Virus record (IMG/VR): IMGVR_UViG_3300023179_000044
Coordinates: 1 to 64,000 of that record
Source: a virus
Length of the DNA stretch: 64,000 nucleotides
Strand: one strand, 5' to 3'
In this document: piece after piece, positions 1 through 64,000 of the stretch
Layout of the letters: every line of letters starts with the position of its first letter
Numbering within the stretch: position 1 is the first letter of the stretch
Program-made: the position numbers and the translations under genes
The notes under the pieces: model-generated
Seen by the model: the letters and a program-made list of their open reading frames with translations, nothing else
Database searches by the model: none
What the model was told of the DNA's origin: nothing

Positions 1-1238
1 TGAAACTTGCCGCAATTACAGGAGCTTCCGGTATTGAAGAAACTATTGTTGACAACATATCTTCAACTGGCTCAACAGCTGGTGCCCAATTTGTTGGAGC
101 AGGTGGTGTTAACACTGCTGGAGCTATATCTACTTCATCTACCATAACTGCTGGTTCAGATATTTCTACCTCCGCATATTTAAAATCCAACTACTCATCT
201 GGAAATGAAGGTGGAGAGATATTTTTAGCAGCACCTGCTGCCGCTAACACCTCGATAACTAATGGTGTAACTATTGACGTCTACCAAAATAAATTAAGGT
301 TTTTTGAGCAAGGTGGCTCTGCCCGTGGTTTCTACATTGATATAACTACTGGAGGTGCTGGTGTAGGAACTAACTTAGTTGGCGGAGGTGGCGGTGGAAC
401 TACTACATATGGTTTAACTATTGGAACAACTGGTCTTACTGCTACATCTGGAACAAGCCCATTTAATGGTTCAGCTGCTGTAACTGTTGACATTGATACT
501 ACTAAAGTCCCGACACTTTCAGCAAATAACGTACTTACTGGCTCTTTGACTTTAAGACAAGGTAGCACCACTGCTAGTACCGCTCCATTGTATTTTAACG
601 CAACTGGAACTAGCATTTTGACCACACCAGTAAGCGGTGCATTGGAATATGATTCCATTGTTTTTTATAAAACAGCAAACACTACTCCTGGTAGGGCATT
701 AGATACACAAAGTTATTATTACATTCACAACTCCACATATAACCTTGATTTTTCCGGTGCTGCAACTGCGCAAAGTATTCTGGGTGGAACAACCACTGGT
801 ATTACATTAGCTGCCGGAACCACATATGAATTTGAGTTGTATGTAGCAGTTCAACATCAATATGTTAGCAGCACTTCAATGGCTTTAAGTCATGGTTGGA
901 CTGCAACTACTGTAAGTGGGGCACCTACAACATCATTTATTCAATATCTTGATTATTCAAATAATACAACAGGATTTACCACTGCGGCGACTAAATCCTC
1001 TGTTAGAACCACTACAACTACAGTCACTATTTCGACAGCAATAACTACGGGCTCTAGATACTCAATTTATATTGGCAAAGGAACTATCAGAGTTACTGGA
1101 ACCGGGACTGTCAAAGTGTATCCTCACATTGTTTCTTCGGCTATTGGAGACAACGCAGTGGCTATACAAACTGGAACTTATTTAAAACTCACCCCTATCG
1201 GCAATGGAACAGTTACAACTGTAGGAACTTGGGCATAA
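1..1238 (+). CDS. Thr/Gly-rich virion fibre-like protein, 5'-truncated or starting at the window edge
   Basis: Frame 3 is open from base 3 (KLAAITGASGIEET...NEGGEIFLAAP...IDVYQNKLRFFEQGG...) into the listed 546..1238 ORF. Bases 1-2 (TG) could be the end of an ATG. Beta-rich T/G/S composition typical of tail fibre or spike proteins. Confidence 0.6.
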   Translation, partial: KLAAITGASGIEETIVDNISSTGSTAGAQFVGAGGVNTAGAISTSSTITAGSDISTSAYLKSNYSSGNEGGEIFLAAPAAANTSITNGVTIDVYQNKLRFFEQGGSARGFYIDITTGGAGVGTNLVGGGGGGTTTYGLTIGTTGLTATSGTSPFNGSAAVTVDIDTTKVPTLSANNVLTGSLTLRQGSTTASTAPLYFNATGTSILTTPVSGALEYDSIVFYKTANTTPGRALDTQSYYYIHNSTYNLDFSGAATAQSILGGTTTGITLAAGTTYEFELYVAVQHQYVSSTSMALSHGWTATTVSGAPTTSFIQYLDYSNNTTGFTTAATKSSVRTTTTTVTISTAITTGSRYSIYIGKGTIRVTGTGTVKVYPHIVSSAIGDNAVAIQTGTYLKLTPIGNGTVTTVGTWA

Positions 1239-1378
1239 TGGATGAAATAAAAGAACTTTTAAATAAATGGAAAGAAGAAGGATTTGTTAATCCAGATTCT
1301 TTAGAAAAAGCACATGACGCTATAGTACTTCTTATAGCTAAAATAGAAGAATTAGAAAATAAAATAGATAATATTTAA
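1238..1378 (+). CDS. small coiled-coil protein (46 aa, MDEIKELLNKW...LIAKIEELENKIDNI); not in the ORF track
   Basis: ATG overlaps the upstream stop (TAATG). C-terminal heptad pattern. Confidence 0.6.
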   Translation: MDEIKELLNKWKEEGFVNPDSLEKAHDAIVLLIAKIEELENKIDNI

Positions 1379-1383
1379 TTATT

Positions 1384-2145
1384 TTATTGTTTTTCTTCTT
1401 CTTTAGTTTCTTCTTTAACACCGTTTAATTCAAGATCAGAAGCAAATCTTCCAGTAAATATATATTCTCCAGCATGGTCTACTCTCACCCATGGTGCAGC
1501 ATATACTTTCCCGCCCATCGCTATCCATTTACGACAAAAATGGTAGTCCTCGGACAAAAGAATTCCTTCAGGAGTGATGCTTGTTGCAAAAAATTCAGTT
1601 ACCATATTGTCAAATTCAAATTCAGCATTTGAATTATTTAAAGCATATTTAGGACATTCTGGTGCCATTTTTTCAAATACAGAACGCTTAATTGCCATCA
1701 ATCCAGTACCAACAGCAGTGACTTCCATTGGTTCACCAAGTTTTATAAGTGTTTCACCTGGTAACATGTTCATTGCAAAAATTCCAGAATACTGAACTAG
1801 ATCTTCTTTATCATTTAATACAGCTTTTTTAATATTTCTCCAATTTATATTTTTCATTGGATAAATACCACCAATAATATCTTTATCAGCCTGAAGCATT
1901 AGAATGACATCCTCTGTGTTAAATCCTTCATCAGCATCAATAAATAAAAGAACATCAGCTGTGCTATTTAAAAATTCATAAACAAGATTATTTCTTGCTC
2001 TAGTAATTAAACTTTCATTATAAATTTTAGAAAACGAGACTTCATGTCCGAGTTTAACTAGACCAAAAGTAAGAGATAATACACTGTCGGCATAAATTCC
2101 CTTGCAGTTTCCACCATACATCGGAGTTGCAATTCTTACGTGCAT
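1384..2145 (-). CDS. GT-A fold glycosyltransferase-like protein
   Basis: IATPMYGG, ESLITRARN, LLFIDAD (DxD), GTGLMAIKR, SEDYHFC and a C-terminal H follow the GT2-like pattern. RBS AAGGA. Confidence 0.75.
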   Translation of the reverse strand: MHVRIATPMYGGNCKGIYADSVLSLTFGLVKLGHEVSFSKIYNESLITRARNNLVYEFLNSTADVLLFIDADEGFNTEDVILMLQADKDIIGGIYPMKNINWRNIKKAVLNDKEDLVQYSGIFAMNMLPGETLIKLGEPMEVTAVGTGLMAIKRSVFEKMAPECPKYALNNSNAEFEFDNMVTEFFATSITPEGILLSEDYHFCRKWIAMGGKVYAAPWVRVDHAGEYIFTGRFASDLELNGVKEETKEEEKQ

Positions 2146-2175
2146 ATTTAGTATTCCTTTAGATTATTTTTAATC

Positions 2176-2208
2176 GGGGGTTGTTCTATTAAAAATAAAA
2201 CAACCCCC
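2176..2208. terminator. inverted repeat downstream of the primase gene (putative terminator)
   Basis: GGGGGTTGTT(2176-85)...AACAACCCCC(2199-2208). No clear U-tract. Confidence 0.5.
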
Positions 2209-2257
2209 TAAGTTAATGCTTCCTCTCCGAAGCACTTGTACATACTATCATAATATT

Positions 2258-4849
2258 TTAAAAAGTACGTGCAAAACGCGTTGCTGTCATCCAGTCAACT
2301 TCGGTAGATTCAACAATTCTAGGATTTTGAGCCCTATTTTTAACCTCGGCTCTAGCTCCCTGCCCTACAATAGGAAGACCTCTATCTGTAAGTTTACGCT
2401 GGAAAGCAATCTGAGTCATAGGACGCTCGCCTCGTTCATCAGACCACATTCTATAAATAGAATATAACTGCTTAACAAGAACAGAAGCACCCTCAACTTC
2501 TCTAGTTTCTTCATCAAGAAATAGACCAATTCTATCTTCATTTTTACGATATATTTCAGCGGCTTCTTTTACTGCAGAACACCATCCAAGAGGATCACGC
2601 GCACTTGAACCAAGGTACTTAATAGCCCCTTCTACGGCCCAAGCAAGCACTGCAGGAAGACCGCCCTCAGGATCAGCTAAATAAGATTTAAGACCAGGAT
2701 CGGGGCTCTCAGCAACGTTTAACCATGGAATTGGACGAATACGACGCCACATAGCATCATCTGTAATCATTGGTCTGTGGTTGGTTGTAATCCACAATTT
2801 TCCTTGAGCGCGGAATGTAAATGGCTTTTCTCCCGGTGAACGTGCTTGAATAGTAGAAGAACCAGTTAATTGTTTAACTTTATTCTCTTTAAGTCTTTCT
2901 GTTTCTGGTAACTCATCTACCCAAATCATTCTTTTTCCACGAAGTTCAGCCAAATAGTACTGATCAGATGAATTAGATCTACCATCTCCAGCTGCTAAAA
3001 CTTCCGATGATAGGGCACCAGCGTACTGCTCGGTACCTAAAGCTTCAACAATAGTTTCAACAAAAGTATTTTTACCGGCTCCAGGTGGTCCATAAACCAA
3101 GAAAAGAACATCTTGATTGGATAATCCAGTAAGAGTGTATCCAACAGCTTTTTGAATCCAATCTTGAAGTTCTTTGTCTCCACCAGTTGCAAAATTTATA
3201 AATTCTTCCCATCGGACATTTCTAAGTCCAGGAGTGTAAGAAACTGGTGCCCGCTTTGTTATATATAAATCAGGTTTTCCTCGTAAAAGTTCTCCAGTTT
3301 TTAAATCAATTACTCCATTTAAAACACCAAGAAGGTTCTCATCTCCATCCCATCGTTCAACACCAACAACAACTCTAGGATCAGAATTTGCACTAGTTAT
3401 CATATTGTTAATACGGCTATTAGATTTTGCCTGATTAGCCCATTTAATTACATCTTGCTTTTTTTGTTGCTCATCTTCTCCGTAGTTTCCAACTTCACTA
3501 GCAATAACAGGTGCAATTCTTTTAGCAAGTTCTTGTAACTCTAGACTTTCTGCATCAGGACGCCAGTATGTTCCATCCCAATGAAACCAACCAAGTCCAG
3601 GAGTGTATCTAATTGCTGAACCATATGTGTCAACTAATCTACGACCGTTACCAACATCAGTTAAAGTACGATGCCCAGGAAGTCCACCATCTTCTTCAGA
3701 AATAGCATCTAGGTCTTTAGGTAGATCAAGATTTCCATTATTAGAAGCATCGGATACAGACATACCATCTTCAACTAATTTAGTAACAGAGATTCCAACA
3801 CTATTAGCTGTAGATCTAGTTTCTTCAGATGAATTTTCAGCCCAGTCTTTCCCCTGAGAAGCAACCCACGCGCTAAGCCCCGGCCATGATCTATCAATTT
3901 TTGGACTTGAAGCAACGAAATCGATTGCTCGATGAACATGCATTAACAGTGAGTTTGTGCCCTCTAGTTCCATAGGTGGACGAACCATTTCATGATTAAA
4001 TCTAATCATCATCGATTCAATTAATAATCTAGAGTCTTGAGTAGTTCCAAACTTATTTGCTAAAGCACATGCAAGTCGGTAAATCTCTACGGCACGATGG
4101 CCCTCATCAATTCCTTCTTCAAGCACTTTTTGAATATCAACACGTTCACCAGCAAACTCTAGTTCACTAACCCAATCCCAGTTACCATCTTTATATGAAG
4201 AAGATGAAGAAGATCTAAGAGATTTTGCTCTTAATACGGATAAAAGTTCTTCAGGAGCCTCGGCAATTTCAATTTCCCATGGCGCATGGCCCGGCTTCCA
4301 GTCATATGAAGTACCAGAAAAGTGCCTTGACGGAGCAATAAGAATATAACCATTGTGCTTGATATCAATGCCTTTAAGACCCTCTTTAGCTAAATTTCCC
4401 AAAAACTTTTCATTTGGATCACAACGATATATTAAGTGACGACCACGGACAACTCTACCTTTGACATTATATTCACCAGTAATTGCTTCTACTGTTGGTG
4501 GTAAATTACCCTCAGCACGAGATTCTAATATGTCAAATGACTCATCTCCGCCAGAACGAGGATCAATATCTATAGCAAAAAATCCAGATGGCTTACAAAA
4601 TACACCAATATTGTATTCAGGATTTTGTTGCCACCAAATACCAACCTGAGTTAAATCGGATGTTGCTTCCGTATTCCAGTTATATAAAGCTGGATGCTTT
4701 CCAACATCTTTAGAATCCCCGTGCGGTTTTCCACAAGTACATCTACCATCAGATATGCCATGAACAGGAAGTAAAATCCATCCTTGTTTTGCGTACCATT
4801 CGGCTCCCTTTGCTAAACGTCCACTATCAGCGTTGTTAGAATTGCTCAT
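2258..4849 (-). CDS. DNA primase/polymerase (Prim-Pol) fused to D5-type SF3 helicase
   Basis: N-terminal CxCx3H...GKHP, NIG, IDIDPR, GRHL, GIDIK motifs. D5_N region (TDVGNGRRL, WDGTYW). Walker A GPPGAGKNT and TNHRP...DDAMWRR. Confidence 0.93.
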   Translation of the reverse strand: MSNSNNADSGRLAKGAEWYAKQGWILLPVHGISDGRCTCGKPHGDSKDVGKHPALYNWNTEATSDLTQVGIWWQQNPEYNIGVFCKPSGFFAIDIDPRSGGDESFDILESRAEGNLPPTVEAITGEYNVKGRVVRGRHLIYRCDPNEKFLGNLAKEGLKGIDIKHNGYILIAPSRHFSGTSYDWKPGHAPWEIEIAEAPEELLSVLRAKSLRSSSSSSYKDGNWDWVSELEFAGERVDIQKVLEEGIDEGHRAVEIYRLACALANKFGTTQDSRLLIESMMIRFNHEMVRPPMELEGTNSLLMHVHRAIDFVASSPKIDRSWPGLSAWVASQGKDWAENSSEETRSTANSVGISVTKLVEDGMSVSDASNNGNLDLPKDLDAISEEDGGLPGHRTLTDVGNGRRLVDTYGSAIRYTPGLGWFHWDGTYWRPDAESLELQELAKRIAPVIASEVGNYGEDEQQKKQDVIKWANQAKSNSRINNMITSANSDPRVVVGVERWDGDENLLGVLNGVIDLKTGELLRGKPDLYITKRAPVSYTPGLRNVRWEEFINFATGGDKELQDWIQKAVGYTLTGLSNQDVLFLVYGPPGAGKNTFVETIVEALGTEQYAGALSSEVLAAGDGRSNSSDQYYLAELRGKRMIWVDELPETERLKENKVKQLTGSSTIQARSPGEKPFTFRAQGKLWITTNHRPMITDDAMWRRIRPIPWLNVAESPDPGLKSYLADPEGGLPAVLAWAVEGAIKYLGSSARDPLGWCSAVKEAAEIYRKNEDRIGLFLDEETREVEGASVLVKQLYSIYRMWSDERGERPMTQIAFQRKLTDRGLPIVGQGARAEVKNRAQNPRIVESTEVDWMTATRFARTF

Positions 4850-4881
4850 ATATAAAGTCTCTCCAATAAGTCGGTGTCAAA

Positions 4882-4910
4882 AGTTTACACTCAAAAATAA
4901 ACGAGTGCAA
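4882..4910 (-). promoter_or_regulatory. sigma-70/SigA-type promoter for the primase gene
   Basis: TTGCAC-N17-TAAACT on the minus strand, upstream of RBS GGAGAG and ATG 4849. Confidence 0.55.
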
Positions 4911-5048
4911 GTTAAATTAATAAAATGGTAAAAATACCTAGACTTATTGGCGTCTCAAACTAACAAGTTCGTCAAATAAGGGCGACCCTTATAGGGTAAA
5001 ATAAGAAAAGCAAATCTAATTGCTTCCTAGAGAGTTCCATTATAAACG

Positions 5049-5390
5049 ATGACAACAGAGCTTATTTTTACAATTGCCGCAGTTATAACAGCACTCGGAG
5101 TTATTTTTGGTGCAGTCTACTCAGTATATAGGGTAGTTAATAGAATTGGCGAAGCCCTGGGAACCGATTCTGCAGGGAGAAGTATTTCAGACCGACTAAA
5201 TAGGGTTGAACATCAATTATGGGAAAATGGTGGAACATCTCTTGCTGACAGAGTAAATAATATTGAAGCTCATGTTTTAAAAACTACCACAGAAATTGAA
5301 ATAATCAAGGCTTTTGTTATAGGAAATACAACAGTAAGTGTAGAAACATCACCAGTTACAAAATCCAGAAAAAAACCTTCATCTAAATAA
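5049..5390 (+). CDS. single-pass membrane protein (actinophage NGGxSL-motif family, possibly lysis-associated)
   Basis: N-terminal hydrophobic helix, then ENGGTSLADRVNNIE coiled coil. GGTAAAAT -10 element at 4995-5002. Confidence 0.6.
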   Translation: MTTELIFTIAAVITALGVIFGAVYSVYRVVNRIGEALGTDSAGRSISDRLNRVEHQLWENGGTSLADRVNNIEAHVLKTTTEIEIIKAFVIGNTTVSVETSPVTKSRKKPSSK

Positions 5391-5443
5391 AAATAGTACT
5401 ATACTAAAAGACATAAAAGACATAAACGACCTAAGGAAGAGTA

Positions 5444-5713
5444 ATGTCACTATCTGACAAATTATCTGCAGCCGCTACAGAAGTACCAATTCGATTTTGC
5501 AAAATAGGATCATTGTTAAATAGCGGAAGTCCACTTTTAGAACAAGATAGATTAAATTTAAAATCTGTACTTGAAGTAGATGAAAATGATCCATCAAGAA
5601 TAAATAATTCAACTATTGGCCGTATTCTTCGTGAAGAGGGGTATGATATCAGTAACAGTGCAGTTGATCGTCATCGTAGAAACGACTGCCCATGTAGTAG
5701 AACGGCAAAATAA
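5444..5713 (+). CDS. small HTH/Zn-binding protein
   Basis: CKIG...IGRILREEGYDISNSAVDRHRRNDCPC. RBS AAGGA. Directly precedes the phosphoesterase, as often seen in actinophages. Confidence 0.65.
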   Translation: MSLSDKLSAAATEVPIRFCKIGSLLNSGSPLLEQDRLNLKSVLEVDENDPSRINNSTIGRILREEGYDISNSAVDRHRRNDCPCSRTAK

Positions 5714-5714
5714 A

Positions 5715-6914
5715 ATGGGATTATCAGAAAAATTAGATAATTTATCAAGTCCTGGAAAATCAGGATCAGACATAAAATCATTAAATATTCCAGAAGACTG
5801 GCGTCCACGTATGGATATAGATACATCCAAAGGTGGATTTTTAATTTCACAGCCAAGATTGTCTTCGGAAATTCCAGATGCATCAAGCTTAATTAAAGAG
5901 TTTGGATTAGATCCAAATGATTGGATTATTTCCTCAATGAGACATGGAAAATGGCAAAGATATGACGGAGAATTTCTCGAGTCAATCAGAGTTAATTTAA
6001 TTCCAAGTGGGATTATTAAAAATGATCAATTAGATGTTGAAAAATTAGTTGATGAAATTAAAAAATGGAGACCAGCAGCTGGAATTAAACCAGCGACTGG
6101 AACAGGTGCTTATGGAGTATTCCCTAGTGATCAACAGATTGGTAAAAAAGCTGGAGGACAAGGAACTCAACAATCAATAGATAGACTTTTATATTTAACA
6201 GAATCAGCTGTTACTAAATTTAATGGTTATAAAAAAATGGGACTATCTTTTGGAACTATTGTTTTAGGATTACCAGGAGATCACGTAGAAGGAAATGTTT
6301 CTCAGGGTGGACGACTGCAAGGTCAAGCATCATCTGATTTAGGTCTTACTGAGCAAGTACGCGTTGCACGTCGCTTACTTATGGCACAAATTAAAGCACT
6401 AGCACCACTAGCTGAACGTATGATAGTTCCAGTAATTAATGGAAATCATGACGAGGTAACTCGTCAAGTTTCAGCCGACCCATCTGACGGCTGGAATGTT
6501 GAAATAGCTTCAGCAGTACAAGATGCATGCGCTGAAAATCCCTCATTACAGCATATTGAATTTAGATTTCCTTCATCAGGTCATCAAACTTTAACAACTG
6601 AAATTTGTGGAACCCATATTGGAATGTTTCATGGACATCAAGCAAATCAAAATAATGTTTTAAAATATTTATCTGGACAAGCTGCAGGTCAAACTGCTCT
6701 AGGTTTAGCTGATATATGGATTTCTGGTCATTTCCATAATTTTAGAAGCATGGATATAGGAGATAGATTATGGCTTCAATGTCCAACAACTGATCCAGGA
6801 TCAGAGTGGTTTAGAGATAGGCAAGGACTAGAATCAAAACCTGGACTTTTAACACTGGCATTCGGTGGAGATTTTGATCCAAGAGAATATATAAGTGTAA
6901 TACCAGTTAAATAA
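5715..6914 (+). CDS. metallophosphoesterase (calcineurin-like/Mre11-like nuclease)
   Basis: SDQQIG, GDHVEG, GNHD, HGH and GHFH motifs. Start moved to ATG 5715, just after the upstream stop. Confidence 0.85.
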   Translation: MGLSEKLDNLSSPGKSGSDIKSLNIPEDWRPRMDIDTSKGGFLISQPRLSSEIPDASSLIKEFGLDPNDWIISSMRHGKWQRYDGEFLESIRVNLIPSGIIKNDQLDVEKLVDEIKKWRPAAGIKPATGTGAYGVFPSDQQIGKKAGGQGTQQSIDRLLYLTESAVTKFNGYKKMGLSFGTIVLGLPGDHVEGNVSQGGRLQGQASSDLGLTEQVRVARRLLMAQIKALAPLAERMIVPVINGNHDEVTRQVSADPSDGWNVEIASAVQDACAENPSLQHIEFRFPSSGHQTLTTEICGTHIGMFHGHQANQNNVLKYLSGQAAGQTALGLADIWISGHFHNFRSMDIGDRLWLQCPTTDPGSEWFRDRQGLESKPGLLTLAFGGDFDPREYISVIPVK

Positions 6915-6933
6915 AATTTTAATAATTTAAAAT

Positions 6934-7395
6934 TTATTTTTTATATTTTCTATTTTCCTGAGAATGGTATGCTTCAACAGCATTTGCACTAGTCCTACTT
7001 TGCCAACTAAATAAACAATTAGAGCATTCGACCATTTTCATAGTTGACCATCTTCCTCCCGATGGTCTAGAAATTGTTTTTGTAGCTAAGAATTTTGTTT
7101 TTGATTTACAAAAAGGACATAAAGGAAATCGATTATGCCTCATTTCTTGACCTTCCCAATTAACGGAAAGAGTTCTACGAATTTGTTTGTAGTTTAATCC
7201 CCCCCAAATTCCCCATAGTTGTTTGCTATCAAGTGCCCACCTTAGACATTCTTTTCTTACAGGGCATACATCGCATAATTTTAAAGCAGGATATTGCTGA
7301 GAGGGTTTATTTGCAAAAAAATTTTTTAAAAGATCTTTATTTTCTGGTTTTCCACATTCAGCATCTTGCTCCCAGTCTTGAAACTCATTTAACAT
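6934..7395 (-). CDS. whiB: WhiB-family Fe-S transcription factor with C-terminal Zn ribbon
   Basis: W-x4-AEC...C-x2-C-PV-x3-C...WGIWGG signature, followed by extra CPFC...CSNC. Confidence 0.92.
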   Translation of the reverse strand: MLNEFQDWEQDAECGKPENKDLLKNFFANKPSQQYPALKLCDVCPVRKECLRWALDSKQLWGIWGGLNYKQIRRTLSVNWEGQEMRHNRFPLCPFCKSKTKFLATKTISRPSGGRWSTMKMVECSNCLFSWQSRTSANAVEAYHSQENRKYKK

Positions 7396-7735
7396 TAAAA
7401 ATCTCCACATAGGTTATTGGAGTAATATTTGTTAAATTATCTTCAATTTCTGATAAACCATCTTTATTACAAATATATTGTTTCTCAGATAAGGAAGAAT
7501 ATCCTATATATGATTGATTACAAACTCCAGAAGCAATTAAAAAGAATCCATCAGATAAAGATTGAGATATTCCTTCACGCTGAATAGAAGAAGCTAAAGC
7601 TTTTCTTACAATTTCATGCTCAATATCAACATGATCTTCGGTATAAAAAACTATAGACCCTTTATCAGATAATAGGGATTCTTCATCATCCCATATAAAC
7701 CAAAGGGATTCACCAATTCTTGAATCTTTACTCAT
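7385..7735 (-). CDS. hypothetical protein
   Basis: 116-aa ORF overlapping the whiB start. TAAAAT lies 6 nt upstream of its ATG (leaderless). Confidence 0.7.
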   Translation of the reverse strand: MSKDSRIGESLWFIWDDEESLLSDKGSIVFYTEDHVDIEHEIVRKALASSIQREGISQSLSDGFFLIASGVCNQSYIGYSSLSEKQYICNKDGLSEIEDNLTNITPITYVEIFNVK

Positions 7736-7793
7736 GTAAAGATTTTACAATAAAGTTATATTTTAGTGCAGTATAGTTACCGTAAATTACAAA

Positions 7794-8285
7794 TTATACT
7801 GGCCAGATATATTCGTAAGTTTCTGGTCGATATCCAGGGTCTTCTTCCCAGCCAAACTGCGAATACCACTCGTAATCCTTATTAAGTAATGCAACCCTGT
7901 GGCTAGCAGCAATTTCTTTATATTGCGGTTTATAACTCATCCATGCAGGATTGAACATATTTGCATCGTCAATTAGACCTAGCTCAATCGCACGCATAAC
8001 TGTTGCTTTGGCTTTATCACCAATAGTTGATTTATAGCCACGTCGCTTCCATTCATCAACCATGCATTGAATATAGTAATACAAGGCCATTTCATGTCCA
8101 CGCCACATTTTAACTGCAGGATGGTTAACCCAGCCACGTGGAGCTCTGTGGTCACCATTAGGGTCAAGCTCTAGCAAAGTCATAAGAATTTGCCAGCCCT
8201 CAAGGGCTTGCTTGTTGAGGCGCTTGTTGTCAAGCACCCGTGCGATATCTTCAAAACTAGTAGTTATAGGTACAAATGTTTGCAT
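7794..8285 (-). CDS. pyrimidine-dimer DNA glycosylase / T4 endonuclease V-like (MSMEG_6728 family)
   Basis: MQTF...LDNKRLNKQALE...HPAVKMWRG...SHRVALL-x-KD...Y-x-WPV. Confidence 0.85.
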   Translation of the reverse strand: MQTFVPITTSFEDIARVLDNKRLNKQALEGWQILMTLLELDPNGDHRAPRGWVNHPAVKMWRGHEMALYYYIQCMVDEWKRRGYKSTIGDKAKATVMRAIELGLIDDANMFNPAWMSYKPQYKEIAASHRVALLNKDYEWYSQFGWEEDPGYRPETYEYIWPV

Positions 8286-8291
8286 GTTTAA

Positions 8292-8320
8292 ATATTATAG
8301 ATATAAATACTATTTGTCAA
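8292..8320 (-). promoter_or_regulatory. strong SigA-type promoter giving a leaderless mRNA for the glycosylase
   Basis: TTGACA(8320-15)-N17-TAATAT(8297-92)-6 nt-ATG, with an overlapping TATAAT. No Shine-Dalgarno. Confidence 0.7.
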
Positions 8321-8528
8321 GTCCAAAAGAGTTAAAATTTGATTTTAATTTTGTATATGCAGTAACTTCATACTTACCGTCAACTAGCTGTACTTTTACC
8401 TCTGTGTCAGTTTTTTCGTATACTTCAGACTGATCTATATTTAAAAATAATCCAACATGGTAAGCAATAGTTGCTTTAGCTGATTCGTAATTTGTAGTTT
8501 CAAACTTTAATTCAAATGATGTACGCAT
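8310..8528 (-). CDS. hypothetical protein
   Basis: 72-aa ORF, TAATG-coupled to the upstream gene. Confidence 0.65.
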   Translation of the reverse strand: MRTSFELKFETTNYESAKATIAYHVGLFLNIDQSEVYEKTDTEVKVQLVDGKYEVTAYTKLKSNFNSFGLDK

Positions 8529-8950
8529 TATTTAATTCTCTTTTCAAGCTTATATGGTGAATAGTGAACTCCTTCTAAATATGGTTCTTTATTGTCAGTT
8601 GATTTAAAAATAATGTCACCATATCTAATCGCAACAATAACTCCTCTTCTTCCATTATGGGTAACACCAACTTTATCACTGAAAGCGTCAGACAGTACTC
8701 TAACTTCATCTCCAACTACTAATTGGCCTGGTTGCGCAGGAATCCAAATTTCATCTTCTTTTTTATCTTCATAAATATTTTTTCCAAGAGCTAAATTAGA
8801 AAAATATTCAATTGTTTCTTTCATTTGATTTTCTGAAAGATTTAATTTATTCCAAAGTTCAAGCAAGGAAAGTAGTGCAGTACCAGTTCCAATTTTTACT
8901 TTACTATCCTGCATTTGCTGACGAACCCAATTAAAATTTACTTCTGGCAT
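8528..8950 (-). CDS. hypothetical protein with C-terminal SH3/KOW-like beta domain
   Basis: RBS AAGGAG. LVVGDEVRV...GRRGVIVAIRYGDIIF...LEK. Confidence 0.7.
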   Translation of the reverse strand: MPEVNFNWVRQQMQDSKVKIGTGTALLSLLELWNKLNLSENQMKETIEYFSNLALGKNIYEDKKEDEIWIPAQPGQLVVGDEVRVLSDAFSDKVGVTHNGRRGVIVAIRYGDIIFKSTDNKEPYLEGVHYSPYKLEKRIK

Positions 8951-8965
8951 TTTTTCTCCTTTATT

Positions 8966-9955
8966 TTATTTAAATATTAATTTTAGTTTATTAACCGAGT
9001 CTTCTTTGCTCGGAATATTATTTTTATATGATTCTTTTTGTAGTTTAGCAATTTTTGCTATGCTATCGTTATTTTTATTTTCCAAGTCATAGCTAAGCAA
9101 TGACCATTCAGGGCCTAGCAAATGCGTAACTTTCCAATCAGAAAGAATAGCAGTTTCCGTATTTAAGGCTTGAATTAATCTATATGACCACCAGGTGCCA
9201 ACTCCACGCTCCTGAGGCGTAAAAATAAAAGCAAATGAGTTTTTTATAGAATCTAAAGCGTCTTTATCATTTATTTTTTTATTGTTTGATACAGGATATA
9301 TTGGTTTAGTAAGAAATTTTGATATTGAACTAATCCATGTCGATTTTGGATTATCTACGATCCAATTATTTCCTACAAAAATTTCACTATCAGTATCATT
9401 TAATAAAAATGAATCAAGATTTACTGGAACCAAACTATCTACACCATAAGATCCAAAGAATTTTTTATAGTTTTTTCCATCTGACCATGGTAAAGACGGA
9501 TATATTGTAGTTGGCCATTTTTGAGTTAATAATTTATTAACTCCAGAAATTATAGACTCTACTGATTCTTTTTTACTCGCAATAGAAAATTCTCTTCTTT
9601 TAGAATAAAAAGTATTAAACATACTAGAAGAATTTAATTTAATTGAATTAAATCCATGCTTATATTGCCACAGCTGAGGGTGGTCAACTACCATAACTAA
9701 TTTTGGAGAATTATATAAGACATCTATTATTCTTAAAGCACCATACAAATTATTAGCACTCATACTAGTAGGTGGTGTTAGTCCAACTACAACATAATCA
9801 TAATTAGAAAAATCTTCCTGAGTACAGTTTATAGTTGGAGTTTTCCACTCAACCGATGCAAAAATAGATACAGATTCAGCTAATGTCTTAAAAAATGTTA
9901 CATTTTTAGATGGTTTTGTATGGTGAGAAGACATTCCAGTAAATAGTATTTTCAT
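8966..9955 (-). CDS. GT-B fold glycosyltransferase, resembling T4 DNA beta-glucosyltransferase
   Basis: Start reassigned to ATG 9955 (RBS AAGGA; the longer listed start lies in a hairpin). MKILFTG...DYVVVG...VVD...SYRLIQAL...ILSD follows the GT-B/BGT layout. Confidence 0.55.
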   Translation of the reverse strand: MKILFTGMSSHHTKPSKNVTFFKTLAESVSIFASVEWKTPTINCTQEDFSNYDYVVVGLTPPTSMSANNLYGALRIIDVLYNSPKLVMVVDHPQLWQYKHGFNSIKLNSSSMFNTFYSKRREFSIASKKESVESIISGVNKLLTQKWPTTIYPSLPWSDGKNYKKFFGSYGVDSLVPVNLDSFLLNDTDSEIFVGNNWIVDNPKSTWISSISKFLTKPIYPVSNNKKINDKDALDSIKNSFAFIFTPQERGVGTWWSYRLIQALNTETAILSDWKVTHLLGPEWSLLSYDLENKNNDSIAKIAKLQKESYKNNIPSKEDSVNKLKLIFK

Positions 9956-9975
9956 ATTTTCCTTATCGTAGAAGC

Positions 9976-9998
9976 GGGGGATGCAATTAGCATCCCCC
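9976..9998 (-). terminator. hairpin terminator after SSB
   Basis: GGGGGATGC-AATTA-GCATCCCCC, a perfect 9-bp stem. Confidence 0.7.
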
Positions 9999-10016
9999 AC
10001 ATTTCATACTTAAGTA

Positions 10017-10556
10017 TTAAAACGGAGCAGAATCCGAATTAATAGGAGAAGCAGGTGCTGGAGCAGGGGCTGGTGCTGGAGCAGGAGCCGGAGCAGGAGC
10101 AGGTGCTGCATCTACAGGTGAAGCAACTGAACTAGATACAGCATCAGTACGAATAATGTGATACTGCTTAATTTCATTACTACGGTTGCCGTTATAGGTC
10201 TTAGTTCCAAGAGTTGCACGGAATGTACGACCAAATAGTGCTTGCTCGATCTGAGCATTGGTTGGGTTCTGATCAAAGTATGACTTACCCAAACCTAGGG
10301 CTGTCATCTTCATAAAGAACATACCAAGAGCCTTGCCGTTCTCTGGAGAGACGACTAGGTTATCCCAGACACGACGCTTTGCGTAAGGACCACCCTGAAC
10401 TTCAGTTGTGATCTTAAACATAGTCTTTCCAGTCTGGGTGACTGTTGCCTTTGAGTCGATTACTTTTAGTTCATAATCTCCATCTGGCATGGGTTCGAAG
10501 TTGGTCGTTGTTTCGCCAGCTTCTTTAATTAGATCGGACCAGTTGACTGATGTCAT
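10017..10556 (-). CDS. single-stranded DNA-binding protein (DUF669-like)
   Basis: FEPMPDGDY...GKTMFK...RRVWDNL...YNG..NEIK, then an (AP)n linker and C-terminal DSAPF. Lies downstream of the Sak4-like ATPase. Confidence 0.8.
   Translation of the reverse strand: MTSVNWSDLIKEAGETTTNFEPMPDGDYELKVIDSKATVTQTGKTMFKITTEVQGGPYAKRRVWDNLVVSPENGKALGMFFMKMTALGLGKSYFDQNPTNAQIEQALFGRTFRATLGTKTYNGNRSNEIKQYHIIRTDAVSSSVASPVDAAPAPAPAPAPAPAPAPAPASPINSDSAPF
10052..10110 (-). repeat. (Ala-Pro)n coding microrepeat in the SSB linker
   Basis: APAPAPAPAPAPAPAPAPA encoded by degenerate GCNCCN units. Confidence 0.85.
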
Positions 10557-10564
10557 AGTTGGTT

Positions 10565-11332
10565 CTAACCTTCTTTCTTTGTAGTTGATTGAGCCTTCTC
10601 TCCGAAGACCATGTCGAGCATACGTTCTACTCCTAAATCGCCCTGCTCAACAATTTTGCCGAGACGACCTTGGACACGCTCACCAGCTTCATATTCTGGA
10701 GTGCGTTCTACATACATACGACGAACCTTGTAAGGCGCTTGCATTGGATCAGGATTTGGAACCTGCTCCACTGTAATCGCTCCAAGAATGTCATAAAAGT
10801 ATGGAGCCTGAATTGCTAACTGACCCTGTAGATAAGGACGATATACACCATCCTGACCCTTACGAGCCATAGCAGTTAGTACTACAGCCTCAAGAGGCTG
10901 AGTAGGGTGCATCGTTAGGTCACGCAAGTCACGAAGAAGAGCACCCATGTGGCGAAGCAATTCTCCCCACTGTTGCATCTTCATCTGCTCGGTACCAGCG
11001 ATGTTGTCCATGCACTTAACCTGTAACTCAGAAATTGAGTCGATGATTAGTGATTTGAACTGGTGCTTTCCTGCTTGTAGCCACTGGAAAGCTTTAATAA
11101 CTACGTCATAATCATTTACCTTAACTACGACTGTGTCCCAAGTTCCGTCAGCCTTTGGAGGCTCTTCACGGATAGGGTCCCAATACTTTACATTAATAGG
11201 TAGAAAACGATGTCCACCTTCAACGTCGAGCATTAGGCGTGGATATGGTGCTGTGACAGCAAAGGTTGATTTACCAACCTTAGATTCGCCATAAACCATA
11301 ATGGTTAAACTGCGTTCTACGTCAGACATCAT
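10565..11332 (-). CDS. AAA_24 / Sak4-like recombination ATPase
   Basis: YGESKVGKS Walker A, LDVEGG, IIDSISE Walker B, QQWG. Lies between exonuclease and SSB. Confidence 0.85.
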   Translation of the reverse strand: MMSDVERSLTIMVYGESKVGKSTFAVTAPYPRLMLDVEGGHRFLPINVKYWDPIREEPPKADGTWDTVVVKVNDYDVVIKAFQWLQAGKHQFKSLIIDSISELQVKCMDNIAGTEQMKMQQWGELLRHMGALLRDLRDLTMHPTQPLEAVVLTAMARKGQDGVYRPYLQGQLAIQAPYFYDILGAITVEQVPNPDPMQAPYKVRRMYVERTPEYEAGERVQGRLGKIVEQGDLGVERMLDMVFGEKAQSTTKKEG

Positions 11333-12261
11333 TCACTTCCTTTTTTCTCTTCATTTGCGTAATAACCGTAAGGGTCGGCGACCTCAAACGCGTCGCTAAT
11401 CGCTGCTTCAGCTGCCGAACCATCGTCAACTAGCGGGCAAATAGCGAAGAATTGGCATTTCCATTTGCAGTCACGAGACGGCTTTGGATATGCAAGTTTA
11501 TAGTGACTTTCACCAGCATCAAGTCCATCACGAACTCTTAGCATGTCTTCAAGGGTTCCCTCTAAACGTTGCCAAAAAGAACGTAGTGCAAATGCATTAT
11601 GGCGAACTTCAATTTGACCATAAAAAGGTGGTTTAGCATATGCGCCACGCTTAACTTTTCTAAGCATGGTAAATACTCCACCCTCGGAACGCTCTCCATC
11701 TTTATTCTGAGCTTCTTCCAAAATCATATAGGTTAAAATTTGCTCATTCATATGTGCCGTAGAGCCAAAATCTGCAAATGATCCACCAACTGTTTTAAAA
11801 TCACGGAACATGCGAACTCCATCAATTTTACGACGGACTCGCATATCAATTTTTCCTTGAAGAATAACTTTTCCATCCATCATCGGTCTTTCAATAACTT
11901 CTTCAGTAGAAATCATTTCAAGTTCAGCATCAATACCTTCAATTTCAACCCATTCCAAGTAGCCCTCAAGCATTACTCGACCAAGTTCCGCTTCAGTTTC
12001 TAGTTCTGTGGTATCTCTATACTGGTCAGTTAAAGTTTTCATATCACGTTCAACAAGTTCAGTATGAGCATCAAGTAGTGGAATACCTTTTGAATAGTAC
12101 ATATCAAGTGCTTCATGGATACGAGATCCTAGTGCTAATGCACCAGTGTAATCTTTCATTTTTGGCTGTAGACGTCGATAGTAGGTAAACCACCAGCGAC
12201 GACGACAATCTTTGAATGTTTGAATTTCAGAGTTAGAAATTCTAATTGGTTCATTAGTCAT
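11329..12261 (-). CDS. PD-(D/E)xK Cas4/RecB-like exonuclease with Fe-S cysteines
   Basis: SNSEI..FKDC.R, GSRIHEAL, GKID...DFKT, C-terminal C-x3-C-x5-C. Confidence 0.88.
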   Translation of the reverse strand: MTNEPIRISNSEIQTFKDCRRRWWFTYYRRLQPKMKDYTGALALGSRIHEALDMYYSKGIPLLDAHTELVERDMKTLTDQYRDTTELETEAELGRVMLEGYLEWVEIEGIDAELEMISTEEVIERPMMDGKVILQGKIDMRVRRKIDGVRMFRDFKTVGGSFADFGSTAHMNEQILTYMILEEAQNKDGERSEGGVFTMLRKVKRGAYAKPPFYGQIEVRHNAFALRSFWQRLEGTLEDMLRVRDGLDAGESHYKLAYPKPSRDCKWKCQFFAICPLVDDGSAAEAAISDAFEVADPYGYYANEEKKGSE

Positions 12262-14057
12262 TATTTAATAACCTTACTTTCTTTTAGTATTTTTAGCAAT
12301 TGCTCTTTGTCACGAACAATTTGCTCAAAATTATCTGCTTTGGTATCAAGTGCCTGAATAACACGCTCTTCAATAGTGCCTTCCGTAACGTAGTCTGTAA
12401 TAATGACACAATCATGAATCTCAGATCCAATTCGGTGAACACGATCAAGTGCTTGCTTATAGTCAACAAGAGACCACGGTCTTTGTAGCATAACAAGTCT
12501 GCGAGCCGCTGTCAAAGTAACACCAACTCCACCCGCTTGTGCAGTAAAAAGAATCCACTTTGTACGCCCAGATTGAAAGTCATCAATTGCTTGTTGCCTT
12601 TCATCCTGGTCCTGAGCACCAGTAATTAAACCATGCTCTATTCCCTCTTTTGTTAGTCTTGCACTCAATAAATTGATTAATTGACGTGATACTGCGCAAA
12701 CTGCTACAGAATCATCTCCAAAATCACCATTTTTAATATCATCCATTAGAGCATCTACTTTACATGATGGGTCTGACAAAGTAACACTCTCTTGACCAGC
12801 ATCATCTATAGAGATTTCTGCATAAGAACTTGCAAATTGAAGAAGCCTTAGACTCTGAGTTAATGGATTTGCCGCAATGACAGAATCACCTGTTTCGAGC
12901 ATAGTAATCATATGTTCAAGCATTTGTTTATAAGCCTTTGCTTGTTTTATGCCCATTTCGACGTCACGACGTTCATTGATTACTTCAGGTAACCACGGCA
13001 AAACTCTAGACTTTAACATTCTACGCATACGTGGATTTATAGAAGCATAAAATTCTTGCTCCATATGAGGTTTTACACCAAGAACCATCATTCCACCAAA
13101 AGCGTTAATCATGGTATCAATCATTCGGTCAATCCACTTTGTTTTACTAGGCCATTCTTTTGGCTCTAACCAGTGAAGAATTGGCCATAAATCGATAACG
13201 TTATTAGCAATAGGAGTTCCAGTAAGAGCAAATCTAATATCTGCATTCCCGGTGGCGGACCATAAGGCTCTAGTTTGTTTAGATTTAGGATCTTTTGAAC
13301 GATGAATTTCATCGGCAACTACCGACTTAAACTCAATTTCATTTAACTCCCTTGGGTGAACTTCACACCTAGCGGGGGTAATTCTAGAATCGTGTCCCTT
13401 ACAATCTATACAACGAGCTAAAGCAATTGATCCATATGAAGAGAGCCTTGAGTGGGTACGAAGTGACTCCCAGTTAATTACAATTACATCTGACTGCTGA
13501 TCAAACTGAGCACGCCGCTGAGTAGCAGAGCCATTAATAACAGTTACATTAACTCCAGGCCACCACTTATCAAACTCGCGCTCCCAGTTCTTTTTAAGTG
13601 TATTTGGGCACACAATTAGTGCTGGAAAAACTTGTTCACCATTATCATGCAACCGCTTCAATGATCTAATTGCCTGAGCGGTTTTACCAAGCCCGGGTTC
13701 ATCAGCAAGCAAAGCACGACGGGCAGTAGCTAAAAAATCAACTCCAGCACGCTGATGCGGAAATAAATCGGAATCTCCAATATCTTGAACATCAATATCA
13801 CGAAGGGCGTTAGATGGATCAATTCTTGTGACTTTTTCATTAGATGCCCAGGCAGACAACCTAGGACCAATTTCTAAGTCAGATTTAAATGTTGACCGTA
13901 GAGCCAAGCAACCTCCCCAGGAAAGAGGAATACGCCATACTGATGTTTTAGTGTCCCAGGAAGCTCCTGGAAGGCTTTTACAGAGCTCTTTTAGACGCCA
14001 TTCAGCATTAATAACAATGCTGGTACCATCCAAATCGAGATCTACAAATACTGTCAT
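12261..14057 (-). CDS. SNF2-family DNA helicase
   Basis: ADEPGLGKT, DEIH, LTGTP, GGVGVTLT, QALDRVHRIG. HARP-like N-terminus and a CxxC..C..H insertion. Confidence 0.92.
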   Translation of the reverse strand: MTVFVDLDLDGTSIVINAEWRLKELCKSLPGASWDTKTSVWRIPLSWGGCLALRSTFKSDLEIGPRLSAWASNEKVTRIDPSNALRDIDVQDIGDSDLFPHQRAGVDFLATARRALLADEPGLGKTAQAIRSLKRLHDNGEQVFPALIVCPNTLKKNWEREFDKWWPGVNVTVINGSATQRRAQFDQQSDVIVINWESLRTHSRLSSYGSIALARCIDCKGHDSRITPARCEVHPRELNEIEFKSVVADEIHRSKDPKSKQTRALWSATGNADIRFALTGTPIANNVIDLWPILHWLEPKEWPSKTKWIDRMIDTMINAFGGMMVLGVKPHMEQEFYASINPRMRRMLKSRVLPWLPEVINERRDVEMGIKQAKAYKQMLEHMITMLETGDSVIAANPLTQSLRLLQFASSYAEISIDDAGQESVTLSDPSCKVDALMDDIKNGDFGDDSVAVCAVSRQLINLLSARLTKEGIEHGLITGAQDQDERQQAIDDFQSGRTKWILFTAQAGGVGVTLTAARRLVMLQRPWSLVDYKQALDRVHRIGSEIHDCVIITDYVTEGTIEERVIQALDTKADNFEQIVRDKEQLLKILKESKVIK

Positions 14058-14084
14058 TTTATTCCTTTGTCATTTTGTATATAC

Positions 14085-14129
14085 ATATTAGCAGAAAAAA
14101 AGTCTGTTGTGTTAATTTTTTGCTAATAT
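14085..14129. promoter_or_regulatory. inverted repeat between the RuvC-like and helicase genes
   Basis: ATATTAGCA(14085-93)/TGCTAATAT(14121-29). Each arm reads as an extended -10 (TGnTAATAT) on its own strand. Confidence 0.45.
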
Positions 14130-14131
14130 TT

Positions 14132-14602
14132 TTATTCTTTTAATAAGTTTATCGGTTTCCAGCCAGTTTTGACAAATCTTAGCAGACCATGACGTATAGC
14201 GTCAAGTGCGTGACCTTCTCCGCCTTTATGCCAATATCCAAGAGATTTTAATGCTGGATTTGGAAATAAAGCTTTGGCATCAGCGGGCGACTGAAGATAT
14301 AAATCATCTGGTTTCATCCCTAAATCAATCATGCACTGTTTTAATATACCTATCTGCTCAAGAGAATATGGCGATTGAGAGTTTTTCACAGTTTGAGCAT
14401 TTATTGTAAATCTTTCACATACTATTTCAATTGGTATTCCTTGCATAACTGCATCAGCTAGAGCTTTTCTAATAGGAACAGCATATTCTTCTTGCTGATA
14501 TTCACCGGACCACAATAATTCTGGATCTTTACCGTTCTCTTTTATAAAAAAAGCAATTCCGCTTGCTTTTCCAGGATCAATAGATAAAACAAATTTAGAC
14601 AT
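14132..14602 (-). CDS. RuvC-like Holliday junction resolvase
   Basis: LSIDPG, IVCERF and HALDAIRH acidic catalytic pattern. Start set at ATG 14602. Confidence 0.75.
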   Translation of the reverse strand: MSKFVLSIDPGKASGIAFFIKENGKDPELLWSGEYQQEEYAVPIRKALADAVMQGIPIEIVCERFTINAQTVKNSQSPYSLEQIGILKQCMIDLGMKPDDLYLQSPADAKALFPNPALKSLGYWHKGGEGHALDAIRHGLLRFVKTGWKPINLLKE

Positions 14603-16412
14603 ATTTTGCTCCCCAGTTTTCAAGCGGGCCATCAACATCAGCAGTTAAAGGAACTGCCCACCCATCTCTAGTAGTCATACATTCCTTAACTAGTTGTTTA
14701 ATTTCTTCTGCATTTTTTCGTGGTGCATTTAACACAATTTCATCGTGTACAGGGACAATAAGAAGCTCGGTAAGGTCTGCTTGGTCAAGTTTAATTAGGT
14801 TTGATTTAAAGATTTCAGCCGCACCACCTTGAATTAGATAGTTAACCAAAGTATAGACACGGTCTTCATCACAAGGTAAGCGACGACCAGTCCAAGTGTT
14901 TACATACCCCTGACCCTCTCCACGAAGACGACGCATTCCAATATCTTCAACTTGTTTTTGAAATCCAATCATTCCAGGAAAACGTCTGTCAAACTCATTT
15001 GATACAGAGCGCATTTGATCTTCTGGTACACCTGCAGTAAGAGCCTGCTTAGCAACACCAGCACCATAGAGACGACCGTAAACCACACCCTTGATAAGAC
15101 CACGACGCTTGTCGGATTTCTGCATAGTCGGGTCCTGGTAAATCTCACGACCAATTTCGGTAAATGGGTCTGAGCCAGTTGCATCTGCAAGATTAAATAG
15201 ATTGATTAAGTTCGGATCTTGAGATAGGGACGCAAACATACGAAACTCAACTTGGTCTAAGTCAGAAGTAATAATCACATGGTCATCGTCTTTAGGTAAG
15301 AACGCACGACGAACTGTGTCATCACCCTTAGGTAAAGTCTGTAAAGCAGGATTTTGAATTGACATACGTCCAGTACGAGCACCAAGAGTCTTAACCGACG
15401 GATGAACAAAGCCATTAACATTGTCATTAATAAAATTAGAAAAGTAGGTAGATGCAAGTTTGTCTGCTTTACGCTGCTTTAAAGCAACATCAGCAAGTTG
15501 TTGTATTTCTGGAGTGCCATCACGAAGTAGAAGTTTTAATTGATCAGCAGATGCAGATTTAGCACCAGATGGTGTTGTCTCAGTAATTAAGGCACCTAAG
15601 GCTTCAAATTGACGAACCAGTTGAGCATTACTTGTAATAGCAATTCCATAAGTAGATTTTGCCCAGTCTTTTACTTGCTCGGTATAATCAACTAATTCTT
15701 GATATTTATGTTTAGAATAATCAAGATCCAAACGAGCACCGTTGAGTTCCATTCGAGTAACTATACGACGAGTGTTCATTTCCAGTTCATATGCTTTTGC
15801 ATATGGTTTTCCAGGACCACACTTATCCCAAAACATTTCCCATAATCTCATAGTTAATACAGGATCTAATGCACCATACGCCCAGTAAGGTTCAAATGTA
15901 ATTGGTACAGTTCCCCATGTCCAACCATTTTTTGCTAAACCTATATCTAAACTATCTTGCAATCTAGCTGCATTTGCATCAACATACTGAGATGTAAGTT
16001 TCTTTAAAGCTCCTGAACCGAGTGGATCAATTAAGTGAGCCATAATCATAGTGTCATGCGCTCTATGCCAGGGCATTCTCCAACGTGATTGAATTTCGAA
16101 CCAACGTGCTTCAAATGCTATGTTGTGGCAAACAATTGGACCATCAAATTTATCCATCGCTTCATAAAAAACGCCAGACCATTCGTTCCATGGAATAGAC
16201 CATCCGGTCATTCCGTCTCCAACTTGAACCAATCTAAGTTGTCCATGCCAAGGAGATAAAGCATCTTCACGCTTTCCGCCGGGCAACTCTCCGGTTTCAG
16301 TGTCTATTGCAATTGCATTATGTGGTCTACGTTCACCTAACCAAGAAATAAATTGGTTAGCTTTTTCAACGCTGTCAACTAATTCTAGTTTTACACCTTG
16401 TAAATTTGTCAT
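14595..16412 (-). CDS. polA: family A DNA polymerase (3'-5' exonuclease + polymerase)
   Basis: IDTETG, HNIAFE, HDTM, YGALD; TGRMS; motif A SDLDQVEFR, motif B RRGLIKGVVYGRLYG, motif C VHDEI. Confidence 0.95.
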   Translation of the reverse strand: MTNLQGVKLELVDSVEKANQFISWLGERRPHNAIAIDTETGELPGGKREDALSPWHGQLRLVQVGDGMTGWSIPWNEWSGVFYEAMDKFDGPIVCHNIAFEARWFEIQSRWRMPWHRAHDTMIMAHLIDPLGSGALKKLTSQYVDANAARLQDSLDIGLAKNGWTWGTVPITFEPYWAYGALDPVLTMRLWEMFWDKCGPGKPYAKAYELEMNTRRIVTRMELNGARLDLDYSKHKYQELVDYTEQVKDWAKSTYGIAITSNAQLVRQFEALGALITETTPSGAKSASADQLKLLLRDGTPEIQQLADVALKQRKADKLASTYFSNFINDNVNGFVHPSVKTLGARTGRMSIQNPALQTLPKGDDTVRRAFLPKDDDHVIITSDLDQVEFRMFASLSQDPNLINLFNLADATGSDPFTEIGREIYQDPTMQKSDKRRGLIKGVVYGRLYGAGVAKQALTAGVPEDQMRSVSNEFDRRFPGMIGFQKQVEDIGMRRLRGEGQGYVNTWTGRRLPCDEDRVYTLVNYLIQGGAAEIFKSNLIKLDQADLTELLIVPVHDEIVLNAPRKNAEEIKQLVKECMTTRDGWAVPLTADVDGPLENWGAKYV

Positions 16413-16450
16413 TTTTGTCTTTCGTATTTATTAGTAGTATGGTACTACAA

Positions 16451-16921
16451 TTATTCAATTATTTCAAATTTATACACTTCTGCAATTTCTTTATCTTTTT
16501 TAGCAGACTCTTCCAGCAACCGCTGAGCTACATTAGTCAAATACCTAGCACCATTATTATCATATTTATATAAGGCGTCTAAAACAGCCGAAGCTTGGTC
16601 GCTAACCTGAGCCCAATATCTATTTTTTTCTGGAAATACTAAATCTATGCTAGTATCGGGTAAGCATCTTTCGCAAGGAATACTCTTTAAAGTAAGATCT
16701 TTTGTTGGCATATCTTGTAAATTGTAAGTTGAAACAAGCTCGCAAGCAGCTCCATGGTATATTACGGATACACCAACTCTTGATAGCACATACTGACCAC
16801 TAACTGTTTTATAGAGTTTAAACTCTATCCACCTAGTAGATCCAGATCTGTATGATGTCGAACTGCCTAGCAACTCGCCATCGACATATAAAGTGCGGTT
16901 GCCGTCTTTAACGGCTATCAT
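16451..16921 (-). CDS. hypothetical protein
   Basis: 156-aa ORF with RWIEFKLYKT..GQYV and H/C residues. Coupled to the upstream gene. Confidence 0.7.
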   Translation of the reverse strand: MIAVKDGNRTLYVDGELLGSSTSYRSGSTRWIEFKLYKTVSGQYVLSRVGVSVIYHGAACELVSTYNLQDMPTKDLTLKSIPCERCLPDTSIDLVFPEKNRYWAQVSDQASAVLDALYKYDNNGARYLTNVAQRLLEESAKKDKEIAEVYKFEIIE

Positions 16922-17131
16922 TTATTTCTTCTTTTCTTCTACCTGAGCGTCAGAATCATTTTTCTTTGTAAGAAGTTCTGCCACCTTGGCCTCTAATTGA
17001 GCAGTTTTATTTCTTTCCATAACCAAAAGAGCCTCTAGTTCAGTTGCTAGACTCATTGACTTTGAAAGTTGATCCCTTGTAATAGCAAGAACATTGTTAT
17101 AAATTTCTTGATTTTCATTGTTTTCAGACAT
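16922..17131 (-). CDS. small coiled-coil protein
   Basis: RBS AGGAG. Heptad repeat. Confidence 0.7.
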   Translation of the reverse strand: MSENNENQEIYNNVLAITRDQLSKSMSLATELEALLVMERNKTAQLEAKVAELLTKKNDSDAQVEEKKK

Positions 17132-17177
17132 AATTTTCTCCTATGATGTTTGTCTTACGTGTAATTTTATTTTAGCA

Positions 17178-17309
17178 TTAATTTCTACTAAGTAAGTCTT
17201 GAAGCGCTTCTTCATAAGTAAAATAACGAGCTATTTCTTTTTTAGTTAGCTTGTTAAATACCATAAATATGGTAGTATCACCATCTACAACGCTAATTAT
17301 TTTATACAT
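17178..17309 (-). CDS. small hypothetical protein (43 aa, MYKIISVVDG...LQDLLSRN); not in the ORF track
   Basis: TAATG overlap with the tail-fibre stop. Fills the intergenic gap. Confidence 0.55.
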   Translation of the reverse strand: MYKIISVVDGDTTIFMVFNKLTKKEIARYFTYEEALQDLLSRN

Positions 17310-20300
17310 TATTTACCTTCTAGTAAAGAAACTCTATTTTTTAGATCATTTATTTTTTGAGCTTGATCCCTTACAACGGCCTGCAAAGCAATTACATATC
17401 TAGAATATTGAATTGATTCTGGAACACCATTTTCATCATATCCGACAAAATTAGTTAATCCAGCTTCATCTAAATCTTCTGCAATAAATCCAACATGAAT
17501 TGAATCTTGATTTTCAGTTTCATGTAATATACCAGAATTATATTTAAAGATTACTGGCTGAATAGTTAGTATTTTTTCTACATCTAAATTTAATGGAGTA
17601 ATTTGATGCTTAAATCTTTTAGAAGACGCACTATTATACCCAATAACTCCGCTTGAATTGACAAAAACATCTCTACCAGATACGCTTGAGTTATACACAC
17701 CTAGACTAATAACGCTTGATGAAGTAGTATTTCCAATAATAATATTGGAGTTTGCTGTGTTTGCAATATTAACATCTCCACCAAGTCTATTTATATATAT
17801 ATCATTTCCATTATTAGCAGCAGTTACACCCTGAATATCATTAGTATCAATTCTTAAATGGACTTGACCAGTATTTCCAACTTGGAAAGCATGATTAGTA
17901 GAAGTTAAAGTCATTCCAGTATTAGACGTCACCCTGAGTATTGATGCACTAACAACAGATGTTGTATTTCCAATACTTACATTTGCTCCAGATGTATTTA
18001 AATATAAAGTAGATGCAGAGCCATTATTTATTGCCTGAATTTCATTTGAATCCATTCTTAAGTTATTAGAATCGCTAGAACCAATTTGAAATGCGTGAGC
18101 AGTGCTAATAGTGCTCACATCCGTTTGTGAAGTTAATCTAATTGTATTAGCAGTGACAGTGCCGTTTGAAGTATAAATATCACCCTTAAATGTATAAATG
18201 TCACCTTCAGAAGTTCTAATATTTCCTTTAGAAGTAAGAATAGAACTTGAAGAATATAAAGTTCCTTTTACTGAAATATTATTATAAAATCTAACTGGAA
18301 TATAAAACGATGCAGCACTAGAATTAAATAAAACAGAAGAAAATGCTTCATTTGTTGGATAAGAAGTACTACTATTCCAAGAAAAAGTATCACTTGATAG
18401 ATATAATTTTGTTTGATTGGCTAAACTGTCATAAACTCCACCTATAAATGCACCTTTTCTAGAACTTTCATTACCGCTAGAAATTGATATATTTCTACTC
18501 AAAGCAGAAATTTCAAAACTTGATGACCTCTCCCCAACTATTGTTTTATAAGCAGAACTTATGTTTTTATAATAAGAATTATCTAATGAATACTCATACT
18601 GTCCACCACTTAGCGTGGTGACTTCTGGAGTTTGCTCTGATAAAGTTATATAACGATTTACATCATCATATACGCCAATAGATGGTTTTTCTTTTAATGA
18701 TTTAGTGAAAGAAGCGGGTCTAAATTTTAAATAATCAAAATTATCTAAAAACGCTGATTGAGTAGTTAGATCTATAGATAGCCACTGTTTAGTGCCCTCT
18801 ACGGAAGCTTGAGCCGGATCATAGCTTATAGAATCGTTTGTTGTTGCAACCCATCTATATAAACTTCCGCTATTTCCATAAAAAAACATATTTGTAGTAG
18901 AAACATATAAATCATCTAAAATATATCCACTATTGTTTAATTTTGTTGTAGGACTGGAAACAACACCATTTCCATCATGTAAATTCAACCAGCCAGGAAA
19001 ATCAATATATACTGCAGCGGCATTTACATAATTTGAATTATCAGATAAAGAATAAGCAGTTGAGAGCTTATTTGCGCTAATTACTATTTCATTTGTCTGC
19101 GACATCGATGGAACTTTGACAGTTGTATCTAGTTTTCCAAGCATATAAGAGTTTGCTTTAGATATTAAATATTTATTTGTTCCAGAATCCCATTCAGCTT
19201 TAGTTATATCAGATAAAACATTGTATATAGGAGTTGTATTATTATTTGGATAACGAATACGAATAGATGATAAATCTAATGCTGTTTCATAAACTTTATA
19301 TACATTTTTATTTCTACCAGAATTAGAATTAAGAGTATACTGACCAACATCCACTGAAGAAAAATCAGATGGAACATAAAAAATACCAGAAGTTAGACCG
19401 TAAGATAAAACTTTATATGTATAACCTGATGTACCATCAGCAATAGTATGCGGTAAATAATAATTTAAAATTTCACCAAAATTTGAATCATAATACCATG
19501 CATCAAAATCTAAAAATACAACATCATTTGCACTTATTCCATGAGAAGAAGATGTTATTTTTAGTAAGCCAACTTCAGCATTATTTGCAGTACTAGAGGT
19601 TGCCGATACTCCACTAGTTCCATTAGACAAAACTGTTATTGATGTGCTATTTGCTGAAGTAATAAGGGAGTTTATTACATTGCATCTAGAGTCAGAAAAT
19701 CCAGTTACTGATATTACCTCTCCGGCTTCGAATGGCAATCCAGTGCCAGTATAAGTTACTGTAGTTGCATTAGATGTAGCTGATGTTAGATTTCCATAAA
19801 TTTTTTCCCCATCTACTCTAGTTACAGTAGTGTTTGGAGTACTAAAAGTTGGATAAACTTTAAAACCAAGATATAAGTTTTTATTATTTACATAAAGAGT
19901 ATAAGATTTACCAGCACTATAATCTAATGTTCCAGAAAAATATGTAGAAACATTTGAAGTCCATGTAATATTAGCTCCATATTTAGTTGAAGCATTGTAG
20001 TAAATATTGGAACTGGCTGTAAAATCATATTGATTAAATGCAAGTCCAGATCCGACAGACCATGAAACATTGCTGTATGTAATTACATTTGATGATGATT
20101 TATATTCAAAACTTGGATTTTGAATTATATTTATGTCTTCTGCAGAAACATAAGCAACTCCAGAATTTGAAAAATATCCATAATCAAATTCTTTTTTAGA
20201 GTAATCAGTTAAATACAATCCCGCTACATCAGAATTATACAGCTGGGCATACCCAACGGTTGATTCCAATATAACATTACTCCCTATATTGTCATAACTA

Positions 20301-20908
20301 AATGTATTATTAGTTGCAGCTGTAATTCTTACAGGAACCCCGCCATTATTAAAACTTGAATCATCATCTAAAGAAATAGTTACTAAATCTCCAACTATAA
20401 ATTCATGATTTTCAGAAGTTAAAATAGCAACATTTGTATCTCTTTCTTTTAATACAATAAGTACTGGCTCAGGAGAGTAAGATTTATATAATCCAACGTA
20501 ACTTCCAGATAATAAATCCTCGTCGTCTCCACCAAGATTACTACTTTCAATAAAAGTTCCAAGTAGAGCATGAGGTCCTATAACTCTAGAAACTGCTGGA
20601 GTGGAAATATTCCAATATCCAATTGTTCCAGAATATGCATTTATATCACCACGAACTACAACACTTGAAAATTCTGCACCACCATCTCCAGATATTCTCC
20701 AACCAGTGGCACCCTCAACATAGTTTTCTGTTTGAATGGTTCTATTAGATAAAATTAATTCTTCTGGCATAGAAGAATTAGTCACCGCCTGAGAAGCTAG
20801 CTCGGTTGTGATGTAATTCTGTCTAGCATTTAAATTACTAGCAGTTTGGTCCATTGAGCTTAATAATGAACCTAAATTATTATTTCTTCTAATTCTTGAA
20901 CTAGCCAC
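17309..20908 (-). CDS. tail fibre/spike with C-terminal peptidase S74 intramolecular chaperone
   Basis: N-terminal IQTENYVEGATGWRI (gpJ-like motif). C-terminal SSKRFKHQI...GFIAEDL...IQYS followed by a coiled coil. Confidence 0.85.
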   Translation of the reverse strand: MASSRIRRNNNLGSLLSSMDQTASNLNARQNYITTELASQAVTNSSMPEELILSNRTIQTENYVEGATGWRISGDGGAEFSSVVVRGDINAYSGTIGYWNISTPAVSRVIGPHALLGTFIESSNLGGDDEDLLSGSYVGLYKSYSPEPVLIVLKERDTNVAILTSENHEFIVGDLVTISLDDDSSFNNGGVPVRITAATNNTFSYDNIGSNVILESTVGYAQLYNSDVAGLYLTDYSKKEFDYGYFSNSGVAYVSAEDINIIQNPSFEYKSSSNVITYSNVSWSVGSGLAFNQYDFTASSNIYYNASTKYGANITWTSNVSTYFSGTLDYSAGKSYTLYVNNKNLYLGFKVYPTFSTPNTTVTRVDGEKIYGNLTSATSNATTVTYTGTGLPFEAGEVISVTGFSDSRCNVINSLITSANSTSITVLSNGTSGVSATSSTANNAEVGLLKITSSSHGISANDVVFLDFDAWYYDSNFGEILNYYLPHTIADGTSGYTYKVLSYGLTSGIFYVPSDFSSVDVGQYTLNSNSGRNKNVYKVYETALDLSSIRIRYPNNNTTPIYNVLSDITKAEWDSGTNKYLISKANSYMLGKLDTTVKVPSMSQTNEIVISANKLSTAYSLSDNSNYVNAAAVYIDFPGWLNLHDGNGVVSSPTTKLNNSGYILDDLYVSTTNMFFYGNSGSLYRWVATTNDSISYDPAQASVEGTKQWLSIDLTTQSAFLDNFDYLKFRPASFTKSLKEKPSIGVYDDVNRYITLSEQTPEVTTLSGGQYEYSLDNSYYKNISSAYKTIVGERSSSFEISALSRNISISSGNESSRKGAFIGGVYDSLANQTKLYLSSDTFSWNSSTSYPTNEAFSSVLFNSSAASFYIPVRFYNNISVKGTLYSSSSILTSKGNIRTSEGDIYTFKGDIYTSNGTVTANTIRLTSQTDVSTISTAHAFQIGSSDSNNLRMDSNEIQAINNGSASTLYLNTSGANVSIGNTTSVVSASILRVTSNTGMTLTSTNHAFQVGNTGQVHLRIDTNDIQGVTAANNGNDIYINRLGGDVNIANTANSNIIIGNTTSSSVISLGVYNSSVSGRDVFVNSSGVIGYNSASSKRFKHQITPLNLDVEKILTIQPVIFKYNSGILHETENQDSIHVGFIAEDLDEAGLTNFVGYDENGVPESIQYSRYVIALQAVVRDQAQKINDLKNRVSLLEGK

Positions 20909-23900
20909 TTTTATCTATTTGCCATTCTGGTACTAAATTGACAGTAATTTCTTCAGGAAAAGCCGGAGAATTAGGAACTTTTACGTTAATTGATTCTATT
21001 TTTCTTAAAATTACATTTTTACGTGGTTCTAAATTACTTGCTAGTCTTTCCTTAACGAAGTCATCATTAATAATTAATTGACACCAATCACCAGGATCAT
21101 AGCTACCAACTACTGGATCAAGCGAGCCATTTATGACAATGGAATATTCTCCCATAGGTGGTCTAGATTCTTTTAAGAATCTTTCAGCAGTATTGTGTAA
21201 ATCTTCTTCTATGTCATAATTTCCCCAGTTATCGACATTTATCTGGTCAGCAGTCGGTACGGCCCACTCAACTTTAGAACTTCCATCTAAAACAGGCCAC
21301 CCATCTAGAAGCAGTTCCGAGTCAAACGCTGCTGAGTACCTTGGAGCTGAACCAGAACCAGAACCTTTTGTATCGGCTTGAATAAAAATTCTTGTTGCAG
21401 CGTTTTCAGCGTTTTCTTGAAGAGTCACACTACTTATATTTCCAGGGTATTCAAAAATTAATTTATCTGCACCAAATGCACTTGGAGGAGCATATTCTCC
21501 TGGTGATAGGGGATTATTTTCTAAATATTCTGTTAGAGATTCAGGCTTTCTAGGAATAAAAACAAATGTTCTTTTAAACTGGCTAACTCCATTAACTGTT
21601 TGAATAGACGAATCTATTCTGTATTCAAACCCATTTAAACCATTTGAATATTTATCTATATGATCCCCAACATTCGTTAAATTTCCACCAAGAATTGAAT
21701 TATTTATAATTCTAAGATTGCTATAGTCTTCAGTAGAAAAACTAATTCCTCCTAAATTAGAGTATTTACTCAGTGGACCATAACTATTAATTATAGTCAC
21801 AGGGGGTCTAGTTATTGATGCAGATTTAGTTATAACTGATAAGCTGGGAAGATTTGAAAGACTTAAAGTAGCAGTAGCGGCAGTAGTTGAATATCTAAAC
21901 TTATTCGAATTTATAACCTCTGAAACTTGAACAGGAGTATTATCAGGAGAAAATTGTTCAGATTTTTTATTAATAAATACTGTAATCCAATCGCCTTCCA
22001 ATAATCCATGATTTGCGCAGGTAATTTCTCTAGTTTCAGATCCATTTGTGCAGTTAGCCATAGTTGGATAAAGTGCAGTTCCATAATTTGTGTAACTCAA
22101 ACAAACTTTTCCAGTAGTTGCAGTTTCATTTACAGGAGCTCCGTCACTTTCATAACTAAATTTAGTAGAAGACAGAACATCCGTAATTTTTACAGGTTCA
22201 TCATTATTATTAAAAGTACTATCACTTGAATCAATTAAAACATAATCATCTTCAAAAAAACCATGAGCTGAACTAGTAGTTATAGTTGCAGTCTTTTTTA
22301 CTCTTTTCCTACTAGTTATTGTTTTAAAATTCTTACTCACTGAACTACAAACAGACTTTGTTTTTGTAACAGTTCCAGAAATTTCTTGAAAAGTTATATT
22401 TTTATTCCCCTGAGTATCAGGAGTATAAGTAAATGTTTTTTCACTTATAATTGAATTTATTGTTGCAAATCCACCTAATTTACTATCTTTTATAGAAACA
22501 TTTATTGTGTCGCCAACACCCAGCTGATGAGCACCAGATGTTGTTATATAGACTTTATTAACTAGTACTCCGTCTTTATTCTTAAGAACATATTTATAAT
22601 AAGCAATTGCTATTTCACTACCCGGTTCAACGCTCATATCATATAGGGGTGCATATTGAACCCATGTTGGAGTATCCCCTTTTTCAACGTCAGTTAATGT
22701 ATGGTAGCCATCATATAGTGGTTCATTCCATCTTTTTTCATCTACTCCACTAACTCTAACGTAGTCAGTTGCAACAAAATCATGAGAGTATCCGGGATAG
22801 ATATCTAACTCTATCCTTCTTCTAGGAACAGAATAATTAACGGTAGAATTTTTTAAAGTAACTCCATTATTTGCTAAATCAGGAACAAACAATGAATAGC
22901 TAAATGTTGTTCTTGTTGGAGTGGCAGTAACCAATATCCCCGCGCCTTCAGCTCCTCCAGTTCCAATATTTAAAACATTAGATTTTACAACAGTACCATT
23001 TGCATATTTGTAAATTTGTTTTGCTTTTTCGGCTTTCATAATCACAACATCACCAACTTTTAAGTAGTGAGGTTTTTCAGTGACTACGGTTACTATGTCA
23101 TTTTTTGCAAAAACTTTAGTAACTTTTTTTGATTTAGTTTCGGAAATTCTTCTAGTTTTTATTGGATATGTTTTATTAGAAAGTGGTGTATCATTTATTG
23201 ATATCGATGCTAAAATTACTTTTCCATTTGTAGCTGCATTAGATAAATTTCCAGTATTATAACTATAAAGAAATACGTGGGTTACATTAGCACTATAAAC
23301 AAGTACATTTGACTCATTTAAGGTTTTTCTACCACTAGTAGTGACATTTGATACATTTACATAATCTCCAGCTGCAAACTTATGATCCGGCACTCTGAGA
23401 GTTACTAAAGCTACACCAGGTAAAGATACTAGATTTGCACGAGTTGAGTGAGTAATAGACGCATTTACTAAACTAGTATCAAAATTAAATCTATAAGTAG
23501 TATCACTCGGAATATCTGTTACATAATATGATTCATTTTCACTAATATCATTATTTAAAATATCACGAACACCAGAAAGCTGAACAGACTGTCCAACAAC
23601 CAATCCATGGGGCTCGACGGTGGTTACAGTTGCAATATTATTTGATATTTGATAATAAGATGTTTCAAAACCTTTTGTAATTCCTGGTTCAACTAAAGTA
23701 TCAGCAAATTCTATAGACGAAAAATCACTAAATGTTTCAGTTATTAATTTTCTAACGTATTCATATGTATCAACTTTAGAAGTCACCGTTACTTGAGAAT
23801 AATAACTTTTTGGTCTTGGAGGTAAGTTTGGAATATCTATGTAAAAAAATGCTTCAACTCCACCAGCTTTTACCTGCGTCCCCGGGGCTGGATAGGACAA

Positions 23901-24443
23901 TACATCATAATAATTATTATAATACCCGCCAATACCAATTTCACCAAATGATATTTTTAAAGATAATCTTTTTCCATTATTATCTAGTATTTTTTCAGGA
24001 AAAATAGTACTTCTATCTGGAATAACTATTTTAACTTTACTATCAATTGTTTCTTTGTATGCTACTGCACTTAAATCATAGTTAAAAGTTTTCCAAATAT
24101 ATCTATGATGTAAGTAGCTAGTAAACTCTGAAGCATTTATTTTTATACTTCTGTCAATTAATGTATAGTCTCTAGACCAAATTATCCCACCCCATATGCA
24201 AATATTATTTCTAGTTACATATATTGCGGTTTTTCCTGGCATCGTATTTTCATATAAATTTAAATTTTTTGTATCGGGAGCTACATATATTGTCCCTGAA
24301 AAAGAACCAGCGCTTTTTAATGCTCTTTCAAAACTTACATCAGAAAAAGGAATTTCAGCAAGAATTTGGTTAGTTACAATATTTACAGCAAAATACCTAT
24401 AGGTAGCAACCTTTGAAGAGAAATCATTAGTAATAATTGGCAT
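20901..24443 (-). CDS. minor tail protein (baseplate hub/Tal-like) with about 7 inserted beta-repeat modules
   Basis: LAEIPF..VSF...L..AGSFSG...IWGGIIW N-terminus; FEYPGNI...YDPGD C-terminus. Located after Dit. Confidence 0.8.
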   Translation of the reverse strand: MPIITNDFSSKVATYRYFAVNIVTNQILAEIPFSDVSFERALKSAGSFSGTIYVAPDTKNLNLYENTMPGKTAIYVTRNNICIWGGIIWSRDYTLIDRSIKINASEFTSYLHHRYIWKTFNYDLSAVAYKETIDSKVKIVIPDRSTIFPEKILDNNGKRLSLKISFGEIGIGGYYNNYYDVLSYPAPGTQVKAGGVEAFFYIDIPNLPPRPKSYYSQVTVTSKVDTYEYVRKLITETFSDFSSIEFADTLVEPGITKGFETSYYQISNNIATVTTVEPHGLVVGQSVQLSGVRDILNNDISENESYYVTDIPSDTTYRFNFDTSLVNASITHSTRANLVSLPGVALVTLRVPDHKFAAGDYVNVSNVTTSGRKTLNESNVLVYSANVTHVFLYSYNTGNLSNAATNGKVILASISINDTPLSNKTYPIKTRRISETKSKKVTKVFAKNDIVTVVTEKPHYLKVGDVVIMKAEKAKQIYKYANGTVVKSNVLNIGTGGAEGAGILVTATPTRTTFSYSLFVPDLANNGVTLKNSTVNYSVPRRRIELDIYPGYSHDFVATDYVRVSGVDEKRWNEPLYDGYHTLTDVEKGDTPTWVQYAPLYDMSVEPGSEIAIAYYKYVLKNKDGVLVNKVYITTSGAHQLGVGDTINVSIKDSKLGGFATINSIISEKTFTYTPDTQGNKNITFQEISGTVTKTKSVCSSVSKNFKTITSRKRVKKTATITTSSAHGFFEDDYVLIDSSDSTFNNNDEPVKITDVLSSTKFSYESDGAPVNETATTGKVCLSYTNYGTALYPTMANCTNGSETREITCANHGLLEGDWITVFINKKSEQFSPDNTPVQVSEVINSNKFRYSTTAATATLSLSNLPSLSVITKSASITRPPVTIINSYGPLSKYSNLGGISFSTEDYSNLRIINNSILGGNLTNVGDHIDKYSNGLNGFEYRIDSSIQTVNGVSQFKRTFVFIPRKPESLTEYLENNPLSPGEYAPPSAFGADKLIFEYPGNISSVTLQENAENAATRIFIQADTKGSGSGSAPRYSAAFDSELLLDGWPVLDGSSKVEWAVPTADQINVDNWGNYDIEEDLHNTAERFLKESRPPMGEYSIVINGSLDPVVGSYDPGDWCQLIINDDFVKERLASNLEPRKNVILRKIESINVKVPNSPAFPEEITVNLVPEWQIDKSG

Positions 24444-24481
24444 TGTCTAACCTTATGTCCAAGCGTCTTTATATACCTATT

Positions 24482-26164
24482 TTAACCTATCCAGCCAGAA
24501 CGGTATTTGATTGTAATTACATTACTTCCAGACCCATTAACGCTAGAAAAAGATATTGTATTTTGACCAGAAGAAAGGGTTGTCCAATCAACCAGTGCAT
24601 CAATATATGATCTTGCATAGTTAGAAGAGCCATTTAAAAGAGCTGTTTTATTATATGTATCCACTTGTAATGTGTCAGGAGAGTTCAGTTTAATATCTCC
24701 ATTTGTAGTATCTGATGCCCAGGTGTTGCTGGTAGAGCTGGTATATGTAATAGTTGTACTAGTAGTGTCCGTAATTTTCACTTGATCATCATTATTTAAA
24801 GATGTTTTTCCACTTGTACTCACATTGGCAATGTTTATAATATCACCAACTAAAAAACTATGCTCAGCTACAGTAAGAACTACAGTGTAGTCAGTTTTAG
24901 CTGAATTTGTAATATTTACAGAGTAATTTAATCCTCTTAAATTTTTAATAATTTTTAAACTTTTAGTTTGACTAGTATTATTTACATATATAGGAGCAGT
25001 TAAATTTGCAGTATTATTGGCACTAATAGTAAAAACTATAGGAACATCAGTATCACCTTCATTATTTAACGATCCGCTAGATCCATTACTTATAGTTGTT
25101 ACTACATAACCATCAGAATTTTCCCAATTCCATTTATATTTAACCGGATTAGCTGCCCTTAATCCAATAGAAAAATCAATTCTTCCTCTTGCTTTAGTAT
25201 TAGAAATTTCCGGTTTACCGCTAAGTCTTACATAAGCTGCCTTTGTTGGTGATTCATCAACTAAGAGCCACCCGCCTTTATGAATTAAATTAATAGCTTT
25301 TATAAGTTTTGTTCTAGCAGCAACCGCAGCCTCTGGATTAGGAGCTAAAAGTGATCCAGTAAAAGATAAATTTCTATTAGTATATCTACCACGAACATCA
25401 TACGATCCATCATCTAATCCACGAGTTAAATTAGGAACTTCTGAATCCGGAAGTGTCCACCATCCATTTATATCAGTACAAACCCAAACAACATTATTTT
25501 CATCAATAGTATTAAAAACAATGTCATTTAGCATAATTCCAGCATTAAGCTGCATACCAGTAATACGAGGAATTGGTACAGGACTAAGGGATAAATTTAC
25601 TTTTTGATTTTCTTCAGCTTGAGTTAGTTCTTCAATATACTGAGTAACATAAGCAGAATTTTCTAATTTTACAGCGTCAACAAAATAATAATTTCCTATA
25701 GTTTTATTTCCGGAATTTTGAAAAACAACTACATCAGCATACACAGAGTTTGATGGTGCAGTTTTGTTTTCTAATTTTAACCTAACCCAGCCGTCGGAAG
25801 ACGAAATAGAAGTAATTGAACTAGAAGAGTCCGAACTTAATAAGGAACCAGAAGAATTATAATACCTAATTGAAAGTTTGGCTTCTACTGATTCTTGTCC
25901 AGTTGGAACTTTAATGTAAGCTGAGGCGCTATAGATATTAGACGCAACTACCGAAGCCCTGCGGCCAGAAGTAGTTGTAATTCCAGAATCAGTCGATGTA
26001 GAAGTTTTTGTTATTTTAGCGCAAGAACTGCCGATATATGCAGTTGAATTATCCCAAGTTACTGTACCAGAAAGATAGGACTCCCAACCGTCAATACTTG
26101 ATGTTCCACCAATTTTATAGATAAATGAAGAATTATAAGGAATTAAATTATTTCTAATTGACAT
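24482..26164 (-). CDS. distal tail (Dit)-like protein with N-terminal carbohydrate-binding-like module
   Basis: Directly follows tape measure. YSASAYIK...WVRL...FVDAVKLE CBM-like N-terminus; DING WW...DG...R...G...A-x-P Dit core; C-terminal YRSGW. Confidence 0.78.
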   Translation of the reverse strand: MSIRNNLIPYNSSFIYKIGGTSSIDGWESYLSGTVTWDNSTAYIGSSCAKITKTSTSTDSGITTTSGRRASVVASNIYSASAYIKVPTGQESVEAKLSIRYYNSSGSLLSSDSSSSITSISSSDGWVRLKLENKTAPSNSVYADVVVFQNSGNKTIGNYYFVDAVKLENSAYVTQYIEELTQAEENQKVNLSLSPVPIPRITGMQLNAGIMLNDIVFNTIDENNVVWVCTDINGWWTLPDSEVPNLTRGLDDGSYDVRGRYTNRNLSFTGSLLAPNPEAAVAARTKLIKAINLIHKGGWLLVDESPTKAAYVRLSGKPEISNTKARGRIDFSIGLRAANPVKYKWNWENSDGYVVTTISNGSSGSLNNEGDTDVPIVFTISANNTANLTAPIYVNNTSQTKSLKIIKNLRGLNYSVNITNSAKTDYTVVLTVAEHSFLVGDIINIANVSTSGKTSLNNDDQVKITDTTSTTITYTSSTSNTWASDTTNGDIKLNSPDTLQVDTYNKTALLNGSSNYARSYIDALVDWTTLSSGQNTISFSSVNGSGSNVITIKYRSGWIG

Positions 26165-26167
26165 TTT

Positions 26168-29100
26168 TTATGCACCACGTCTCATAGAAAAAGCTAACCT
26201 ACGTGAAACTTCCTGAGCTATTTCAATTTCGTCCGCTTGAGGAGACGGGTTAACAATAATAGTTACTGGACTTCCCGAGATACTTGCTCCACTATTAATA
26301 GCTTCAAGTAGTCCCAAATTATTTCTAGTTGCACCGGCATTTACTACAAATTCTCCATTTGATAGCATGGCAGGAATTCTGTCACTTGTAGGTCCCCCCG
26401 GGCCATAAACCATACCACCAGGAGCAAATCTTTTTATAGAACCAACTAGCCCTCCCTGAGCCATCCCATCGGTATCTACAACAATATTTCCTTTTCCATC
26501 ACTCTTAAAAGTCAATTTAATATTGTCTAAATTATCAATTAATTGATCTCTTAATTCTTCAATATTTCCATCTTTCCATGCAGCTTCTATATTCACACCA
26601 GTAGCCAAATCTTTTTGAGTTCCAAGTCTTCTTGCTTCTGCAATTAGAGCATCAAAACTTACGCCAAACTGATTTGCAGCTAATCCAATATCCAAAGCAC
26701 CACTTTGTAAATCATTAACCGTTTTGGCACCAAAACTACCTAAGCTTGCAAGTTTTCCAGAACTGCTAAGAATATTTATCAATGCTTGCGGGTCTGTTAA
26801 AGCTGAAGCTAAAAATCCAGCATCCTTTTGAGCTTTTATAAGCTGAGATTGACTTTCAACATATTTCTTTACAGCTTCTTGATTTACTGTTGCTATTCCA
26901 TTTTTTGTAGTAACAAGAGATTTTACCAATGCCATTCCATCTTTACCCATAGAAACAAGATCTCTATATAAATGTCCAGATATGTTTCCAGATAAAGCTC
27001 GTAAATTTGTCATCCAATTTTTTAAGTCTTCGGTTTGATTTTTTAAATCTTCTTTATACTTAGTAAAACTGAATCCCACTGTTTTATTTGCATTATAGAC
27101 AGTGTCTTTATATTTTTTAATATCTTCAATATTTTGTTGAAGTGGACCTTTAACATCAATAAAAGATTTAATTGCATTTGTTAGAGTTTTATTAAACCTT
27201 TCTCTAGCTATAGCAGCTAATCTTACGCTGTAACTTCCTTGAGCAAGCGCGTAATCCAGAGCTTTCTGAGAATTTATAGATCCATCAGTATTTTTAATTG
27301 TATCGCCCATTGCTTTAGCATGTTTTTCTAAAACATCTGTATATTCTTTATTAGCTAAAATGCGATCCATTGTTGTTTCTTTATCTAGTCCACCAACGAG
27401 AACTAAATTTCTAGTTTCTCTTTGCAGAGTTTTAAGACTCTTAGACCCTAATTTAGATATAGAAGTAAGATATTCATCTAGAGCAAGTTTTGCTTCTTCC
27501 GCAGCTTTTGTTTGCATATTTATATACTTCGCCGGGTCATCAGCGCCAGTAGCAGCTGCAACTACTACACTTATCCAGTCCGTTTCAGTTTCTTTTAAAT
27601 TTTTATTAAGATTTTTAATATCTTTTATATGCTCTTTAAGATTAGGGTCAATATTAGCAATTGCAGCATCCCAGGCGCTTTGAGCAGTGGAAACTCCTAA
27701 AGTTGCTTTTTCATGCTCTTTTAGAGATTTAGTAATATTCTTTACAGCATCATCATACTTTGCTTTTTTATGAGCATCAATTGCACTAACAATAGCCCAT
27801 ATACCTAAAGCAACTGCTCCAAGTGCAAGAACAATTAGAGTTAAAGGCCATATTGCAGCATTTATTGTTGCGGCAAGTCCTCCCACTGCTGGTATTGCTG
27901 CAGTAGAACTCTCAGCAAGAAGAACGTTTCCTGCCGCATCAGCTGACTTTGCAGTAGCTGACATATATCCTCTAGCTACAGAAACCGCAAGCTCTTTATT
28001 TTGAGCAGCAGAAATAGGTATTCCGGCAGCCATAGCAAGATTTTTTTGCCTTTCTACGGCTATTTGAGCCATTTGCATTGCTGTGTAGACTTTTCCAACT
28101 ACAATCATCGCTACCCAAGCTTTTCGGAAAATCATAATTGTTCCCCAAGTTAGCATCATAACTTTTTTAAGAATCAACATTGATGCAATCAAACCACCAA
28201 AAGTACCTACTACTTGACCAATTATTTTAAGTAATGGCTTAATTTCCTCTATCATTGAAGCAATTTGTTTTAAAAGACCAGTTACTACAGACATATAAGC
28301 TGCCAGCTGACCTTCGTCTGCAAATGAAGCAACTACTTCAACAAATGCTACTATCATTTCTGCTAATTGCTGACTAGCAGACCCCATTGCAATAAATATT
28401 TCATTTAGTGGGCCATCTAATTGACTAAGAGTTGCCCAAAATTGAGCAATACCGGGATCCATTGCTAAATTTTTCATAAAGCTAAAAATACTGCCAATAG
28501 ACTGGCCTATAGCTATAAAGTTTTTAGAAGCCTCTAAAAAGTAATTTTTACGTGCAAAGTCTGCTGCAGCCCCGTCTAAACCTTTAAAACCTACAGTACC
28601 CTTATTCATCCAATCAAGAAGAAGCTGACCACCCGTTCCAGGACCAACGTTTGCCTGTATAAGTAATTGAAATCTTTTAAATAGATTTCCTAAAATATGC
28701 CCCCAGCCTGCCGCTGCATCTCCAGCATCTTTAAAAAATTCCATAACATTTGCAAAATTCTTTGAAAGACCATCTGCCCAGCCTGAACTTTTTTTATCTA
28801 AAAATGCTGTAAATCTTTTTATTAGCGGGTCTATTGCTTTCATTAATGTTAAAAAAGAAGCAAAAACATTTCCTAAAATTCTACCAAACATTCCAGTTGT
28901 TTGAGAAGTACTTTTAAATAGCTCACTTAAGTTTTGTTTATTTTTTGGATCAAATAAAGTTCCAATAAATGATTGACTTGCAGATGCTAAGCCTTTGCTT
29001 ACTTCTGCAAATCCATCAACAACAACTTTAAATACTCCACTGCTAATTAATTTTTGAATTTGTTGCTGTAGAACCGGCAAGAAACTGCTGGCAGCTGCTT

Positions 29101-29869
29101 CTTTTAGATCTTTTAGCTTAGGAACAACAGTTCTTAAGTACATAGCAAATTGCCGTTGAGTTTTAGTTAGTTCACTAAATGGATCTTTTTTAGCAAGCTT
29201 ATCCATCTCATTGCCCATATCTTCAGCTTTATCTTTAGCTTGACGATATGCTAAGTCTGCTTGACGATATGCTAATTCAGCTTCTCTTCTGGCCATGGAG
29301 TTTGGAGGCAACTGCTGAGCAGCCAATAAATTTTCTCTAGCTTTTTCTAGATTTAATCCAGCCTCAATTTCAGCTAAAGCTGCTGCTTCCATAGCAAATT
29401 TTAAATTTTCTACTTCTTCTCTTAAATTTTTAAAAGCATCAACACTTTTGCCTGTAGTTGCTTTAACTGCTTGTGCTATACCACTAAAAGCTTGCTTAGC
29501 AACTAAAGTAGCAATCTTTAGCTGGGCCATTACCCCAATTAAAACAACTCCAGACTCTGCAGCACCAGCCAAGTTTCCTATCATGGCAAAAAGACCATTC
29601 ACTAATGCAGATACGGATTGAATTAAAGATGAAATCGCGGCTTGAAATTTATAACTATTTCTAATACCTCGGTGAAATTCTCTAGCTAAAGCTTCCGATT
29701 CTTTACTAAATTTTCCTATAGCTCTAGAACCTTTACCAATTCCTTTTTCTATAGCTTCACCAACTAAATTTGCGTCAGTATCAACTCCATTAAAAGCTCT
29801 TTTAATATCATCTTTTACTTTTGTAGTTACAGCTCTAACTAAAATATGAGCTTCGCCGACTAGTGCCAC
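26168..29869 (-). CDS. tape measure protein
   Basis: 1,233-aa helical Ala-rich protein, starting MALVGEAHI, with hydrophobic segments and C-terminal FAPGG..GPGGPTSDRIPAMLSNGEFVV. Follows the chaperone pair. Confidence 0.92.
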   Translation of the reverse strand: MALVGEAHILVRAVTTKVKDDIKRAFNGVDTDANLVGEAIEKGIGKGSRAIGKFSKESEALAREFHRGIRNSYKFQAAISSLIQSVSALVNGLFAMIGNLAGAAESGVVLIGVMAQLKIATLVAKQAFSGIAQAVKATTGKSVDAFKNLREEVENLKFAMEAAALAEIEAGLNLEKARENLLAAQQLPPNSMARREAELAYRQADLAYRQAKDKAEDMGNEMDKLAKKDPFSELTKTQRQFAMYLRTVVPKLKDLKEAAASSFLPVLQQQIQKLISSGVFKVVVDGFAEVSKGLASASQSFIGTLFDPKNKQNLSELFKSTSQTTGMFGRILGNVFASFLTLMKAIDPLIKRFTAFLDKKSSGWADGLSKNFANVMEFFKDAGDAAAGWGHILGNLFKRFQLLIQANVGPGTGGQLLLDWMNKGTVGFKGLDGAAADFARKNYFLEASKNFIAIGQSIGSIFSFMKNLAMDPGIAQFWATLSQLDGPLNEIFIAMGSASQQLAEMIVAFVEVVASFADEGQLAAYMSVVTGLLKQIASMIEEIKPLLKIIGQVVGTFGGLIASMLILKKVMMLTWGTIMIFRKAWVAMIVVGKVYTAMQMAQIAVERQKNLAMAAGIPISAAQNKELAVSVARGYMSATAKSADAAGNVLLAESSTAAIPAVGGLAATINAAIWPLTLIVLALGAVALGIWAIVSAIDAHKKAKYDDAVKNITKSLKEHEKATLGVSTAQSAWDAAIANIDPNLKEHIKDIKNLNKNLKETETDWISVVVAAATGADDPAKYINMQTKAAEEAKLALDEYLTSISKLGSKSLKTLQRETRNLVLVGGLDKETTMDRILANKEYTDVLEKHAKAMGDTIKNTDGSINSQKALDYALAQGSYSVRLAAIARERFNKTLTNAIKSFIDVKGPLQQNIEDIKKYKDTVYNANKTVGFSFTKYKEDLKNQTEDLKNWMTNLRALSGNISGHLYRDLVSMGKDGMALVKSLVTTKNGIATVNQEAVKKYVESQSQLIKAQKDAGFLASALTDPQALINILSSSGKLASLGSFGAKTVNDLQSGALDIGLAANQFGVSFDALIAEARRLGTQKDLATGVNIEAAWKDGNIEELRDQLIDNLDNIKLTFKSDGKGNIVVDTDGMAQGGLVGSIKRFAPGGMVYGPGGPTSDRIPAMLSNGEFVVNAGATRNNLGLLEAINSGASISGSPVTIIVNPSPQADEIEIAQEVSRRLAFSMRRGA

Positions 29870-29880
29870 TCTTCACCTCC

Positions 29881-30243
29881 TTAAGACAGCGGGGAATCTA
29901 AAATATCTCCAAATGGAAGAGAGCTACTCTCATCTATTGGAGTTGGCGGAATATATGGTTTTGAAATAGATCCATCTGAATTATCTGCACGAGAATTTGA
30001 ATGATCAAGCCTATAGTTATAAGTTTGATTATATAGTTGTTCAAAAATATGAATTCTACGAGCTTCTACCATTTGCATTTGTTCCATGGTGCTGTAGTTC
30101 ATATCTTCTTCATAGTAATAATGGATAACATCTAACATGTCTGGTAAATCCATCTCTGGTAGATGTATTCCATTTACTAGTGCCTTTCCATTTACATACG
30201 GCCAGAGGTCAACCGCCCAGACTGCTAAGCCTCTGGCTGCTGA
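29881..30243 (-). CDS. tail assembly chaperone, -1 frameshift extension (gpT-like)
   Basis: The frame of the listed 29881..30153 ORF is open back to 30252 and overlaps the end of the gpG-like gene at the slippery site. Confidence 0.85.
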   Translation of the reverse strand, partial: SAARGLAVWAVDLWPYVNGKALVNGIHLPEMDLPDMLDVIHYYYEEDMNYSTMEQMQMVEARRIHIFEQLYNQTYNYRLDHSNSRADNSDGSISKPYIPPTPIDESSSLPFGDILDSPLS

Positions 30244-30563
30244 TTTGGGCGTTTACTGTATTCCTCAATGAGCCAACCAATGATTTCACTAAGAGTCTCA
30301 ACGCTAACAATTTTTTCTTTATCTTCTAGAAGAAGATCAAAACGCTTATAACTTTCATCATCTAGAACACGAGTAAAAAATGTTCTAGTTACTTTTGCAG
30401 AATCTCCTGCATTTTCAGAGTTTGCAAGTTCAACAAACTCAAGAAGAACTTTACCCTGCAGCTGAGGCAGACAGTTAAATTCTTCTCCATGTAGTTTAAA
30501 TGAAATAGGATCTTTACTAGCTTGTGATTGCTTACCAGTACCAAAATCTTTAAAACGTGTCAT
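30225..30563 (-). CDS. tail assembly chaperone (gpG-like)
   Basis: Position before tape measure, C-terminal WLIEEYSKRP and slippery site. RBS AAGGA. Confidence 0.88.
   Translation of the reverse strand: MTRFKDFGTGKQSQASKDPISFKLHGEEFNCLPQLQGKVLLEFVELANSENAGDSAKVTRTFFTRVLDDESYKRFDLLLEDKEKIVSVETLSEIIGWLIEEYSKRPNQQPEA
30243..30249 (-). promoter_or_regulatory. programmed -1 ribosomal frameshift heptamer C CCA AAT
   Basis: X XXY YYZ in the correct phase. It lies between a -1-frame TAA (30255-53) and the 0-frame TAG (30227-25). Confidence 0.88.
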
Positions 30564-30651
30564 TTTTAGTTTTCCTTATTTTTCTATGAGTCATTTTTAA
30601 TAGCTTTTTGCTATCAAGTTAAATTATACCAAAGCAGTATATTAGTGAGTC

Positions 30652-31086
30652 TTAGGCACCACGCATAAGTGGTTTAAATACTCTTAATTGTGTAGATAAG
30701 TATTTATTTGGTTTAGTTCCAGGATGTCTAACCATTCTTGTAGCTATAACTCTAGAACCCTTAGCAAAAATTAAAACCCCGTTTTTTGGCCCTTCGTGTG
30801 GAAATATCATATGAGGTCTAGTTCCCTGATGCTGAATCAAAGCTAATTTATTATCTGATCCTATCCATAACTGTTGACCAGTAAGTGTTGGTGTATGACG
30901 CATATGTATGGACTGGGCTAGTTTTCCTGTTTTTTTACCAACTTGAGCTTTTGCTCCGGCTACTGCTAAATCTCCAGCCTTATGTAGAGCTTTCCATAAA
31001 CCACCTTTTGGAGTGTGTAGTTCAGCCAAAAGAACAGCATCATTTATTATTAATTTAGAATGACGCATATTAATAGTTGTACTCAT
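30652..31086 (-). CDS. HK97 gp10-like neck/tail completion protein
   Basis: KTGKLAQSI...HQGTRPH...HPGTKPNKYL. Confidence 0.75.
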   Translation of the reverse strand: MSTTINMRHSKLIINDAVLLAELHTPKGGLWKALHKAGDLAVAGAKAQVGKKTGKLAQSIHMRHTPTLTGQQLWIGSDNKLALIQHQGTRPHMIFPHEGPKNGVLIFAKGSRVIATRMVRHPGTKPNKYLSTQLRVFKPLMRGA

Positions 31087-31087
31087 T

Positions 31088-31585
31088 TTATGGAACCGCC
31101 ATAGTTATAGTAAGAGTTGTTGTTTGAAATCCGCCTTCTGGAGCTCCGGCATCTAAAGTTGCAATAACACCAATTCCATATCCAGTAGAGTCCCACTGGT
31201 CAAGTAGATTAATGCTTTCCATTAAAACCCATGCATCAATAGCTTGAACAGATGAAGCTAGTTCAATTTTGTCAGAGCTAGGTGGCCTACCATTTTGGCC
31301 AACTATAGGAGTACTTCTTGAAATAGATACTTGAACAGTAGCACTTCTAGGTACATTACATCTTTGTGGTTGACTTATTTGAGCACCTGGAGCACCTAAA
31401 TATAATTGCAAAAATGAAACAACAAGCTGTTCGCAATCTACAGCTGGTTCTGACATAGTCCAGTAACATCTACTAGGAAGTTGAACGTTATACGACTGAA
31501 AAATAGATTGAACTCGTTCTAAAACGCCTTCCATCATATTTTTTAAATTGAGAGAATCTTCTGATACAGATCTTAAATCATACAT
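31088..31585 (-). CDS. probable tail terminator
   Basis: Synteny and size; DCEQLVV...R...DA...GAPEGG motif pattern. Confidence 0.6.
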   Translation of the reverse strand: MYDLRSVSEDSLNLKNMMEGVLERVQSIFQSYNVQLPSRCYWTMSEPAVDCEQLVVSFLQLYLGAPGAQISQPQRCNVPRSATVQVSISRSTPIVGQNGRPPSSDKIELASSVQAIDAWVLMESINLLDQWDSTGYGIGVIATLDAGAPEGGFQTTTLTITMAVP

Positions 31586-31611
31586 AGCTTTTAATTACTC
31601 TTCCTTAATTA

Positions 31612-32721
31612 CTAACTATAAAGTTTTATTTGTAAGTTTCCGGATGCAACTTCAACCATGTTTTTTACATTATTTATAGTTTTTGTTGCAAAAAGTGACC
31701 AAGTACCCGGGTCTACCATACCAATTGCAGCCAATGCTTCGGAGTATGAAACAGTAAATGAAACAACATTTGAAGTAGTATTTACAGAAATACTTGATGA
31801 GTTTAAAGCTATAGTAGAGTTTCCACTGTAGCTATATAAAACTACCTCTGCTGCCCACCCTGATGCAGGAAAAAAGTTACTTAAATCAGCGTCAGTTCCA
31901 GCAGAAGTCCAAACTGCAGAAGTTGTTTTGACTACACTTAAATCGTAATCAGGATCAGCAGTCAATACTAAAGTTTTTGGAGTATAGCGACGTGCGCGAG
32001 GATTATCAACCGAAAACACTTTTGCCTTACGTTTGGCATTATCTGGATTAACTGTTTTTAAAAAAAGATCAACAGCGTAAAGACCAGTACGAAGTTCGGC
32101 AATAAACTCTTGATTATCAAGAATGGTATAAGAGACGCCCTGACGTGACACAGAAGTTACCCGCTGAGGAAGCATACATTCTTCATCACCAGACCAAAGT
32201 TTAGCAAATTCTGTAGCTAAAGTTTTAGCTGCCATTTTTCCAGCCATCGGAACTTCCGCACCATATTCATAAGTAATTTCTGTATTACAAGGTGTCCATG
32301 GAGTTCCAGCTTTAATATGAATGGTTGAATGGTCAACCAAATAATAATCAGATGGATCTAAAATTTTTCCATATCTATTTCTAATAGTGTGAATTTTTAA
32401 GACAGGTCTTCCACGAAGTTTAATACGAGCATCTGGGGACATACCATCTGCCATTAACTCAGAATACTCGTCATAATCATCAGTTGGAATATTATAAACA
32501 TCTCCACCAAAAAGTACTGGTGAAGTAGTCTTAATAGACGGGCCCATTCTATTATTTCTAAGAGTACAAGTATAACGTTCAGTAACTATAGTAGTTCCAG
32601 TATATTTACGTCCAGACATAGCCCATAATAAATAAGAAGCAGTTTTAGCCGCTTCATCCGCAAATTCGGTATTTGCGTAATCTCCAAGATCTTCTGGCTG
32701 GACCCAATAATTTACTGACAT
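31612..32721 (-). CDS. head-to-tail adaptor with C-terminal beta extension
   Basis: ASYLLWAMSGRKY...LATEFAK...CMLPQRVTSVSRQGVS...TGLYAVDLFL..VNP. Confidence 0.78.
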   Translation of the reverse strand: MSVNYWVQPEDLGDYANTEFADEAAKTASYLLWAMSGRKYTGTTIVTERYTCTLRNNRMGPSIKTTSPVLFGGDVYNIPTDDYDEYSELMADGMSPDARIKLRGRPVLKIHTIRNRYGKILDPSDYYLVDHSTIHIKAGTPWTPCNTEITYEYGAEVPMAGKMAAKTLATEFAKLWSGDEECMLPQRVTSVSRQGVSYTILDNQEFIAELRTGLYAVDLFLKTVNPDNAKRKAKVFSVDNPRARRYTPKTLVLTADPDYDLSVVKTTSAVWTSAGTDADLSNFFPASGWAAEVVLYSYSGNSTIALNSSSISVNTTSNVVSFTVSYSEALAAIGMVDPGTWSLFATKTINNVKNMVEVASGNLQIKLYS

Positions 32722-32744
32722 GTCTTGACTCCTAATTAAGAATT

Positions 32745-32785
32745 AAGCGGCTGGCTGGCATGCTCGCACACCAACCATGCCGCTT
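32745..32785 (-). terminator. long hairpin after the major tail gene
   Basis: Minus-strand RNA AAGCGGC-A-UGGUUGGUGUG-CGAG-CAUGCCAGCCAGCCGCUU. The G-U pairs work only on the minus strand. Confidence 0.7.
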
Positions 32786-32798
32786 CATTCTTAGTTTA

Positions 32799-34139
32799 TT
32801 ACTCTTCGTTACTTCTGATAATAAAGTCGACGTTATTATCTGGGTTGTAAGAAGCGTTACCAGGAACGTTGTAACTTGATGTACCAGTTCCGTTAGCATA
32901 TGCACTATCAATTTGAGCTGATGTAACTGCAACGTAATTGCCTGTACCCTGGTTCTCCGTTAGACTGTCAATCAGTGATACTCTAGAGGCATCAACGAGG
33001 GTGGCAGTAATTACTGAAGTTCCAACGTTAGTTGTAATTGCATATGCAAATGCATTAGCTACAGACATTCCACTAGTTCCATTAGCGATAGCCGCAACGT
33101 TAGCAACATAAGCAGTAGCATTTGTAATACTTGCTACGGTGTGATTAACAATACTTGAAACATTTGATGAGGCAATAGTAGCTCCAACAAGCAAACCTGC
33201 TGTATTTACACCAGTTATAGTGGTGCTAGCGTTAATTGTTGTACCAGTACCAATATTAGATGCAAGATTAACAAGGTATGCTCCAACAGTTCCAGTATTA
33301 TATGGTTCACCAACGTTAGTTACAGAGACATAATCTCCATTAGCAACTTTGGCATTTGCTAGCGTATCACTAAGAGTTACAACAGCATAGGTACCCTGAG
33401 CTTCAATCTTAGAAATAGTTACTGTAGTTGCTCCCTGAATTCCACTCTTAGTAAAGAATACTTGGTCAGTTGAGTTATCAGACCAAGTGTAGAATCCTTG
33501 AAGACCCTTAGGTGCCCAAACAGACCTAGCGTAAGAGTATGGACGCTCCGCAGCAGTTGGGTACTCCCAACGGCCATCAACACCAGAACCAAAGTTTGGA
33601 TTACCTAGACCATACCCCTCAAATGTAGTTGCAAGCATACCATTTTCAATTACACGGTCACCAGACTGGCGCATCTTAGCAAATGGGAATACCCAGTGGA
33701 AGTAAGGAAGAACTGAAGACCTCTTACCGTCCTTTACTGCGTTAGACCATACTTCGATAGCTACACCATTTCCCGCTGGGTCATCTCCGACTCCAGGTGC
33801 TGCCCAACCGACAGCCTTTGAAACACCATCAATGGTTTTCTTTAGAAGAAGACCGCCCGATAGCAGCTGAGAAAGCTCGGTGTCTGGCTCACAAATAGCA
33901 AGCTCCATGGTAATACGCTTTAGTACGTCTGGAGACTTGTAAGTTACACAAACGATACCATTAGCATTCTTTTCGGTGATTTCGTCACCTTCTTCATATT
34001 CTGGGGTAAATGATACACGCATGAAAGCCGACGTAACGTAGCTATCACCTGCACCATTTAGTAAGTTGCCAGCTGCGTCCAAACGGGTGACACGGATTGA
34101 TACACCCTGGATGCTGGCTGCATATTCTTGAGTAGGCAT
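32799..34139 (-). CDS. major tail (tube) protein with appended beta-rich domains
   Basis: IRVTRLD...EYEEGDEITEKNANG..C...LAICEPD...AIEVWS...WVFP tube domain. RBS AAGGAG. Confidence 0.88.
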   Translation of the reverse strand: MPTQEYAASIQGVSIRVTRLDAAGNLLNGAGDSYVTSAFMRVSFTPEYEEGDEITEKNANGIVCVTYKSPDVLKRITMELAICEPDTELSQLLSGGLLLKKTIDGVSKAVGWAAPGVGDDPAGNGVAIEVWSNAVKDGKRSSVLPYFHWVFPFAKMRQSGDRVIENGMLATTFEGYGLGNPNFGSGVDGRWEYPTAAERPYSYARSVWAPKGLQGFYTWSDNSTDQVFFTKSGIQGATTVTISKIEAQGTYAVVTLSDTLANAKVANGDYVSVTNVGEPYNTGTVGAYLVNLASNIGTGTTINASTTITGVNTAGLLVGATIASSNVSSIVNHTVASITNATAYVANVAAIANGTSGMSVANAFAYAITTNVGTSVITATLVDASRVSLIDSLTENQGTGNYVAVTSAQIDSAYANGTGTSSYNVPGNASYNPDNNVDFIIRSNEE

Positions 34140-34155
34140 TACCTATTCTCCTTTA

Positions 34156-35295
34156 TTAGTTAGTTAGGGTCAAGTCGACCTTGACGCCTAGGTGGATGGA
34201 TGTATCAAAGTAAACCGAAGCAGCCCGGGTAGCCTTGATCCTCATGTCATTTTTGTTGTCTGTGACACCGTAGCCCTGAGCTAAGTTGTCATTTACTACT
34301 TCAGGTTCTCCGAGATAAACTCGAACTTCACCAGAAGCATAAATCCATCTGTAGCGGCTGTTAGCCTGCATTTGTGCAGTTCCGCCTGTAGTAGGAGTTG
34401 ATGATACTGTAGCTACTTTAGCGTACTTAATTGTAGTACCAGTAGTTCCAGAAATAGTTGTGTAAGTACCATTGAAAGTTGAGTCAACACCAGTAATAAA
34501 TACAGTATCTCCAACAGCAAGGCCGTGGTTATTTGATGTAGTTAGAGTTGCATTAGCTCCATCAGCAGTTTTGTTAGTTACGTTTACAACAGGACCATTG
34601 CCTGAGTAACCAGATCCAACTACTATAGGAGTGCCACCAAAAGTTTGTAGGTGCTCTGTCCTCAAAGCACCAGGCTGGTGAAACACCATCTGATTATATG
34701 AGCTAAGAACTGCTGCAGTATCGCGAGTCATATGGATCCAGCCCTGCTCACCACCAGAAGAATACTGCCCGATGTTATATTCAAGAACAGATATACCATG
34801 CTTAACTGAAACTGCTGCACCATCAACACTTGGATTAGCTACTGATCCATCAGACTTACGTCCAGGAAGAATTGTTACGCTAGATCCTTTTGTAAGATAT
34901 GGATTAACTAAATCTGTACTTGAACCCTGAAGTGAAACTGTACCATCCCAAAGTTCAACTTCGCAGGCTTTTTGAGTGCAGCCTTCTAGCTGTCTTAAAA
35001 CTCTTTTAAATCTGTCTTGCCCCAAAAGACCAAAAGTTGAAGCAAAATCTTCTGCTTCAATAAAAAATGGAATATGTCTTGAATATCTTGCTGCGCCAGG
35101 ATTTGAATCTACAGTGTAAGAAGTAGAACTAGTTAAATCCCAGTTGCGAATGTAGTTAGGAGTTGTTTCCCATAACTGATCAAACCCTCTTACCCACTTA
35201 TCTTCAGAAACTGGATTTTCTGGTTTAAATACGGAAAATAGCCCAAATGCTGAAGGCACGATCTTAGGGGCATCAAAAGATCCGTCGAAAGACAT
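34156..35295 (-). CDS. second capsid protein (major capsid pentamer-type) with inserted beta module
   Basis: Immediately downstream of the major capsid gene. GLFSV...PFFIEA...ELWDG...IHM...GTPIVVGSGY...WIYASGEV pattern. Confidence 0.7.
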   Translation of the reverse strand: MSFDGSFDAPKIVPSAFGLFSVFKPENPVSEDKWVRGFDQLWETTPNYIRNWDLTSSTSYTVDSNPGAARYSRHIPFFIEAEDFASTFGLLGQDRFKRVLRQLEGCTQKACEVELWDGTVSLQGSSTDLVNPYLTKGSSVTILPGRKSDGSVANPSVDGAAVSVKHGISVLEYNIGQYSSGGEQGWIHMTRDTAAVLSSYNQMVFHQPGALRTEHLQTFGGTPIVVGSGYSGNGPVVNVTNKTADGANATLTTSNNHGLAVGDTVFITGVDSTFNGTYTTISGTTGTTIKYAKVATVSSTPTTGGTAQMQANSRYRWIYASGEVRVYLGEPEVVNDNLAQGYGVTDNKNDMRIKATRAASVYFDTSIHLGVKVDLTLTN

Positions 35296-35327
35296 ATTTT
35301 AAATCCTTAATTTAAAACTTTGTATTG

Positions 35328-35354
35328 GGGGGGTCTCTTTTATTGAGACCCCCC
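35328..35354 (-). terminator. terminator/attenuator hairpin after the major capsid gene
   Basis: GGGGGGTCTC-TTTTATT-GAGACCCCCC, a perfect 10-bp stem. Confidence 0.75.
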
Positions 35355-35377
35355 TCAACATTAGTTAATGGTTGTGA

Positions 35378-37417
35378 CTAGAAGTCAATTGAAGCAGAAG
35401 CTACGCCACCAAGCATGTCGCGTCCTAATGCATATGTACCATTGACCTTAATTGTCGATGTAACTGCAAGTGCTTCGATACCAACAAAGCCAACGCCCTC
35501 AAAGGTCTCAACGAACATCTTGTAGTCGTTGGTTCCAACTAGGCTGGAGTCACGGATGATACCTAGGTCCAGAGTTCCACCATCTAGGAACAAGAATGTT
35601 CCTTCGGCGAACAAGAACCACTTGAAACTGTCTGGGAACTGGTTAAGAGCACCACTAGAACCAGACTGAACAGTACCTAGCGAGCTAGTAAAGTTGGCAG
35701 CAGCAGTAGTCCAAGCGGTGTTGTCTAATGTTGAAACAACATCAACATTTAGAGATGCTAGATAGCCATCAATTTCTGACTGAGATACAGATAGATTTCC
35801 ATCACCAGGCATGTTCAGAGTCAAGTCTGCAGCCATAGCGTCGTAAACCCATACAGGAATGATAAGTTTCAATCTTGCATTAGGGTTCAAACGGTGACGT
35901 AGTCTATATGCAACTGCAGCACGACGAACGTTAACTAGGAAGTCACGGGCAACACCAATGACGCTGCTAGTGGTTACTGCAGTACAGTTAGAGTTGATAC
36001 CAGCAATTAGGTTCTCTTCTGCTCTACGAGCGTGCTGAACAAGAGCTAGTTCGTTGTGACGAGCAATCAACTCTGGGTAAGCACGAGTCATCAAGTTACC
36101 AAACTGTAGCTGTAGAGTTACAGCGTCGGTAGTTGCAGTCTTCTCGCTAGCTGCAGCGATGGTCATAGTTGCCTTTGAAGAAGGGCTAGGACTTGCTGCT
36201 GCGTCATTACTTGCTGTCCAAACATCAGCCGCTTTTGCATACGTTCCAGCATTTGAAACAGTAGTATCAGTAGTTGAAAGGTTTGCATAGGTAGGTGGAC
36301 TAATGAAACGGACACCACCGCGGTCAACCTGGAAGCGAGGCAAAGCATCGCGAATCGGGCGAACGTTGGTAGAGCCAATCGAGAAGATGTCATACTTTAC
36401 TTCGAATGGAGTAGAAAAACCACCAGCAGCAACAAGTGCTTCAGGGCCTGCTACAGCAGCAATCTTTTTTGCGTTTGACTCTGGATCGGCGTTGAGGATG
36501 CGCTCCTCAGGATATGAAGTGGTGAAGGATGCAACAATGTGCTGCTCTCCATCTCCACCATTTACACGACGAAGTGAGTGGAGGCGCTTCTCCATAGCAA
36601 CTGCTACTTCGCTCATGTCATTGATAGTTGAGCCAGCTGTGTATCCAGGAATGTCAGCTCCAGCGGTAATTGCTACCGGTGCTGGTTCTGAAACCTGAAC
36701 TACAGGCTGACGATCAGCTGGGGCCTCGAAAGGCTGTTCTGCTGCGGCGGTCACTGGGGCCTGCTCTTCCTGTGACTCTTCGGTCACGGTTGGGGTTGAT
36801 TCGGTTTGGGTTTCTTCGGTTGACAGTTCGGATCCATCTTCCTGAGCAATCGATGCGGTTTCAGTTGCTTCATTAGTTGTTGAAAGCTCTGCTTCTGGAG
36901 CAGCAACTTCCTCTACTACTTCTACAACTTCTGATGTGGTGGCTACTTCTTCAGAGTCAGAGCTGTATTCAGACATCTTCTTCTTTTCTTCCTCATCTTC
37001 AACTGGAGTTTCTTCAGCTGGAGTCTCCTCTACAGGAGTTTCCTCTGCTGGAACTTCTTCAGCCGGGACGGGTGCCTCTTCGGTTGGAGTTTCCTCTACA
37101 GGAACATCTTCTTCCATAGGCTTGTTTTCATCCATAGCCATTTCCTCTCCGGTACTTTCATCAGTACCCTTAACACGTGCGGTGGCTTCTGCAGCCTGAG
37201 CCGCTAGCTGTTCAGCTAGAGCCTCTCGGCGAGCTAGCTCACCACGCACAATGTCTAGCGAGTCTGCAAGACTCGTCATAGCATCAACTGTCTCAGGAGT
37301 AGGGTCTTCGCCTTCAACCTTGTCGAACTCGCTCATGATAGAGTTCTGAAGTTCAGCAACTTGTTCGTCGCTCATCTCCGATACTCCATCAAGCTGAGTT
37401 TTGATTTGGTCGTACAC
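35378..37417 (-). CDS. major capsid (hexamer-type) protein with fused N-terminal acidic scaffold
   Basis: GTG 37417 preceded by AGGAGG. Acidic helical and EETP-repeat N-terminal half, then ALVAAGG...RDALP..RGG...FGN...YPE...LDLGIIRDS...NDY..FVETFEG. Confidence 0.9.
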   Translation of the reverse strand: MYDQIKTQLDGVSEMSDEQVAELQNSIMSEFDKVEGEDPTPETVDAMTSLADSLDIVRGELARREALAEQLAAQAAEATARVKGTDESTGEEMAMDENKPMEEDVPVEETPTEEAPVPAEEVPAEETPVEETPAEETPVEDEEEKKKMSEYSSDSEEVATTSEVVEVVEEVAAPEAELSTTNEATETASIAQEDGSELSTEETQTESTPTVTEESQEEQAPVTAAAEQPFEAPADRQPVVQVSEPAPVAITAGADIPGYTAGSTINDMSEVAVAMEKRLHSLRRVNGGDGEQHIVASFTTSYPEERILNADPESNAKKIAAVAGPEALVAAGGFSTPFEVKYDIFSIGSTNVRPIRDALPRFQVDRGGVRFISPPTYANLSTTDTTVSNAGTYAKAADVWTASNDAAASPSPSSKATMTIAAASEKTATTDAVTLQLQFGNLMTRAYPELIARHNELALVQHARRAEENLIAGINSNCTAVTTSSVIGVARDFLVNVRRAAVAYRLRHRLNPNARLKLIIPVWVYDAMAADLTLNMPGDGNLSVSQSEIDGYLASLNVDVVSTLDNTAWTTAAANFTSSLGTVQSGSSGALNQFPDSFKWFLFAEGTFLFLDGGTLDLGIIRDSSLVGTNDYKMFVETFEGVGFVGIEALAVTSTIKVNGTYALGRDMLGGVASASIDF

Positions 37418-37513
37418 TGGACCTCCTAAGGTCAGTTTGGTTAGTGAATGTTTTACCATTCATGGTGAACAATCAAGGCCGAGGGACTCTGCAAAAGTTG
37501 CGAGGCGCTCTAC

Positions 37514-37530
37514 CTATTAGTAATTTTACC
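37514..37530 (-). promoter_or_regulatory. putative late promoter GGTAAAATTACTAATAG (capsid)
   Basis: 16/17 identical to 51105-51121. Contains a TAAAAT -10 element. Confidence 0.65.
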
Positions 37531-37537
37531 TTACTTT

Positions 37538-40500
37538 TTAGGTAAGGAGTCGGAGGAGCTTGCTCATCTCTGATTGGATTTCTCCTTGAGAATAAACATC
37601 TCCACCTGACATATAGGACTTTAGACTCTTTGTAGCAATGTCTGCATCCTCTTTACCGATCTTTGACTCGACTCTAGTGATCATTCCATCGATAAGATCC
37701 TTAAGTCCAGCTGGTAAATCGCTAAATCTTAGTTTGTCTGCCTCAACACCAAATGGTAGAGGGAGGTTTGATATAACTCGACCTAGTTCCCTAGCAGAGC
37801 TTTTAACATTTTCTAATGCCTGAGGATTTAAAGCTCCAGTATCTAATCTGTCAATAATACCTAAAAGCTCGGCACTAGCAGCAGCTGATTTTTCATAGTT
37901 CCCAGCAAAGTCTAGATTTTGTGCGGCTTCTGCTTGCTTTAAAGCCTCTTGTAGTCCAGCAACACCCAAATCCTGAGTTAATCTTGCAAGAACTTTACGA
38001 TACTTACCTTTAGCATCACGAGGTTGAGTTTTTGGAGTGTATTTAACTCTTCCTTGCTCGTCATACTTATCAGTTACGGTAGTCTTACCAGCTTTAATAT
38101 CTTCTGCTCTTTTAATTTCTTCTTCAGTTTGCTTTTCGGCTTCAGCCTTAGTTTCTTTTAATTCTTTTATATCTTCAGGAGAAATAAGATCAGGTTCAGC
38201 AAAAGTAGAAAGAGAAGCAATAACGGCTCTCATTCTTTCAATATTTTGAGAAGCTTGCATCGAGTGAGCATGCTTCCATTGATCTGGAATTAAATCAGCA
38301 GACTTAAGTTGACGAGCACGCTTCATTATATGGCGACGAACTACAGGACGATCTTCTTCTTTTGCACGACCAAATGCTTTAATGGCATTTTTTAAGTCAT
38401 CAGTATTACGAATTGGATATGATCCGTCTGGTAAAGCATGACCTTTTTTAGCTAAATCAGAACGTTCTTCTTCAGTAAACTTAGCTAATTCTGCAAGAGC
38501 AGATGCAACTATTGCTCTTTCACGTAGGTCTTCAACTTTTGCAGATGCAGCTATACTTTTTGACTTTTTCCATTCATCTGGAATAAGATTATACTTTCCT
38601 AGAGCTCGAGCACGCTTAATAATGTGCTTTTTAGCAGCAGCCACATCTTTTGCTCTACCATGAGCCTGAATTGCATTTTTAAGATCTTCGACATTTCGAA
38701 TAGGGAAAGAACCATCTTTCATGGCTTTTCCTTCTTTTGCAAGGCTATCTCTTTTTTCTCTAGAGATATATCCAAATTGAGTTTCAAATCTTGACATAAG
38801 ATCTGCAGAAGCAGCACTTAATTCATTAAGTTTGGAAGCTCTATCAACCAAACTTGAAACGTGCTGGCTCTTCATAATTGCAAAATAACTTGCACCAGCT
38901 GCAACCAAAGCCATAACTTTACCTGAAGCAAGCATTGCACGAGCAATAGGGAAGCCAGGAACATTCACCTGACATATAGCCACTAGTTCAAGAGAACCGT
39001 TAATTGGACGCCAGTCGCCAGAAGGAGCGGAAGCACGAAGTGCACGAATTTGCATTTCATTTGCATTAGGACGCAAAGAACCAGCTACCCAAATGCCATA
39101 TTCATCTTCTCCTGCGTGGACGTCTGCAATAGCCGATGCCGTATCATCATAATGTTTAGCTGCAGATACTGCATCTGCTTGGAGAGGAGCGTGGCCACCA
39201 GCCAATGTAAGCTGTCCAACTGGAATATCATTTCCATCAGCTGTTCTTACAACACCAGTATGAAAATAGGCATAGTTACTATTTGAACGAGGTGGTCTGG
39301 TTGAACGAGGCATACCGATGTGATTTACATGCCAAGCCGCAATATGCCCATATATTCTTCCGTTTGGCTCAACGGTAATCGGGGTTGGCTTAGTTAAAGC
39401 AGGATTAGTAAACCACTCGGTAGGAGGCGTCATTGGAATTTCTGCATCTAGAAATCCTGATGCTGTTAAAGCTTCAGCAGATACAAAAGAATCTAAAGAC
39501 TCTTCATATATTCCGTCTTCGGGGACCACTCTATCCTCCTGATTTTTAGTGGAATTGCTGTCAATAGAAATAGTGCATTCTTGAAATGCAGGCTTTGCTA
39601 CAATTGTAGCAGCCATTATACGTGCGTGATTTATAGTTAGTTTTTGCTTACCTAACTCATCTTCATTTGCATTTTCTGTTTTATGTTCTTTTGCTTCAAA
39701 TTGATCTAAATCCGCAGATACTCCACGAATAAACCCATTTTTAACTAATCTTTCGGCTTCACGACCATATGGTCCAGTATCAAATACCCCATAAGCATTT
39801 CCAATACCTTCAGGAGTTCTTTCCATGTAATCAATTCGACCAACAACTACAGAACCAGAGTGACCTTCAGCAGTTTTAATTTGCCAAAGAAGCGGGAGTG
39901 GAAGTTCTCTAATAGAAACTGCATCTTTTTTAAATTTTCTTCCGTCTCCAGATTCTATATCTTCTGGAATTAAAAGAGGAATAGAAAACTTTGCACCGTC
40001 AGTTTGAATAGATGCAGTAAGCCCTAAAATTCTTTCTTTTGCTGCATTTGCTGTAGCAATAAGATATGATTTTTCAATAATTTCATTGGTTATTGCATCA
40101 TTTACAGAAAAGAATTTTTTAAAACTATTTCCTCTACTACCTGAATTAAAACGACTTCCAGTGTAAACACCAGTCATTTCTTTATGACGAAGTTGACAAT
40201 ATCCCTTAGCACGGGGGCCAAGATACTTTGAGAGGTGACGAACACAGCGGGTCCAATCTCCAGGAACTCCCCACATAATTTTTGCTCCACCTACACCTCT
40301 AGTCCAGTAGTGCCTTAAATCTTCTGCATTTCCCCTATTTCTATCTAGACCCCCACCAGCAGTAAGAGCTTCATACTCTTTATCTCCACATTTTGCTAGC
40401 TCCTCTAGAGCATACTCAATCTCCATCTGAGGCTGCCAGTTAGATTCATATAATGGATCTTCTTCTTGCATAATTTCTTCATAGGACATAAGAAGATCTT

Positions 40501-40576
40501 CATTAGTGATATCAGTTGGATTTCCTATTTCCATCATGTATTCGTTATCTGCCACGGTTACGATCTCTCTTTGCAT
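37538..40576 (-). CDS. multidomain capsid maturation protease
   Basis: Directly upstream of the capsid gene. Domain 1: SGDGR...PLPL...GH...VVGRID...GVSAD...ATIV..PAF. Second protease-like domain: GRIYGH...HYDD...GIWVAG...SGDWR...VN.PGF. Two DGS(F/Y)PI repeats. The true start may be GTG 40555. Confidence 0.85.
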   Translation of the reverse strand: MQREIVTVADNEYMMEIGNPTDITNEDLLMSYEEIMQEEDPLYESNWQPQMEIEYALEELAKCGDKEYEALTAGGGLDRNRGNAEDLRHYWTRGVGGAKIMWGVPGDWTRCVRHLSKYLGPRAKGYCQLRHKEMTGVYTGSRFNSGSRGNSFKKFFSVNDAITNEIIEKSYLIATANAAKERILGLTASIQTDGAKFSIPLLIPEDIESGDGRKFKKDAVSIRELPLPLLWQIKTAEGHSGSVVVGRIDYMERTPEGIGNAYGVFDTGPYGREAERLVKNGFIRGVSADLDQFEAKEHKTENANEDELGKQKLTINHARIMAATIVAKPAFQECTISIDSNSTKNQEDRVVPEDGIYEESLDSFVSAEALTASGFLDAEIPMTPPTEWFTNPALTKPTPITVEPNGRIYGHIAAWHVNHIGMPRSTRPPRSNSNYAYFHTGVVRTADGNDIPVGQLTLAGGHAPLQADAVSAAKHYDDTASAIADVHAGEDEYGIWVAGSLRPNANEMQIRALRASAPSGDWRPINGSLELVAICQVNVPGFPIARAMLASGKVMALVAAGASYFAIMKSQHVSSLVDRASKLNELSAASADLMSRFETQFGYISREKRDSLAKEGKAMKDGSFPIRNVEDLKNAIQAHGRAKDVAAAKKHIIKRARALGKYNLIPDEWKKSKSIAASAKVEDLRERAIVASALAELAKFTEEERSDLAKKGHALPDGSYPIRNTDDLKNAIKAFGRAKEEDRPVVRRHIMKRARQLKSADLIPDQWKHAHSMQASQNIERMRAVIASLSTFAEPDLISPEDIKELKETKAEAEKQTEEEIKRAEDIKAGKTTVTDKYDEQGRVKYTPKTQPRDAKGKYRKVLARLTQDLGVAGLQEALKQAEAAQNLDFAGNYEKSAAASAELLGIIDRLDTGALNPQALENVKSSARELGRVISNLPLPFGVEADKLRFSDLPAGLKDLIDGMITRVESKIGKEDADIATKSLKSYMSGGDVYSQGEIQSEMSKLLRLLT

Positions 40577-42476
40577 GAGTTGCGGTATAAAAACCTAGGG
40601 CTTCTTTGTGCCTAAGTTGACAATATCCTTTTGCTCTAGGTCCAAGATATTTAGCTAAATGTCTAACACATCTCTTCCAGTCCCCAGGGAGTCCCCATTT
40701 AATCTTTAATGCACCTTCTCCGCGAGTCCAGTATCTGCGTAGCTTTTCTGCATTACCTCGATTTCTATCTAGTCCACCACCGGCAACCATAGTCGAGTAG
40801 TGGTCACCCCAGAAATTAATTAGATGCTGATATGTAGATGACATCGCTGCTTGAGGAGCACCCATTGGTGCTTGTGTCGGAGCTGGCATAGGGGCTGGCA
40901 TAGGTCCAGCTGGTGCCGCTGGAGCCGGATTCTGCTCTTTTGGCGGCTGAGTAGACTCATCTACTTGCTTAAGGATATCTTTAACAAGTTCTGGAGTATC
41001 TAGTTTAACTACAGGTGGAGGAGTAGCTGATTGCAAGTCTCTTAGAATTTGCTCATCTAAAACCCATTTTTGATCTTTACGCTTGTATGTGAGAGGTTGA
41101 TTAGTAGTTGCTGTTTTTGGAACAATTGCAACTACATCCATTACGGCCTGCGGATCATCTGGTGAAACAATAGCAATATATTTTGGCTCTACATCACTAG
41201 TTTTAGGTGTCATATCTTCAGCCGAAGCACCATCTGAAGTTAGAGCAACTTTTCCTCTAAATTTAGTAACTGCATTTGACCAATCAGTAAGCATCTGATC
41301 TAATTCATATTTAGTCATTGGACTAGGACCACTTGATAGTAAAGCTACAGGACCATCTTTTTCAACAACCGGCTGAGCTAAAATTCCTTTTGTATTGATA
41401 GGAGTAATTGGAGCAACAATTTTGTAAGATTTTTCTTCTGTAGAGTCATCTATTTTTTCAAATCCAGAAGCCTGAATGATTCTATCAATCATGCCCATGT
41501 CGAGATCTTCTATCGAGTCAGAAAACATCTGAGATTCGTCTGGATTAATATCATCAATTTGAATCATTTTAAAGGGAGATTCTTGCATGAGAGCTGAAAT
41601 AATAATTGCAGAGTCAGAATCAACTAAAACATGTGTTTTTTCAGTTTTATCATATGGATCATCTAGTCCTGAATCGTAAGTATAAATATCACCATCAATA
41701 TAACCAAGATCATCCCAAGAGCAGTCGTCCCATACATAAACGTGACCATCGATTTCTATTTTGTAAAGACGATCAATCCCAGAGCCATCTAATCTAACTC
41801 TTACTAAAAACTCAGGGCCATATGACGAATCTAAATTATGAGCTTCTTTAAAAGCATTTATATCTGACTCATAGTCATCTTCATAGTAGCTGTCAAGATG
41901 ATCTTCATATTCTGGATCCGTATATCCAGTTGAAGTCATTGCTCGTTTTTCACGCTCTACAATTGCAGAAGCCCAACGCCAAGCAGCGTCACCGCCCCAC
42001 AGTGCCCAGGCGATTCGTCCATTACTAGGGAAGTTATCTTCACCCAAATCCCATCCTTTACCCTTTTTGTCGACTTCATGACGAGGGAAATATTTAGCGA
42101 TATGGCGGACCTTTGCTAGACCGATTTGACCACCTTTAGCAAGTGTACGAGCAGTATTAAGCCCAACTGGAGTTCCGCCTCGGTGGTGCTCTTTGTGCCA
42201 CTTAAGGGCTTTAATTGCTTCGGATTTAACACCATCAGGAATAGTGTACATTCTGCTAGTAGATGCAACTACTGGATTTAGAGTGCTATCTAGTGTTACA
42301 GATGCAAGCTCATAGGCGGTTTCCGGAGTCTCTGAATTAAAAGTCCAACCACTTTTTTGAATATTAGAAAGTGCACCCATCTCAGTGACGATGTTAAGTT
42401 CAGTGTCAATAATTACACTGTAGTCGCCAATAGCAAAAAGCGATAACTTTCCTATACTTCCTAAATATTCAAGCAT
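40545..42476 (-). CDS. modular head-region protein (AWALWGGD module + C-terminal YWTRG module)
   Basis: GGTPVG..TA..LA...YFPRH...PSNGRIAWALWGGD module seen in phage head genes. C-terminus duplicated in the next gene. Confidence 0.75.
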   Translation of the reverse strand: MLEYLGSIGKLSLFAIGDYSVIIDTELNIVTEMGALSNIQKSGWTFNSETPETAYELASVTLDSTLNPVVASTSRMYTIPDGVKSEAIKALKWHKEHHRGGTPVGLNTARTLAKGGQIGLAKVRHIAKYFPRHEVDKKGKGWDLGEDNFPSNGRIAWALWGGDAAWRWASAIVEREKRAMTSTGYTDPEYEDHLDSYYEDDYESDINAFKEAHNLDSSYGPEFLVRVRLDGSGIDRLYKIEIDGHVYVWDDCSWDDLGYIDGDIYTYDSGLDDPYDKTEKTHVLVDSDSAIIISALMQESPFKMIQIDDINPDESQMFSDSIEDLDMGMIDRIIQASGFEKIDDSTEEKSYKIVAPITPINTKGILAQPVVEKDGPVALLSSGPSPMTKYELDQMLTDWSNAVTKFRGKVALTSDGASAEDMTPKTSDVEPKYIAIVSPDDPQAVMDVVAIVPKTATTNQPLTYKRKDQKWVLDEQILRDLQSATPPPVVKLDTPELVKDILKQVDESTQPPKEQNPAPAAPAGPMPAPMPAPTQAPMGAPQAAMSSTYQHLINFWGDHYSTMVAGGGLDRNRGNAEKLRRYWTRGEGALKIKWGLPGDWKRCVRHLAKYLGPRAKGYCQLRHKEALGFYTATHAKRDRNRGR

Positions 42477-42478
42477 TT

Positions 42479-42880
42479 TTACTCTCTAGCTGGATTACTA
42501 CCGAACAGAGTGTATTCTTCTAACCACTCTTCATTTAAAGTGCCATCAACGTATTTAACAAGAGCAAGTGACTTGTTATTTTCATCAAAAGCTTCGTCAT
42601 TTTTCCAATCAACTACATAATTTACATAGTCATTAAATAAATCATGAACGCGCCAAGAATAGTTTCCTGGAGCTAAAACCCACTGATCTTTTTCTTTATT
42701 GTAGTAAGAAATACCAAAAGCACCATCAGCTAAAATATCTACAACTTTTCTAGTTTTAGGGTCTAAAAATATATAAATTTTTCTACCCAGAGTAGTCTTT
42801 TTAGAGACAGATTCATTTTCTGGTAGTTGAACTTTATAGTCCTCTACTTTTGTATCTTTACTAACTGAACTATTTACCAT
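42479..42880 (-). CDS. hypothetical protein
   Basis: 133-aa ORF in operon context. Confidence 0.7.
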   Translation of the reverse strand: MVNSSVSKDTKVEDYKVQLPENESVSKKTTLGRKIYIFLDPKTRKVVDILADGAFGISYYNKEKDQWVLAPGNYSWRVHDLFNDYVNYVVDWKNDEAFDENNKSLALVKYVDGTLNEEWLEEYTLFGSNPARE

Positions 42881-42898
42881 AATATACTCTATTCTATT

Positions 42899-43261
42899 CT
42901 AATACAGTATTGTACCAGTGTCATTGGTAGGACCAAGTCCCATTGAACGCATTGTCGGAGCATTTCCTTCTATTTTAACTTCCCCTGGCTCATCATAAAG
43001 ACCATATGCAGCAGCGACTACAGCATATGGGTCCTCTAAAGATGCAGATAAGAATGGTCCAGTTGGAGTTACGGCCCAGTCTGGTCCATTCGCCATTGAA
43101 TAAATATAGTTTTCTATATCTTTAGAAATAGCATCGGCATCTTCGGTGTGAGTTATAAAGTAGCCATCTGGAACCCAGACTAGTTTTTCTCCAAGAACAT
43201 ATATATTAAATGGTTCATTGTACTTTTTTCTCCACGGCTGAGCGGCATAAAATTCTTCCAT
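42899..43261 (-). CDS. small acidic protein (candidate partner/immunity protein of the upstream peptidase domain)
   Basis: RBS AGGA, starts 8 nt after the giant gene's stop. VTPTGP motif. Confidence 0.7.
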   Translation of the reverse strand: MEEFYAAQPWRKKYNEPFNIYVLGEKLVWVPDGYFITHTEDADAISKDIENYIYSMANGPDWAVTPTGPFLSASLEDPYAVVAAAYGLYDEPGEVKIEGNAPTMRSMGLGPTNDTGTILY

Positions 43262-43269
43262 AGTATATC

Positions 43270-46200
43270 CTACAATCCTGTAATTTTGCTTAGATAACTT
43301 CTAAGACTATTTAATTCTTTTTCAGTATACTTTGAAGCTTCTTCACCTTCAAGTTCATTTTGCAAGAAGTTGATTAACTGGCTATATTCAGATCTACTAA
43401 GAGTTCCATCACTACCAGAGAATTTATCAATTATAGAAGAAATAACTCCTTCATTATCTGATCCTATAGATCCTTTTTGCATGGCTTTCTGCGCAGATCC
43501 GGATGGCTTAGGAGTAGTAACTGAACTATTAGCTTTAGCCACTGCACCAGATCTATCTGCTAGTGCAAATAATGTACCGAAAGCAAGATTTCTTACATCG
43601 TTATCTACTCCATCAGACTTAGCTCTACCAAATACTTGAACTATATTATCTACAGGATTGCCTTTAGAATCAGTATAAGTATCAGTATTTGGATCGTAAT
43701 TTACATCAATTACTTTCTTTTTACCATCTTTATCTTTGATTTTTGCCTTTAGGCCTTTTCCTCTAGAAGCAATCCCAGGTAGAGATAAAGCATCTTCAAA
43801 AGCCATAGTCATAACTTCGCTATGAGATGATTCTGGAGTAATTCCTCTTTCATAGACCTTAGACATATATGGACTAGCAAGACCCTTAATCGCTAATGCT
43901 TTTTCTTTGTCGCTATACCCTGGACCAAGAAGCTCAGCTAGTCTCAAGACATTTGGAAGCATTTCTTCAGGTGTTCCTGCATTTTGCACGCCTTTATCAT
44001 AAATAAATGCATGCTGCAGTTGAGGCATATTAGGAATTAATTCTGCAATAACGTGAGTATTCTCGTGAATTGCAGTAGCAGTAGTTCCGCCATCACCTTT
44101 CTGAGACATCCCTGGTCTATTAGATAAGTGAATATGGAATCCCTTTATATCTTCACTAACAAAAGCCCTAGGTACGCCAGACATAATGAAAATGCTTTTA
44201 TTTTCATTTCTAGCCCTACTAATTAATCCACGAATCATAGATGATGGAAGTAGGCTTATTGCTTCTTCAAAACCAACCTTTGATAAGAATGTATCTTCAG
44301 GTCTTACGGGTAGATTTTTCTCTTCACTAAATAGCAAACCATTAAATTCACTCAATGACACGTTATCAAGTTCGATGCCTTCGTCATTCATGGTATCTAT
44401 GTAGCCTTGTCTTTGGGCAGCACCTATAGTTTGAATAGCACGTCTTTCAGAAACCTGAGCATCTTTATGATTTTTTGCAGCAAGCTTAAATTTACTTTGA
44501 AGTGTTTTATATGCAGCAGTTGCTGCTCTATCATTCATAACATCATAAGCATGGAAATGAATTGCATTAGAGCCAAGAACGCCAGTTTTGACAGAAGTAG
44601 CAAGATATGGAAGTCCAGCTGCATCTAAACGCTTCTTTAGTTCATCTCTATCAACTTCTGGACCATTAGGACCATTTTTAATTAATCCTTCGGCATTCAT
44701 TTTATCAAAAATAGCTTTTTGATTAGCATTAGATATCGTTGCTAGATTAGACGGAACTGACTTAAATTTAGACATTCCTTTAGCTCTTTCAAGATCTAAT
44801 GCATTTTTTGCAGAAACTTTTTCATTTTCTTTTTCAACTCTATTTGACTCTAAATCATTAAAGAAAGTATCCAAATCTGGAGCATTAGAAGTTGATATGC
44901 CCTGGGACTGAAGATTTTCTAAAGTTCTTTGATCAATCTTTTTTCTAAGTTCATCACCAATAGCCAATACTTCATCTTTAGCTTTTCTAGCCTCTTCGGT
45001 AGGTTTAACCGCTGTATCAGAACTATCCTTAATTGGAGTCCTTTGAGTAGTATCAATAGATAATGTTTTAGCAGTTTTTCCATCGCTACCCATTCCAATT
45101 CCAATATCAGCTGCTCTCTTTCCAAGTGTAGTTAGAGCAGATGGTTCTGGAGCCTTGAGAGGAGAAGAAGAAATTATTTCATCAGTATCATTAAAGGTTT
45201 TAGAATCACCATTGTCAAAAGTAAACTTAGTTACAGCCGACCCAGTCTTTTTATTTGTTCCAGACTTCTTAGATATAACTCTACCAAAACGACCCCCATT
45301 TGGATCGTACAGGGTATCTCCTACAGAAATATCAGATGCTTTGGTTGAAGTACCTTTTTGCGGGCTACCAATTATTTGATCTTCATACTTATTATAATCA
45401 ATATAAGAAAAATCAATTGCATCAGTATTAAACTTCATGATAGGAACAATGTCACCATTATCATCATAAGCTTTTTTATCAAAAATCAAACCTTTATCAA
45501 AATCAACAACATCTCCATTTTTAAGAGCACGCTCAACGTCAAGTTGATCATTTCTTACAGTTTTTCTTCCCTTTTCTAGAGGTGTATTATCAGGAACTCT
45601 TATGAGTTTTTCAGTTGTAATAACTCTAGGTTGCTCATCTGGGTCATCAGAGAACCTAACACTTACATAGTTAGAGTAAGCAAAGTTTCCTGCAGCATCA
45701 TGTTCAACTCTAAGTTTATGATCAATTACACCTACGGCATCGCCATTAGGATCGATATTATTTGGCCATCTCACTTTCATTCCAACCTGAGCAATTTCTC
45801 CACTCTTAAGCCTGTGAGGAGCTAATGCGATTCCAGCATCATCAAGAACTTTATTTTCTATAAAGTCAACAATTTCTTTAAACTGATCAGTAAACTCGCG
45901 CTCATCAAGATATGCAAATTTTTGTCTTAGAGTTTCAAGGATGACTCTTTTAGCTACATCTCTTGCTTCCTGAGTATCAGGAAGATCAGCAACATATGAT
46001 ACTAAAGCATTAACTGCAGCTAATTTATCTCCTTTATCAAGAGCATCCCAGAATGATGGAATACCTTTTCTCATTTGGTTATAGAGCTGGCTCGTATCTT
46101 TTGCTTTTGATTTATTTAATCTTTGCTCTCTACCCCCAAGAATTAGCAATGCTTCTTCGGTAGGAGTTCTTAAAGAAAGGCTTGTATCATCTGAAGACGG

Positions 46201-49200
46201 GTCTCTTAGGATATTTTCAAAACTTCCTGTCCGCTGAGCCTTAAATCCTCCACGAATTCCTCCGTAGTATCTTTCATTACGCATCTGATCCTTAGGTGTT
46301 TTTCCTTTAGGATTTGCTTTCCAGTCACGAAGGAAGTATTTTTCTAATAGAGCCTGAGGGCCACTAACACCTAGCAAACTTGTAAGACTCTTATGAGGAG
46401 CATAGTGATAGAAAGTTTCTGACATACCAGTGTTTAAATCAGTATAAGTTGCTACAACTCTAAAGTTATCATCCTGATTCTTTACAATACGAAGTTCAAA
46501 AAATGTTTTTTTACCAGCAAAATCTTTAGATGTTTTAGGCTCAGTAAAACTTAGTTCCCTGGCCCAAACTATGCTGCCATCTTGTTTAATAGTTGCATTA
46601 GGATTAATTGCTAACAATGCAGCAATAATATCTTCTCCTTTAGCAGTAGACACGCTAGCAAGGGCAGTTTTAGGAATACCGGATACATCAATTCCTTCTA
46701 CACGCTTTTTAGGATCGTCTTGTCTAGCTGGGTTATCAACCCAGAACCTAGACGGACCTCCAGGATGAGGAGTTGGAGTTATTACAGTAGAAGCATTCTT
46801 TGGCTTAGCGAATCTAGAAGAATTCTTAGATTGAATACTTCTTCCATTATTAAGTTTTTCTAATGCTGCAATTAAAGAAGAAACTCCACCCTTATTAGAC
46901 TGAACATCAGCTATAAAGTTAGGATCTTTAAATAGTTCTTCAATTACAGTATCGCCATCTGCACCTGAATCAATTAATTTAGCAATTTTTCCAGTAGGGT
47001 CATATTTAGATAGCTTAGACTTTGAAAGTTCTCTGTTATTTCTAACCCCGGCACTACGCTGTTGTCCAAAATTCTTAGCTAATTCGTCAATACTGTCATA
47101 TTTTTTAGATGGAACTGAAGAATCACTTCTATTACGAAGAAGTGCACTACCGTCTTTATTAACAGTTACTTCCCAGCGCACGCCATCAATTAACTTACTG
47201 TATTGCTGTCTACCTTTAGACCCAATTTGTTGCCAACCATCAAGGAAGTTTTTAGGCGGGGTAGTTGGACCAGAAACTCTTCCCTGAGAGATAAATGTTT
47301 CTTGATCATTTTGTTCAATAAATGGCTTTCCATTTCTTCCGGTAGATCCAAGAGACGAAGAAAGTTTTTCTGGTTTAGATCCTCCATCTTCTTCATTTCC
47401 AGGACCTCGAACTTCTTCGGCCATTTTATCTCTATAATCCCAGCCATCCATTCCGTAGTCCGCCGGGCGGTTATATTTAGTATTAAACTTCTCGAGGCCA
47501 TCTCGTCCAGAGTAATTCATTGCCCACTCAAGGCTACCTAAAAATAAACCTTTTTTAGCTCTAGTTGTAGAAACATAATGAATTCTTGTTTCTTCTTCAT
47601 CTAATGCTCTTTTAGCTATTTTTTTATCTTCAGAATTTGGATCAGCAAAATCATTACCGAGACTAACGTAATCCCACTCTAGACCTTTACCCCTATGCGC
47701 AGTACTAAGAGTTACATCAGCAATTACATCATTTGCTTCTAGTCTATTTGGAATGTAAGCAGCTATTGCATCTAATTCAGACTGACGATCATCATCATCA
47801 CGAGTTGAAAACTCCCAGTGTTGTTCTGTACCATTATATTTCCAGCCTCGATTTTTTAGGTAGTCTTTAAGCGGAGACCCATTTACATACTCTTTATATG
47901 TAGCTTCACCACTTAATGTTAGAACTCCAAAATCATCAACTTCATAATTTAATCCTCTACCAGCTTTAGATATCCATACGGTTCCAGATGACCCAATTGA
48001 AGCATCCAAATTAGAATCTACAGCACCTCCAGTATCAGACTTATCTACTAATAGATCCTCTATAACTTCACCAAGACGATCGTATCTTGTTTTACCTGTA
48101 TTATCTGCATATGTAGAAAATGTATACCAACGGCCAACTACAGATTTAGGATCTCTTTCTGCTCTTTTTTGAAACTCTTTTAAGGTTGTAATTCCTCTAA
48201 AATCAGAATCTTTTATGGGCTCTCCATTAGGCATTTGAGGGGTTTTAGTTCTATCTTTAAAATCTGCCCTAAGCCACTGTATATAGTAGTAATTATTAGT
48301 TAATTCTTTATAAAGCTGGCTTAAAGCCGCAACTTTTCTATTATCATCAATAAAACCAACAATAGCTTCGGCAGCAGCTAAATTAGTCCTAGTTAAGTGA
48401 GCTCTCTGTGGTCCAAATGGTAGTTCATCAATATCCCCTACAATTCCAGGGAAGTTAGAATCATCAACATTAGGATTTCCTACAAGACGCTTATTGTCTC
48501 CAAGTATATTTAGAAAAGCATTACCTGGTCCAGTTAAAGAATCAGGCATTCTATAGCTTGTAGTTAAGTTTACAACTGCACCAGCCGAGTTCTTTGCATC
48601 ATTTAATGCGTTAACTGCACCTCTCCAGGTAAAGATATTTTGATTTGTATCTCCAACGTGAGCGAGCTGAATATTTCCTTTATTATTTTTTAGAATATCA
48701 ACAACAGTCTCGTTTGTGTCCTGAGCTTCATCAATAATTACAAGTTTTGCTGGTAGTCTCTTCGTTCCAACTTTAATTTTAGATAAATCCGGATTACTAA
48801 GTTGCCAAAGTTTTAGCACATGGTCCTGGCTAATAGCTATTCTTCTATTACCAACAAATTTTTTCTTGTCTTTATCCCAGTAGCCAAGTTTAGGATTATC
48901 TTGACTAATGTCATCCCAGTATTTATTTGCCCAGCCAAGCCATTTATCAAAATCAATCTTGTACTTTTGACCGTCTCCTTCCATAAAATCTTCTGTAGGC
49001 ATGTCAAAAGCATCAGAAAATGCTTTAATTACGTTATCTTTTGATATCTCTCTACCAGGAGAATTACAGAAATTAGAAATGATTTTATCTACAAGAAAAG
49101 CTGCATCTTCACTATCAATATTTCTTCCAGGACCAGGAGTATCATCAGTACCTAAATGAAGAGCCAGATATTCTGGAGTATAGACAAGTTTAGAAAACTT

Positions 49201-51051
49201 TGGTGCTCTATTAATTTTTGTTGCAGCTTTTTGCTGAATAGTTAAAGATTTTCTAGCTAATTTGTGAGTTGTCATCGCATCTGAGTTATCACGTGGAAGC
49301 CTAGCTTTTGCATCAGCAGCATTTTTATTACCAAAAGTAAGTACTAATACACCATCATCTGGGCGTAGCCGACCCATGGCCCTAGCAATAGCTACCGATG
49401 TGGCAGTCTTTCCACAACCAGCTAATGCATCCATAACAGTATCTTGCTTAGCTAAAACAATCGCAGCAATTGCTCTTTTTTGTTCAGAGCTTGGTACAAA
49501 TCCTCCCGTATCTTGAGTAAAGTCCTGACCTGCCGCCAAAGCATCAAGTTCTTCGTTGCTCATCTTAGCTACTTCTTCAATAGCCTGTTTAACTTCTTCT
49601 ACAGTAGGTGGAGTTTCACCAGTAAGTTCTGGATCCTTCATTGGATCGCTTGTTGTTTCACTTGGAGGAATATTTAAATTCAAATCTCCGTCTTTTGCTG
49701 GAGGAGTGAATCCACCATCCCCCTCTGAAGTTTCTGGAGTCTGGATAGACGGAGTTTCTTCTTCTCCATCTTTAAAATCAACATCATCATCAGGAATATC
49801 TTCATATGAAGGACCGTAAGATCTTCCGCCTTTTCTACCCTTTGCTTTTTCAACAACTTCATCTACAGTTGGCGCGTTGCCATCCATCGCATCATCAATT
49901 GCTTCTTTAATGATGTCATCAGATGCTGGCTGAGATTCTTTATCTAATTTTGATGGTTCGTATTTTTCTGCCTCTGTAGTGTCAATAATTTCAGGTTCAG
50001 TAGTATCTGGAAGCGTGCCCGGCTCTTCATCGGTCAGTAGATTTTCAAAATATTCTTTATTTGGAATATCTTCTGTTGGAGACTCGGATCCATCTTTAAG
50101 TCCATCCATTACTTTAGAATTTAATAGTCTTCTAGCAGCTCTAAGTCTTTCAATTCTTTGTGTATCAGGATTTTCTTCAGCTTTTAAAGACTCAATTTTA
50201 TCTTTAAGAGCTTCATCTAATTTAAATATAGGAAACTTTGACTCAAGTTCTGATCTTAGTCGAGCAGCTTCCCCTTTTTTATTTTTTTCACCAGAAATTT
50301 TTCTATAGTTTGAATGTTCCTTACCAAAGTACTTCCAAGCATTACGATTAAAACTCTTTCGACCTGCCTCCCTAACAACATCCTCCACGCTCTGCTGTGG
50401 CTTCATTAGTGGTTCTTCTGGCTCTACTTGCTTAGATGGAACAACTTCTTCCGATGGCATGCTTTCGACTATGCGAGCAAGCTCTTCTTTTGACATCTTT
50501 CCTTCAGCACCAGGCTCAAGCTGAGCAAGAGGAGAGTTAGCTTTTTGCTCTTCAATTATTTGCTTTTCTTCATCTGTAGGAGTAGCATCAGCAAGTTCTA
50601 AGTCCTGAGGAGTAATTTCATCAATTAAAGTATTCTCATAGTCAAGAAAATCGTCCTGTGACCACTCTCTAGAAATAATAGGATTTCCCCTACTATCGAG
50701 TTTTTGACCTGGAGTAATGCCTTGACGCTTAAGAGCTTCTTCAGGAATAATACCTTCAATGGTTTCCATGGCATTTGTAGGAACGTGATAAACACCATCT
50801 CTAAAGCCTTTATCAGAAAAACCTTGAACTAAAATTCTAGCAAAACCCTTAATTTTATTAGAAGCTCCGATATACTTACCTCTAATAGGGATTGGTGGCA
50901 AACCATGCTTCAGCCTAGCTAGCATTAATTGTAGATGGCCCATTTCGGCCCACTGGCCGTGGCGATCACGAAGCTGGACCATCCAGAAACCCTTGTTAGC
51001 TCCTAAGCCAACTGCAATAATTACTTCTGGGTCTTTATTTTCTAATGACAT
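43270..51051 (-). CDS. 2,593-aa polyvalent protein: UvrD-like SF1 helicase + SH3-like modules + HExxH metallopeptidase
   Basis: ALAGCGKT, IIDEAQD, VGDTNQNIFTWRGA, LTTSYR, TRTN, STAHRGKGLEW, EETRIHYVSTTRAK; then AIHENTH...SEVMTMAFE. RBS AAGGA. Confidence 0.88.
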   Translation of the reverse strand: MSLENKDPEVIIAVGLGANKGFWMVQLRDRHGQWAEMGHLQLMLARLKHGLPPIPIRGKYIGASNKIKGFARILVQGFSDKGFRDGVYHVPTNAMETIEGIIPEEALKRQGITPGQKLDSRGNPIISREWSQDDFLDYENTLIDEITPQDLELADATPTDEEKQIIEEQKANSPLAQLEPGAEGKMSKEELARIVESMPSEEVVPSKQVEPEEPLMKPQQSVEDVVREAGRKSFNRNAWKYFGKEHSNYRKISGEKNKKGEAARLRSELESKFPIFKLDEALKDKIESLKAEENPDTQRIERLRAARRLLNSKVMDGLKDGSESPTEDIPNKEYFENLLTDEEPGTLPDTTEPEIIDTTEAEKYEPSKLDKESQPASDDIIKEAIDDAMDGNAPTVDEVVEKAKGRKGGRSYGPSYEDIPDDDVDFKDGEEETPSIQTPETSEGDGGFTPPAKDGDLNLNIPPSETTSDPMKDPELTGETPPTVEEVKQAIEEVAKMSNEELDALAAGQDFTQDTGGFVPSSEQKRAIAAIVLAKQDTVMDALAGCGKTATSVAIARAMGRLRPDDGVLVLTFGNKNAADAKARLPRDNSDAMTTHKLARKSLTIQQKAATKINRAPKFSKLVYTPEYLALHLGTDDTPGPGRNIDSEDAAFLVDKIISNFCNSPGREISKDNVIKAFSDAFDMPTEDFMEGDGQKYKIDFDKWLGWANKYWDDISQDNPKLGYWDKDKKKFVGNRRIAISQDHVLKLWQLSNPDLSKIKVGTKRLPAKLVIIDEAQDTNETVVDILKNNKGNIQLAHVGDTNQNIFTWRGAVNALNDAKNSAGAVVNLTTSYRMPDSLTGPGNAFLNILGDNKRLVGNPNVDDSNFPGIVGDIDELPFGPQRAHLTRTNLAAAEAIVGFIDDNRKVAALSQLYKELTNNYYYIQWLRADFKDRTKTPQMPNGEPIKDSDFRGITTLKEFQKRAERDPKSVVGRWYTFSTYADNTGKTRYDRLGEVIEDLLVDKSDTGGAVDSNLDASIGSSGTVWISKAGRGLNYEVDDFGVLTLSGEATYKEYVNGSPLKDYLKNRGWKYNGTEQHWEFSTRDDDDRQSELDAIAAYIPNRLEANDVIADVTLSTAHRGKGLEWDYVSLGNDFADPNSEDKKIAKRALDEEETRIHYVSTTRAKKGLFLGSLEWAMNYSGRDGLEKFNTKYNRPADYGMDGWDYRDKMAEEVRGPGNEEDGGSKPEKLSSSLGSTGRNGKPFIEQNDQETFISQGRVSGPTTPPKNFLDGWQQIGSKGRQQYSKLIDGVRWEVTVNKDGSALLRNRSDSSVPSKKYDSIDELAKNFGQQRSAGVRNNRELSKSKLSKYDPTGKIAKLIDSGADGDTVIEELFKDPNFIADVQSNKGGVSSLIAALEKLNNGRSIQSKNSSRFAKPKNASTVITPTPHPGGPSRFWVDNPARQDDPKKRVEGIDVSGIPKTALASVSTAKGEDIIAALLAINPNATIKQDGSIVWARELSFTEPKTSKDFAGKKTFFELRIVKNQDDNFRVVATYTDLNTGMSETFYHYAPHKSLTSLLGVSGPQALLEKYFLRDWKANPKGKTPKDQMRNERYYGGIRGGFKAQRTGSFENILRDPSSDDTSLSLRTPTEEALLILGGREQRLNKSKAKDTSQLYNQMRKGIPSFWDALDKGDKLAAVNALVSYVADLPDTQEARDVAKRVILETLRQKFAYLDEREFTDQFKEIVDFIENKVLDDAGIALAPHRLKSGEIAQVGMKVRWPNNIDPNGDAVGVIDHKLRVEHDAAGNFAYSNYVSVRFSDDPDEQPRVITTEKLIRVPDNTPLEKGRKTVRNDQLDVERALKNGDVVDFDKGLIFDKKAYDDNGDIVPIMKFNTDAIDFSYIDYNKYEDQIIGSPQKGTSTKASDISVGDTLYDPNGGRFGRVISKKSGTNKKTGSAVTKFTFDNGDSKTFNDTDEIISSSPLKAPEPSALTTLGKRAADIGIGMGSDGKTAKTLSIDTTQRTPIKDSSDTAVKPTEEARKAKDEVLAIGDELRKKIDQRTLENLQSQGISTSNAPDLDTFFNDLESNRVEKENEKVSAKNALDLERAKGMSKFKSVPSNLATISNANQKAIFDKMNAEGLIKNGPNGPEVDRDELKKRLDAAGLPYLATSVKTGVLGSNAIHFHAYDVMNDRAATAAYKTLQSKFKLAAKNHKDAQVSERRAIQTIGAAQRQGYIDTMNDEGIELDNVSLSEFNGLLFSEEKNLPVRPEDTFLSKVGFEEAISLLPSSMIRGLISRARNENKSIFIMSGVPRAFVSEDIKGFHIHLSNRPGMSQKGDGGTTATAIHENTHVIAELIPNMPQLQHAFIYDKGVQNAGTPEEMLPNVLRLAELLGPGYSDKEKALAIKGLASPYMSKVYERGITPESSHSEVMTMAFEDALSLPGIASRGKGLKAKIKDKDGKKKVIDVNYDPNTDTYTDSKGNPVDNIVQVFGRAKSDGVDNDVRNLAFGTLFALADRSGAVAKANSSVTTPKPSGSAQKAMQKGSIGSDNEGVISSIIDKFSGSDGTLSRSEYSQLINFLQNELEGEEASKYTEKELNSLRSYLSKITGL

Positions 51052-51104
51052 CTAGATTTGGGTCCTTCTTCTAGGAGCAAAATAATTGTTTTCTAGTATG
51101 ATTT

Positions 51105-51121
51105 CTACTAGTAATTTTACC
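51105..51121 (-). promoter_or_regulatory. putative late promoter GGTAAAATTACTAGTAG (giant helicase gene)
   Basis: Near-identical to the motif upstream of the capsid gene. Confidence 0.65.
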
Positions 51122-51147
51122 GTTATTTAGCTGGTATGATTTGGGAA

Positions 51148-51963
51148 TTATAGATTATCTAAATCTTTTATGGAATTTAAAGTACTTAGAAAAGTATTCC
51201 AATTTGCAATCTGAGCATACCTAGGGCTATCAACAAAATCTCTAGTTAAAAAATCATTAGAATCTTCTACCCAGTCAGGATGATCATTCAGTTCTTGTAG
51301 CACTTCGTTAGCACTAGCACCGCCATCAATCATTCGAGATAGCTGGCCAGATACATCATATTTAGCTAGTTTTTCTTTAGCTATTTCTTTAAAATCTACG
51401 GCCACTTCAGGGTCCTCCAATTTATTAAGAGAATCTATAAATTCATTTAGTTTAAATGCTGAAAGCCTATCTTCCATATCTGAGTCATCGCTCAATCCCC
51501 GAGATGCTTCAGAAAGACCATTATAAGCAGAAAGAGAATTTAAATATTCCATAATGCTATCTTTTGTATAGCCCTGATTAATTCTATATTCTAGCTCTCC
51601 ACTAGGATCTAGAAGATTACTTTCACCACTATTTAGACTAAATAAGTCAAGTTTAGACAAAAGATCAAGTCTAGACTTGTTATACGCATCCATAGCTACG
51701 TTTTTAAAGTTTTCTTCATTTCCAGTAGTTGCAGCATTATACATATCATCTGAAATAACACCAGCGGAAACTAACGCAGACAGACGAGTTTTTGTATGAG
51801 CATACTCAACGCTAGATGGATCGTAACGAAAAACTCTATAAATTAAATTAGATTCTCTAGGATCTAGTGACTCAAGTTCTGCTAATAGTTTTTCAGTGGC
51901 GGCTTTTCCATAAATATACTTAGATTTATTAAAAAACTCATCTTTAAATTCATTATCTGACAT
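51148..51963 (-). CDS. acidic helical protein with repeated D(P/V)SG module
   Basis: TAATG-coupled, RBS AAGGAG. Shares a ~40-aa module with the 2,593-aa protein. Confidence 0.75.
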   Translation of the reverse strand: MSDNEFKDEFFNKSKYIYGKAATEKLLAELESLDPRESNLIYRVFRYDPSSVEYAHTKTRLSALVSAGVISDDMYNAATTGNEENFKNVAMDAYNKSRLDLLSKLDLFSLNSGESNLLDPSGELEYRINQGYTKDSIMEYLNSLSAYNGLSEASRGLSDDSDMEDRLSAFKLNEFIDSLNKLEDPEVAVDFKEIAKEKLAKYDVSGQLSRMIDGGASANEVLQELNDHPDWVEDSNDFLTRDFVDSPRYAQIANWNTFLSTLNSIKDLDNL

Positions 51964-53210
51964 TAAATCTCCTTAGGAAGAAGGTCTGCATCCTGGCTAT
52001 CGTCAAGATAAACAGCCAAACGCTTTGCTCTGTTGAATGGATTTTCTCCCATTGTTTCAGCTCTGAGCCAAGCAGCCTTTAGTGCCGGAATAATCTCATA
52101 ACTAGCATCTGAATATTCAGCTAAAGCAAAGATTGCTTGTTCTTTATTAGTATACTCTGTTTCCGATAATAGTGTTACCGTCAACTCTCCAGAGTAGTCG
52201 TATTCATAAACTGTAGTTTGATCTTCAGGAGTTAAAGTAGGTTGATCTCCGGAAGCTCTAACTGATTTCTTTGATGATTTTGGATGTGATGGTGGAAGTA
52301 AATCATTATCAGTAGTGTATTTACTATTCTTTGGTGAACCAGATTTGAGCAAGTGTAAAAACGCATTTACACGAGCCATAGCCCATGAGTTGCGGTTTTG
52401 ATCTGGACGATGGGAAGAAGAAAAGGCTCCAGCACCACGGCGATAAACAGCTTTAACCATGGAAAGAGAAGCTTTTCTGTTTGACGTTTTATTAAATTCT
52501 TCTACTTTAGATTTTAAAGACTCTTCTACTTTTTTAGAAAAAGTAATTGACTTTGAGCCAGAAGCCGATCCTTCAGAATTTTTATCAGAACCTTTTATTT
52601 GGTCTTTTTTTGGAGCTGGTTTAGAGCCTGCAGTTGCAGTTACAGCTTCTTCTTTTTCTTTTGTAATTGGGCCCCCAACAACCCAGGCATTACAAGTTCT
52701 TGAAGCTGCACACTTAAAGTCAAATGCTTCACAGTAGCCAAGCTCAGCTGTATCTATAGCATCCCATGCATTCTGCTCACCAGAATCTCCAGCTGCTAAG
52801 CCACCTTCAATACAGTTAAGCATTTTTGGAGTACGAATAAACATAACACAGTTGCCGCAAACACTTTTTCTGGCTTCATCGCTAGATACATCCCATCTTT
52901 GAGCTTTAGACGCCCAGAAATCATCGTTAGGTTCTTTAGGATTTAAAGGTCCGTATTCAGCAGTTTTAATGGCTTTTTCTCTATTTGCAAGATTTATAGC
53001 AATATCTTGAGTAGCAGGGGGGCAATTATCATCGGATTCAACAGCCGCTGTTACAGGGGTTTTAACTTCAGTTTCTTGCTTTTTAGTAATATCAGAAAGT
53101 CTAATCCACTTACCATCTCTGTATACCTTCATCCCCTCAATATCAGACATACGTTCGCCGATAGAACTTCTTTTATCGTCGTTAGTTTTTTCAGTAATTT
53201 CTTCAGCCAT
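51963..53210 (-). CDS. modular head-region protein (Cys-rich HiPIP-like module + AVYRRG/WAMARVN module)
   Basis: Start moved to ATG 53210 (TATAAT 6 nt upstream). CPPATQD...CGNC..F...GYC...C....TC.AW and VKAVYRRGAGA...WAMARVNAFL. Confidence 0.75.
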   Translation of the reverse strand: MAEEITEKTNDDKRSSIGERMSDIEGMKVYRDGKWIRLSDITKKQETEVKTPVTAAVESDDNCPPATQDIAINLANREKAIKTAEYGPLNPKEPNDDFWASKAQRWDVSSDEARKSVCGNCVMFIRTPKMLNCIEGGLAAGDSGEQNAWDAIDTAELGYCEAFDFKCAASRTCNAWVVGGPITKEKEEAVTATAGSKPAPKKDQIKGSDKNSEGSASGSKSITFSKKVEESLKSKVEEFNKTSNRKASLSMVKAVYRRGAGAFSSSHRPDQNRNSWAMARVNAFLHLLKSGSPKNSKYTTDNDLLPPSHPKSSKKSVRASGDQPTLTPEDQTTVYEYDYSGELTVTLLSETEYTNKEQAIFALAEYSDASYEIIPALKAAWLRAETMGENPFNRAKRLAVYLDDSQDADLLPKEI

Positions 53211-53217
53211 TTTCTTA

Positions 53218-53424
53218 TTATACCTTATCGTCAGATTTTGGAATATAAACAGCTTCCCAATAGCCACGAGCTAGAATACTACCTAAAAACTGAGTATCAA
53301 ATTCTTCGCCATCAGCATTTTTAATATGAGCAAGATATTCTCCATTTTTATCTTTGCCATCATAAATCACTAATGAACCACTTTCTCTTTTATAGAGAAC
53401 AGTTCCTTTTTTAACTTCTTCCAT
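53218..53424 (-). CDS. small beta-rich protein (SILARGYWE motif), candidate immunity protein
   Basis: RBS AAGGA before ATG 53424. Second small gene behind the giant ART gene. Confidence 0.65.
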   Translation of the reverse strand: MEEVKKGTVLYKRESGSLVIYDGKDKNGEYLAHIKNADGEEFDTQFLGSILARGYWEAVYIPKSDDKV

Positions 53425-53435
53425 ATTATTTTCCT

Positions 53436-53648
53436 TTACCATCTATATCCGTCAGCTAAACTTTTATAGAAATTATCCTCTAATTCTATGTATTTATCTC
53501 CCGTGTAGTCTTCTACTTCAGAAGCAGCACCATTAAGAAGAACATTTTTATAAATAGGCATTTTAGTTTCAGTTATCCACAAATCGGGTGTAACTTCTCC
53601 TAGTAGTAGACCGGACTCATGTTTTTTAGTCATTTTTATTTTAATCAA
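53436..53648 (-). CDS. small acidic protein, candidate immunity protein
   Basis: ATGA overlap with the stop codon of the giant gene. Confidence 0.65.
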   Translation of the reverse strand: MIKIKMTKKHESGLLLGEVTPDLWITETKMPIYKNVLLNGAASEVEDYTGDKYIELEDNFYKSLADGYRW

Positions 53649-56600
53649 AATAGCCCTCCTCCAAAGGATCTAGGTTTAGAATATGGTTTTTTACTAGAGA
53701 ACTCCCATATTATACCCTTACTAGTCAACAAGTCAATCATTTCAACTGAAGGCATTTCATAAAATACAACTTTTTCAATGTCATCTAGTGTCACACCGCC
53801 ATGAATCTGGGCCTCAATTGAACCAAATTTAGCAAAATTTTCACTTTCAAAGAAGTTTTTCCCGGTAGCTTCTCTATAAATAGCAGCCATCTGAGTCAAA
53901 TAACTCAATTTAAATTCTGGATCAGTCAATGGAGTAGTTTCATCAAAGTTATTCAAAGAGTCTCTATCAGAAATGGTGGTTCTTTTCTTTACTTCTGGCT
54001 TCAGCACTACCTGGGCAGGCTCGGATCCTCCATAAATTTTTAAAGCATCTTCTGGTGGTGGTAGTGTAGCTGAAGCAAGCGATCCATATACTGGACGCCC
54101 TTCCAGTGGAGAGTCTCCCTCATAGCCAAAAGCCATGCTTTCATATAAAACACGTAAAGCACGATACTCCTCATTAGAGACTCCAGCCATAGAGCGTTTA
54201 GTCTCGTGTACTGTCTTTATTCGTCCTTCTTCTAGAACTTTTTCTAGAGCACGAGATGGCATAATAACTGATACAGCACCAGATTCAGAAAATTCTTTTA
54301 GATCTTTATTTGTAATTTCTACAGATTGTTCTGGATCAACCGTAACATCATAAACCTGACTATTTACTTCATCATCCGCATAGTCTGGAGTTGTTATGGC
54401 AAACTGATCTAGGTCTTCTTTACTTATTCTTGGACGTTGTCTAGTTAAACCTCGTTCTAAAAGTGCATAAGCTATAGTTGAACCATCAAAATTATTAGTT
54501 TTAGATGTCAATGCTTCCATTATGTCTCTGTAAAGTGGATTACTATGCGCTGCTATTAAAGCTTCAGTATATTTTTGATCGTTATCCATTTTGTCTTTAT
54601 AAAGATTTTTTATTCTTAACAATTCTTTTTCTTCATCTGTGTCGGGGCTATCTTTTTTAAATTGTATAGCTGACCTAATATATTCGTAAGTTTCTCTACC
54701 TTCTGGAGTTCTGTCAGTGTCCCAGGGGAGAGACAAATCCCTACCAAGTTCAGTTGCAATTTCTTTATAAGCTTTGTCGCTAGCATTGTGTTTTGCATCA
54801 TCAAGATTAGAAATAACCGAGCTTAGTTCTTGCCTAGCGTCGTCCGATAGTCGTGTTCCAGTTATATCTGTTCTATTTTTATTTTCTTGGTTCGGGTTTT
54901 TATTTTTATTTTTATATTCACTAGAAAACATGATAGGAATAGATATTCCAGCTTTATCTAACTCTTTTTGTATTCTTGCTTTTTCGGCTTCCATATCTGC
55001 TTTAGAACTATTTCTATCATCGAGAATAATAGTTTCTATTTCATCACTAGAAATTCCACCGTGAATCTGAGCTTCGGTGTAGCTGGGATGGTAAGCACCA
55101 TTTCCGTAATCAAGGTTATTTTCAACTTGCGGTAAATAGCCAATAATACCTGCAGCATATAAAGAATCAGGATCAATTTTTTCTCCAAGTGGGATAGCTT
55201 GGAAAGCCCTATCAAACGAATCGTTCATCGTGGCTGTAGATCTATCTCTGACTGATTTTTTAAGAATAAGCTTTACATCTCCGTAGCCAAAAGTTGGACT
55301 AGAGTCTATATCATTGAATCGATTACTAGTTCCAAATAGTCTTTTTGGAGCATCATCAGTTGGATAAACTAAATAGCCATAAATAGGTCTATTTTTTGGA
55401 TCTAAATCAATTGGAAGACCCATTAAAGCACGTTCGACCACCGTTCTTTTAGAATTGTCAAACAATCCATTAGAAAATTGAGTCTCAAACTGAGTTTTAA
55501 TTCTTTTATCTTCTAAAATTTTAGCAAAAGTTTTTTCATCTACCGCGACTACAATTTCGGCGTTATCTAATTTATCAGCAATTAAACTTAAATTACTGTC
55601 TATGAGATCAATACCCGAAACAATCTTAGGAAGATTATTTTCAGATACTTCATTTTTCATCTCTTTATACATCTCTAAAAGTAGCATGGTATTTTCATGC
55701 ATTGCATAATTATTAAGTTGCTCTTTTATTGCATCAAATTCAATAGGAGAAAGTTTATCTTTATATATTTTATTAAATTCTTTTATATCAAAATATATAA
55801 ATCTATCTTTATTTCTTTTAATCCAATCTTGAGCAAAATCTATGGCTTCTTGTGAATGACCATATGAAGTACGGTCAAGATAATCAACAGTCAAAACAGT
55901 GGACATTACTTGACCCGTAATATCTTCAGATTTATTTGGTATAGGGTCCCCATCAGAGTCTGGCTCAGTCAATTTCTTTATAAACTTTTTATCTGGATCT
56001 ATGTATTCTTTAATAGAATCCATTGCAGAATAGTTTTTAAGTAAAGATATAATTTCTTCTTGAGTAGATGGAATAGCTACTTTTGGTTTTTGTTGTTCTT
56101 CAAGTTCATCAAGGCTTGGCCTTTCGCGAGTGACCTGAACTACTTCTACAGGAATAGAAATTCCATAATTTTTCATAAGATCTTCAATATTTTTAGCAAC
56201 CTCTAGAAGAGCCTCTTTATCATTATCACTGTAAGCAGGTATAACAAATTTTTCAATATCATCTAAAGAAACACCACCATGAATCTGAGCCTCAAGATAG
56301 TTTGATCCAAAATCTCCAAGAGTACTTGGCGGTATTTCTAACACTCCAGATTTTAAAACAGAGTCTCTGTCAACTTTAGTCAAATCTGATGCCACGAACT
56401 CGGCTGAAAGACTATCCTTAGCTGTAAATCTTGTTCTATTTTTTATTGATGATTTAAGTACTACCCTAACATTTCCGTATTGATATAAATTAGGACTTTC
56501 TAGTCTATAGTCCGTTGAGAATGGATTTAGATTACGATACAATTCTGGAGTACTCTCTAGTCCTAGATATCCATAAATAGGTCTAAGACTGTCATCAATG

Positions 56601-59600
56601 TCTATAGGAACACCGTTTACACTGAATTCTGAAATTGCTCTTTTAATTGGATCATAAAGGCCCCTACTTTTAGCAGTTTCAAATTGAGATTTTATTCTTC
56701 CATCTTTAAATAAATTTTCAATAAACTTTTCATCGATAGCAATAGTAACAGAAGCATTTTTTATAGCATTAGATAAATCTTCAGCTGCATCCATCATTTT
56801 TCTTACAGATTTAGCATCTTCACTTTGTCCAGGAAAAGCTTTTTCATATTCAAGAAACATCTCATCAACGGCTTTTTTATTTACATAATCTTGATAAGTT
56901 GTTATTGCATTATAAATAGCATCTTTTTTCCACATAAAGTCATTAGAGGTTCTTTCATCAATACTTTCAGCGGCAGCAAATAGTTTTTCTTTTAATTTTT
57001 TTCTATTTATATATAAAAATTTTTCTTTATTTTTTTCAAACCACTCTTTAGCAAAATCAAATACCGTCTGATCTGGCTCTTTATATCCTTCATTTACTTT
57101 TAATGCTTCATCTCTGTCTTTTAATCTTTTTAATATGCTATATGGGTCATAATAAAATGTTGGATCATCTGGATCACTAGCATCATCATATGCTTTTTTA
57201 TCGGTAAAAATAATTGACTTATCCGACAGATATTTTTCTAGCTCGTCCTCTATGGAATAAGGAATGGCAGAAGCATTAATTTCATTAGAAGTAAAGTCTT
57301 CTTTTTTAACTGGTTCTTTAGGACGTTTATATATTTTGTCATACTCTTCAATATCGGCATTAATTTTGTCTGATAATTCTTTTATAGTATTAGAATCAAT
57401 TTTTTGATCTTCTCTATTAATGAGCTCATCTAAAAGATCCTCGGTAGGCTTGCTAAGTCTAGCATCCTTAAAATATTTGTATACATCATCACGTTCTTGT
57501 GGGCTAGCAAAGGTGACGTCAGTTACACCGTCCGACTTATACTGCTCTTCAGGCCACTCAGGTAAGAATTGCTTTTTTCCATACTTTACCCTGATTCTTA
57601 GGGTTCCGTCAGCATCTTCAAAAACTTCAGAAACTGTAAACTTGGCAGCTATAGGGAGAATAACTTCTTTTTCTCTGTCATAAACAGTTCCGTCTGGCTC
57701 GATAGGGGAGCCTGTAGCACCTTTTTCTGTTTTAATTTCAAAAATAACCGCTGAATTAGTATTTGAATCTTTATTATTTTGATCTAGAATTGCAAAGCCC
57801 TCGGCCACTTCAGGGTCTAGTGAGGTCGAAGTAAAAATATCACTAGATATAACTTCATCCCCTGGCTTTAGCTGCATCAACTGAGCACGTAATTCAGAGT
57901 CTCTTCGGGCTATAGTTCCTCTATAGAGTTTTGTTCCTTCTGGAATTTCTTCAGATTCAGTTAGCTTTTTTAAATTAGAAACTAATTTATTAACACTCTC
58001 GGAAGTATCGGAATCAAACTCTTCACCTTTTATAAAATCTTTTATTAATAAATACTGACCTTTTTGATAACCAGTGATTGCTTCTTTTTCTTCATTTGTT
58101 CTATCTGGAGTTGGAAGTTGATCTATGCCACCCATATCAGGAGATTCGGGCTGGATCTGCCATATAGGATCGCCATCAGGAGGGCCAAAACCAGCTGGAA
58201 TACGAGCAAATGATGTAAAGAATATAGGATTTAATACAGTATTTTCATCGTATCGACCACTCGACTCTGAGATTTTAATTCTAATAGGAGTTGGTCGGCC
58301 ACCGTTATCTCTTGCAGCAATAAGTTTTACTACGTCATCGCTATTATTTAAAGAATATTTTTCAGTATTTGGATTATAAAGTATTTCAATTGGCTCCCTA
58401 AATCCATTATCCTTAATATCTTTAGCGACTTCACTAGCTTTAGTTTTATTTTCCCCAGTGACAAGACCGAAATCAGCATTATCTACTTTAGAAAGCACAT
58501 CTCCTGGACGTACATATCCAACAGTGCCGAGGTTTCCTCCATTAAGAATTCCAAATGGAGCACGTTTTGTTCCTGGTTTTAAATCTATATTTAAGTTAGG
58601 ATCTTCTTGCTTAGAGTACTCGGATGTTTTTTGTCTTACTGCATCTAAGTATGGCTCATTAAGTGTTACTTTTCTGTATAAACCATATTTATGTAAAAGA
58701 CTTTGTAAAGTCTCTAACCCCTCATCAGAGTTACCATATTCATTAATTAAATTAATAGCTTGAGTGTCATATATTTCACCTCTAAGCGAAGCTTTTATAT
58801 CACGAAGTTTTTGTCTACCCCAAATACTTAGATTTGATAATTTTTCTGAAGAATTTTCTTTTTTAACTGTTGTATTTGTATTTTTATATTTTAGTTTGAT
58901 TGTTAAATTACTATTAGAATCCTTTTCTACACCGATAACTTCTAGCTGCGCTCCAATTGGTAAAACCACCTCTTTTTCTAAATCATACATATCCCCACTG
59001 GCTCCCACTACAGCACCAGTTGCACCATTTTCTGTTGTAATATCAAATACTATTCTTTTTGTTGGAGCAACTCTTTGATCACCAAGAGCAGCGAAATCTA
59101 TAGCAACACTTTTATCTCTTGTAGTAGAAGTAAATGTATTATCTGACGATACAATATCGCCAGGTTGTAGTTGGTTAAATTGAGCGTACTTATCACTAGA
59201 AAATACGGCAAAAGTTCCTCTATAGAGTTTTGTTCCTTCTGGAAGCTCTTCTGAAGTAGTTACTTTTTTTAGATGCGGTATTGCTTTATCAAATTTTGCT
59301 TTTTGTTCTTCAGTAATAGTCCCATTAGTTGGATCTGCCATATATTTTGCTAAACGATAATATGAAGGACTTTGATAAAGTTCTATACTTTCATTTTCTT
59401 CATCAGTTCTAGGTGGTATTGGTAAATCAAATTCGTCATTAGCTGTTTCTGGAGTTTTCTCTTCTGATTCTGGATATTTATTTAAAATAAACTCGCGACG
59501 AGCTTTTAGTTTTTCTTTAAGTTCTTTATTATCAGCTGGGTCAGAAATAAACTTATCAACAAGTTCATCTATTTTTTCTGGAGTAATAGCGCGAAGCTTT

Positions 59601-62600
59601 TCGACACTTTTTCTTTCAGCCTCGGGACTCATATTAGAAAAAAGTTGACCAGTAGTATTTTTCTTGTCTTTAAAAGTCTCTAATTCTCCTACTTCATTAC
59701 CAAAAGCCGATCCCTTACGCTCGCCTCTGGCACGATATAGAAGAGAACCTCCGGAGTCTATACGAACTGGATTTCCATCTTTGTCATAACTTAAATTGTC
59801 GTATCCAGTACCAACAACGTCCCAGTTGCCTAGCCATGCATCTATTGCAAACCCGTCGAATGCCGGATCGTTGGGGTCCACCCCATTATTTATTCTTTCT
59901 GCTACTGAAGTTAAAGGAGTGGTTTTCCAATCAGTGTAAGTTACTTGTTTACTACGCATTAGGCCTTTTTTAACTTCTAATGCGTCGATTCCGGCTTCTT
60001 TATATAATGCAGAAGCGAGTGCTTCATTATCTCCACGGTTTTTATCTTGGATCTTTACATAGAAAATATTTCCAGTATTTGGATCTTGATATTTTCCACC
60101 AGGATTAGAACCAAGAGGTCCAGAAATTTGTTTAAAGTTAGTAAAATCTAACTCGGGGGTTTCAGATTTTTTAAGCTCTTCACTTAACTCGGGTTTTAAC
60201 TTATTTTCTGCAGATTCTATAATAGGTTCTATTTTTTCTACATTTTTAAGACGAGAGTCATTTGGATCGTGGCCACGGCTGACAAAGAAAGGTTTACCTA
60301 TTAGCTCTTGCATAGAAGAGAGGACCTTAAGCGATCTGTCTACTTCATCTCCAGCTTCTGGATTATCAAAGTATTTTTCAGCTCCTCCTCCAATATAATG
60401 AAGTGATTCACCCTTTAAACGCCATTTTTGATTACCATTTTTATCTTTAAATGATTCAAATAATCTATAAAACCTATCAGAACGAGGTGTCTCCGAGCCC
60501 CAGTCGCGTTCCCATGCACCTTCACCATAAAGTTCGTCATATTTAGCTGGAAGAGCACCTTTTGTTAAACCATTTTCTTCATAAAAAGATGCCCAGTCGC
60601 GGCCATCACCAAAAGGACTGCTATCTAGTGCATAGTAATCGAACTGGCCTAGTGGTTTAAGATGTCTAAATGGGCTTCCTCCACCACTTCTATCAAACTT
60701 CTCATTTGGGCCAACCTTTAGATCCTTTAAATTAAACCACGGAGCATTTTCTGGGTTTGGAATCTCTAAATCACCAAGTCTAGTAACTCTACCTGGAATT
60801 GACGTAACTTCGGGGCTTATTACAGCACCAATTTCATCAGAAATACGGCTAAAACCAAGTAGACCAGTTATTTCATCGGGTCTAGCTTTAATTTCATAAC
60901 GACCAGTATTTTTCCCTTTATCTCCTTTTCCACGTTCAACGTTATAATCAAAAGCCATATACCTATCAAGTGAAGCGTAACCAGCGGCGGCATCGGCTTC
61001 TGTATCTTTATGGTGAATATTATTTCTATAAAAAGAAATAAATCCTCCAGGCTTAACTCCTAAAAATTTTTCAGCATAAAGTTGATTAACTTTTTTGGCT
61101 AAAGGTGAAATATCTTTTGGATCGCTATACTTAGTCATTAAATCTGTGGCAATATGATTACTTAGATAATCCCAGAAAAGATTTTTATCGGTAAGTTCGC
61201 CATATACCGTTTTTAAAAGTTCAGGGTTTTCTTCTTTAATCTGATCGAAGAGACTCCTATACTGAGCACCAACAACTTCTTCAATATCTTTTGGACTTCT
61301 AATTAAAGGGAAGCGACCCTTTTTTCTAAGATTGTTTGCGGCAACAGAACGAATATTCTTAAGCGCGTCATCCCCAGAAACTTCATCAACCAGCTGGTCT
61401 GGAGAGACCGGCTTTATAAAATTAAGCCCTTCGCTTGCTAAGTGTAAACGTATACGTTCATTCTGTTCTTCAGCAATAGCTGCCATTTTTGGAGATAACT
61501 CGGTAACAAATGGTCCTAGTTCTGGTCTTTCGGATTTTTGTTTTACAAGTTTATCTGCAATATCAGCTGGAGATTCTTTTGTAACTTCTGGAGATGGTGG
61601 CGAAGTTTCTTTTGGTGGTTCTCCTTCTGGTGCTTTAGGCGGATTTCCTTTAATACCAACTTCACCTTCTACTTCACGCTTAGGAGCAGGCTTAGGATTA
61701 GCGGAAGTAGCGCCTAGAGTCTGTCTAGGAACACCAACATAGTCATTATATTCATTTGCAAGTTTAAGAACATCCTCATGATCAAGATCAACAACGACAA
61801 CATTTAAATCAATTGGCTTATCCCCCATCTCCTGCGCAGCCAAAGCACCAGCCCAACGGTGGTGACCATCGATGACATACCCGTCACGGCTTACATATAG
61901 AACTGCTTGATCAAACTTTGCTCTACCTTCTGGAGTTAGGAATGCCTGAGCAATACCTCCAACATTTCCCATATCCATTTCTGACTGAACTGGTGTAAGT
62001 TGATCTGGTGTTTTTACATCTCTAGTGTGTTTGATATTAAGTTCATCAAGAATTTTTTCAAATTGTTTTTGATCAGCATCAGTACCAAGCTGCGGCATTA
62101 ATCCACGTTCAGCACCTAAATTGTTATTTGTATAGTTTTCTTTACCATACATCTTCATATTCGTAACATCTACACCATTGGTTCGATATTTACGAGTTAG
62201 ACTTTGCATTTCTTCACTACTTAAAGGACTTCCATTTTTAGATCTTAAAAATGAAAGTAATGAATTAGCTCTTTCCTCATTTAAAAGCCCAGAACTTATA
62301 GCTCTGCGGAGTCTGTTGTATTGCCTCGGCTCTAATTTCTTTAGTTCATCATCTAGTTCTCTAGCTAGTTCAGCTGCTCCTCCTATAGCATTCTCATCTG
62401 CACCAATATACTTTCTATCTGCAGCTGCAATTTTTAGAGCTTCTACCCAAGTATCTTTGTCTACTTCAATAAATCCGCCATCATAAAGAACTTCATACGC
62501 TTCCTGAGGATCAGTTATATCTGTTCTTACCTCTGATGGGTCAATTTCGTTTAGATCCCAGAAACCGCCCTCGTGTCTAGTTGGAGCTGTGGGGCTAGAC

Positions 62601-64000
62601 TCATCTTTAAATTCAGGCTTAAACTCTACTTTTCTTCCATAGCCGTCAAGTACTCGATTATTTTGAATATCACGAATACGTCGATTTGCCTTAGTTTTAT
62701 CAACGTGGGTGAGTTTATCAGCTGGAATTATATTTCCACTAGAGTCAACGTACCACTCTAAAGGCTTACCATCAGTATCGGTTTCACCCTCTACATCAGG
62801 TATCTCATATATAGGCTCTTTTTTCCTCGGCTCCGGAGGTGGTTTTATTGGCGGTGACTCGGATGGGTTTCCTTTGATACCAACTTCACCAGCAACTTCA
62901 CGGTCAGGAACTTCTTTTTCTTCAAATTTTTGGCTAAGGTCAGCCTTTTTAACACCAGCAAAATCAGTAAACTCGTTGGCTAAACGGATACCTTCGCCGT
63001 GATCCATATCAACTACAACAACATTTAGTTCAATGTCTTCCCCAAGCTCGTCCTGAGCAATAAGTGCAGCAGCCCAGCGGTGGTGACCATCAATAACATA
63101 CCCATCTCTAGTTACATAAATGGGGAGTTTTCTAAGTTTTTCTCTTGACTCCGGATTTAAGAAACCCTGAGCAATTCCACCAACCTTACCCATGTCCATT
63201 TCTGACTGAATAGGTGTCAACTGGTCAGGAGTCATCAGTCCATCGGTTATTTTAATACCATTGTCAGCGCAATATTTTCTAAATAACTTAGCGTCGTTGT
63301 CATCTCCAAGTTGTGGCATCAAACCACGAGGAGCACCTAGGTTGTTCTGGGTATAGTTAGTCGAATTACCCATCTGAAGATTTGTAAGGTCGACTCCGAG
63401 ATTACGGAACTTCCTATGTACTTGCCTCATTTCGTCTTTAGTTAAGGCTTCGCCGTTCTTACCGTTAACTAGGTCTATTAGGGCTCTGGCTTTTTCTTCA
63501 TTTAAGTCGGATGGCTTCACAGCACGAAGAATTTTTGCTTTTTGTTTTGTTGGAAGTTTATCTAAAGTATCTAGAACTTCCTGAGCAAGTGCAGATTTTC
63601 CGATCGCATTCTTGTCTTTTTTTATGTACTTGGAATCCGCTGCTGCAATTCTAAAAGCGTTCCAAGCAATTTCTGGAGCAGCTTGACAAACTTCTCCGTC
63701 ATACATAAGCTCATACAGTTCTTGAGCATCTTTTACGTCTCTAATTACATCGGCTTCAGTAATTTCATTTTTATCAATGAAGCCCCTCTCGTGTCTTACT
63801 TCTTGAACTCTAGGATCAGCTGATTCACGATTTTCAAATTTAAATTTTACTTCTCGACCATTTCCGTCAAGAATTCTATTATTTTCTATATCTCGAATAC
63901 GAAGATTTTCTGGAATTCTGCGAGATGGGTCTAGTTTATCTTCACTAATAACCATTCCATCTTCATCAACCCACCAAGCTAGAGATGGATTTTTAGAAAT
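53645..64000 (-). CDS. >3,450-aa polyvalent protein (ParB-like x2-3, ADP-ribosyltransferase x2-3, HipA/PI-kinase-like, DUF3626-like x3); N-terminus outside the window
   Basis: The frame is open to base 64000 (ISKNPSLAWWVDEDG-M...), and the listed Met is internal to a repeat (compare LEWYVDSSGNII). DGHHRW x2; LYRG/STT or STS/EKE x2; GSN..YVK..NE..NWD..N..IDSG; EAQIHGG x3. Confidence 0.9.
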   Translation of the reverse strand: MSKNPSLAWWVDEDGMVISEDKLDPSRRIPENLRIRDIENNRILDGNGREVKFKFENRESADPRVQEVRHERGFIDKNEITEADVIRDVKDAQELYELMYDGEVCQAAPEIAWNAFRIAAADSKYIKKDKNAIGKSALAQEVLDTLDKLPTKQKAKILRAVKPSDLNEEKARALIDLVNGKNGEALTKDEMRQVHRKFRNLGVDLTNLQMGNSTNYTQNNLGAPRGLMPQLGDDNDAKLFRKYCADNGIKITDGLMTPDQLTPIQSEMDMGKVGGIAQGFLNPESREKLRKLPIYVTRDGYVIDGHHRWAAALIAQDELGEDIELNVVVVDMDHGEGIRLANEFTDFAGVKKADLSQKFEEKEVPDREVAGEVGIKGNPSESPPIKPPPEPRKKEPIYEIPDVEGETDTDGKPLEWYVDSSGNIIPADKLTHVDKTKANRRIRDIQNNRVLDGYGRKVEFKPEFKDESSPTAPTRHEGGFWDLNEIDPSEVRTDITDPQEAYEVLYDGGFIEVDKDTWVEALKIAAADRKYIGADENAIGGAAELARELDDELKKLEPRQYNRLRRAISSGLLNEERANSLLSFLRSKNGSPLSSEEMQSLTRKYRTNGVDVTNMKMYGKENYTNNNLGAERGLMPQLGTDADQKQFEKILDELNIKHTRDVKTPDQLTPVQSEMDMGNVGGIAQAFLTPEGRAKFDQAVLYVSRDGYVIDGHHRWAGALAAQEMGDKPIDLNVVVVDLDHEDVLKLANEYNDYVGVPRQTLGATSANPKPAPKREVEGEVGIKGNPPKAPEGEPPKETSPPSPEVTKESPADIADKLVKQKSERPELGPFVTELSPKMAAIAEEQNERIRLHLASEGLNFIKPVSPDQLVDEVSGDDALKNIRSVAANNLRKKGRFPLIRSPKDIEEVVGAQYRSLFDQIKEENPELLKTVYGELTDKNLFWDYLSNHIATDLMTKYSDPKDISPLAKKVNQLYAEKFLGVKPGGFISFYRNNIHHKDTEADAAAGYASLDRYMAFDYNVERGKGDKGKNTGRYEIKARPDEITGLLGFSRISDEIGAVISPEVTSIPGRVTRLGDLEIPNPENAPWFNLKDLKVGPNEKFDRSGGGSPFRHLKPLGQFDYYALDSSPFGDGRDWASFYEENGLTKGALPAKYDELYGEGAWERDWGSETPRSDRFYRLFESFKDKNGNQKWRLKGESLHYIGGGAEKYFDNPEAGDEVDRSLKVLSSMQELIGKPFFVSRGHDPNDSRLKNVEKIEPIIESAENKLKPELSEELKKSETPELDFTNFKQISGPLGSNPGGKYQDPNTGNIFYVKIQDKNRGDNEALASALYKEAGIDALEVKKGLMRSKQVTYTDWKTTPLTSVAERINNGVDPNDPAFDGFAIDAWLGNWDVVGTGYDNLSYDKDGNPVRIDSGGSLLYRARGERKGSAFGNEVGELETFKDKKNTTGQLFSNMSPEAERKSVEKLRAITPEKIDELVDKFISDPADNKELKEKLKARREFILNKYPESEEKTPETANDEFDLPIPPRTDEENESIELYQSPSYYRLAKYMADPTNGTITEEQKAKFDKAIPHLKKVTTSEELPEGTKLYRGTFAVFSSDKYAQFNQLQPGDIVSSDNTFTSTTRDKSVAIDFAALGDQRVAPTKRIVFDITTENGATGAVVGASGDMYDLEKEVVLPIGAQLEVIGVEKDSNSNLTIKLKYKNTNTTVKKENSSEKLSNLSIWGRQKLRDIKASLRGEIYDTQAINLINEYGNSDEGLETLQSLLHKYGLYRKVTLNEPYLDAVRQKTSEYSKQEDPNLNIDLKPGTKRAPFGILNGGNLGTVGYVRPGDVLSKVDNADFGLVTGENKTKASEVAKDIKDNGFREPIEILYNPNTEKYSLNNSDDVVKLIAARDNGGRPTPIRIKISESSGRYDENTVLNPIFFTSFARIPAGFGPPDGDPIWQIQPESPDMGGIDQLPTPDRTNEEKEAITGYQKGQYLLIKDFIKGEEFDSDTSESVNKLVSNLKKLTESEEIPEGTKLYRGTIARRDSELRAQLMQLKPGDEVISSDIFTSTSLDPEVAEGFAILDQNNKDSNTNSAVIFEIKTEKGATGSPIEPDGTVYDREKEVILPIAAKFTVSEVFEDADGTLRIRVKYGKKQFLPEWPEEQYKSDGVTDVTFASPQERDDVYKYFKDARLSKPTEDLLDELINREDQKIDSNTIKELSDKINADIEEYDKIYKRPKEPVKKEDFTSNEINASAIPYSIEDELEKYLSDKSIIFTDKKAYDDASDPDDPTFYYDPYSILKRLKDRDEALKVNEGYKEPDQTVFDFAKEWFEKNKEKFLYINRKKLKEKLFAAAESIDERTSNDFMWKKDAIYNAITTYQDYVNKKAVDEMFLEYEKAFPGQSEDAKSVRKMMDAAEDLSNAIKNASVTIAIDEKFIENLFKDGRIKSQFETAKSRGLYDPIKRAISEFSVNGVPIDIDDSLRPIYGYLGLESTPELYRNLNPFSTDYRLESPNLYQYGNVRVVLKSSIKNRTRFTAKDSLSAEFVASDLTKVDRDSVLKSGVLEIPPSTLGDFGSNYLEAQIHGGVSLDDIEKFVIPAYSDNDKEALLEVAKNIEDLMKNYGISIPVEVVQVTRERPSLDELEEQQKPKVAIPSTQEEIISLLKNYSAMDSIKEYIDPDKKFIKKLTEPDSDGDPIPNKSEDITGQVMSTVLTVDYLDRTSYGHSQEAIDFAQDWIKRNKDRFIYFDIKEFNKIYKDKLSPIEFDAIKEQLNNYAMHENTMLLLEMYKEMKNEVSENNLPKIVSGIDLIDSNLSLIADKLDNAEIVVAVDEKTFAKILEDKRIKTQFETQFSNGLFDNSKRTVVERALMGLPIDLDPKNRPIYGYLVYPTDDAPKRLFGTSNRFNDIDSSPTFGYGDVKLILKKSVRDRSTATMNDSFDRAFQAIPLGEKIDPDSLYAAGIIGYLPQVENNLDYGNGAYHPSYTEAQIHGGISSDEIETIILDDRNSSKADMEAEKARIQKELDKAGISIPIMFSSEYKNKNKNPNQENKNRTDITGTRLSDDARQELSSVISNLDDAKHNASDKAYKEIATELGRDLSLPWDTDRTPEGRETYEYIRSAIQFKKDSPDTDEEKELLRIKNLYKDKMDNDQKYTEALIAAHSNPLYRDIMEALTSKTNNFDGSTIAYALLERGLTRQRPRISKEDLDQFAITTPDYADDEVNSQVYDVTVDPEQSVEITNKDLKEFSESGAVSVIMPSRALEKVLEEGRIKTVHETKRSMAGVSNEEYRALRVLYESMAFGYEGDSPLEGRPVYGSLASATLPPPEDALKIYGGSEPAQVVLKPEVKKRTTISDRDSLNNFDETTPLTDPEFKLSYLTQMAAIYREATGKNFFESENFAKFGSIEAQIHGGVTLDDIEKVVFYEMPSVEMIDLLTSKGIIWEFSSKKPYSKPRSFGGGLF
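57914..59244. repeat. exact 32-nt direct repeat at 57914-57945 and 59213-59244
   Basis: AGTTCCTCTATAGAGTTTTGTTCCTTCTGGAA in both ART domains (encodes PEGTKLYRGT). Confidence 0.9.

Follow-up and report, generated by a model that had tools for sequence, protein, structure and literature searches.

The analysis of a 64,000-nucleotide stretch of DNA (the window), located within a 103.9-kb IMG/VR record of an uncultured freshwater actinobacterial phage, revealed two giant proteins, A and B. We interpret them as polyvalent phage proteins that most likely become part of the procapsid and enter the host together with the ejected DNA, a reading that we judge somewhat more probable than its contrary. 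Both giants open with a common N-terminal module, and the invariant core of this module is found again in the protease-scaffold protein of the head, which makes their loading into the capsid and subsequent injection probable. The packaging, processing and injection of the giants, as proposed by a first-pass annotation of the window, is plausible and unproven, and a survey of the published literature found no proteomic, cleavage or injection data for the source phage or its relatives.

The two giant open reading frames upstream of the capsid gene are present as annotated, both on the minus strand, and the start coordinate given earlier for their region, 36420, falls inside the capsid gene. The genes are arranged in the order portal, ferritin-like gene, giant A, small genes, giant B, p643, p1012 and capsid. 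The large terminase subunit and the portal (phrog_776, 1.2e-105) are located upstream of the giants and the protease and capsid genes downstream, and the giants are flanked by the portal on one side and the protease/capsid genes on the other. The same layout was observed in DSL-LC01, A3Wally and Atuin, and the capsid protein shares 63% identity with that of DSL-LC01. A megablast search of the region against a phage collection returned no matches. The features of the region are listed below.

35378-37459, minus strand: major capsid protein, 693 aa (phrog_777, 1.2e-77)
37514-37530, minus strand: upstream element GGTAAAATTACTAATAG, within the 78-nt spacer before the capsid gene
37538-40576, minus strand: p1012, prohead protease and scaffold-like region, 1012 aa (phrog_18402, 6.3e-61; phrog_859, 3.2e-93)
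37541-38110, minus strand: helical, scaffold-like domain at the end of p1012, residues 823-1012
40545-42476, minus strand: p643, equivalent to the N-terminal portion of the polyprotein, to which it is fused in relatives
42479-43261, minus strand: p120 and p133, small proteins without family matches
43270-51051, minus strand: giant B, 2,593 aa, with the N-terminal module and a UvrD-type helicase
47518-49590, minus strand: SF1 helicase region of the UvrD/REP type, giant B residues 488-1178
50452-51051, minus strand: N-terminal module of giant B, residues 1-200
51105-51121, minus strand: upstream element GGTAAAATTACTAGTAG, within the 96-nt spacer before giant B
51148-51963, minus strand: p271, with short segments in common with both giants
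51963-53267, minus strand: p434, a DUF5824-containing protein (4.5e-7)
53218-53648, minus strand: two small ORFs of 70 and 74 aa, filling the apparent gap after giant A
53645 to beyond 64000, minus strand: giant A, 3,612 aa, with its start outside the window, at genome position 64483

Profile searches identified three regions in giant A, namely a ParB-like region (PHROGs, 7.3e-12), DUF3626 (Pfam, 3.5e-18) and an ADP-ribosyltransferase (ART), the last of which matched Vis (7.3e-5) as well as an Alt-like ART in PHROGs. Further PHROGs matches were obtained to phrog_2859 and phrog_8314. In giant B, a helicase was recognised through Pfam (PF00580, 4.4e-15; PF13361, 1.1e-10), phrog_1967 (1e-58) and PDB helicases, and no family match was found for the C-terminal ~1,400 residues. 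The earlier description of the giants as multi-enzyme proteins therefore holds for giant A but not for giant B, in which a UvrD-type helicase is the only recognisable enzyme; at least two distinct effector-type domains on one polypeptide were found in giant A, and only weakly in giant B. Pfam metallopeptidase, ArdC and MuF domains gave no match in the giants even at E<=1, and MuF (PF04233) was absent from the whole giants at E<=0.01 and from their N-terminal 120 aa at E<=10. A zincin peptidase in giant B was considered and rejected, as the protein contains a single HExxH, at residue 2329, detected by pattern only, and gave no Pfam match at E<=1. No methyltransferase family was found in giant B, whose helicase is of the SF1 UvrD/REP type, and homologues of Hdf, DarA or DdrA were likewise not detected.

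The two giants show N-terminal similarity over ~300 aa, and p271 resembles both giant B 1340-1382 (3e-7) and giant A 2476-2514 (0.011). The 70-aa and 74-aa ORFs after giant A gave no family match. The giants are also poor in cysteine, with 2 cysteines in the 3,612 aa of giant A (0.06%) and 2 in the 2,593 aa of giant B (0.08%). This depletion is virion-like and comparable to the tape measure (0%) and capsid (0.14%) proteins; most enzymes encoded outside the structural block contain 1-2% cysteine.

A short peptide links the giants to the head genes. The pattern Q.RD..G.[WYF] occurs three times in the genome against 0.016 expected, a count reached in 0 of 1000 shuffles, and all three sites lie within one gene block. 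In giant B, the core Q-L-R-D-R-H-G-Q-W spans residues 26-34 (50950-50976), in giant A, Q-I-R-D-A-K-G-R-W spans residues 46-54, just past the window edge, and in p1012, T-Q-P-R-D-A-K-G-K-Y spans residues 850-859 (38000-38029), with the pattern itself starting at residue 851. The peptide had been proposed as common to the 2,593-aa protein and the protease, and these counts make the case stronger than originally claimed. Giant A had been linked to the head genes by position only; its position stands as a link, but it is not the only one, since the core peptide is present at residue 46 too. The core is also well conserved in relatives. Q-P-R-D-x-x-G showed no variation across 37 protease-scaffold homologues, and in ~74 of 80 capsid-anchored loci, the protease-scaffold polyprotein has the core at a constant distance of ~162 aa from the end of its ORF. 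Relatives possess an interior copy at about residues 300-390 of the polyprotein, which is missing from p643 here, and therefore not every copy is essential.

The core peptide is the invariant part of an N-terminal module of ~110-200 aa found on both giants (module HMM match on giant A, 1.1e-31). The alignment of 33 sequences presented only four invariant columns, Q26, R28, D29 and G32 in giant B numbering, giving the pattern Q-x-R-D-x-x-G-x-(W/F), and the sequences diverged totally beyond ~200 aa. The HMM search identified 663 matching cluster representatives at E<=1e-3, in proteins ranging from 94 to 5,432 aa in length, and the match was N-terminal in nearly all cases. Among the best 150 of these 663 matches, the module started at residues 1-27, or at ~74-190 in a dozen. 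The cargo types behind it included UvrD helicase, ADP-ribosyltransferases, DUF3626, Zeta toxin, GNAT, RNase_T and NUDIX. A comparative search of relatives for the motifs on different cargo, as had been suggested, thus recovered the Q-x-R-D-x-x-G module in hundreds of proteins. Across 80 portal-anchored loci, all 70 full-module matches were on the portal strand, 65 of them <=3 kb downstream of the portal, and in three complete phages of 129-194 kb, every module match fell in the portal-to-capsid interval. The more distant relatives Forza and GMA2 lacked the module. A tblastn search with the 125-aa module against the phage collection found nothing, though the HMM detects the module in three of those phages.

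Structure prediction of the module gave a confidently folded β-barrel followed by helices, with the core located in a confident part of the fold (pLDDT 75-92). The module had no Pfam match at E<=10; fold searches returned weak SH3/Tudor-like barrels only, with nothing at E<=1e-3, and the ESM Atlas look-up gave sub-threshold matches only. The model points to a folded domain and not a short peptide, so that the module could have a catalytic or binding role with no relation to packaging.

The head protein in which the core recurs, p1012, has a prohead protease at ~residues 200-600, after which the model shows an extended helical stretch of scaffold-like character. The protein matches phrog_18402, annotated as 'head maturation protease', scores 19.1 bits against Pfam S78, under the cut-off of 21, and has its best fold matches in herpesvirus assemblins/proteases and T4 gp21, with a probability of 0.97-1.0 and an E-value of only ~3e-3. 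By profile and predicted fold, the protease can be placed with the assemblin/S78/gp21 group. The core peptide of p1012 stands at the start of its terminal scaffold-like domain, which is encoded by a separate 183-aa gene in DSL-LC01. The cargo module and the scaffold site resemble each other in the 7-9-residue core only, and the module HMM does not match the latter site. A complex prediction of p1012 190-1012 with giant B 1-125, both supplied as alignments, gave 'no answer' with a score of 0.00, which is evidence neither way.

Two other signals had been put forward to connect giant B with the head genes. A promoter-like sequence common to giant B and the capsid gene was confirmed as a 17-nt element, GGTAAAATTACTA[G/A]TAG, at 51105-51121 and 37514-37530, both on the minus strand. 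Its 13-mer has just two exact copies in 103 kb, and an identical 13-mer precedes the capsid gene in five relatives (L089, L090, L091, L105 and L127), with a similar element before the cargo gene in L046. We infer a promoter function for the 17-mer, and its presence at both sites suggests late co-regulation of giant B with the capsid gene during infection. A sigma-70 consensus scan did not match the element and was uninformative, with 38 sites against 47.8 in shuffles. The other signal, a cleavage code of the form (V/L/I/M)-x-A-(S/A/G) at the domain boundaries of head proteins, did not survive the analysis. Its counts in the giants are at chance level, with 9 copies in giant B for 9.2 expected and 11 copies in giant A for 9.8 expected, and it is enriched only in p1012 (18 against 6.5). 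The copies kept in the 37 homologues all lie inside the protease core and none at domain boundaries, and the assemblin-like code was therefore rejected as a signal.

The proposed mechanism of cargo loading starts with the module, its core above all, which would dock the cargo onto the scaffold's own partner during procapsid assembly. The capsid protein interior, the protease-scaffold core and the portal are candidate docking partners. The prohead protease may next trim the cargo proteins. After ejection, the ART and ParB-like parts of giant A and the helicase of giant B would act on host proteins and DNA, possibly for host takeover or counter-defence. Several points weigh against this reading. 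Proteins of 2,600-3,600 aa would need unfolding to pass the siphovirus tail, the module is missing from Forza and GMA2, and the module and the scaffold site agree in the core only. A further and more tentative suggestion, which we expect to be wrong more often than right, is that a large actinophage clade may use the Q-x-R-D-x-x-G-x-(W/F) core as a portable address code for the capsid, common to its scaffold and cargo and recognised by one procapsid-interior binding site.

The same core may instead be mainly a recognition or cleavage site of the prohead protease and not an address, a variant of the favoured explanation that does not exclude it and that we regard as rather unlikely. Each cargo would then lose a propeptide of ~25 aa and the scaffold domain would be freed from the protease, comparable to the cleaved targeting peptide of T4. 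All copies are placed where cutting would make sense, as the cargo cores lie ~25-50 residues from the N-termini, a copy is found within the polyprotein upstream of the protease, and the p1012 core is ~24-30 residues past the point where the DSL-LC01 scaffold is a separate gene. The protease also has the assemblin/gp21 fold. The confident fold around the core is nevertheless unusual for a cleavage site, and in most copies, a proline follows the glutamine, proline being a poor P1' residue for serine proteases.

It is improbable, in our estimation, that the giants are unpackaged late intracellular enzymes, with the module an ordinary domain, such as a Tudor/SH3-like binding domain that the paralogues have in common, and the head-operon position a matter of timing only. 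The folded barrel and helices with their weak Tudor/SH3-like fold matches agree with such a domain, and the N-terminal similarity of the two giants fits paralogy. This explanation does not account for the recurrence of the module's sole invariant residues in the scaffold region, its near-obligatory placement beside the portal, its strict N-terminal placement on unrelated cargos or the virion-like cysteine depletion. In freshwater phages, predicted actinophages among them, ART genes have been proposed to play a 'Trojan horse' role against eukaryotic grazers that eat infected cells (PMC6802176), and the ART regions match exotoxin-type families. We consider this role very improbable for the ART-bearing protein, as the ART makes up a single region within a 3,612-aa protein that has a head-module header and is encoded beside the portal, the same header is found on helicases, nucleases and acetyltransferases without a link to eukaryotes, and a translocation (B) component was looked for and not found.

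Under the favoured reading of packaged and injected cargo, a module sharing its invariant core with the scaffold provides a concrete, mutable candidate for the capsid signal of polyvalent proteins without MuF, and cultivable carriers exist in Microbacterium phage A3Wally, with gp85 as a module protein, and Arthrobacter phage Atuin, with gp71 and gp74. Should the signal hold, it would yield a catalogue of >600 clusters of probable injected effectors in actinophages and a handle for putting foreign proteins into actinophage capsids, and the ARTs of freshwater phages could be read as weapons against the bacterial host and not as grazer toxins. If the address code is true, possession of the module, or even of the core and its flanks, would suffice for any protein to be loaded and injected; the module could then serve as a search handle for hundreds of unknown injected anti-defence or takeover enzymes.

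The packaging and injection of enzymes is a known phage strategy; the tag itself is undescribed. Polyvalent proteins whose genes neighbour those of portal and terminase form a described class, for which packaging and injection are predicted (Iyer, Burroughs, Anand, de Souza and Aravind, 2017; PMC5512222), and the novelty claimed earlier for such a system was therefore too strong. Similar to that class, the giants are very large, combine several conflict-type domains (ParB-like, ART, helicase) and lie in a portal/terminase neighbourhood, among the head genes of a phage with a portal-terminase system. Unlike that class, they have no detected MuF, Pfam LPD or metallopeptidase hub domain, a ParB-like match, through PHROGs only, being the one obtained among the hub domains (zincin metallopeptidase, ArdC-N, DdrB-ParB, MuF), and their N-terminal module lies outside Pfam, with its core recurring in the scaffold region.

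The capsid targeting of T4 IPI-III and Alt is similar in that internal head proteins that are otherwise unrelated, including an ADP-ribosyltransferase, carry an N-terminal signal, and in its link to a prohead protease with the assemblin/gp21 fold. The T4 capsid targeting sequence is short, ~10-19 aa, and is cut at (L/I)-x-E; the conserved unit here is instead a folded 110-200-aa module with a different core, Q-x-R-D-x-x-G, and no sequence relation. MuF fusions (SPP1 gp7, Mu gpF and MuF-toxin proteins) likewise join a conserved N-terminal head-type domain to variable C-terminal effectors in a portal-adjacent gene, but PF04233 was not detected in the giants and the fold here is a small barrel with helices. 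P1 DarB, also a giant helicase-containing protein, is a packaged head protein that protects the DNA as it enters the host; it joins an adenine methyltransferase to an SF2 helicase, whereas giant B has an SF1 UvrD-type helicase without a detectable methyltransferase. Encapsulin cargo-loading peptides are a further parallel, in that a short conserved peptide could address diverse enzymes inside an HK97-fold shell and a ferritin-like gene is located in the gene block of the giants; the encapsulin peptides are usually C-terminal and of other sequence.

The IMG/VR record is 103,878 bp long, with an estimated completeness of 61%, and the window has a G+C content of ∼36–40%. Comparison of capsid proteins places the freshwater Actinomycetia phage DSL-LC01, a metagenome-assembled genome, nearest among named phages (63% identity). 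Microbacterium phages of the A3Wally type (190 kb) come next at ∼51%, ahead of Arthrobacter phage Atuin at 45% and of Gordonia phages, Forza and GMA2 among them, at 43%. Because of these relatives the virus is identified as an actinophage, and the host group guessed in the first-pass annotation was correct. Almost every gene of the head and tail block is carried on the minus strand, in the following order (p-numbers give protein length in aa):

Large terminase subunit, first in the minus-strand block
Portal (phrog_776, 1.2e-105)
Ferritin-like gene, between the portal and giant A
Giant A, start at genome position 64483, 3,612 aa
Two small ORFs, then p434, then p271 (51148–51963, minus strand)
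Giant B, 43270–51051, minus strand, 2,593 aa
p120, p133, p643 and p1012, in that order
Capsid protein (phrog_777, 1.2e-77)
Probable decoration protein, major tail protein, adaptor, tape measure and more tail genes

The proteins p379 (after the capsid gene) and p446 (the major tail protein), encoded at 32799–35295 on the minus strand, have a segment of ∼60 aa in common (32% identity, E 6.5e-5), over which p379 matches virion and tail protein families; this may be a shared surface-display domain.

A peptide reported earlier as common to giant B and the protease proved to be real and was also found in giant A. A six-frame scan of the 103 kb gave exactly three matches to the pattern R-D-x-x-G-x-(W/Y/F); with the preceding Q-x (the core), 0.016 were expected against the three found, a number reached in none of 1000 shuffles. 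The core sites are:

Giant B, residue 26
Giant A, residue 46, outside the window
p1012, residue 851

In DSL-LC01, A3Wally and Atuin, the same pattern occurs at the N-termini of genes after the portal and in protease or scaffold genes. Among 80 portal-anchored IMG/VR relatives, the simple pattern gave 70 matches, all on the head-gene strand, and the matches in such relatives were sorted into four contexts:

Context 1, N-terminal: G-A-N-K-G-F-W-R-x-Q-P-R-D-x-x-G-x-W-I-E-M-G or G-N-S-x-A-A-R-x-A-R-x-x-L-Q-P-R-D-K-K-G-R-W
Context 2, core preceded by an N-terminal extension of ∼190–250 aa
Context 3, core within the N-terminal part of the polyprotein
Context 4, start of the terminal scaffold domain: Y-T-P-x-T-Q-P-R-D-x-x-G-K-F-R-x-V-L-A-R-L

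An alignment of 33 cargo N-termini revealed a conserved module of ∼200 aa, with complete sequence divergence beyond it, in which Q26, R28, D29 and G32 were the only invariant columns. Residues 30–200 of giant B were predicted by AlphaFold as a confident small β-barrel plus helices; the fold search returned weak SH3/Tudor-like matches and nothing stronger, and Pfam gave no match to the module even at E ≤ 10. A module profile of 123 positions, run against 1.84 billion proteins, retrieved 663 cluster representatives at E ≤ 1e-3 (332 at E ≤ 1e-10). In the best 150 of the 663 matches, the module begins at residues 1–27, or at ∼74–190 in a dozen. The module-bearing proteins are 94 to 5,432 aa long, and their cargo domains vary, including UvrD helicase, ADP-ribosyltransferases (up to four copies), DUF3626, Zeta toxin, GNAT, RNase_T and NUDIX; the same motif on differing cargo domains, proposed as a comparative check, was thus found in relatives. 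A hydrophobic-hydrophobic-Ala-Ala stretch is conserved ahead of the core and shows no sign of being a cleavage site.

The module genes lie beside the portal. In portal-anchored loci, 67 of 70 full-module matches were found downstream of the portal, with 65 lying no more than 3 kb from it, and the module was missing from just one locus having sufficient downstream sequence. All module matches in the complete DSL-LC01, A3Wally and Atuin genomes fall in the portal-to-capsid interval; Forza and GMA2 gave no module match. The ferritin-like gene (minus strand, genome 64487–64942, or 1487–1942 of the overlapping stretch L003), just past the window end, matches PF00210 (5.4e-17) and, from its PHROG annotation 'DNA binding protein', is possibly Dps-type. 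It brings to mind the ferritin-like cargo that HK97-fold encapsulins carry, and the Q-x-R-D core is absent from it.

The third core site lies in p1012, which contains a prohead protease (phrog_18402, 6.3e-61; Pfam S78 slightly under the cut-off) with herpesvirus assemblins and T4 gp21 as top fold matches. The ∼470 residues that follow are mostly helical and look scaffold-like, and the last 183 aa form a standalone gene in DSL-LC01. Q-P-R-D-x-x-G is invariant across 37 homologues of the protease-scaffold region; therefore, the sole invariant residues of the module are likewise fully conserved where the scaffold domain begins. The scaffold motif occurred in ∼74 of 80 capsid-anchored loci, always ∼162 aa short of the end of the ORF preceding the capsid gene. 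The likeness between cargo module and scaffold site is confined to the core, and the module HMM detected the interior polyprotein copies weakly and the scaffold copy not at all.

Further features of the polyprotein were observed. The p643 and p1012 genes (37538–42476, minus strand) overlap by 32 nt, and residues 541–633 of p643 duplicate residues 49–141 of p1012 (∼93 aa, 63% identity), where relatives have a single fused polyprotein of 1,442–1,547 aa; this could reflect either a genuine rearrangement or an artefact of assembly or of a frameshift. Residues ∼380–565 of p1012 (∼38880–39430, minus strand) are the most conserved stretch, with dozens of invariant residues in the 37 homologues, and have very low AlphaFold confidence (pLDDT 27–50), while the less conserved N-terminal β domain folds well. 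The helical region between protease and scaffold domain carries a conserved motif, A-L-P-D-G-S-Y-P-I-R-N-x-x-D-L-K-N-A-I-Q-A-Y-G-R-A-K, at ∼38400–38500 (minus strand).

A cleavage code, (V/L/I/M)-x-A-(S/A/G) at the domain boundaries of head proteins, had also been proposed and was rejected: its frequency in both giants equals chance, and in p1012, where it is enriched, the copies conserved among the 37 homologues lie inside the protease core and away from domain boundaries. The 17-mer described as a shared promoter is present and conserved in relatives, its 13-nt core occurring within the 103 kb only in the spacers before giant B and the capsid gene; its promoter role was an inference, and the 17-mer, which contains TAAAAT, did not fit the sigma-70 consensus scan. 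Five relatives retain the element ahead of the capsid gene, locus L046 has it ahead of a cargo gene, and close variants precede other late genes, which suggests a putative family-wide late-gene control element. Variants of the form GGTAAAATTA[A/T]TA lie a short way upstream of other late ORFs on related contigs (L107:12659, L129:9826, L030:12038). Giant B and the capsid gene may reasonably be taken as co-regulated through this common element.

The giants are similar over ∼300 N-terminal aa (24% identity). In giant A, PHROGs gave a ParB-like region together with an Alt-like ADP-ribosyltransferase match, the PDB added a match to a Vis-type ADP-ribosyltransferase (7.3e-5), and DUF3626 is present as well; giant B carries a UvrD-type helicase, and no peptidase family was detected in it. 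Short segments of p271 recur in giant B (1340–1382; 40% identity, 3e-7) and giant A (2476–2514); p271 may represent a cargo sub-domain copied as a stand-alone protein. Each giant has two cysteines (0.06% in A, 0.08% in B), low like the structural proteins (tape measure 0%, one tail protein 0.08%, capsid protein 0.14%), which was counted as further support for packaging of the giants; for most enzymes not encoded in the structural block, the value is 1–2%. Depletion as extreme as in the giants was seen in the tape measure (1,234 aa, no cysteine) and a 1,199-aa tail protein (one cysteine), whose genes together occupy 17309–20908 and 26168–29869 on the minus strand.

The most likely role of the module, proposed with little more than even confidence, is to place the giants in the procapsid, where the core may serve for docking, as a protease site, or in both ways. 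The ADP-ribosyltransferase of giant A could instead be given the 'Trojan horse' reading proposed for freshwater phage ADP-ribosyltransferases (PMC6802176), which fits poorly, the gene context being a poor match. Procapsid placement can be set beside the polyvalent proteins, a published class for which packaging and injection are predicted (PMC5512222), and which the data for the giants fit. Literature searches returned no proteomic study of virions from this phage group. With the recurrence of the core and the portal linkage, the targeting hypothesis can be tested directly in cultivable phages. Judged from sequence, what appears new beyond the polyvalent class is a distinct N-terminal module, not previously described, that shares its invariant core with the scaffold. 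The kind of system is already known; the analysis here established that the core recurs in the protease-scaffold polyprotein and put numbers on how closely the module genes are linked to the portal.

Follow-up and report, generated by a model that had tools for sequence, protein, structure and literature searches.

A short peptide tag, repeated at leader and module boundaries in actinophage head proteins, is kept in distant relatives

The head proteins of the actinophage IMGVR_UViG_3300023179_000044 carry a short recurrent tag at their leader and module borders, with the consensus (A/G/S/P)-(L/I/M/V)-(V/T/I/L)-A | (A/S/G, also D/T/C/V)-(G/A), and distant relatives keep it. The signal is head-specific, conserved as a residue class and located in linkers and leaders, and the genome encodes a gene with a domain of assemblin/gp21 fold. 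We consider it probable that the tag shows where a prohead protease encoded by the phage itself cuts, in a putative processing like that of herpesvirus pUL26 or of T4 and SPN3US; that the signal is cut, by which of two domains and in what order, we infer. The window analysed is a stretch of 64,000 nucleotides, supplemented by the whole 104-kb genome.

A head-specific peptide signal

A sequence-only reading of the window had proposed an assemblin-like cleavage code, (V/L/I/M)-x-A|(S/A/G), at domain boundaries of head-region proteins. Its 14 peptides were all found where it had placed them, in minus-strand open reading frames (ORFs): VTAA 236, ITAG 264 and LVAA 342 (residue positions) in the major capsid protein (MCP); LTAG 71, LTAS 186, LTAS 370 and LVAA 557 in the protease; VVAS 69, IQAS 334 and MVAG 563 in a 643-aa protein; VTAA 72, VTAT 209 and VRAS 336 in a 415/434-aa protein; and VIIAVG at residues 10-15 of a 2,593-aa protein. 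The list was selective, holding 13 of the 32 matches in four head proteins (18 in the protease and 7 in the MCP). The pattern caught a real signal but was, as written, both too loose and too narrow: about half of its matches are incidental and lie within folded conserved elements, P1' at homologous sites is also D, T, C or V, and AVTATA and VIIAVG fall outside its own P1' set.

Enrichment is restricted to head proteins. Against per-protein shuffles, [VLIM]-x-A-[SAG] was only twofold enriched in the four head proteins (32 matches vs 16.1 expected), the protease alone having 18 vs 6.4 (reached by 0 of 300 shuffles), whereas 30 other proteins were not enriched (69 vs 66.0). A scoring matrix spanning P5-P3' was then trained solely on four sites in protease-family linkers and cross-validated on the three other head proteins and the 30 other proteins at a cut-off of 10 bits or more; the test head proteins gave 4 hits vs 0.16 in shuffles (maximum 1 in 100), and the other proteins 3 vs 1.46 expected. 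Genome-wide, its best match was EALVA|AGG in the capsid protein, at 20.6 bits. It also recovered the remaining listed sites, together with unlisted ones in the portal leader, at residue 26 of a 3,612-aa giant protein and at two junctions in the protease C-terminal half. Good matches outside head proteins, in a 605-aa protein (QALTA|GVP) and a 282-aa ORF at 96282-97130, count against the reading. A reverse-motif control gave 28 matches forward vs 14 reverse, and 6-7 vs 2 when matches had to be class-conserved within variable flanks. The family of the 415-aa protein, an independent set, showed a tenfold excess (1.92 vs 0.18 per protein). P1 is nearly always Ala (246 of 249).

Homologue alignments agree with the shuffle tests that this is a real, conserved short linear signal. 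Sites persist in the MCP, portal, protease and giant leaders of freshwater, Microbacterium, Arthrobacter, Gordonia and Mycobacterium phages, and aligned conservation extends to phages with <45% identity. They vary inside the motif class as their flanks drift (retention 0.84-1.0 vs flank identity 0.3-0.6), although these retention counts are not independent events because the homologues are related to one another. Where genes are split in relatives, every piece retains a short leader and a site, and swappable modules and inserted cassettes are bracketed by sites; leader sites lie 11-57 residues from N-termini. The sites are accompanied by another recurrent peptide, Q-x-R-D-x-x-G-x-aromatic. The proposed location at domain boundaries is supported for the junction of scaffold and capsid, for the low-confidence linkers that flank the protease domains and for the borders of swappable modules.

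Predicted sites in the head proteins

All features in this and the following section lie on the minus strand. The MCP (35378..37459, 693 aa; phrog_777 major head protein, E 1e-77) comprises a helical scaffold-like N-terminal domain (aa 13-97), an acidic disordered region (aa 99-270) and then the capsid core, as judged from AF2 secondary structure and pLDDT in a weak model (mean pLDDT 48.5). Site 1, APVTA|AAE (A238|A239; 36740..36757; 10.0 bits), lies within the disordered acidic region and is retained in 91% of 119 homologues, reading VTAS, MTAA or MAAS in Microbacterium, Arthrobacter, DSL-LC01 and Gordonia phages, where its surroundings are unalignable. Site 2, VAITA|GAD (A266|G267; 36656..36673; 12.7 bits), lies where the pLDDT<50 stretch 99-270 ends and is kept in all relatives but the Gordonia phages. 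Site 3, EALVA|AGG (A344|A345; 36422..36439), the top-scoring match of a matrix trained on another protein family, is the predicted mature N-terminus of the capsid protein. The form [AS]-[LI]-[VTI]-A-[AS]-G-[GW] is kept there in DSL-LC01, Big4, Pumpernickel, Atuin, GodonK, Sixama, Nicole72 and Qyrzula. The site is followed at about 22 aa by a conserved RP[IV][RK]D[AS]LP segment and at about 118 aa by the long helix 462-491. We take this to be the position at which HK97-type capsid proteins are cut, which counts for processing. Between sites 2 and 3, the 77 residues of segment 268-344 show strong conservation, an unusual property for a part to be discarded, and this counts against cleavage.

The protease-scaffold polyprotein (37538..40576, 1,012 aa; PHROG and Pfam matches) is ordered as a leader, a YWTRG module, protease domain 1, domain 2, two repeats and a C-terminal domain ending LLRLLT. 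Its gene is joined to the upstream gene in Big4 and Pumpernickel and is three separate genes in Gordonia phages. The four sites listed previously lie in or adjoin pLDDT<50 linkers, whereas several unlisted matches (320, 470, 486) fall in predicted strands or helices. Site 1, EALTA|GGG (A73|G74; 40352..40369), precedes the YWTRG module and adjoins a pLDDT<50 segment (model 15-20, or aa 74-79); its class occurs in 84% of 123 homologues (LVAA/LTAA/FVAA/LLAA/LIAA; flank identity 0.57), at an identical position in DSL, Big4, Pumpernickel and Atuin. Site 2, LGLTA|SIQ (A188|S189; 40007..40024), lies at the start of domain 1 within model segment 125-132 (pLDDT<50), the structural alignment with gp21 beginning at model residue 127 (aa 186), and is retained in 98% of homologues (LVAS/LTAG/LTAS/ITAG; flanks 0.52). 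Site 3, EALTA|SGF (A372|S373; 39455..39472), sits in the linker joining domains 1 and 2, within model segment 308-315 (pLDDT<50), and, with Cys admitted at P1', is found in 98% of homologues (LVAC/LTAS/ITAS/LVAS/LIAS); in Gordonia phages it appears as RALVA|GAAP, 20-22 aa past the start codon of a stand-alone domain-2 gene. Site 4, MALVA|AGA (A559|A560; 38894..38911; 19.5 bits), directly follows domain 2, reads LVAA in 125 of 126 homologues, Gordonia phages included, and appears analogous to a release site. Two sites had gone unlisted. Site 5, RAIVA|SAL (A691|S692; 38498..38515; 12.6 bits), follows repeat 1, its class being present in 66% of homologues (LVAS/LVAA/LIAA/LTAA; flanks 0.49). The weaker site 6, RAVIA|SLS (A787|S788; 38210..38227), follows repeat 2; its column-wise retention is only 0.26 because the alignment shifts, relatives having ALVA|SVE, PVVA|AGE or ITVA|APV a few columns off.

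The 643-aa head protein (40545..42476) repeats the YWTRG module at its C-terminus, aa 541-634 being 63% identical to protease aa 49-142; in Pumpernickel and Big4 it forms the N-terminal part of a single protein of 1,534-1,552 aa. NPVVA|STS (A71|S72; 42258..42275) precedes a conserved RMYTIPDGV module, and its class occurs in 75% of 73 homologues. Atuin has it as VTA|SG, whereas Big4 and Pumpernickel lack it. RIIQA|SGF (A336|S337; 41463..41480; 10.0 bits) is kept as a class in 89% of homologues (LTAA/ITAA/MTAA/VTAA) at a flank identity of only 0.30, and in most relatives an extra module, missing from the window, comes next. STMVA|GGG (A565|G566; 40776..40793; 11.7 bits), before the second YWTRG copy, is retained in 93%.

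The 415-aa modular protein (51963..53210; Pfam DUF5824), the form already on record, belongs to a 434-aa ORF that reaches 53267 from a GTG. It consists of a Cys-rich HiPIP-like module (the HiPIP annotation is found in relatives), DUF5824 and a C-terminal module, and its relatives bear extra Dps/ferritin, HiPIP-like or ParB-like cassettes. At TPVTA|AVE (A74|A75 in 434-aa ORF numbering; 53040..53057), nearly all homologues have [ILV]-x-A, with P1' mostly Asp (ITAD/LLAD/IVAD). EAVTA|TAG (A211|T212; 52629..52646) is retained in 86% (VTAT/LVAT/MTAT), and cassettes inserted here in relatives end in LV or VT just ahead of a conserved ATAGS. KSVRA|SGD (A338|S339; 52248..52265) has a column-wise retention of 27%; by eye, relatives show [LMI]-T-A|[SAT] displaced by alignment gaps, and in long members of the family a site of that form near the C-terminus reaches 14-17 bits and is taken to be the same junction.

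Two giant proteins show a different arrangement. The 2,593-aa helicase giant has a leader site, EVIIA|VGL (A13|V14; 51007..51024), that is weak in the window and is followed by GANKGFW..QLRDRHGQW. The matching N-terminal position is occupied by a canonical SALTA|AGG in Big4 gp74 (18.1 bits) and by PLVA|VGG in Pumpernickel gp82, each ahead of a shared Q-x-RD-x-x-G-x-W peptide. Over the 2,593 aa of the helicase giant, the matrix found no internal site above 6 bits. The ART/ParB polyvalent giant (53645..64000 in the window) is really 3,612 aa long by whole-genome ORF scan, starting beyond the window at genome position 64483. Its leader site, QGLVA|DAG (13.1 bits), is followed by GANEGFW..QIRDAKGRW, a layout that matches the helicase giant. 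Neither giant has strong internal sites, and since the sole site of each falls in the first 13-26 residues, a putative cut would most likely remove no more than a short leader from their N-termini. The suggestion that these genes encode polyproteins diced by the phage protease is thus supported in part, but not for the two giants.

Candidate enzyme and alternative readings

The assemblin-like protease fold claimed for this gene is present. Domain 1 (39521..39994; aa ~195-352) was assigned to the assemblin/gp21 fold by structural alignment, Foldseek and Pfam, and H239 and S287 (GVS) are invariant. With VIA-align its best structural match was T4 gp21 (5jbl; Z 10.8, rmsd 4.0, 123 aligned), with Z 9.7, 7.4 and 6.0 to the herpes proteases of VZV, HCMV and KSHV; herpes proteases were the top Foldseek matches. 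Its only sequence-family match, Pfam PF04586 (Peptidase_S78), scored 19.1 bits, under the cut-off of 21. The highly conserved domain 2 (38909..39424; aa ~385-556) was found by tblastn in 876 phage records and is called a capsid maturation protease in relatives, across which it co-occurs with the motif. A Pfam search gave no match for it, and a profile comparison found no similarity to domain 1; its AF2 confidence is low (pLDDT 40-70). Its language-model neighbours (0.92-0.94), useful as a lead only, were head-processing, Peptidase_S77/S80 and Mu-like_Pro clusters. No S78-like domain was detected in those Gordonia and cluster B Mycobacterium phages in which sites are kept, which qualifies the attribution of cutting to the prohead-fold protease; for that reason domain 2 may be the acting enzyme.

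The motif could instead be an uncut docking or hinge peptide, a short strand binding the protease, scaffold or shell interior, with real cleavage, if any, elsewhere. Conservation of the MCP residues that precede the best site (268-344) would fit such a role, as would the modelling of ALVAAG partly as helix ends, and the accompanying Q-x-R-D-x-x-G-x-aromatic peptide could be the true targeting element. Docking, however, has no need of placement exactly at module borders, cassette ends or so near N-termini, and the near-invariant P1 Ala with a small P1' is typical of the scissile bond in assemblin-type enzymes; we regard this explanation as unlikely. That an Actinomycetota host protease does the cutting is far less credible still. 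All known carriers do infect Actinomycetota, and domain comparisons could not pin down the acting phage domain, but the signal is limited to phage head-module proteins, co-occurs with a phage-encoded protease domain over five host genera, has two sites flanking that domain itself, and resembles neither lipoprotein boxes nor the signal peptidase I pattern with its small residue at -3. Equally hard to credit is an origin in chance and composition, by which Ala/Gly/Thr-rich linkers and amphipathic helices yield the loose pattern and border matches were picked. The background expectation and the selective list lend it some weight, and several matches are plainly structural (IMAA 320, LRAS 513, VHAG 486), but it is largely refuted by the matrix, reverse-motif and alignment tests, and the excess in the 415-aa family also stands against it.

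Relation to known systems and proposed processing

As with herpesvirus assemblin (pUL26/pUL26.5; MEROPS S21), a serine protease of the same fold heads a protease-scaffold polyprotein with a putative self-release site directly after the protease domain. The herpes R/M sites, such as YLQA-T and VQA-S in PrV, share P1 Ala, an aliphatic P3 and a small P1' with the sites predicted here (PMC4498786). Unlike assemblin, phage domain 1 is outside S21 by sequence, P2 is Val/Thr where assemblin sites have Gln/Lys/Asn, P2' is Gly/Ala, a second conserved domain is present, the capsid protein has its own fused scaffold part, and the putative substrates are many more, namely the capsid leader, portal, cargo giants and small modules. 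HK97 gp4/gp5 (Peptidase_S78, delta domain) likewise has the protease gene just upstream of the capsid gene and a helical N-terminal capsid scaffold part, putatively removed here too at the N-arm start, and S78 is the sole family matched; the differences are the sub-threshold S78 score, a leader of 344 aa that contains several internal sites and an extended acidic disordered region, and a protease embedded in a multi-module protein.

In T4 (gp21), phiKZ (gp175) and SPN3US (gp245), one protease trims the leaders of many head-internal or ejected proteins, enzyme cargo included, and in SPN3US the removal of N-terminal leaders from packaged head proteins is established (PMC10052503). Those enzymes recognize L/I-x-E or A-x-E motifs with P1 Glu in place of Ala, and the actinophages differ in being of siphovirus type, with an HK97-like fused scaffold and cargo encoded as very large polyvalent proteins. 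Iyer et al. 2017 described assemblin-like peptidases fused to polyvalent proteins and supposed processing during virion assembly (PMC5512222); giant multi-enzyme proteins (ParB-like, ART, DUF3626, UvrD helicase) are likewise encoded in the head module here, but that paper did not define a cleavage motif, and the giants in this genome show a leader site only, with no inter-domain sites.

In the processing that we propose, the assembling prohead would take up, in its shell or its interior, the portal and the capsid protein, whose N-terminal 344 residues are a fused scaffold-like part, together with the protease-scaffold polyprotein, the modular proteins of 643 and 415 aa and both enzyme-bearing giants. 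The protease would then cut after the Ala of the consensus. The capsid scaffold part would be removed by a final cut at A344|A345, with extra cuts at 238 and 266; the two protease domains would be freed from one another and from the scaffold-like tail, as at the herpes R site; the small modules would be separated; and short N-terminal leaders would be trimmed off the portal and the giants.

Recurrence of an Alanine-Directed Motif in the Head Proteins

The genome is that of a siphovirus-type actinophage of 103,878 bp with a low GC content (approximately 37%), and nearly all genes in the window lie on the minus strand, forming the head-tail module. Among named phages, the closest are DSL-LC01, an Actinomycetia phage known from a lake metagenome; Pumpernickel, Big4, and Cece of Microbacterium; Atuin of Arthrobacter; and GodonK, Sixama, and GMA2 of Gordonia. 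The cluster B phages of Mycobacterium, Qyrzula among them, are more distant, and metagenomic homologues number in the thousands. From the portal gene (phrog_776; genome positions 64945-66693, outside the window), the order is a 3,612-amino-acid (aa) giant protein, a 415-aa modular protein (51963-53210), a 271-aa protein, a 2,593-aa giant protein, two small proteins, a 643-aa protein (40545-42476), the 1,012-aa protease (37538-40576), and the 693-aa major capsid protein (MCP; 35378-37459).

A sequence-only reading had listed peptides of the form [VLIM]-x-A-[SAG] at domain boundaries of four of these proteins (MCP, protease, 643-aa, and 415-aa) as putative cleavage sites, with one variant (VIIAVG) in the 2,593-aa giant, and all of them are present in the translated proteins. 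The pattern occurs 32 times in the four head proteins against 16.1 expected from per-protein shuffles, and 69 times in 30 other proteins against 66.0 expected; the protease alone has 18 matches where 6.4 are expected. This amounts to a twofold raw enrichment, most of it contributed by the protease. Although the pattern is above chance in head proteins, it is loose, and the reading had cited 13 of its 32 matches.

A P5-P3' matrix was built solely from four sites of the protease family (P1 at A73, A188, A372, and A559; sites 1 to 4) in 126 homologues. Its consensus has A/G/S/P at P4, L/I/M/V at P3, V/T/I/L at P2, A at P1 (246/249), A/S/G with some C at P1', and G/A at P2'. When all other proteins were scanned, the top match in both the window and the whole genome was EALVA↓AGG of the MCP (20.6 bits; the arrow marks the predicted cut, and sites are named by the P1 alanine), and the top twelve also included MCP sites 266 and 238 and sites 565 and 336 of the 643-aa protein; RPLTA↓AAA at portal residue 57 was a further strong match genome-wide. 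The three test head proteins hold four matches of at least 10 bits (shuffle expectation 0.16, maximum 1 in 100) and the 30 other proteins hold three (expectation 1.46). The independent 415-aa family has on average 1.92 matches of at least 8 bits in each protein versus 0.18 when shuffled, and the reversed motif, which has equal composition, is half as frequent and seldom conserved as a class. Across the shuffles, the matrix, and the genome-wide scan, recurrence above chance is thus specific to head proteins.

Two matrix matches fall outside the head module: QALTA↓GVP (11.2 bits) at residue 460 of the gene at 14595-16412 of the window, and DSVTA↓SAF (12.4 bits) at residue 243 of the gene at genome positions 96282-97130.

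Position and Conservation of the Sites

The four protease sites lie in or adjoin linkers with pLDDT below 50 in an AlphaFold2 (AF2) model of residues 60-620, and the structural match to T4 gp21 starts at residue 186, precisely at site 2. These sites are kept in 84-100% of approximately 125 homologues, while their flanks are just 52-59% identical, and the residues shift within the class (LVAA, LTAA, LIAA, LTAS, ITAG, LVAC). Three loose matches in the protease that had gone unlisted (IMAA 320, VSAA 470, and VHAG 486) are located inside predicted strands or helices and are conserved in the manner of ordinary core residues. Site 336 of the 643-aa family is retained in 89% of homologues at a flank identity of 30%. 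Alignments of homologues therefore agree with the sequence-only reading, the class being held while the flanks diverge.

In the MCP, sites 238 and 266 fall in a disordered stretch (residues 99-270) of a full-length AF2 model that is too poor (pLDDT 48.5) to support a fold search but whose N-terminal helices at 13-97 are nonetheless confident. In the same model, a short helix ends at site 344, approximately 118 residues ahead of a long helix (462-491), and the conserved segment RP[IV][RK]D[AS]LP lies about 22 residues after the site; we take this to be the position of the cut in capsid proteins of the HK97 type. The form [AS]-[LI]-[VTI]-A-[AS]-G-[GW] of site 344 is universal, being present in DSL-LC01, Big4, Pumpernickel, Atuin, GodonK, Sixama, Nicole72, and Qyrzula, and site 238 persists as VTAS, MTAA, or MAAS within an acidic region that is otherwise unalignable. 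No solved structure related to the cores emerged when the MCP, the protease, and the Qyrzula MCP were searched by sequence against the PDB; the only match was to a C-terminal decoration-like domain.

The motif occurs at the junction of scaffold (delta domain) and capsid (MCP A344↓A345) and in N-terminal leaders, at residue 57 of the portal, where it is aligned across four divergent phages, and at residues 13 and 26 of the giants. The weak VIIA↓VG position of the 2,593-aa giant is a canonical SALTA↓AGG in Big4 and PLVA↓VGG in Pumpernickel. Gene boundaries in this region vary among relatives: Pumpernickel and Big4 encode the 643-aa and protease parts as a single protein of 1,534-1,552 aa, DSL-LC01 splits them differently, and the Gordonia phages have them as three genes. 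The split genes retain a short leader and a site, as in the stand-alone Gordonia gene for the second protease-gene domain, which begins M...RALVA↓GAAP.

Two Candidate Protease Domains

The protease gene has two conserved domains. Structural alignment of its model predicts a gp21/assemblin beta-barrel protease fold for domain 1 (residues approximately 195-352; aligned residues 186-344), which matches T4 gp21 (5jbl_A; Z 10.8, rmsd 4.0, 123 aligned residues) and the varicella-zoster virus (VZV) protease (1vzv_A; Z 9.7, rmsd 3.0, 113 aligned). Foldseek gave probabilities of up to 0.99 for herpes proteases, to which identity in the structural alignments is 11-14%. The assemblin-type fold that had been proposed for this gene is thus supported by the model. 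The candidate catalytic residues H239 and S287 are invariant across 53 sequences, and their GH and GVS contexts appear to us to resemble the His and Ser motifs of family S78. Domain 1 scores 19.1 bits against Pfam Peptidase_S78 (the HK97 gp4 family), below the curated cut-off of 21 and over profile positions 80-163 only; the Atuin homologue scores 17.2 bits, and a precomputed PF04586 match is present in one homologue. The gene has no Pfam S21 match at E ≤ 0.01 and falls outside MEROPS S21 as defined by sequence membership and a Ser-His-His triad.

Domain 2 (residues approximately 385-556; 38909-39424, minus strand) is the most widespread part of the gene, being found in 876 phage records, which label it capsid maturation protease, and in Gordonia phages a separate gene encodes it. 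It shows extreme conservation (GHIAAW, PPRS.S.YAYFHTG, GQLTLAGGHA, HYDDTAS, RASAPSGDWRP, and LELVA.CQVNVPGFP), and a Pfam search assigned it to no family. No structural match covers domain 2 because this part of the AF2 model is of low confidence, and the model is hence uninformative on its fold. Its language-model neighbors are head-processing, S77/S80, and Mu-like protease clusters, a relation that we treat as a lead only. Domain 2 was also considered as a detectable duplicate of domain 1, an idea that was dropped since profile-profile comparison found no similarity between them.

Either domain could be the cutter. Domain 1 is a candidate by its predicted fold and invariant His and Ser. Pfam S78 is undetected at E ≤ 1 in the genomes of GodonK, Sixama, and Qyrzula, although the sites are kept there; it is therefore domain 2 that tracks the motif, and domain 2 may be the acting enzyme. 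A very diverged S78 copy may remain in these three genomes.

Probable Processing, Putative Cargo, and the Extent of Dicing

T4, phiKZ/SPN3US, and herpesviruses are well-known cases of head maturation directed by a motif, so the process is not of a new kind. Processing by the prohead protease is the best explanation of the motif. The protease gene resembles herpes pUL26 in its order of protease, release-type site, and scaffold-like tail. The phage motif has the P3/P1/P1' pattern of the R and M sites of herpesviruses (YLQA-T, VQA-S; PMC4498786), and the breadth of predicted substrates is similar to that in T4 and SPN3US (PMC10052503). Polyvalent proteins with assemblin-like peptidases were noted previously, without a motif (PMC5512222). 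A literature search found no proteomic, N-terminal, or cleavage data for this phage lineage; the Rosebush supplementary tables give percentage coverage only.

Both giants lie between the portal and protease genes, beside head genes, and fit the pattern of polyvalent proteins, in which one polypeptide carries several unrelated enzymatic domains: ParB-like, Alt-like ADP-ribosyltransferase (ART), and DUF3626 domains in the 3,612-aa protein (3,436 aa within the window), and a UvrD helicase domain in the 2,593-aa protein. The start of the ART giant at 63955 in the window's ORF list is wrong; the actual start is at genome position 64483, and the first 176 residues carry the leader site, QGLVA↓DAG at residue 26 near the true N-terminus, and an N-terminal peptide common to both giants. 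This leader site is the sole match of at least 8 bits in the full protein. Internal maxima in its window portion are just 7.1 and 6.4 bits, and the helicase giant has no internal site above 6 bits, so internal dicing of the giants is rejected. The proposal that these genes encode polyproteins diced by the phage protease would accordingly be restricted, on sequence grounds, to the smaller modular proteins and the protease gene.

A YWTRG module (phrog_6439, approximately 94 aa, GGLDRNRGNAE.LR.YWTRG...GYCQLRHKE) occurs twice on the minus strand, one copy closing the 643-aa gene (40545-40870) and the other opening the protease gene (40150-40430); the copies share 63% identity, the overlap between the two genes is 32 nt, and fused-gene relatives have a single copy. 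The peptide Q-x-R-D-x-x-G-x-(F/W/Y) is found at approximately 50950-50990 and 38000-38030 of the window and at genome positions 64330-64400, outside it. It comes after the leader sites of both giants, there preceded by G-A-N-x-G-F-W, and as QPRDAKGKY it starts the C-terminal domain of the protease. In the 643-aa family it is part of a module that most relatives have following site 336, and it may serve as an address for capsid targeting. A conserved tail, ...MSKLLRLLT (37538-37600), closes the protease gene; it also terminates a separate 183-aa gene in DSL-LC01 and is possibly a capsid-binding end, by analogy with the C-terminus of the herpes scaffold protein. The 415-aa family (51963-53267) is a cassette system between conserved junction peptides. 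Relatives add a Dps/ferritin (PF00210), a second Cys-rich HiPIP-like, or a ParB-like module, these extra cassettes being flanked by motif sites; in DSL-LC01 the HiPIP-like part is a separate gene beside the protease genes.

A wider reading, which we regard as doubtful, is that herpesviruses share an assemblin-like cut after alanine with actinophage head proteases of a very large clade (domain 2 is present in at least 876 sequenced phages), and that this specificity is maybe ancestral to the protease-scaffold module. The motif and the neighboring G-A-N-x-G-F-W / Q-x-R-D-x-x-G-x-aromatic peptide would then form a readable address (load into the capsid, then trim), and domain 2 might be the enzyme and represent a type of protease that Pfam does not yet include. 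If such an address exists, enzyme cargo that is packaged and injected would be predictable from sequence alone.

If the sites are cut, the mature forms of capsid protein, portal, protease, and packaged cargo would be predictable from sequence for hundreds of SEA-PHAGES genomes, among them Mycobacterium cluster B, Gordonia, Microbacterium, and Arthrobacter phages, and for thousands of freshwater metagenomic phages. Cleavage would also point to a second, undescribed protease-like domain, establish a direct link in specificity between phage and herpesvirus capsid proteases, and reveal which giant enzyme-bearing proteins travel within the capsid.

Follow-up and report, generated by a model that had tools for sequence, protein, structure and literature searches.

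The closest described counterparts of the protein analyzed here are the polyvalent proteins of Iyer et al. (2017), giant single chains of unrelated enzyme domains whose commonest domain is MPTase and whose phage versions are found among late virion genes (PMC5512222). UvrD-like helicases were reported only in a few polyvalent proteins of conjugative actinomycete plasmids, where they are close to cellular UvrD (PMC5512222). The virion RNA polymerase of phage N4 (3,500 aa) is packaged in the capsid and ejected, and its MPTase domain lies within the region needed for encapsidation (PMC5512222). In phage P1, the 250-kDa virion anti-restriction protein DarB has an N-terminal loading signal and shields the incoming DNA, and its gene is located beside those of the portal and the prohead protease (PMC9024508).

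Our analysis of a 64,000-nt window from the genome of an uncultured phage of freshwater actinobacteria (approximately 100 to 130 kb) revealed what is probably a protein of this kind, here referred to as P0001. Like the polyvalent proteins, it is a giant single chain that joins unrelated activities, namely a helicase, a zincin-like domain (their hub being MPTase) and at least three further domains; it is encoded among late virion genes, as phage polyvalent proteins are, a second such protein adjoins it and the domain content varies between relatives. We therefore consider that P0001 probably belongs to the phage-type polyvalent proteins as defined by Iyer et al. (2017) and serves as cargo, entering the capsid and leaving it along with the DNA. 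Its packaging and ejection are inferred, as are the time at which it is expressed, every enzyme activity and every target. The original prediction had the helicase acting on incoming DNA or against host defence, which would fit the polyvalent-protein concept (PMC5512222). The arrangement would be new for a known strategy, with a helicase and a zincin placed behind a header that is common to P0001 and the neighbouring giant.

Each described system differs from P0001 in some respect. In contrast to the plasmid polyvalent UvrDs, the P0001 helicase is encoded in a phage head module and scores far below the Rep/PcrA/UvrD equivalog cutoffs. Unlike phage polyvalent proteins with MuF, P0001 has no MuF; no Pfam or PHROG family covers its header or M domain, and its zincin is not PF18818. 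P0001 resembles DarB in its great size, in having a helicase and in being encoded next to portal and prohead protease, its own loading being presumed; no sequence similarity between the two was seen. DarB bears methyltransferase and SF2-type helicase domains and is not known to contain a zincin. The payload of the N4 protein is an RNA polymerase rather than a helicase, and it has no sequence relationship to P0001. The combination of a UvrD-type helicase in one chain with a DNA-associated zinc protease likens P0001 to the related giants P0006-P0009, which join RNase_T, UvrD, ArdC-N and MPTase-PolyVal, and to plasmid ArdC (PMC7213743). However, compared with P0006-P0009, P0001 lacks the ArdC-N single-stranded-DNA-binding domain and the exonuclease, its zincin belongs to a different clade and its helicase and zincin lie approximately 1,000 residues apart, with the M domain and barrels between them.

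The head-module locus

P0001 is encoded by one uninterrupted frame of 2,593 aa on the minus strand. Its parts and the two neighbouring features that bear on it are as follows.

43270..51051, minus strand: whole ORF P0001, 2,593 aa, in the order header, linker, helicase, small modules, M domain, SH3-like barrel, zincin-like domain and tail
50458..51045, minus strand: N-terminal header, residues 3-198, from alignment A3 and HMM matches, with the motif GANKGFW..Q.RD..GQW.EMG
49660..50457, minus strand: linker, residues 199-464, acidic and proline-rich, with gappy, non-conserved alignment columns
47437..49659, minus strand: predicted SF1 UvrD-type helicase core, residues 465-1205, from Pfam, PHROG and motifs, with complete ATPase motifs
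46900..47250, minus strand: small conserved modules, residues 1268-1384, from sequence comparison
45475..46698, minus strand: M domain, residues 1452-1859, from alignment A4, with an alpha/beta part, a helical part and a Tudor/SH3-like barrel
45601-45789, minus strand: first putative Tudor/SH3-like barrel, residues 1755-1817, from the homologous segment of the relative L019
45157..45369, minus strand: second putative SH3-like barrel, residues 1895-1965, from weak sequence resemblance
43507..44478, minus strand: zincin-like metallopeptidase domain (C-domain), residues 2192-2515, from motif, alignment and structure model, ending in a beta subdomain
43273..43506, minus strand: C-terminal helical tail, residues 2516-2593, kept in the closest homologues only
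51105..51121, minus strand: 17-nt element GGTAAAATTACTAGTAG, 54 nt 5′ of the P0001 ATG, a candidate late promoter or regulatory site
53645..64000, minus strand, continuing beyond the window edge: second polyvalent giant, next to P0001 and 3,612 aa long in the complete genome, sharing the header (E value of 4e-17)

The gene order of the head module is TerL, portal, ferritin-like, the 3,612-aa giant, g434, g271, P0001, g120, g133, g643, g1012 (protease-like) and capsid. P0001 thus sits in the head cluster, as had been predicted, between TerL/portal and the protease/capsid genes, and its gene belongs to the late virion block. TerL matched Pfam Terminase_6N/6C, and the capsid and protease neighbours were recognized through PHROG matches; the 582-aa protein without any family match is called a putative portal from its position and length alone. 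Also in line with the prediction, the replication module lies apart from the head cluster, with a PrimPol-D5 SF3 helicase at 2258-4849, SNF2 at 12261-14057 and PolA at 14595-16412. No anomaly in base composition was detected over the P0001 gene. A megablast search against deposited phages returned a single match, 203 nt in the capsid gene of Actinomycetia phage DSL-LC01.

A capsid-like promoter had also been proposed for P0001. What we found in its favour is the 17-nt element GGTAAAATTACTAGTAG, whose second copy precedes the capsid gene at positions 37514-37530 and which does not occur again in the 104 kb covered by our genome-wide searches; beyond this element, nothing spoke for such a promoter. 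The element is kept ahead of the capsid gene in the related loci L004, L007 and L071, and near-copies precede the slot gene (the counterpart of P0001) in L004 and L007. The protein itself contains only two cysteines in 2,593 residues (0.08%), compared with 0.39% in proteins of the virion module and 1.31% in the remaining proteins (P = 6e-9), with 0.7-1.5% in the helicases for replication. In its cysteine depletion P0001 thus resembles virion proteins. The low cysteine content and the common upstream element would also suit a head-assembly factor that is made late and not ejected.

The helicase core and the zincin-like domain

Pfam UvrD-helicase matched residues 523-814 (56.5 bits; cutoff, 23) and UvrD_C matched residues 1096-1171 (42 bits; cutoff, 25.6), AAA_19 also matched and PHROG 1967, annotated as DNA helicase, covered residues 488-1178 (E value of 1e-58). 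The motifs comprise Walker A AGCGKT (544-549), motif II DEAQD (774-778), motif III GDTNQNI (800-806), motif IV marked by R834, motif V TAHRGKGLEWD (1117-1127) and motif VI VSTTRAK (1160-1166), and are invariant in an alignment of P0001 with four homologues of 27-55% identity. They map to positions ~47550-49420 of the window, in agreement with the predicted span of ~47550-49500. Based on the Pfam scores and the motif set, which it has in common with cellular UvrD/PcrA/Rep and eukaryotic FBH1, we assign the helicase to the SF1A UvrD/Rep/PcrA-type superfamily, and the claim of an intact UvrD-type helicase is borne out by the Pfam cutoffs passed and by every SF1A motif being kept in the four homologues. 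A cellular UvrD/PcrA/Rep orthologue was considered and rejected (37-45 bits against NCBIfam equivalog cutoffs of 911-1,144), and the 2B region is divergent from these proteins. Among solved structures the best match was FBH1 (E value of 1.7e-11). The nearest phage helicases, those of Arthrobacter phages, are 25% identical, and a tblastn search against deposited phages gave matches to the helicase domain only, at no more than 31% identity. A DUF5710-like insertion proposed earlier was not recovered: residues 1030-1095, the KDYLKNRGWKYNG segment, scanned alone against Pfam, yielded nothing at an E value of 0.05 or below.

At the other end of the protein, the HENTH motif occupies residues 2329-2333 at exactly the predicted position (44053-44067), and the downstream glutamate, the putative third ligand E2412 within SEVMT, is encoded at 43816-43818. 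H2329, E2330, H2333 and E2412 are invariant in ten homologues. The two histidines, the glutamate between them and the downstream glutamate stay invariant across 59 distant relatives of the C-domain, and Y2395, Y2400 and one arginine are invariant too, a pattern that would be expected of a working active site. The structure model of the domain is confident (pLDDT of 88, pTM of 0.84) and, in model numbering, contains an N-terminal helix (81-93), strands 97-104, 108-111 and 115-121, and an active-site helix (132-149) that carries H2329, E2330 and H2333; E2412 is placed at the start of helix 224-233. According to the model, the domain would adopt the zincin core of an N-terminal helix, a three-stranded sheet and two active-site helices.

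The closest structural neighbours of the model are all zincins. The catalytic domain of anthrax lethal factor aligned with Z of 7.9-8.0 (approximately 160 residues at rmsd of 3.8-3.9, among them Z of 7.9 with rmsd of 3.8 over 160 residues; in one match, Z of 8.0 with rmsd of 5.2 over 173 residues) and PPEP-1/2/3 over approximately 148-152 residues (Z of 6.3-7.0; for PPEP-1, Z of 7.0, 152 residues and rmsd of 3.8), scores that are middling (Z of at most 8, Foldseek E value of 0.02). The original prediction had made its reading depend on whether HExxH lies in a zincin fold, and the confident model with its zincin neighbours leaves that reading standing. With these M34 zincins the C-domain shares HExxH, the downstream glutamate as third ligand and a conserved tyrosine before that glutamate, a residue with a recognized role in M34 zincins. 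It differs from them in its low identity (5-12%, Z of 6-8), in the long stretch inserted between its active-site helices and in the additional beta subdomain at its C-terminus, and nothing points to a role as a toxin. A PDB sequence search with the C-domain gave no matches. The Pfam family PF18818 (MPTase-PolyVal) was rejected as its identity, since the domain had no Pfam match at an E value of 5 or below and hhalign against the MPTase-PolyVal domains of P0006-P0009 gave a probability of 3%.

In 138 cluster representatives, 55-6,004 aa long, the C-domain forms the very C-terminal end. Of the 59 distant relatives, 6 carry Phage_Mu_F and 3 carry Phage_min_cap2, both of them head-associated domains, and others carry ART, NUDIX, RNase_T or ATLF.

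The shared header and the variable slot

In the header, helices follow a small beta domain; it is beta-rich and confident in the model of the 897-aa relative L019. It is common to P0001 and the adjoining 3,612-aa giant, which has it at residues 36-135 and also carries ParB-like, Alt-like ADP-ribosyltransferase (ART) and DUF3626 domains. The header is likewise present in giants of 6,500-7,240 aa from related phages, and P0006, P0008 and P0009 match it partially (45-74 residues). Its QxRDxxGx[W/Y] peptide recurs towards the C-terminus of the prohead protease protein; with the header profile against that protein, only the 17-residue motif aligned (E value of 0.096) and hhalign gave a probability of 3.5%, the motif being too short to prove homology. 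A PDB sequence search with the header profile had no matches, and neither the header nor the M domain belongs to a Pfam or PHROG family.

Two SH3-like modules had been predicted downstream of the helicase. The first (45600-45790) gains indirect support, as the model of the homologous L019 segment (residues 709-779, corresponding to P0001 residues 1755-1817) matches Tudor/SH3 barrels with Z of 7.1 and rmsd of 2.1 over 58 residues; for the second (~45190-45340) the sequence resembles small barrels only weakly (z of about 3), and this putative barrel directly follows the helicase in L003 and L006. Among the small modules, a helical one of ~43 aa (P0001 residues 1340-1382) recurs at residues 192-234 of the 271-aa neighbour (E value of 2.5e-7). 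When the three thirds of P0001 (N-terminal, middle and C-terminal) and seven shorter relatives were scanned against Pfam and PHROG, nothing usable was returned, and such scans detected in P0001 neither MuF nor a portal fusion nor another known domain for virion anchoring. The ESM Atlas gave no usable match to the M domain. Foldseek and VIA searches with the L019 model found small barrels and generic helical bundles only, leaving the header and the M core unmatched, and BFVD matches of this model to actinophage giants annotated as ADP-ribosyltransferases had tiny TM scores. It is the distribution of the header and M core that suggests a role for them in loading.

This distribution was compared in 19 IMG/VR loci. 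There, identity is 66-87% for TerL and portal and mostly 40-79% for g643, g1012 and the capsid protein. The proteins in the hypervariable P0001 slot range from 897 to 3,351 aa and show the architectures N-M, N-M-C, N-H-M-C and N-H (N, header; H, helicase; M, M domain; C, zincin-like C-domain). The header is present in every slot protein and the M domain in nearly all, and the helicase is absent from most relatives; helicase and zincin are optional add-ons to a core of header and M domain. Neither this modular build nor the header common to the neighbouring giant figured in the original prediction. Scanning IMG/VR again with the profile of the C-domain mostly recovered contigs already found.

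Proposed route and alternative explanations

We propose that the core of header and M domain fills a fixed slot, from the portal to the protease/capsid genes, in freshwater actinobacterial phages of approximately 100-150 kb, and that one lineage would have received a UvrD-type SF1 helicase between header and M domain and gained a C-terminal lethal-factor-like zincin. P0001 would be made late, alongside the capsid protein, and its header would take it into the procapsid, possibly via the QxRDxxGx[W/Y] peptide found also in the prohead protease protein. It would leave through the tail with the DNA, as do the virion RNA polymerase of N4, DarB of P1, and Alt and the internal proteins of T4. The helicase could then load on the DNA entering the new host and either help draw it in or clear bound host proteins such as restriction enzymes, and the zincin might either split the polyprotein into working pieces or degrade host targets.

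The position of the gene between TerL/portal and the protease/capsid genes, and the upstream element common to the capsid gene, would also suit a protein that helps late in assembly or packaging without being ejected, and the intact ATPase core requires ATP, which is lacking inside capsids. The helicase would then work in the producing cell, tethered by header and M domain to the portal or procapsid, for example debranching concatemeric DNA or clearing bound proteins from it before terminase, and the zincin would trim P0001 or other head proteins during maturation. We regard this as distinctly unlikely: N-M relatives of ~900 aa, with terminase and portal 74-87% identical, have no helicase, which argues that the helicase is not needed for packaging, and the same header leads ADP-ribosyltransferase, ParB and nuclease proteins that are sensible only in the next host. 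The dispensability of the helicase also speaks against its being a genome-pulling motor, rather than an anti-defence activity, on an essential ejection or internal-core protein of the DNA conduit formed by header and M domain. In favour of such a conduit are the N-M core of nearly all slot proteins, the putative Tudor/SH3-like barrels in the M domain and the large size and cysteine poverty of P0001, which resemble those of ejected proteins. However, no membrane-spanning or peptidoglycan-cutting domain was found in P0001, and UvrD-type helicases track single strands, but the genome presumably enters in double-stranded form; we judge this explanation improbable as well.

It is very improbable that the HExxH domain is no protease and its fusion is without joint function, as would be the case if its zincin fold were degenerate or served only for binding, in the manner of the lethal factor N-terminal domain. 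Its Z scores of just 6-8, with the N-terminal domains of Certhrax, lethal factor and edema factor being similar (Z of 5.5-6.7), would allow for this, but the two histidines and two glutamates are invariant from 22% identity upward and in the 59 distant relatives, and two tyrosines and one arginine are also invariant.

If P0001 is packaged as cargo, it would be a virion-delivered SF1 helicase, a DNA motor beside injected ADP-ribosyltransferases, RNA polymerase, methylases and nucleases, and its header might give a protein-delivery handle resembling the DarB signal. A bolder extension, which we consider unlikely, is a plug-and-play cassette for capsid loading that is made up of header, interchangeable payload and terminal lethal-factor-like zincin and is spread across a large family of freshwater actinobacterial phages, in which QxRDxxGx[W/Y] would be a docking signal of cargo and prohead protease and the helicase and protease would jointly strip and degrade defence proteins along the entering genome; if true, this would be the phage counterpart of the UvrD-ArdC combination. 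With head genes that stay almost unchanged and a single slot whose payload is exchanged behind the shared header, these phages make both the rules of capsid targeting and the functions against defence directly testable. The header, the M domain and the zincin clade, all without family annotation, occur in many lake metagenomes.

P0001 and its gene neighbourhood

P0001, a 2,593-amino-acid (aa) protein, is encoded by a single unbroken frame of 2,593 codons (window 43270-51051, minus strand), and nothing unusual was found in the base composition across the gene. The genome examined has a size of 103,878 bp, and the P0001 cluster at 90% identity holds 4 member sequences from two contigs, the longer of 129,995 bp. 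Every gene around P0001 lies on its strand, in the order TerL, a portal-sized protein of 582 aa, a ferritin-like protein, a giant of 3,612 aa, g434, g271 and P0001, followed by g120, g133, g643, g1012 (g, gene named by product length in aa), the capsid protein and the major tail protein. In agreement with the original prediction, P0001 is located within the head gene cluster, flanked by TerL and the portal-sized gene on one side and g1012 and the capsid gene on the other, and the phage has separate replication helicases, SF3 (PrimPol-D5) and SNF2, at 2-16 kb of the window.

Features of P0001 and its surroundings
TerL, (-): Terminase_6N/6C
Giant, 3,612 aa, (-): ParB-like, Alt-like ADP-ribosyltransferase, DUF3626
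g1012, (-): protease and portal PHROGs, weak S78
2-16 kb of window: replication module (PrimPol-D5 SF3, SNF2, PolA, PD-(D/E)XK, AAA_24)
P0001 3-198: header N (profile searches)
P0001 465-1205: helicase H (profile searches)
P0001 1452-1859: middle domain M (profile searches)
P0001 2192-2515: zincin C (profile searches)
Q-x-R-D-x-x-G-x-[WFY] copies: P0001, window 50950-50976; g1012, about residues 851-860, window 37997-38023; giant, residue 46
PHROG 6439 module copies (g1012 / g643): window 40152-40430 and 40578-40856

The cysteine content of P0001 (2 in 2,593) is below that of the virion-module proteins (0.39%), the rest of the proteome (1.31%) and the replication helicases (0.7-1.5%). The element GGTAAAATTACTA[G/A]TAG occurs in exactly two copies in the genome, one upstream of the P0001 gene and one upstream of the capsid gene. 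Relatives also have it ahead of their capsid genes, and the two closest relatives have near-copies ahead of the gene in the P0001 position (the slot). The most conserved header motif, Q-x-R-D-x-x-G-x-[WFY], is confined in this genome to P0001, the giant and the C-terminal part of g1012, three proteins in all, and the g1012 version (QPRDAKGKYRKVLARL) is conserved in 13 orthologues. Judged from sequence, it could be a capsid-docking peptide common to the header-bearing giants and the prohead protease protein, the match itself being too short to support any claim of homology between g1012 and the header.

Helicase and zincin domains

Pfam matched UvrD-helicase at P0001 residues 523-814 (56.5 bits), UvrD_C at 1096-1171 (42 bits) and also AAA_19, and PHROG 1967, 'DNA helicase', spans residues 488-1178 (E value of 1e-58). 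Because Walker A, DEAQD and motifs III, IV (R834), V and VI are conserved between P0001 and four homologues (27-55% identity), the description of the helicase, ATPase motifs included, as intact holds at the motif level. The closest relative of solved structure is FBH1 (E value of 1.7e-11), and the closest among deposited phages are Arthrobacter phage helicases (25% identity). Orthology to cellular Rep/PcrA/UvrD was rejected, as NCBIfam scores were 37-45 bits against cutoffs of >900. The segment predicted to be a DUF5710-like insertion had no Pfam match and sits within the divergent 2B region.

The HENTH motif was placed exactly, at residues 2329-2333 (window 44053-44067). H2329, E2330, H2333, E2412, Y2395 and Y2400 are invariant among close homologues, as are the equivalent H, E, H, E and two Tyr, together with one Arg, across 59 distant relatives of the C-domain. 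Residues 2190-2520 were modelled with AlphaFold from 25 sequences. The model was confident (pLDDT 88.2, pTM 0.84) and revealed a textbook zincin core of helices, three strands, the HExxH-bearing helix and a later helix beginning with Glu, supplemented by a ~60-residue insert and a terminal beta subdomain. The best Foldseek matches were weak but were zincins, namely, lethal factor (E value of 0.02, probability of 0.92) and the PPEP enzymes. VIA-align superposed the model on the lethal factor catalytic domain with Z of 7.9-8.0 (160-173 aligned residues, rmsd 3.8-5.2) and on PPEP-1/2/3 with Z of 6.3-7.0 (~148-152 aligned). Combined with the motif geometry, these middling structural matches support the predicted placement of HExxH in a zincin fold.

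Assignment to Pfam MPTase-PolyVal was rejected (no Pfam match; hhalign probability of 3%), and the C-domain constitutes a separate clade. This agrees with Iyer et al. (PMC5512222), who remark on the many clades of polyvalent MPTases and on their matches to lethal factor in profile searches. The domain is widespread: an exhaustive profile search yielded 138 representatives, nearly always at the extreme C terminus, the longest protein having 6,004 aa. Among the 59 distant members, Phage_Mu_F accompanies 6 and Phage_min_cap2 accompanies 3, other partners being ADP-ribosyltransferase, NUDIX, RNase_T and ATLF domains.

A variable slot and its modules

An IMG/VR scan found 186 relatives. Across the 19 loci examined, TerL and the portal are 66-87% identical to those of the full genome, and g643, g1012 and the capsid protein mostly show 40-79% identity; slot proteins range from 897 to 3,351 aa. 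Profile searches revealed 35 N-M proteins, 15 N-H-M-C representatives at 50% identity, and further N-M-C, N-H, N...C and split forms. This variety of architectures shows the helicase and zincin to be additions to an N-M core. No Pfam domain was detected in the N-M proteins, every one of which is labelled hypothetical. The giant begins with the same header (residues 36-135, E value of 4e-17), which also leads proteins of 6,546-7,240 aa.

The domains of a natural 897-aa N-M protein (L019) were modelled with confidence, and only small barrels were recognised: an EF-P-like one (Z of 9.4) outside the domains shared with P0001, and a Tudor/SH3-like one (Z of 7.1) at the end of M. The latter is the counterpart of P0001 residues 1755-1817, and the first predicted SH3-like module is thereby supported indirectly, through this relative. 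Searches with the whole model recognised no fold for the header and M core.

In its features, P0001 conforms to phage-type polyvalent proteins as these have been defined (PMC5512222), and P1 DarB provides a close functional precedent (PMC9024508). Because the only UvrD-like helicases mentioned by Iyer et al. (PMC5512222) belong to polyvalent proteins of actinomycete plasmids, the arrangement is novel, although the class of protein is already known; unlike the plasmid proteins, P0001 carries a diverged helicase in a phage head slot, between an unannotated header and a lethal-factor-like zincin. We infer packaging, ejection and every activity of P0001.

Several loci showed rearranged modules. 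At L044:9869-17472, the C-domain occupies its own 1,106-aa ORF directly after a 1,440-aa N-M protein, so that the architecture is naturally divided in two. In L003 and L006, modules are shuffled, with the second SH3-like module directly behind the helicase, not behind M. The deposited metagenome-assembled Actinomycetia phage DSL-LC01 (OQ999401.1, 52800-62669) encodes in the same region a 3,289-aa 'hypothetical protein' that precedes three CDS annotated as capsid maturation protease.

Other head genes

The ferritin/Dps-like gene (151 aa; Pfam Ferritin, E value of 5e-17) lies just outside the window at 64487-64942 of the full genome (L001:487-942), with the portal gene on one side and the gene of the first giant, a proposed cargo protein, on the other. 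The 17 related loci covering that region retain it (43-71% identity); such a fixed member of a head module is unusual. The 93-residue PHROG 6439 module is present twice, at the g1012 N terminus (49-141) and the g643 C terminus (541-633), the two copies being 63% identical. The 271-aa g271 product (window 51148-51963) has one short module in common with each giant: residues 192-234 resemble P0001 1340-1382 (E value of 2.5e-7), and residues 5-39 resemble 2300-2338 of the in-window ORF of the giant (E value of 7e-4). In the 693-aa capsid protein (window 35378-37459), a conserved helical N terminus (~1-100) and a ~130-residue acidic low-complexity stretch precede the HK97-like part, an arrangement that resembles a scaffold or delta region incorporated into the protein.

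Follow-up and report, generated by a model that had tools for sequence, protein, structure and literature searches.

A polyvalent phage effector of 3,612 residues on a new head scaffold, encoded beside the portal gene and probably carried in the capsid

Precedents for injected phage proteins are T4 Alt, P1 DarB and the 3,500-aa virion RNA polymerase of N4. The Alt chain, some 680 aa long, holds a single enzyme. It travels in the capsid, enters the cell along with the DNA and modifies the host RNA polymerase (PMC5512222, PMC9503650). Polyvalent proteins, described by Iyer, Burroughs, Anand, de Souza and Aravind in 2017 from phages and conjugative elements, combine 2–15 effector domains in one polypeptide (PMC5512222), and the published general model is that such effectors, rich in ADP-ribosyltransferase (ART), ParB and kinase domains, are packaged into the head and injected (PMC5512222, PMC9503650). 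In the MuF–effector fusions (SPP1 gp7/Mu F, PF04233), a constant, head-associated N-terminal part, encoded next to the portal gene, is followed by variable C-terminal effector modules.

The protein described here is a polyvalent phage effector in the sense of Iyer et al. built on a new head scaffold; its most likely strategy, capsid loading and injection to take over the host, is a known one, here in a new family. With the published polyvalent proteins it shares several distinct enzyme domains, among them ART, ParB-like and kinase parts, and the virion-gene context for which packaging and injection were predicted (PMC5512222), but its constant head, a QxRDxxG N-module and a core of probable ART fold, corresponds to no Pfam or PHROG family. 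As with Alt, an R-S-E type ART is encoded with the head genes; unlike Alt, the giant combines kinase and ParB-like domains with six predicted members of the ART superfamily, drawn from three families. The layout of a constant N-terminal part by the portal gene and variable C-terminal modules is that of the MuF fusions, whereas here the constant part itself looks enzyme-like (probable ART fold, R-S-E motifs) and no MuF domain was detected.

The window analysed is a stretch of 64,000 nucleotides (positions 1 to 64,000 of the IMG/VR record IMGVR_UViG_3300023179_000044), and the features discussed are listed in Table 1. The continuous frame of more than 3,450 aa described in an earlier sequence-only reading is borne out: all 3,451 codons in the window are open, and the frame continues for 161 codons upstream to an ATG at position 64483 of the parent record, spanning in all 10.8 kb of AT-rich DNA (GC 36%) without a stop. 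The head module of the record (portal, phrog_776, E 1e-105; TerL; major capsid protein; protease) lies on the same strand as the giant gene, which comes immediately behind TerL, the portal gene and a 151-aa gene. A WhiB gene in the record and the relatives of the capsid protein in actinophages fit an actinobacterial host and, to that extent, the earlier choice of Mycobacterium smegmatis as host context, but the GC content makes a freshwater low-GC actinobacterium the more likely host.

Table 1. Positions of the giant gene, its modules and the related tag motifs.
Feature	Position	Strand	Remarks
Giant ORF	53645..64000	(-)	within the window: residues 162-3612 (of 3,612 aa) and the stop codon
First 161 residues of the giant protein	parent record 64001-64483, outside the window		contain the N-module with WRRQIRDAKGRW
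Repeat A1	62813..63982	(-)	window aa 7-396; ParB/Srx-like part ~aa 215-340, including RGLMPQLG and YVIDGHHRWA
Repeat A2	61589..62761	(-)	window aa 414-804; ~51% identical to A1, 59% to the L081 copy
Conserved family core	60221..61408	(-)	window aa about 865-1260; probable ART-fold part ~60758-61393 (~aa 870-1081)
Atypical protein-kinase-like domain (CtkA/HipA/PI3-4K type)	59456..60160	(-)	AF2 model, Foldseek and conserved residues
ART1, Vip2/C3-type	58886..59425	(-)	LYRG, FTSTT, EKE motifs
'Mid' domain, unknown fold	58136..58870	(-)	upstream partner of the ART2-type domain; ParB-like as a weak lead
ART2, Vip2/C3-type	57581..58117	(-)	LYRG, FTSTS, EKE motifs
DUF3626 copy 1 (SopF-like ART)	56147..57070	(-)	keeps RPIYGYL and EAQIHGG
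DUF3626 copy 2 (SopF-like ART)	54932..55852	(-)	location of the whole protein's best DUF3626 stretch
C-terminal module with DUF3626 copy 3	53648..54880	(-)	411 aa; homology at 53762-54307
Second N-module (QLRDRHGQW)	50704..51018	(-)	N-terminus of the neighbouring 2,593-aa UvrD-helicase giant, ORF 43270-51051
Third tag motif of the record (QPRDAKGKY)	38000..38026	(-)	inside the 1,012-aa prohead-protease polyprotein, ORF 37538-40576

Nine domains were recognised by HMM or by fold (two ParB-like, one core of probable ART fold, one kinase, two ADPrib_exo_Tox and three DUF3626), and the catalytic residues are kept in all nine and in their homologues from relatives that are 35–45% identical. Pro/Glu-rich linkers separate the modules and can be read directly in the translation, as had been noted before. 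About ten enzymatic domains of four classes had been proposed; the polyvalent character and nine of the ten calls hold, but the four classes reduce to three superfamilies, since DUF3626 is the SopF family (PMC6682159) and SopF belongs to the ART superfamily (PMC11937434). The predicted content is then six ART, two ParB-like and one kinase domain, with a third ParB-like domain as a lead. The 3,612-aa chain holds no recognisable peptidase, metallopeptidases included, and no methylase or helicase, the helicase being located in the neighbouring giant.

The constant head consists of a ~130-aa N-module with the QxRDxxG motif and then a 390-aa core. Retrieval of the upstream sequence, which had been proposed with either this motif or a MuF-like N-terminus in mind, recovered the motif; at the HMM level no Pfam or PHROG match to MuF (PF04233) was obtained for the N-module, the core, the giant protein or the short family members, nor did any other known head-incorporation domain turn up. 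In the core, the giant carries FYRN (R992), GYASLD (S1010) and SDE (E1056), and an alignment of 26 sequences shows FYRN invariant, followed by GYxS[LT]D and by [E/Q]DE with an invariant last E, which places the motifs R, S and [Q/E]-x-E one after another as in ARTs. ART folds were the sole matches of a structure model, at low Z, and the fold is probably that of an ART. The segment called ART-like in the sequence-only reading lies inside this core. The core was not found in 50,697 deposited phage genomes. The complete head is present in 69 clusters of metagenomic proteins (173–4,470 aa), behind which the representatives carry arrays that vary strongly but draw on one set of modules (kinase, ART, DUF3626 and mid+ART). 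Within the record, the N-module HMM matches the 2,593-aa giant (E 7e-22), and the pattern Q.R[DE]..G[KRQH] was seen three times, always within proteins of the head module; shuffled sequences predict 0.045 occurrences. That both giants start with the N-module, and that the prohead-protease polyprotein repeats its motif, suggests that the module is a capsid-loading tag.

The two ~390-aa ParB/Srx-like repeats recognised earlier align by BLASTP in segments of 47–57% identity (51% across 392 aa), and match the ParB-like family phrog_1033 (E 7e-12, two matched stretches, the best at aa 288–334) as well as phrog_8071 and phrog_2159. Neither repeat gave a Pfam ParB or a PDB sequence match, the PDB profile search included, and their ParB-likeness rests on the PHROG profiles, with ParBc_2 as a language-model Atlas lead (0.89). 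The DGHHR-type Arg motif YVIDGHHRWA is invariant across A1, A2 and a further copy in another phage's giant, L081. The stretch at 58280–58440, previously described as a degenerate ParB-like segment, did not fare as well: it belongs to the mid domain, for which Pfam, PHROGs, NCBIfam and hhalign gave no match and which lacks a DGHHR-type motif, so ParB-likeness is here only a lead, from a weak Atlas feature match (0.91, to a cluster with ParB_N in 26% of its members). In relatives P0012, P0017, P0026, L091 and L094, a mid domain and the ART2-type domain behind it make up a fixed pair that forms a cassette.

The kinase-like domain was modelled by AF2 with a pLDDT of 92.3 as a bilobal fold, and its top Foldseek match was H. 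pylori CtkA (3akl, E 1e-7, TMq 0.68), with Vps34, PI3K and PI4K next in rank; 420 PDB entries matched at E≤0.001, the matches listed being kinases. No Pfam or NCBIfam family matched, and a weak profile match was to Legionella LepB. In 46 sequences K36, E46, D107, N112 and N122 are invariant and D135 and D121 occur in at least 90%, the giant reading FYVK (K), E, DAWLGNWD, DN and RIDSGG (D); we infer these to be the ATP-binding Lys, the helix-C Glu, the catalytic-loop Asp/Asn and the metal-binding Asp. The fold, the Gly-rich loop and these residues are common to CtkA, HipA and the PI3/PI4-kinases, from which the domain differs in being only 15–17% identical and in being embedded in polyvalent proteins of many phage groups. 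The kinase family of Iyer et al., from phages of Verrucomicrobia–Chlamydia and Bacteroidetes, has no C-terminal subdomain (PMC5512222), whereas the CtkA-like domain of the giant has a helical C-lobe. Phages of Enterobacteria, Aeromonas, Pseudomonas, Gordonia and Mycobacterium also carry these kinase and DUF3626 modules.

ART1 and ART2, both anticipated from the sequence, score 46.1 and 50.6 bits against Pfam ADPrib_exo_Tox (PF03496; curated cut-off 23.4 bits), keep the catalytic Arg, S-T-S and E-x-E intact, and are 43% identical to each other by BLASTP (window aa 1526–1705 versus 1962–2140). In the PDB, ART2 finds Vis (E 1.5e-6) and Vip2, and it weakly matches the Alt-like phrog_26651 (E 3.8e-4). 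The three DUF3626-like units were likewise upheld (window aa 2311–2618, 2717–3023 and 3232–3413; 25–35% mutual identity by BLASTP): against PF12294, with a curated cut-off of 27 bits, the whole protein scores 66 bits and copy 1 alone 34, while copy 3, at 22 bits below the cut-off, is tied in by an internal BLAST match at 1e-13. The Glu of EAQIHGG, present in all three copies, aligns with the Glu of YIEAHIHG in the SopF structure 7dn8 (D in 7dn9), and E325 of SopF contacts the N-ribose of NAD+ (PMC11937434), while its tyrosines Y224 and Y240 bind nicotinamide. The giant thus shares a Pfam family and an aligned Glu with this Salmonella T3SS effector, but SopF is a 374-aa secreted protein, activated by eukaryotic ARF GTPases and directed at the V-ATPase, with activator and target both absent from bacteria; here three diverged copies stand in a phage protein, whose sequence matches the solved structure only marginally (E 0.0026). 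DUF3626 is absent from the main text of the polyvalent-protein paper (PMC5512222).

Serial duplication within the gene had been put forward as the origin of the array. The internal repeats are indeed old, with 70–78% DNA identity in short patches only, which argues for old duplications and against the assembly artefact considered at the time. Some modules, in contrast, are closer to other genes than to their neighbours: A2 is nearer to the L081 copy (59%) than to A1 (51%), and copy 3 shows 64–67% identity, over the whole C-terminal module, with the C-termini of P0009 and P0028, against 25–30% with copies 1 and 2. Modules have thus moved between genes as cassettes, in addition to being duplicated within the gene.

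In related IMG/VR loci, N-module/core genes are neighbours of the TerL and portal genes in 24 of 27. The order TerL, portal, 151-aa gene, N-module/core gene is found in 15, two further, partial loci show the last three, and in seven the gene lies directly upstream of TerL. The nearest deposited genome, the metagenome-assembled (PMC10611076) Actinomycetia phage DSL-LC01 (OQ999401; major capsid protein 63% identical), encodes a 466-aa protein of N-module and one DUF3626 immediately behind its portal gene and, farther along, a 3,289-aa giant that contains this kinase and a region resembling the N-module. Its slot by the portal thus holds one enzyme domain and no core, whereas here the slot has grown to 3,612 aa and about ten domains.

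The constant head, the position of the gene behind TerL and portal, the N-module common to both giants and the motif in the protease polyprotein point together to capsid cargo, and we regard the gene as probably encoding an injected polyvalent effector of a tailed phage that infects actinobacteria. The N-module would load the protein into the prohead, cleavage may follow at the Pro/Glu-rich linkers, and the protein would be ejected together with the DNA, after which its enzymes would act on host macromolecules within minutes of the start of infection. Host proteins would be ADP-ribosylated, in the way that Alt modifies RNA polymerase, by the R-S-ExE type (ART1, ART2 and, probably, the core); the three domains of SopF type may add further targets, the kinase may phosphorylate host proteins, and the ParB/Srx-like domains may bind DNA, or nick or cleave nucleic acid in an NTP-dependent manner. 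Through the divergence of paralogues and the swapping of cassettes with related phages, the target range would be broadened or renewed against host defences. Against the capsid-cargo reading count the lack of a recognised head-incorporation domain and the fact that tail exit of a 400-kDa protein would require unfolding or cleavage, for which the chain itself has no recognisable peptidase.

Cleavage is central to an alternative that we hold to be unlikely, i.e., that the polyprotein is made late, is never ejected, is cut into separate enzymes by the prohead protease or by the predicted metallopeptidase of the neighbouring giant, and works in the cell in which it was made, with superinfection exclusion, the blocking of abortive-infection defences or late host shutdown as conceivable roles. 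The linkers between all modules and the protease polyprotein encoded nearby would suit it, and peptidase processing of polyvalent proteins has been proposed (PMC5512222); the conserved portal-adjacent position and the N-module shared with head-module proteins are, however, more easily explained by capsid loading, and cytoplasmic enzymes need neither fusion to a conserved head nor expression with structural genes.

Host take-over by capsid cargo also has against it that SopF, CtkA and Vip2, the best-studied relatives of several domains, act on eukaryotic cells. A "Trojan horse" toxin has been published as an idea for the Vip2-like ARTs of freshwater actinophages (PMC6802176), and the ART, kinase and SopF-like domains might then be aimed at eukaryotic predators (flagellates, ciliates) swallowing infected cells or virions rather than at the bacterial host; the best-characterised relatives of three domain types have eukaryotic targets (SopF on the V-ATPase, PMC11937434; the CtkA/PI3/4-kinase-like type, with LepB; Vip2). 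This strikes us as distinctly improbable: the giant has no signal peptide, translocation domain or receptor-binding (B) component, its gene sits inside the packaging/head module, its N-module is shared with the helicase giant and its tag motif is also present in the protease polyprotein, its kinase and DUF3626 modules recur in the phages of the five bacterial groups named above, and the ParB-like domains have no obvious eukaryotic role.

Size and head-module position, together with the Ser in place of the first Glu of the core's ExE-type motif (SDE), could also describe an internal protein of the head or of the ejection machinery (inner body, ejectosome) that has a largely structural role and keeps its enzyme-like domains as inactive relics; this is very improbable, given the retained catalytic residues and the effector arrays that differ freely among relatives. 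That a chimeric metagenomic contig, or several genes read as one, produced the giant is scarcely credible in view of the stop-free 10.8 kb, the divergence of the repeats and the homologous giants (1,800–4,470 aa, same module types) on independent contigs.

Within the capsid-cargo reading, a more specific and still tentative proposal is that the N-module is an undescribed capsid-addressing signal loading both giants (3,612 and 2,593 aa) and the protease/scaffold polyprotein, that the core is the counterpart of T4 Alt, and that the C-terminal cassettes (SopF-type ARTs, Vip2-type ARTs, CtkA-like kinase, ParB-like domains) are traded among phages like the tips of polymorphic toxins. If true, this would be a MuF-independent platform for cargo delivery in a large group of uncultured actinophages.

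The giant is encoded by one unbroken frame, which has 3,451 codons inside the window and continues past its end; the ATG in the fetched flank brings the protein to 3,612 residues in all. The parent IMG/VR viral record, of which the window is bases 1-64000, is 103,878 bp long and has an estimated completeness of 61%. An open frame of 10.8 kb at ~37% GC overall (31-47% per 2-kb window) rules out chance as its origin, and the gene had no megablast match among phage genomes. As a single phage-encoded chain of many effector domains set among virion genes, the giant is a polyvalent protein by published criteria, as the sequence-only reading had it, and its size and domain count fall inside the range of the published examples (2-15 domains).

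Features of the giant, its neighbors and a kinase-bearing relative (aa, window residue numbers; adding 161 gives full-length numbers)
Feature	Location	Strand	Remark
Giant gene	window 53645-64000, ATG at 64483 in flank	-	
ParB/Srx-like repeats A1, A2	aa 7-396, 414-804	-	
ART1	aa 1526-1705	-	
mid (domain between ART1 and ART2)	aa 1711-1955	-	
ART2	aa 1962-2140	-	
Linker	aa 2146-2310	-	
DUF3626 copies 1, 2, 3	aa 2311-2618, 2717-3023, 3232-3413	-	
Two small ORFs, 70 and 74 aa	window 53436-53648 and 53218-53442	-	3' of giant stop; first abuts stop codon
434-aa protein with DUF5824	window 51963-53267	-	after giant
Second giant, 2,593 aa, UvrD-type helicase (Pfam, phrog_1967)	window 43270-51051; N-module (~100 aa) ~50704-51018	-	
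643-aa protein	window 40545-42476	-	
QPRDAKGKY tag motif	window 38000-38026, inside ORF 37538-40576 (1,012-aa prohead-protease polyprotein)	-	third and last occurrence
WhiB-family regulator gene	window 6934-7410	-	58.8 bits; marker of actinobacterial phages
151-aa phrog_3636 "DNA binding protein"	L003 1487-1942 = parent record 64487-64942	-	directly 3' of portal gene
Kinase-bearing 1,177-aa "ADP-ribosyltransferase"	L001, Aeromonas phage ST4, OR261032, CDS 83422-86955		

The constant part of the protein is its head, which consists of an N-module and a ~390-residue core. An exhaustive HMMER search for the core with window residues 811-1280 matched 69 representative clusters (62 at E<1e-30), in proteins of 173 to 4,470 aa, most of which carry the 390-aa core at residues 100-550. 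The N-termini of these relatives match the 161 residues of the giant outside the window, and this, together with the position of their core, indicates that the two ParB-like repeats of the giant were inserted between N-module and core. Behind the core the relatives have anything from nothing (proteins of 450-590 aa) to long arrays of kinase, Vip2-type ART, mid plus ART, and DUF3626 domains; P0012 (4,285 aa) has core, DUF3626, mid, ART, kinase and then several further ART-type matches, and P0004 (2,722 aa) has core, kinase, DUF3626, ART, ART and DUF3626. Neither N-module nor core matched Pfam, PHROGs or NCBIfam. By tblastn the core had no match among 50,697 deposited phage genomes, the N-module matched DSL-LC01 alone in the same number of phage records, and a search of 185,579 prokaryote genomes, sensitive to close relatives only, found no core. 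Retrieval of the upstream sequence, proposed earlier to see whether the N-terminus was MuF-like or carried a QxRDxxG motif, revealed the motif; lacking a Pfam or PHROG match, the N-module is not MuF by profile, and its profile found nothing in the PDB except a spurious designed-repeat protein.

The segment that had been called ART-like coincides with a stretch of the core. The AlphaFold2 model of the core has a pLDDT >90 over most of residues 55-445. Of the structure searches made with it, the fold-wide VIA search told the most: about 40 of its best 50 matches were members of the ART superfamily, aligned to model residues 60-271 and including diphtheria toxin, CNFy domain 4, ART2.2, Scabin, C3, PARP16, LT, pertussis toxin, ParT, Tpt1 and Arr; in a second look 14 of 14 matches belonged to this superfamily. 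Z was ≤3.8 throughout, a value lowered by the 470-residue length of the model. The family motifs FYRN (R invariant), GYxS[LT]D and [E/Q]-D-E (final Glu invariant; SDE in the giant) follow the R-S-[Q/E]xE order of Arg-type ARTs. Foldseek searches of the model against the PDB and BFVD gave nothing at E≤0.001, a single-sequence PDB search gave chance matches only, and profile-profile comparison with the ART1/ART2 family (hhalign) gave no signal. The core quite likely has an ART fold.

The ART1 and ART2 domains, which are 43% identical to each other by internal BLASTP, match Pfam ADPrib_exo_Tox well over the cut-off and both retain the Arg (LYRG), S-T-S (FTSTT, FTSTS) and E-x-E (EKE) motifs; ART2 also has PDB matches to Vis and Vip2. 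The three DUF3626 units are linked by internal BLASTP (25-35% identity). Against the Pfam cut-off of 27 bits the whole protein scored 66, with its best-scoring part in copy 2; scanned singly, copy 1 scored 34 and copy 3, below the cut-off, 22. The domain of the Salmonella effector SopF is likewise a DUF3626 (PMC6682159); by its crystal structure SopF belongs to the ADP-ribosyltransferase superfamily and binds the N-ribose of NAD+ through E325 (PMC11937434). A profile built from all three copies matched the SopF chains 7dn8 and 7dn9 (E 0.0026), aligning EAQIHGG with YIEAHIHG of SopF; the Glu of this motif, at which 7dn9 has Asp, is retained in all three copies. A single-sequence PDB search with copy 2 gave chance matches only, the linker before copy 1 found nothing in Pfam or PHROGs, and six segments of the giant found nothing in NCBIfam.

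For the kinase-like domain, 76 IMG/VR loci were gathered and 46 sequences aligned. Its model (pLDDT 92.3, pTM 0.90) had Helicobacter pylori CtkA as its best Foldseek match (E 1e-7, TMq 0.68), followed by Vps34, PI3K, PI4K and ordinary protein kinases; K36, E46, D107, N112 and N122 are invariant in the 46 sequences, and D121 and D135 are kept in ≥90%. A single-sequence PDB search gave chance matches only. The same domain occurs in Gordonia phages and in FelixO1-like phages, where it is part of 1,177-aa proteins labelled "ADP-ribosyltransferase"; FelixO1-like phages infecting Aeromonas, Yersinia, Morganella, Escherichia and Pseudomonas match it at 33-38% identity. Because it is almost always embedded in longer proteins, one homologue only was found at similar length. 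The kinase, ART1, ART2 and DUF3626 assignments made from the sequence alone have all held.

The ParB-like claims fared less evenly. The duplication of A1 and A2 is plain from internal BLASTP (~50% identity), both carry an invariant YVIDGHHRWA, and their PHROG matches are to ParB-like families (phrog_1033, E 7e-12) and to phrog_2859, which has no name; Pfam and sequence searches of the PDB gave no match for A1/A2, with chance matches only for the single sequence of A1 and nothing for a profile of the ParB part. [quoted passage not shown] Both open with RIRDIxNNR[IV]LDGxGRxVxFK (~63860-63900 and ~62640-62680; residues 34 and 441), which looks like a stretched QIRDAKGRWAKMF tag, a visual resemblance that the N-module HMM does not detect. 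The "degenerate ParB-like" segment, part of mid, found no such backing: mid has no profile match in Pfam, PHROGs or NCBIfam and no relationship to the ParB part of the repeats by hhalign, and the sole lead is a language-model match to a cluster with ParB_N in 26% of its members. In the relatives mid always immediately precedes an ART2-type domain, the two forming a fixed cassette.

The repeated copies share just short patches of DNA, 70-78% identical, which marks them as old and real. An assembly artefact as the source of the repeats was rejected on the same low identity. Serial duplication within the gene, as first proposed, explains the array in part, and the copies are not simply recent ones. 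A2 is 51% identical to A1 and 59% to the single A repeat of L081, a locus of another uncultured phage whose post-portal slot is taken (5796-15887, +) by a different giant of at least 3,364 aa, truncated where the contig stops, with one A-type ParB repeat, a weak DUF3626 signal and neither N-module nor core. Likewise, for the 411-aa C-terminal module that includes DUF3626 copy 3, identity is 64-67% with the C-termini of the relatives P0009 and P0028, against 25-30% with copies 1 and 2, and the ART of P0012 is as near to ART1 and ART2 as these are to each other. The array therefore grew by duplication together with cassette exchange between polyvalent genes. At the strand with the catalytic Arg, ART1 and ART2 share a run of about 32 identical bases, part of an 86-nt patch 78% identical (57908-57993, 59207-59292), in domains with just 43% protein identity; this could mark gene conversion or a recombination point.

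The genes follow each other on one strand in the order TerL, portal (phrog_776, E 1e-105), phrog_3636 protein, giant, 434-aa and 271-aa proteins, helicase giant, 643-aa protein, prohead-protease polyprotein, major capsid protein, tail proteins and adaptors. The DUF5824 protein is kept behind the polyvalent gene in L099, L100 and DSL-LC01 (a 347-aa protein there, E 1e-62). An 82-aa module, phrog_6439, lies C-terminally in the 643-aa protein and N-terminally in the protease polyprotein, and phrog_2859 (740 positions) is split, positions 164-267 matching the 643-aa protein and 291-499 the ParB repeats of the giant. In its major capsid protein the phage shares 63% identity with the metagenome-assembled Actinomycetia phage DSL-LC01 (PMC10611076) and 43-51% with large Microbacterium, Arthrobacter and Gordonia phages; this kinship and the WhiB gene make the host very probably an actinobacterium, presumably of a low-GC freshwater lineage.

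The order TerL, portal, 151-aa gene and N-module/core gene recurs in 15 of 27 IMG/VR loci, and two more, on contigs ending early, have the last three; since nearly all related loci have the phrog_3636 gene immediately behind the portal, it separates the portal from any N-module/core gene behind. In another seven the N-module/core gene immediately precedes TerL. This is the arrangement of the subgroup L100-L108, with mostly short versions (450-1,300 aa). DSL-LC01 has a 466-aa N-module plus DUF3626 protein directly after its portal gene, and a 3,289-aa giant that combines the same kinase with a region resembling the N-module. Within the record the N-module HMM matched one other protein, the helicase giant at its N-terminus (E 7e-22). 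Q-x-R-D-x-x-G is invariant in four aligned N-modules, and among the minus-strand ORFs of the record Q.R[DE]..G[KRQH] occurs three times where shuffles predict 0.045, once in each giant and once in the prohead-protease polyprotein. A complex prediction of N-module and portal monomer (score 0.01, no controls) points neither way. A tag common to prohead-bound proteins and a gene next to the portal are as expected of capsid cargo, and from sequence we infer that the giant would be packaged in the capsid and ejected, in line with the model in the literature by which polyvalent effectors are packaged in the head and injected (PMC5512222, PMC9503650). The two giants together would make up >6,200 aa of putative tagged cargo.

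The main rival is the published "Trojan horse" idea, by which freshwater actinophages carry Vip2-like ARTs as poisons for grazers (PMC6802176). Three of the domain types of the giant do have eukaryote-directed relatives, but the gene sits in the head module, its tag is shared with other head-module proteins, the protein carries ParB-like domains and it has no translocation component, all of which count against the idea.

The concept of polyvalent head-packaged effectors is already published, and what is new here is the family and its scaffold, not the principle. The literature and databases searched held neither an N-module plus ART-fold core as a non-MuF family-defining scaffold, nor SopF-type ARTs as recurrent phage cargo (triplicated here), nor a CtkA-like kinase as a module common to many phage groups, and the literature searched did not mention DUF3626 concerning phages. 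How the first minutes of an infection go is decided by the effectors that a phage injects, and such effectors also yield new protein-modifying enzymes and anti-defence tools. The locus is a clean natural catalogue of the modules that one phage lineage finds worth injecting, including three ARTs of the SopF type, so far studied as an effector family of a human pathogen, and a kinase family that also occurs in FelixO1-like, Gordonia and other phages. The head of tag and putative ART-fold core, absent from the family databases searched (the core also from deposited phage genomes), is usable as bait for hundreds of variable effector arrays in metagenomes, and the giant adds a case for QxRDxxG as a capsid-loading signal, which is testable and could serve to load foreign proteins into capsids.
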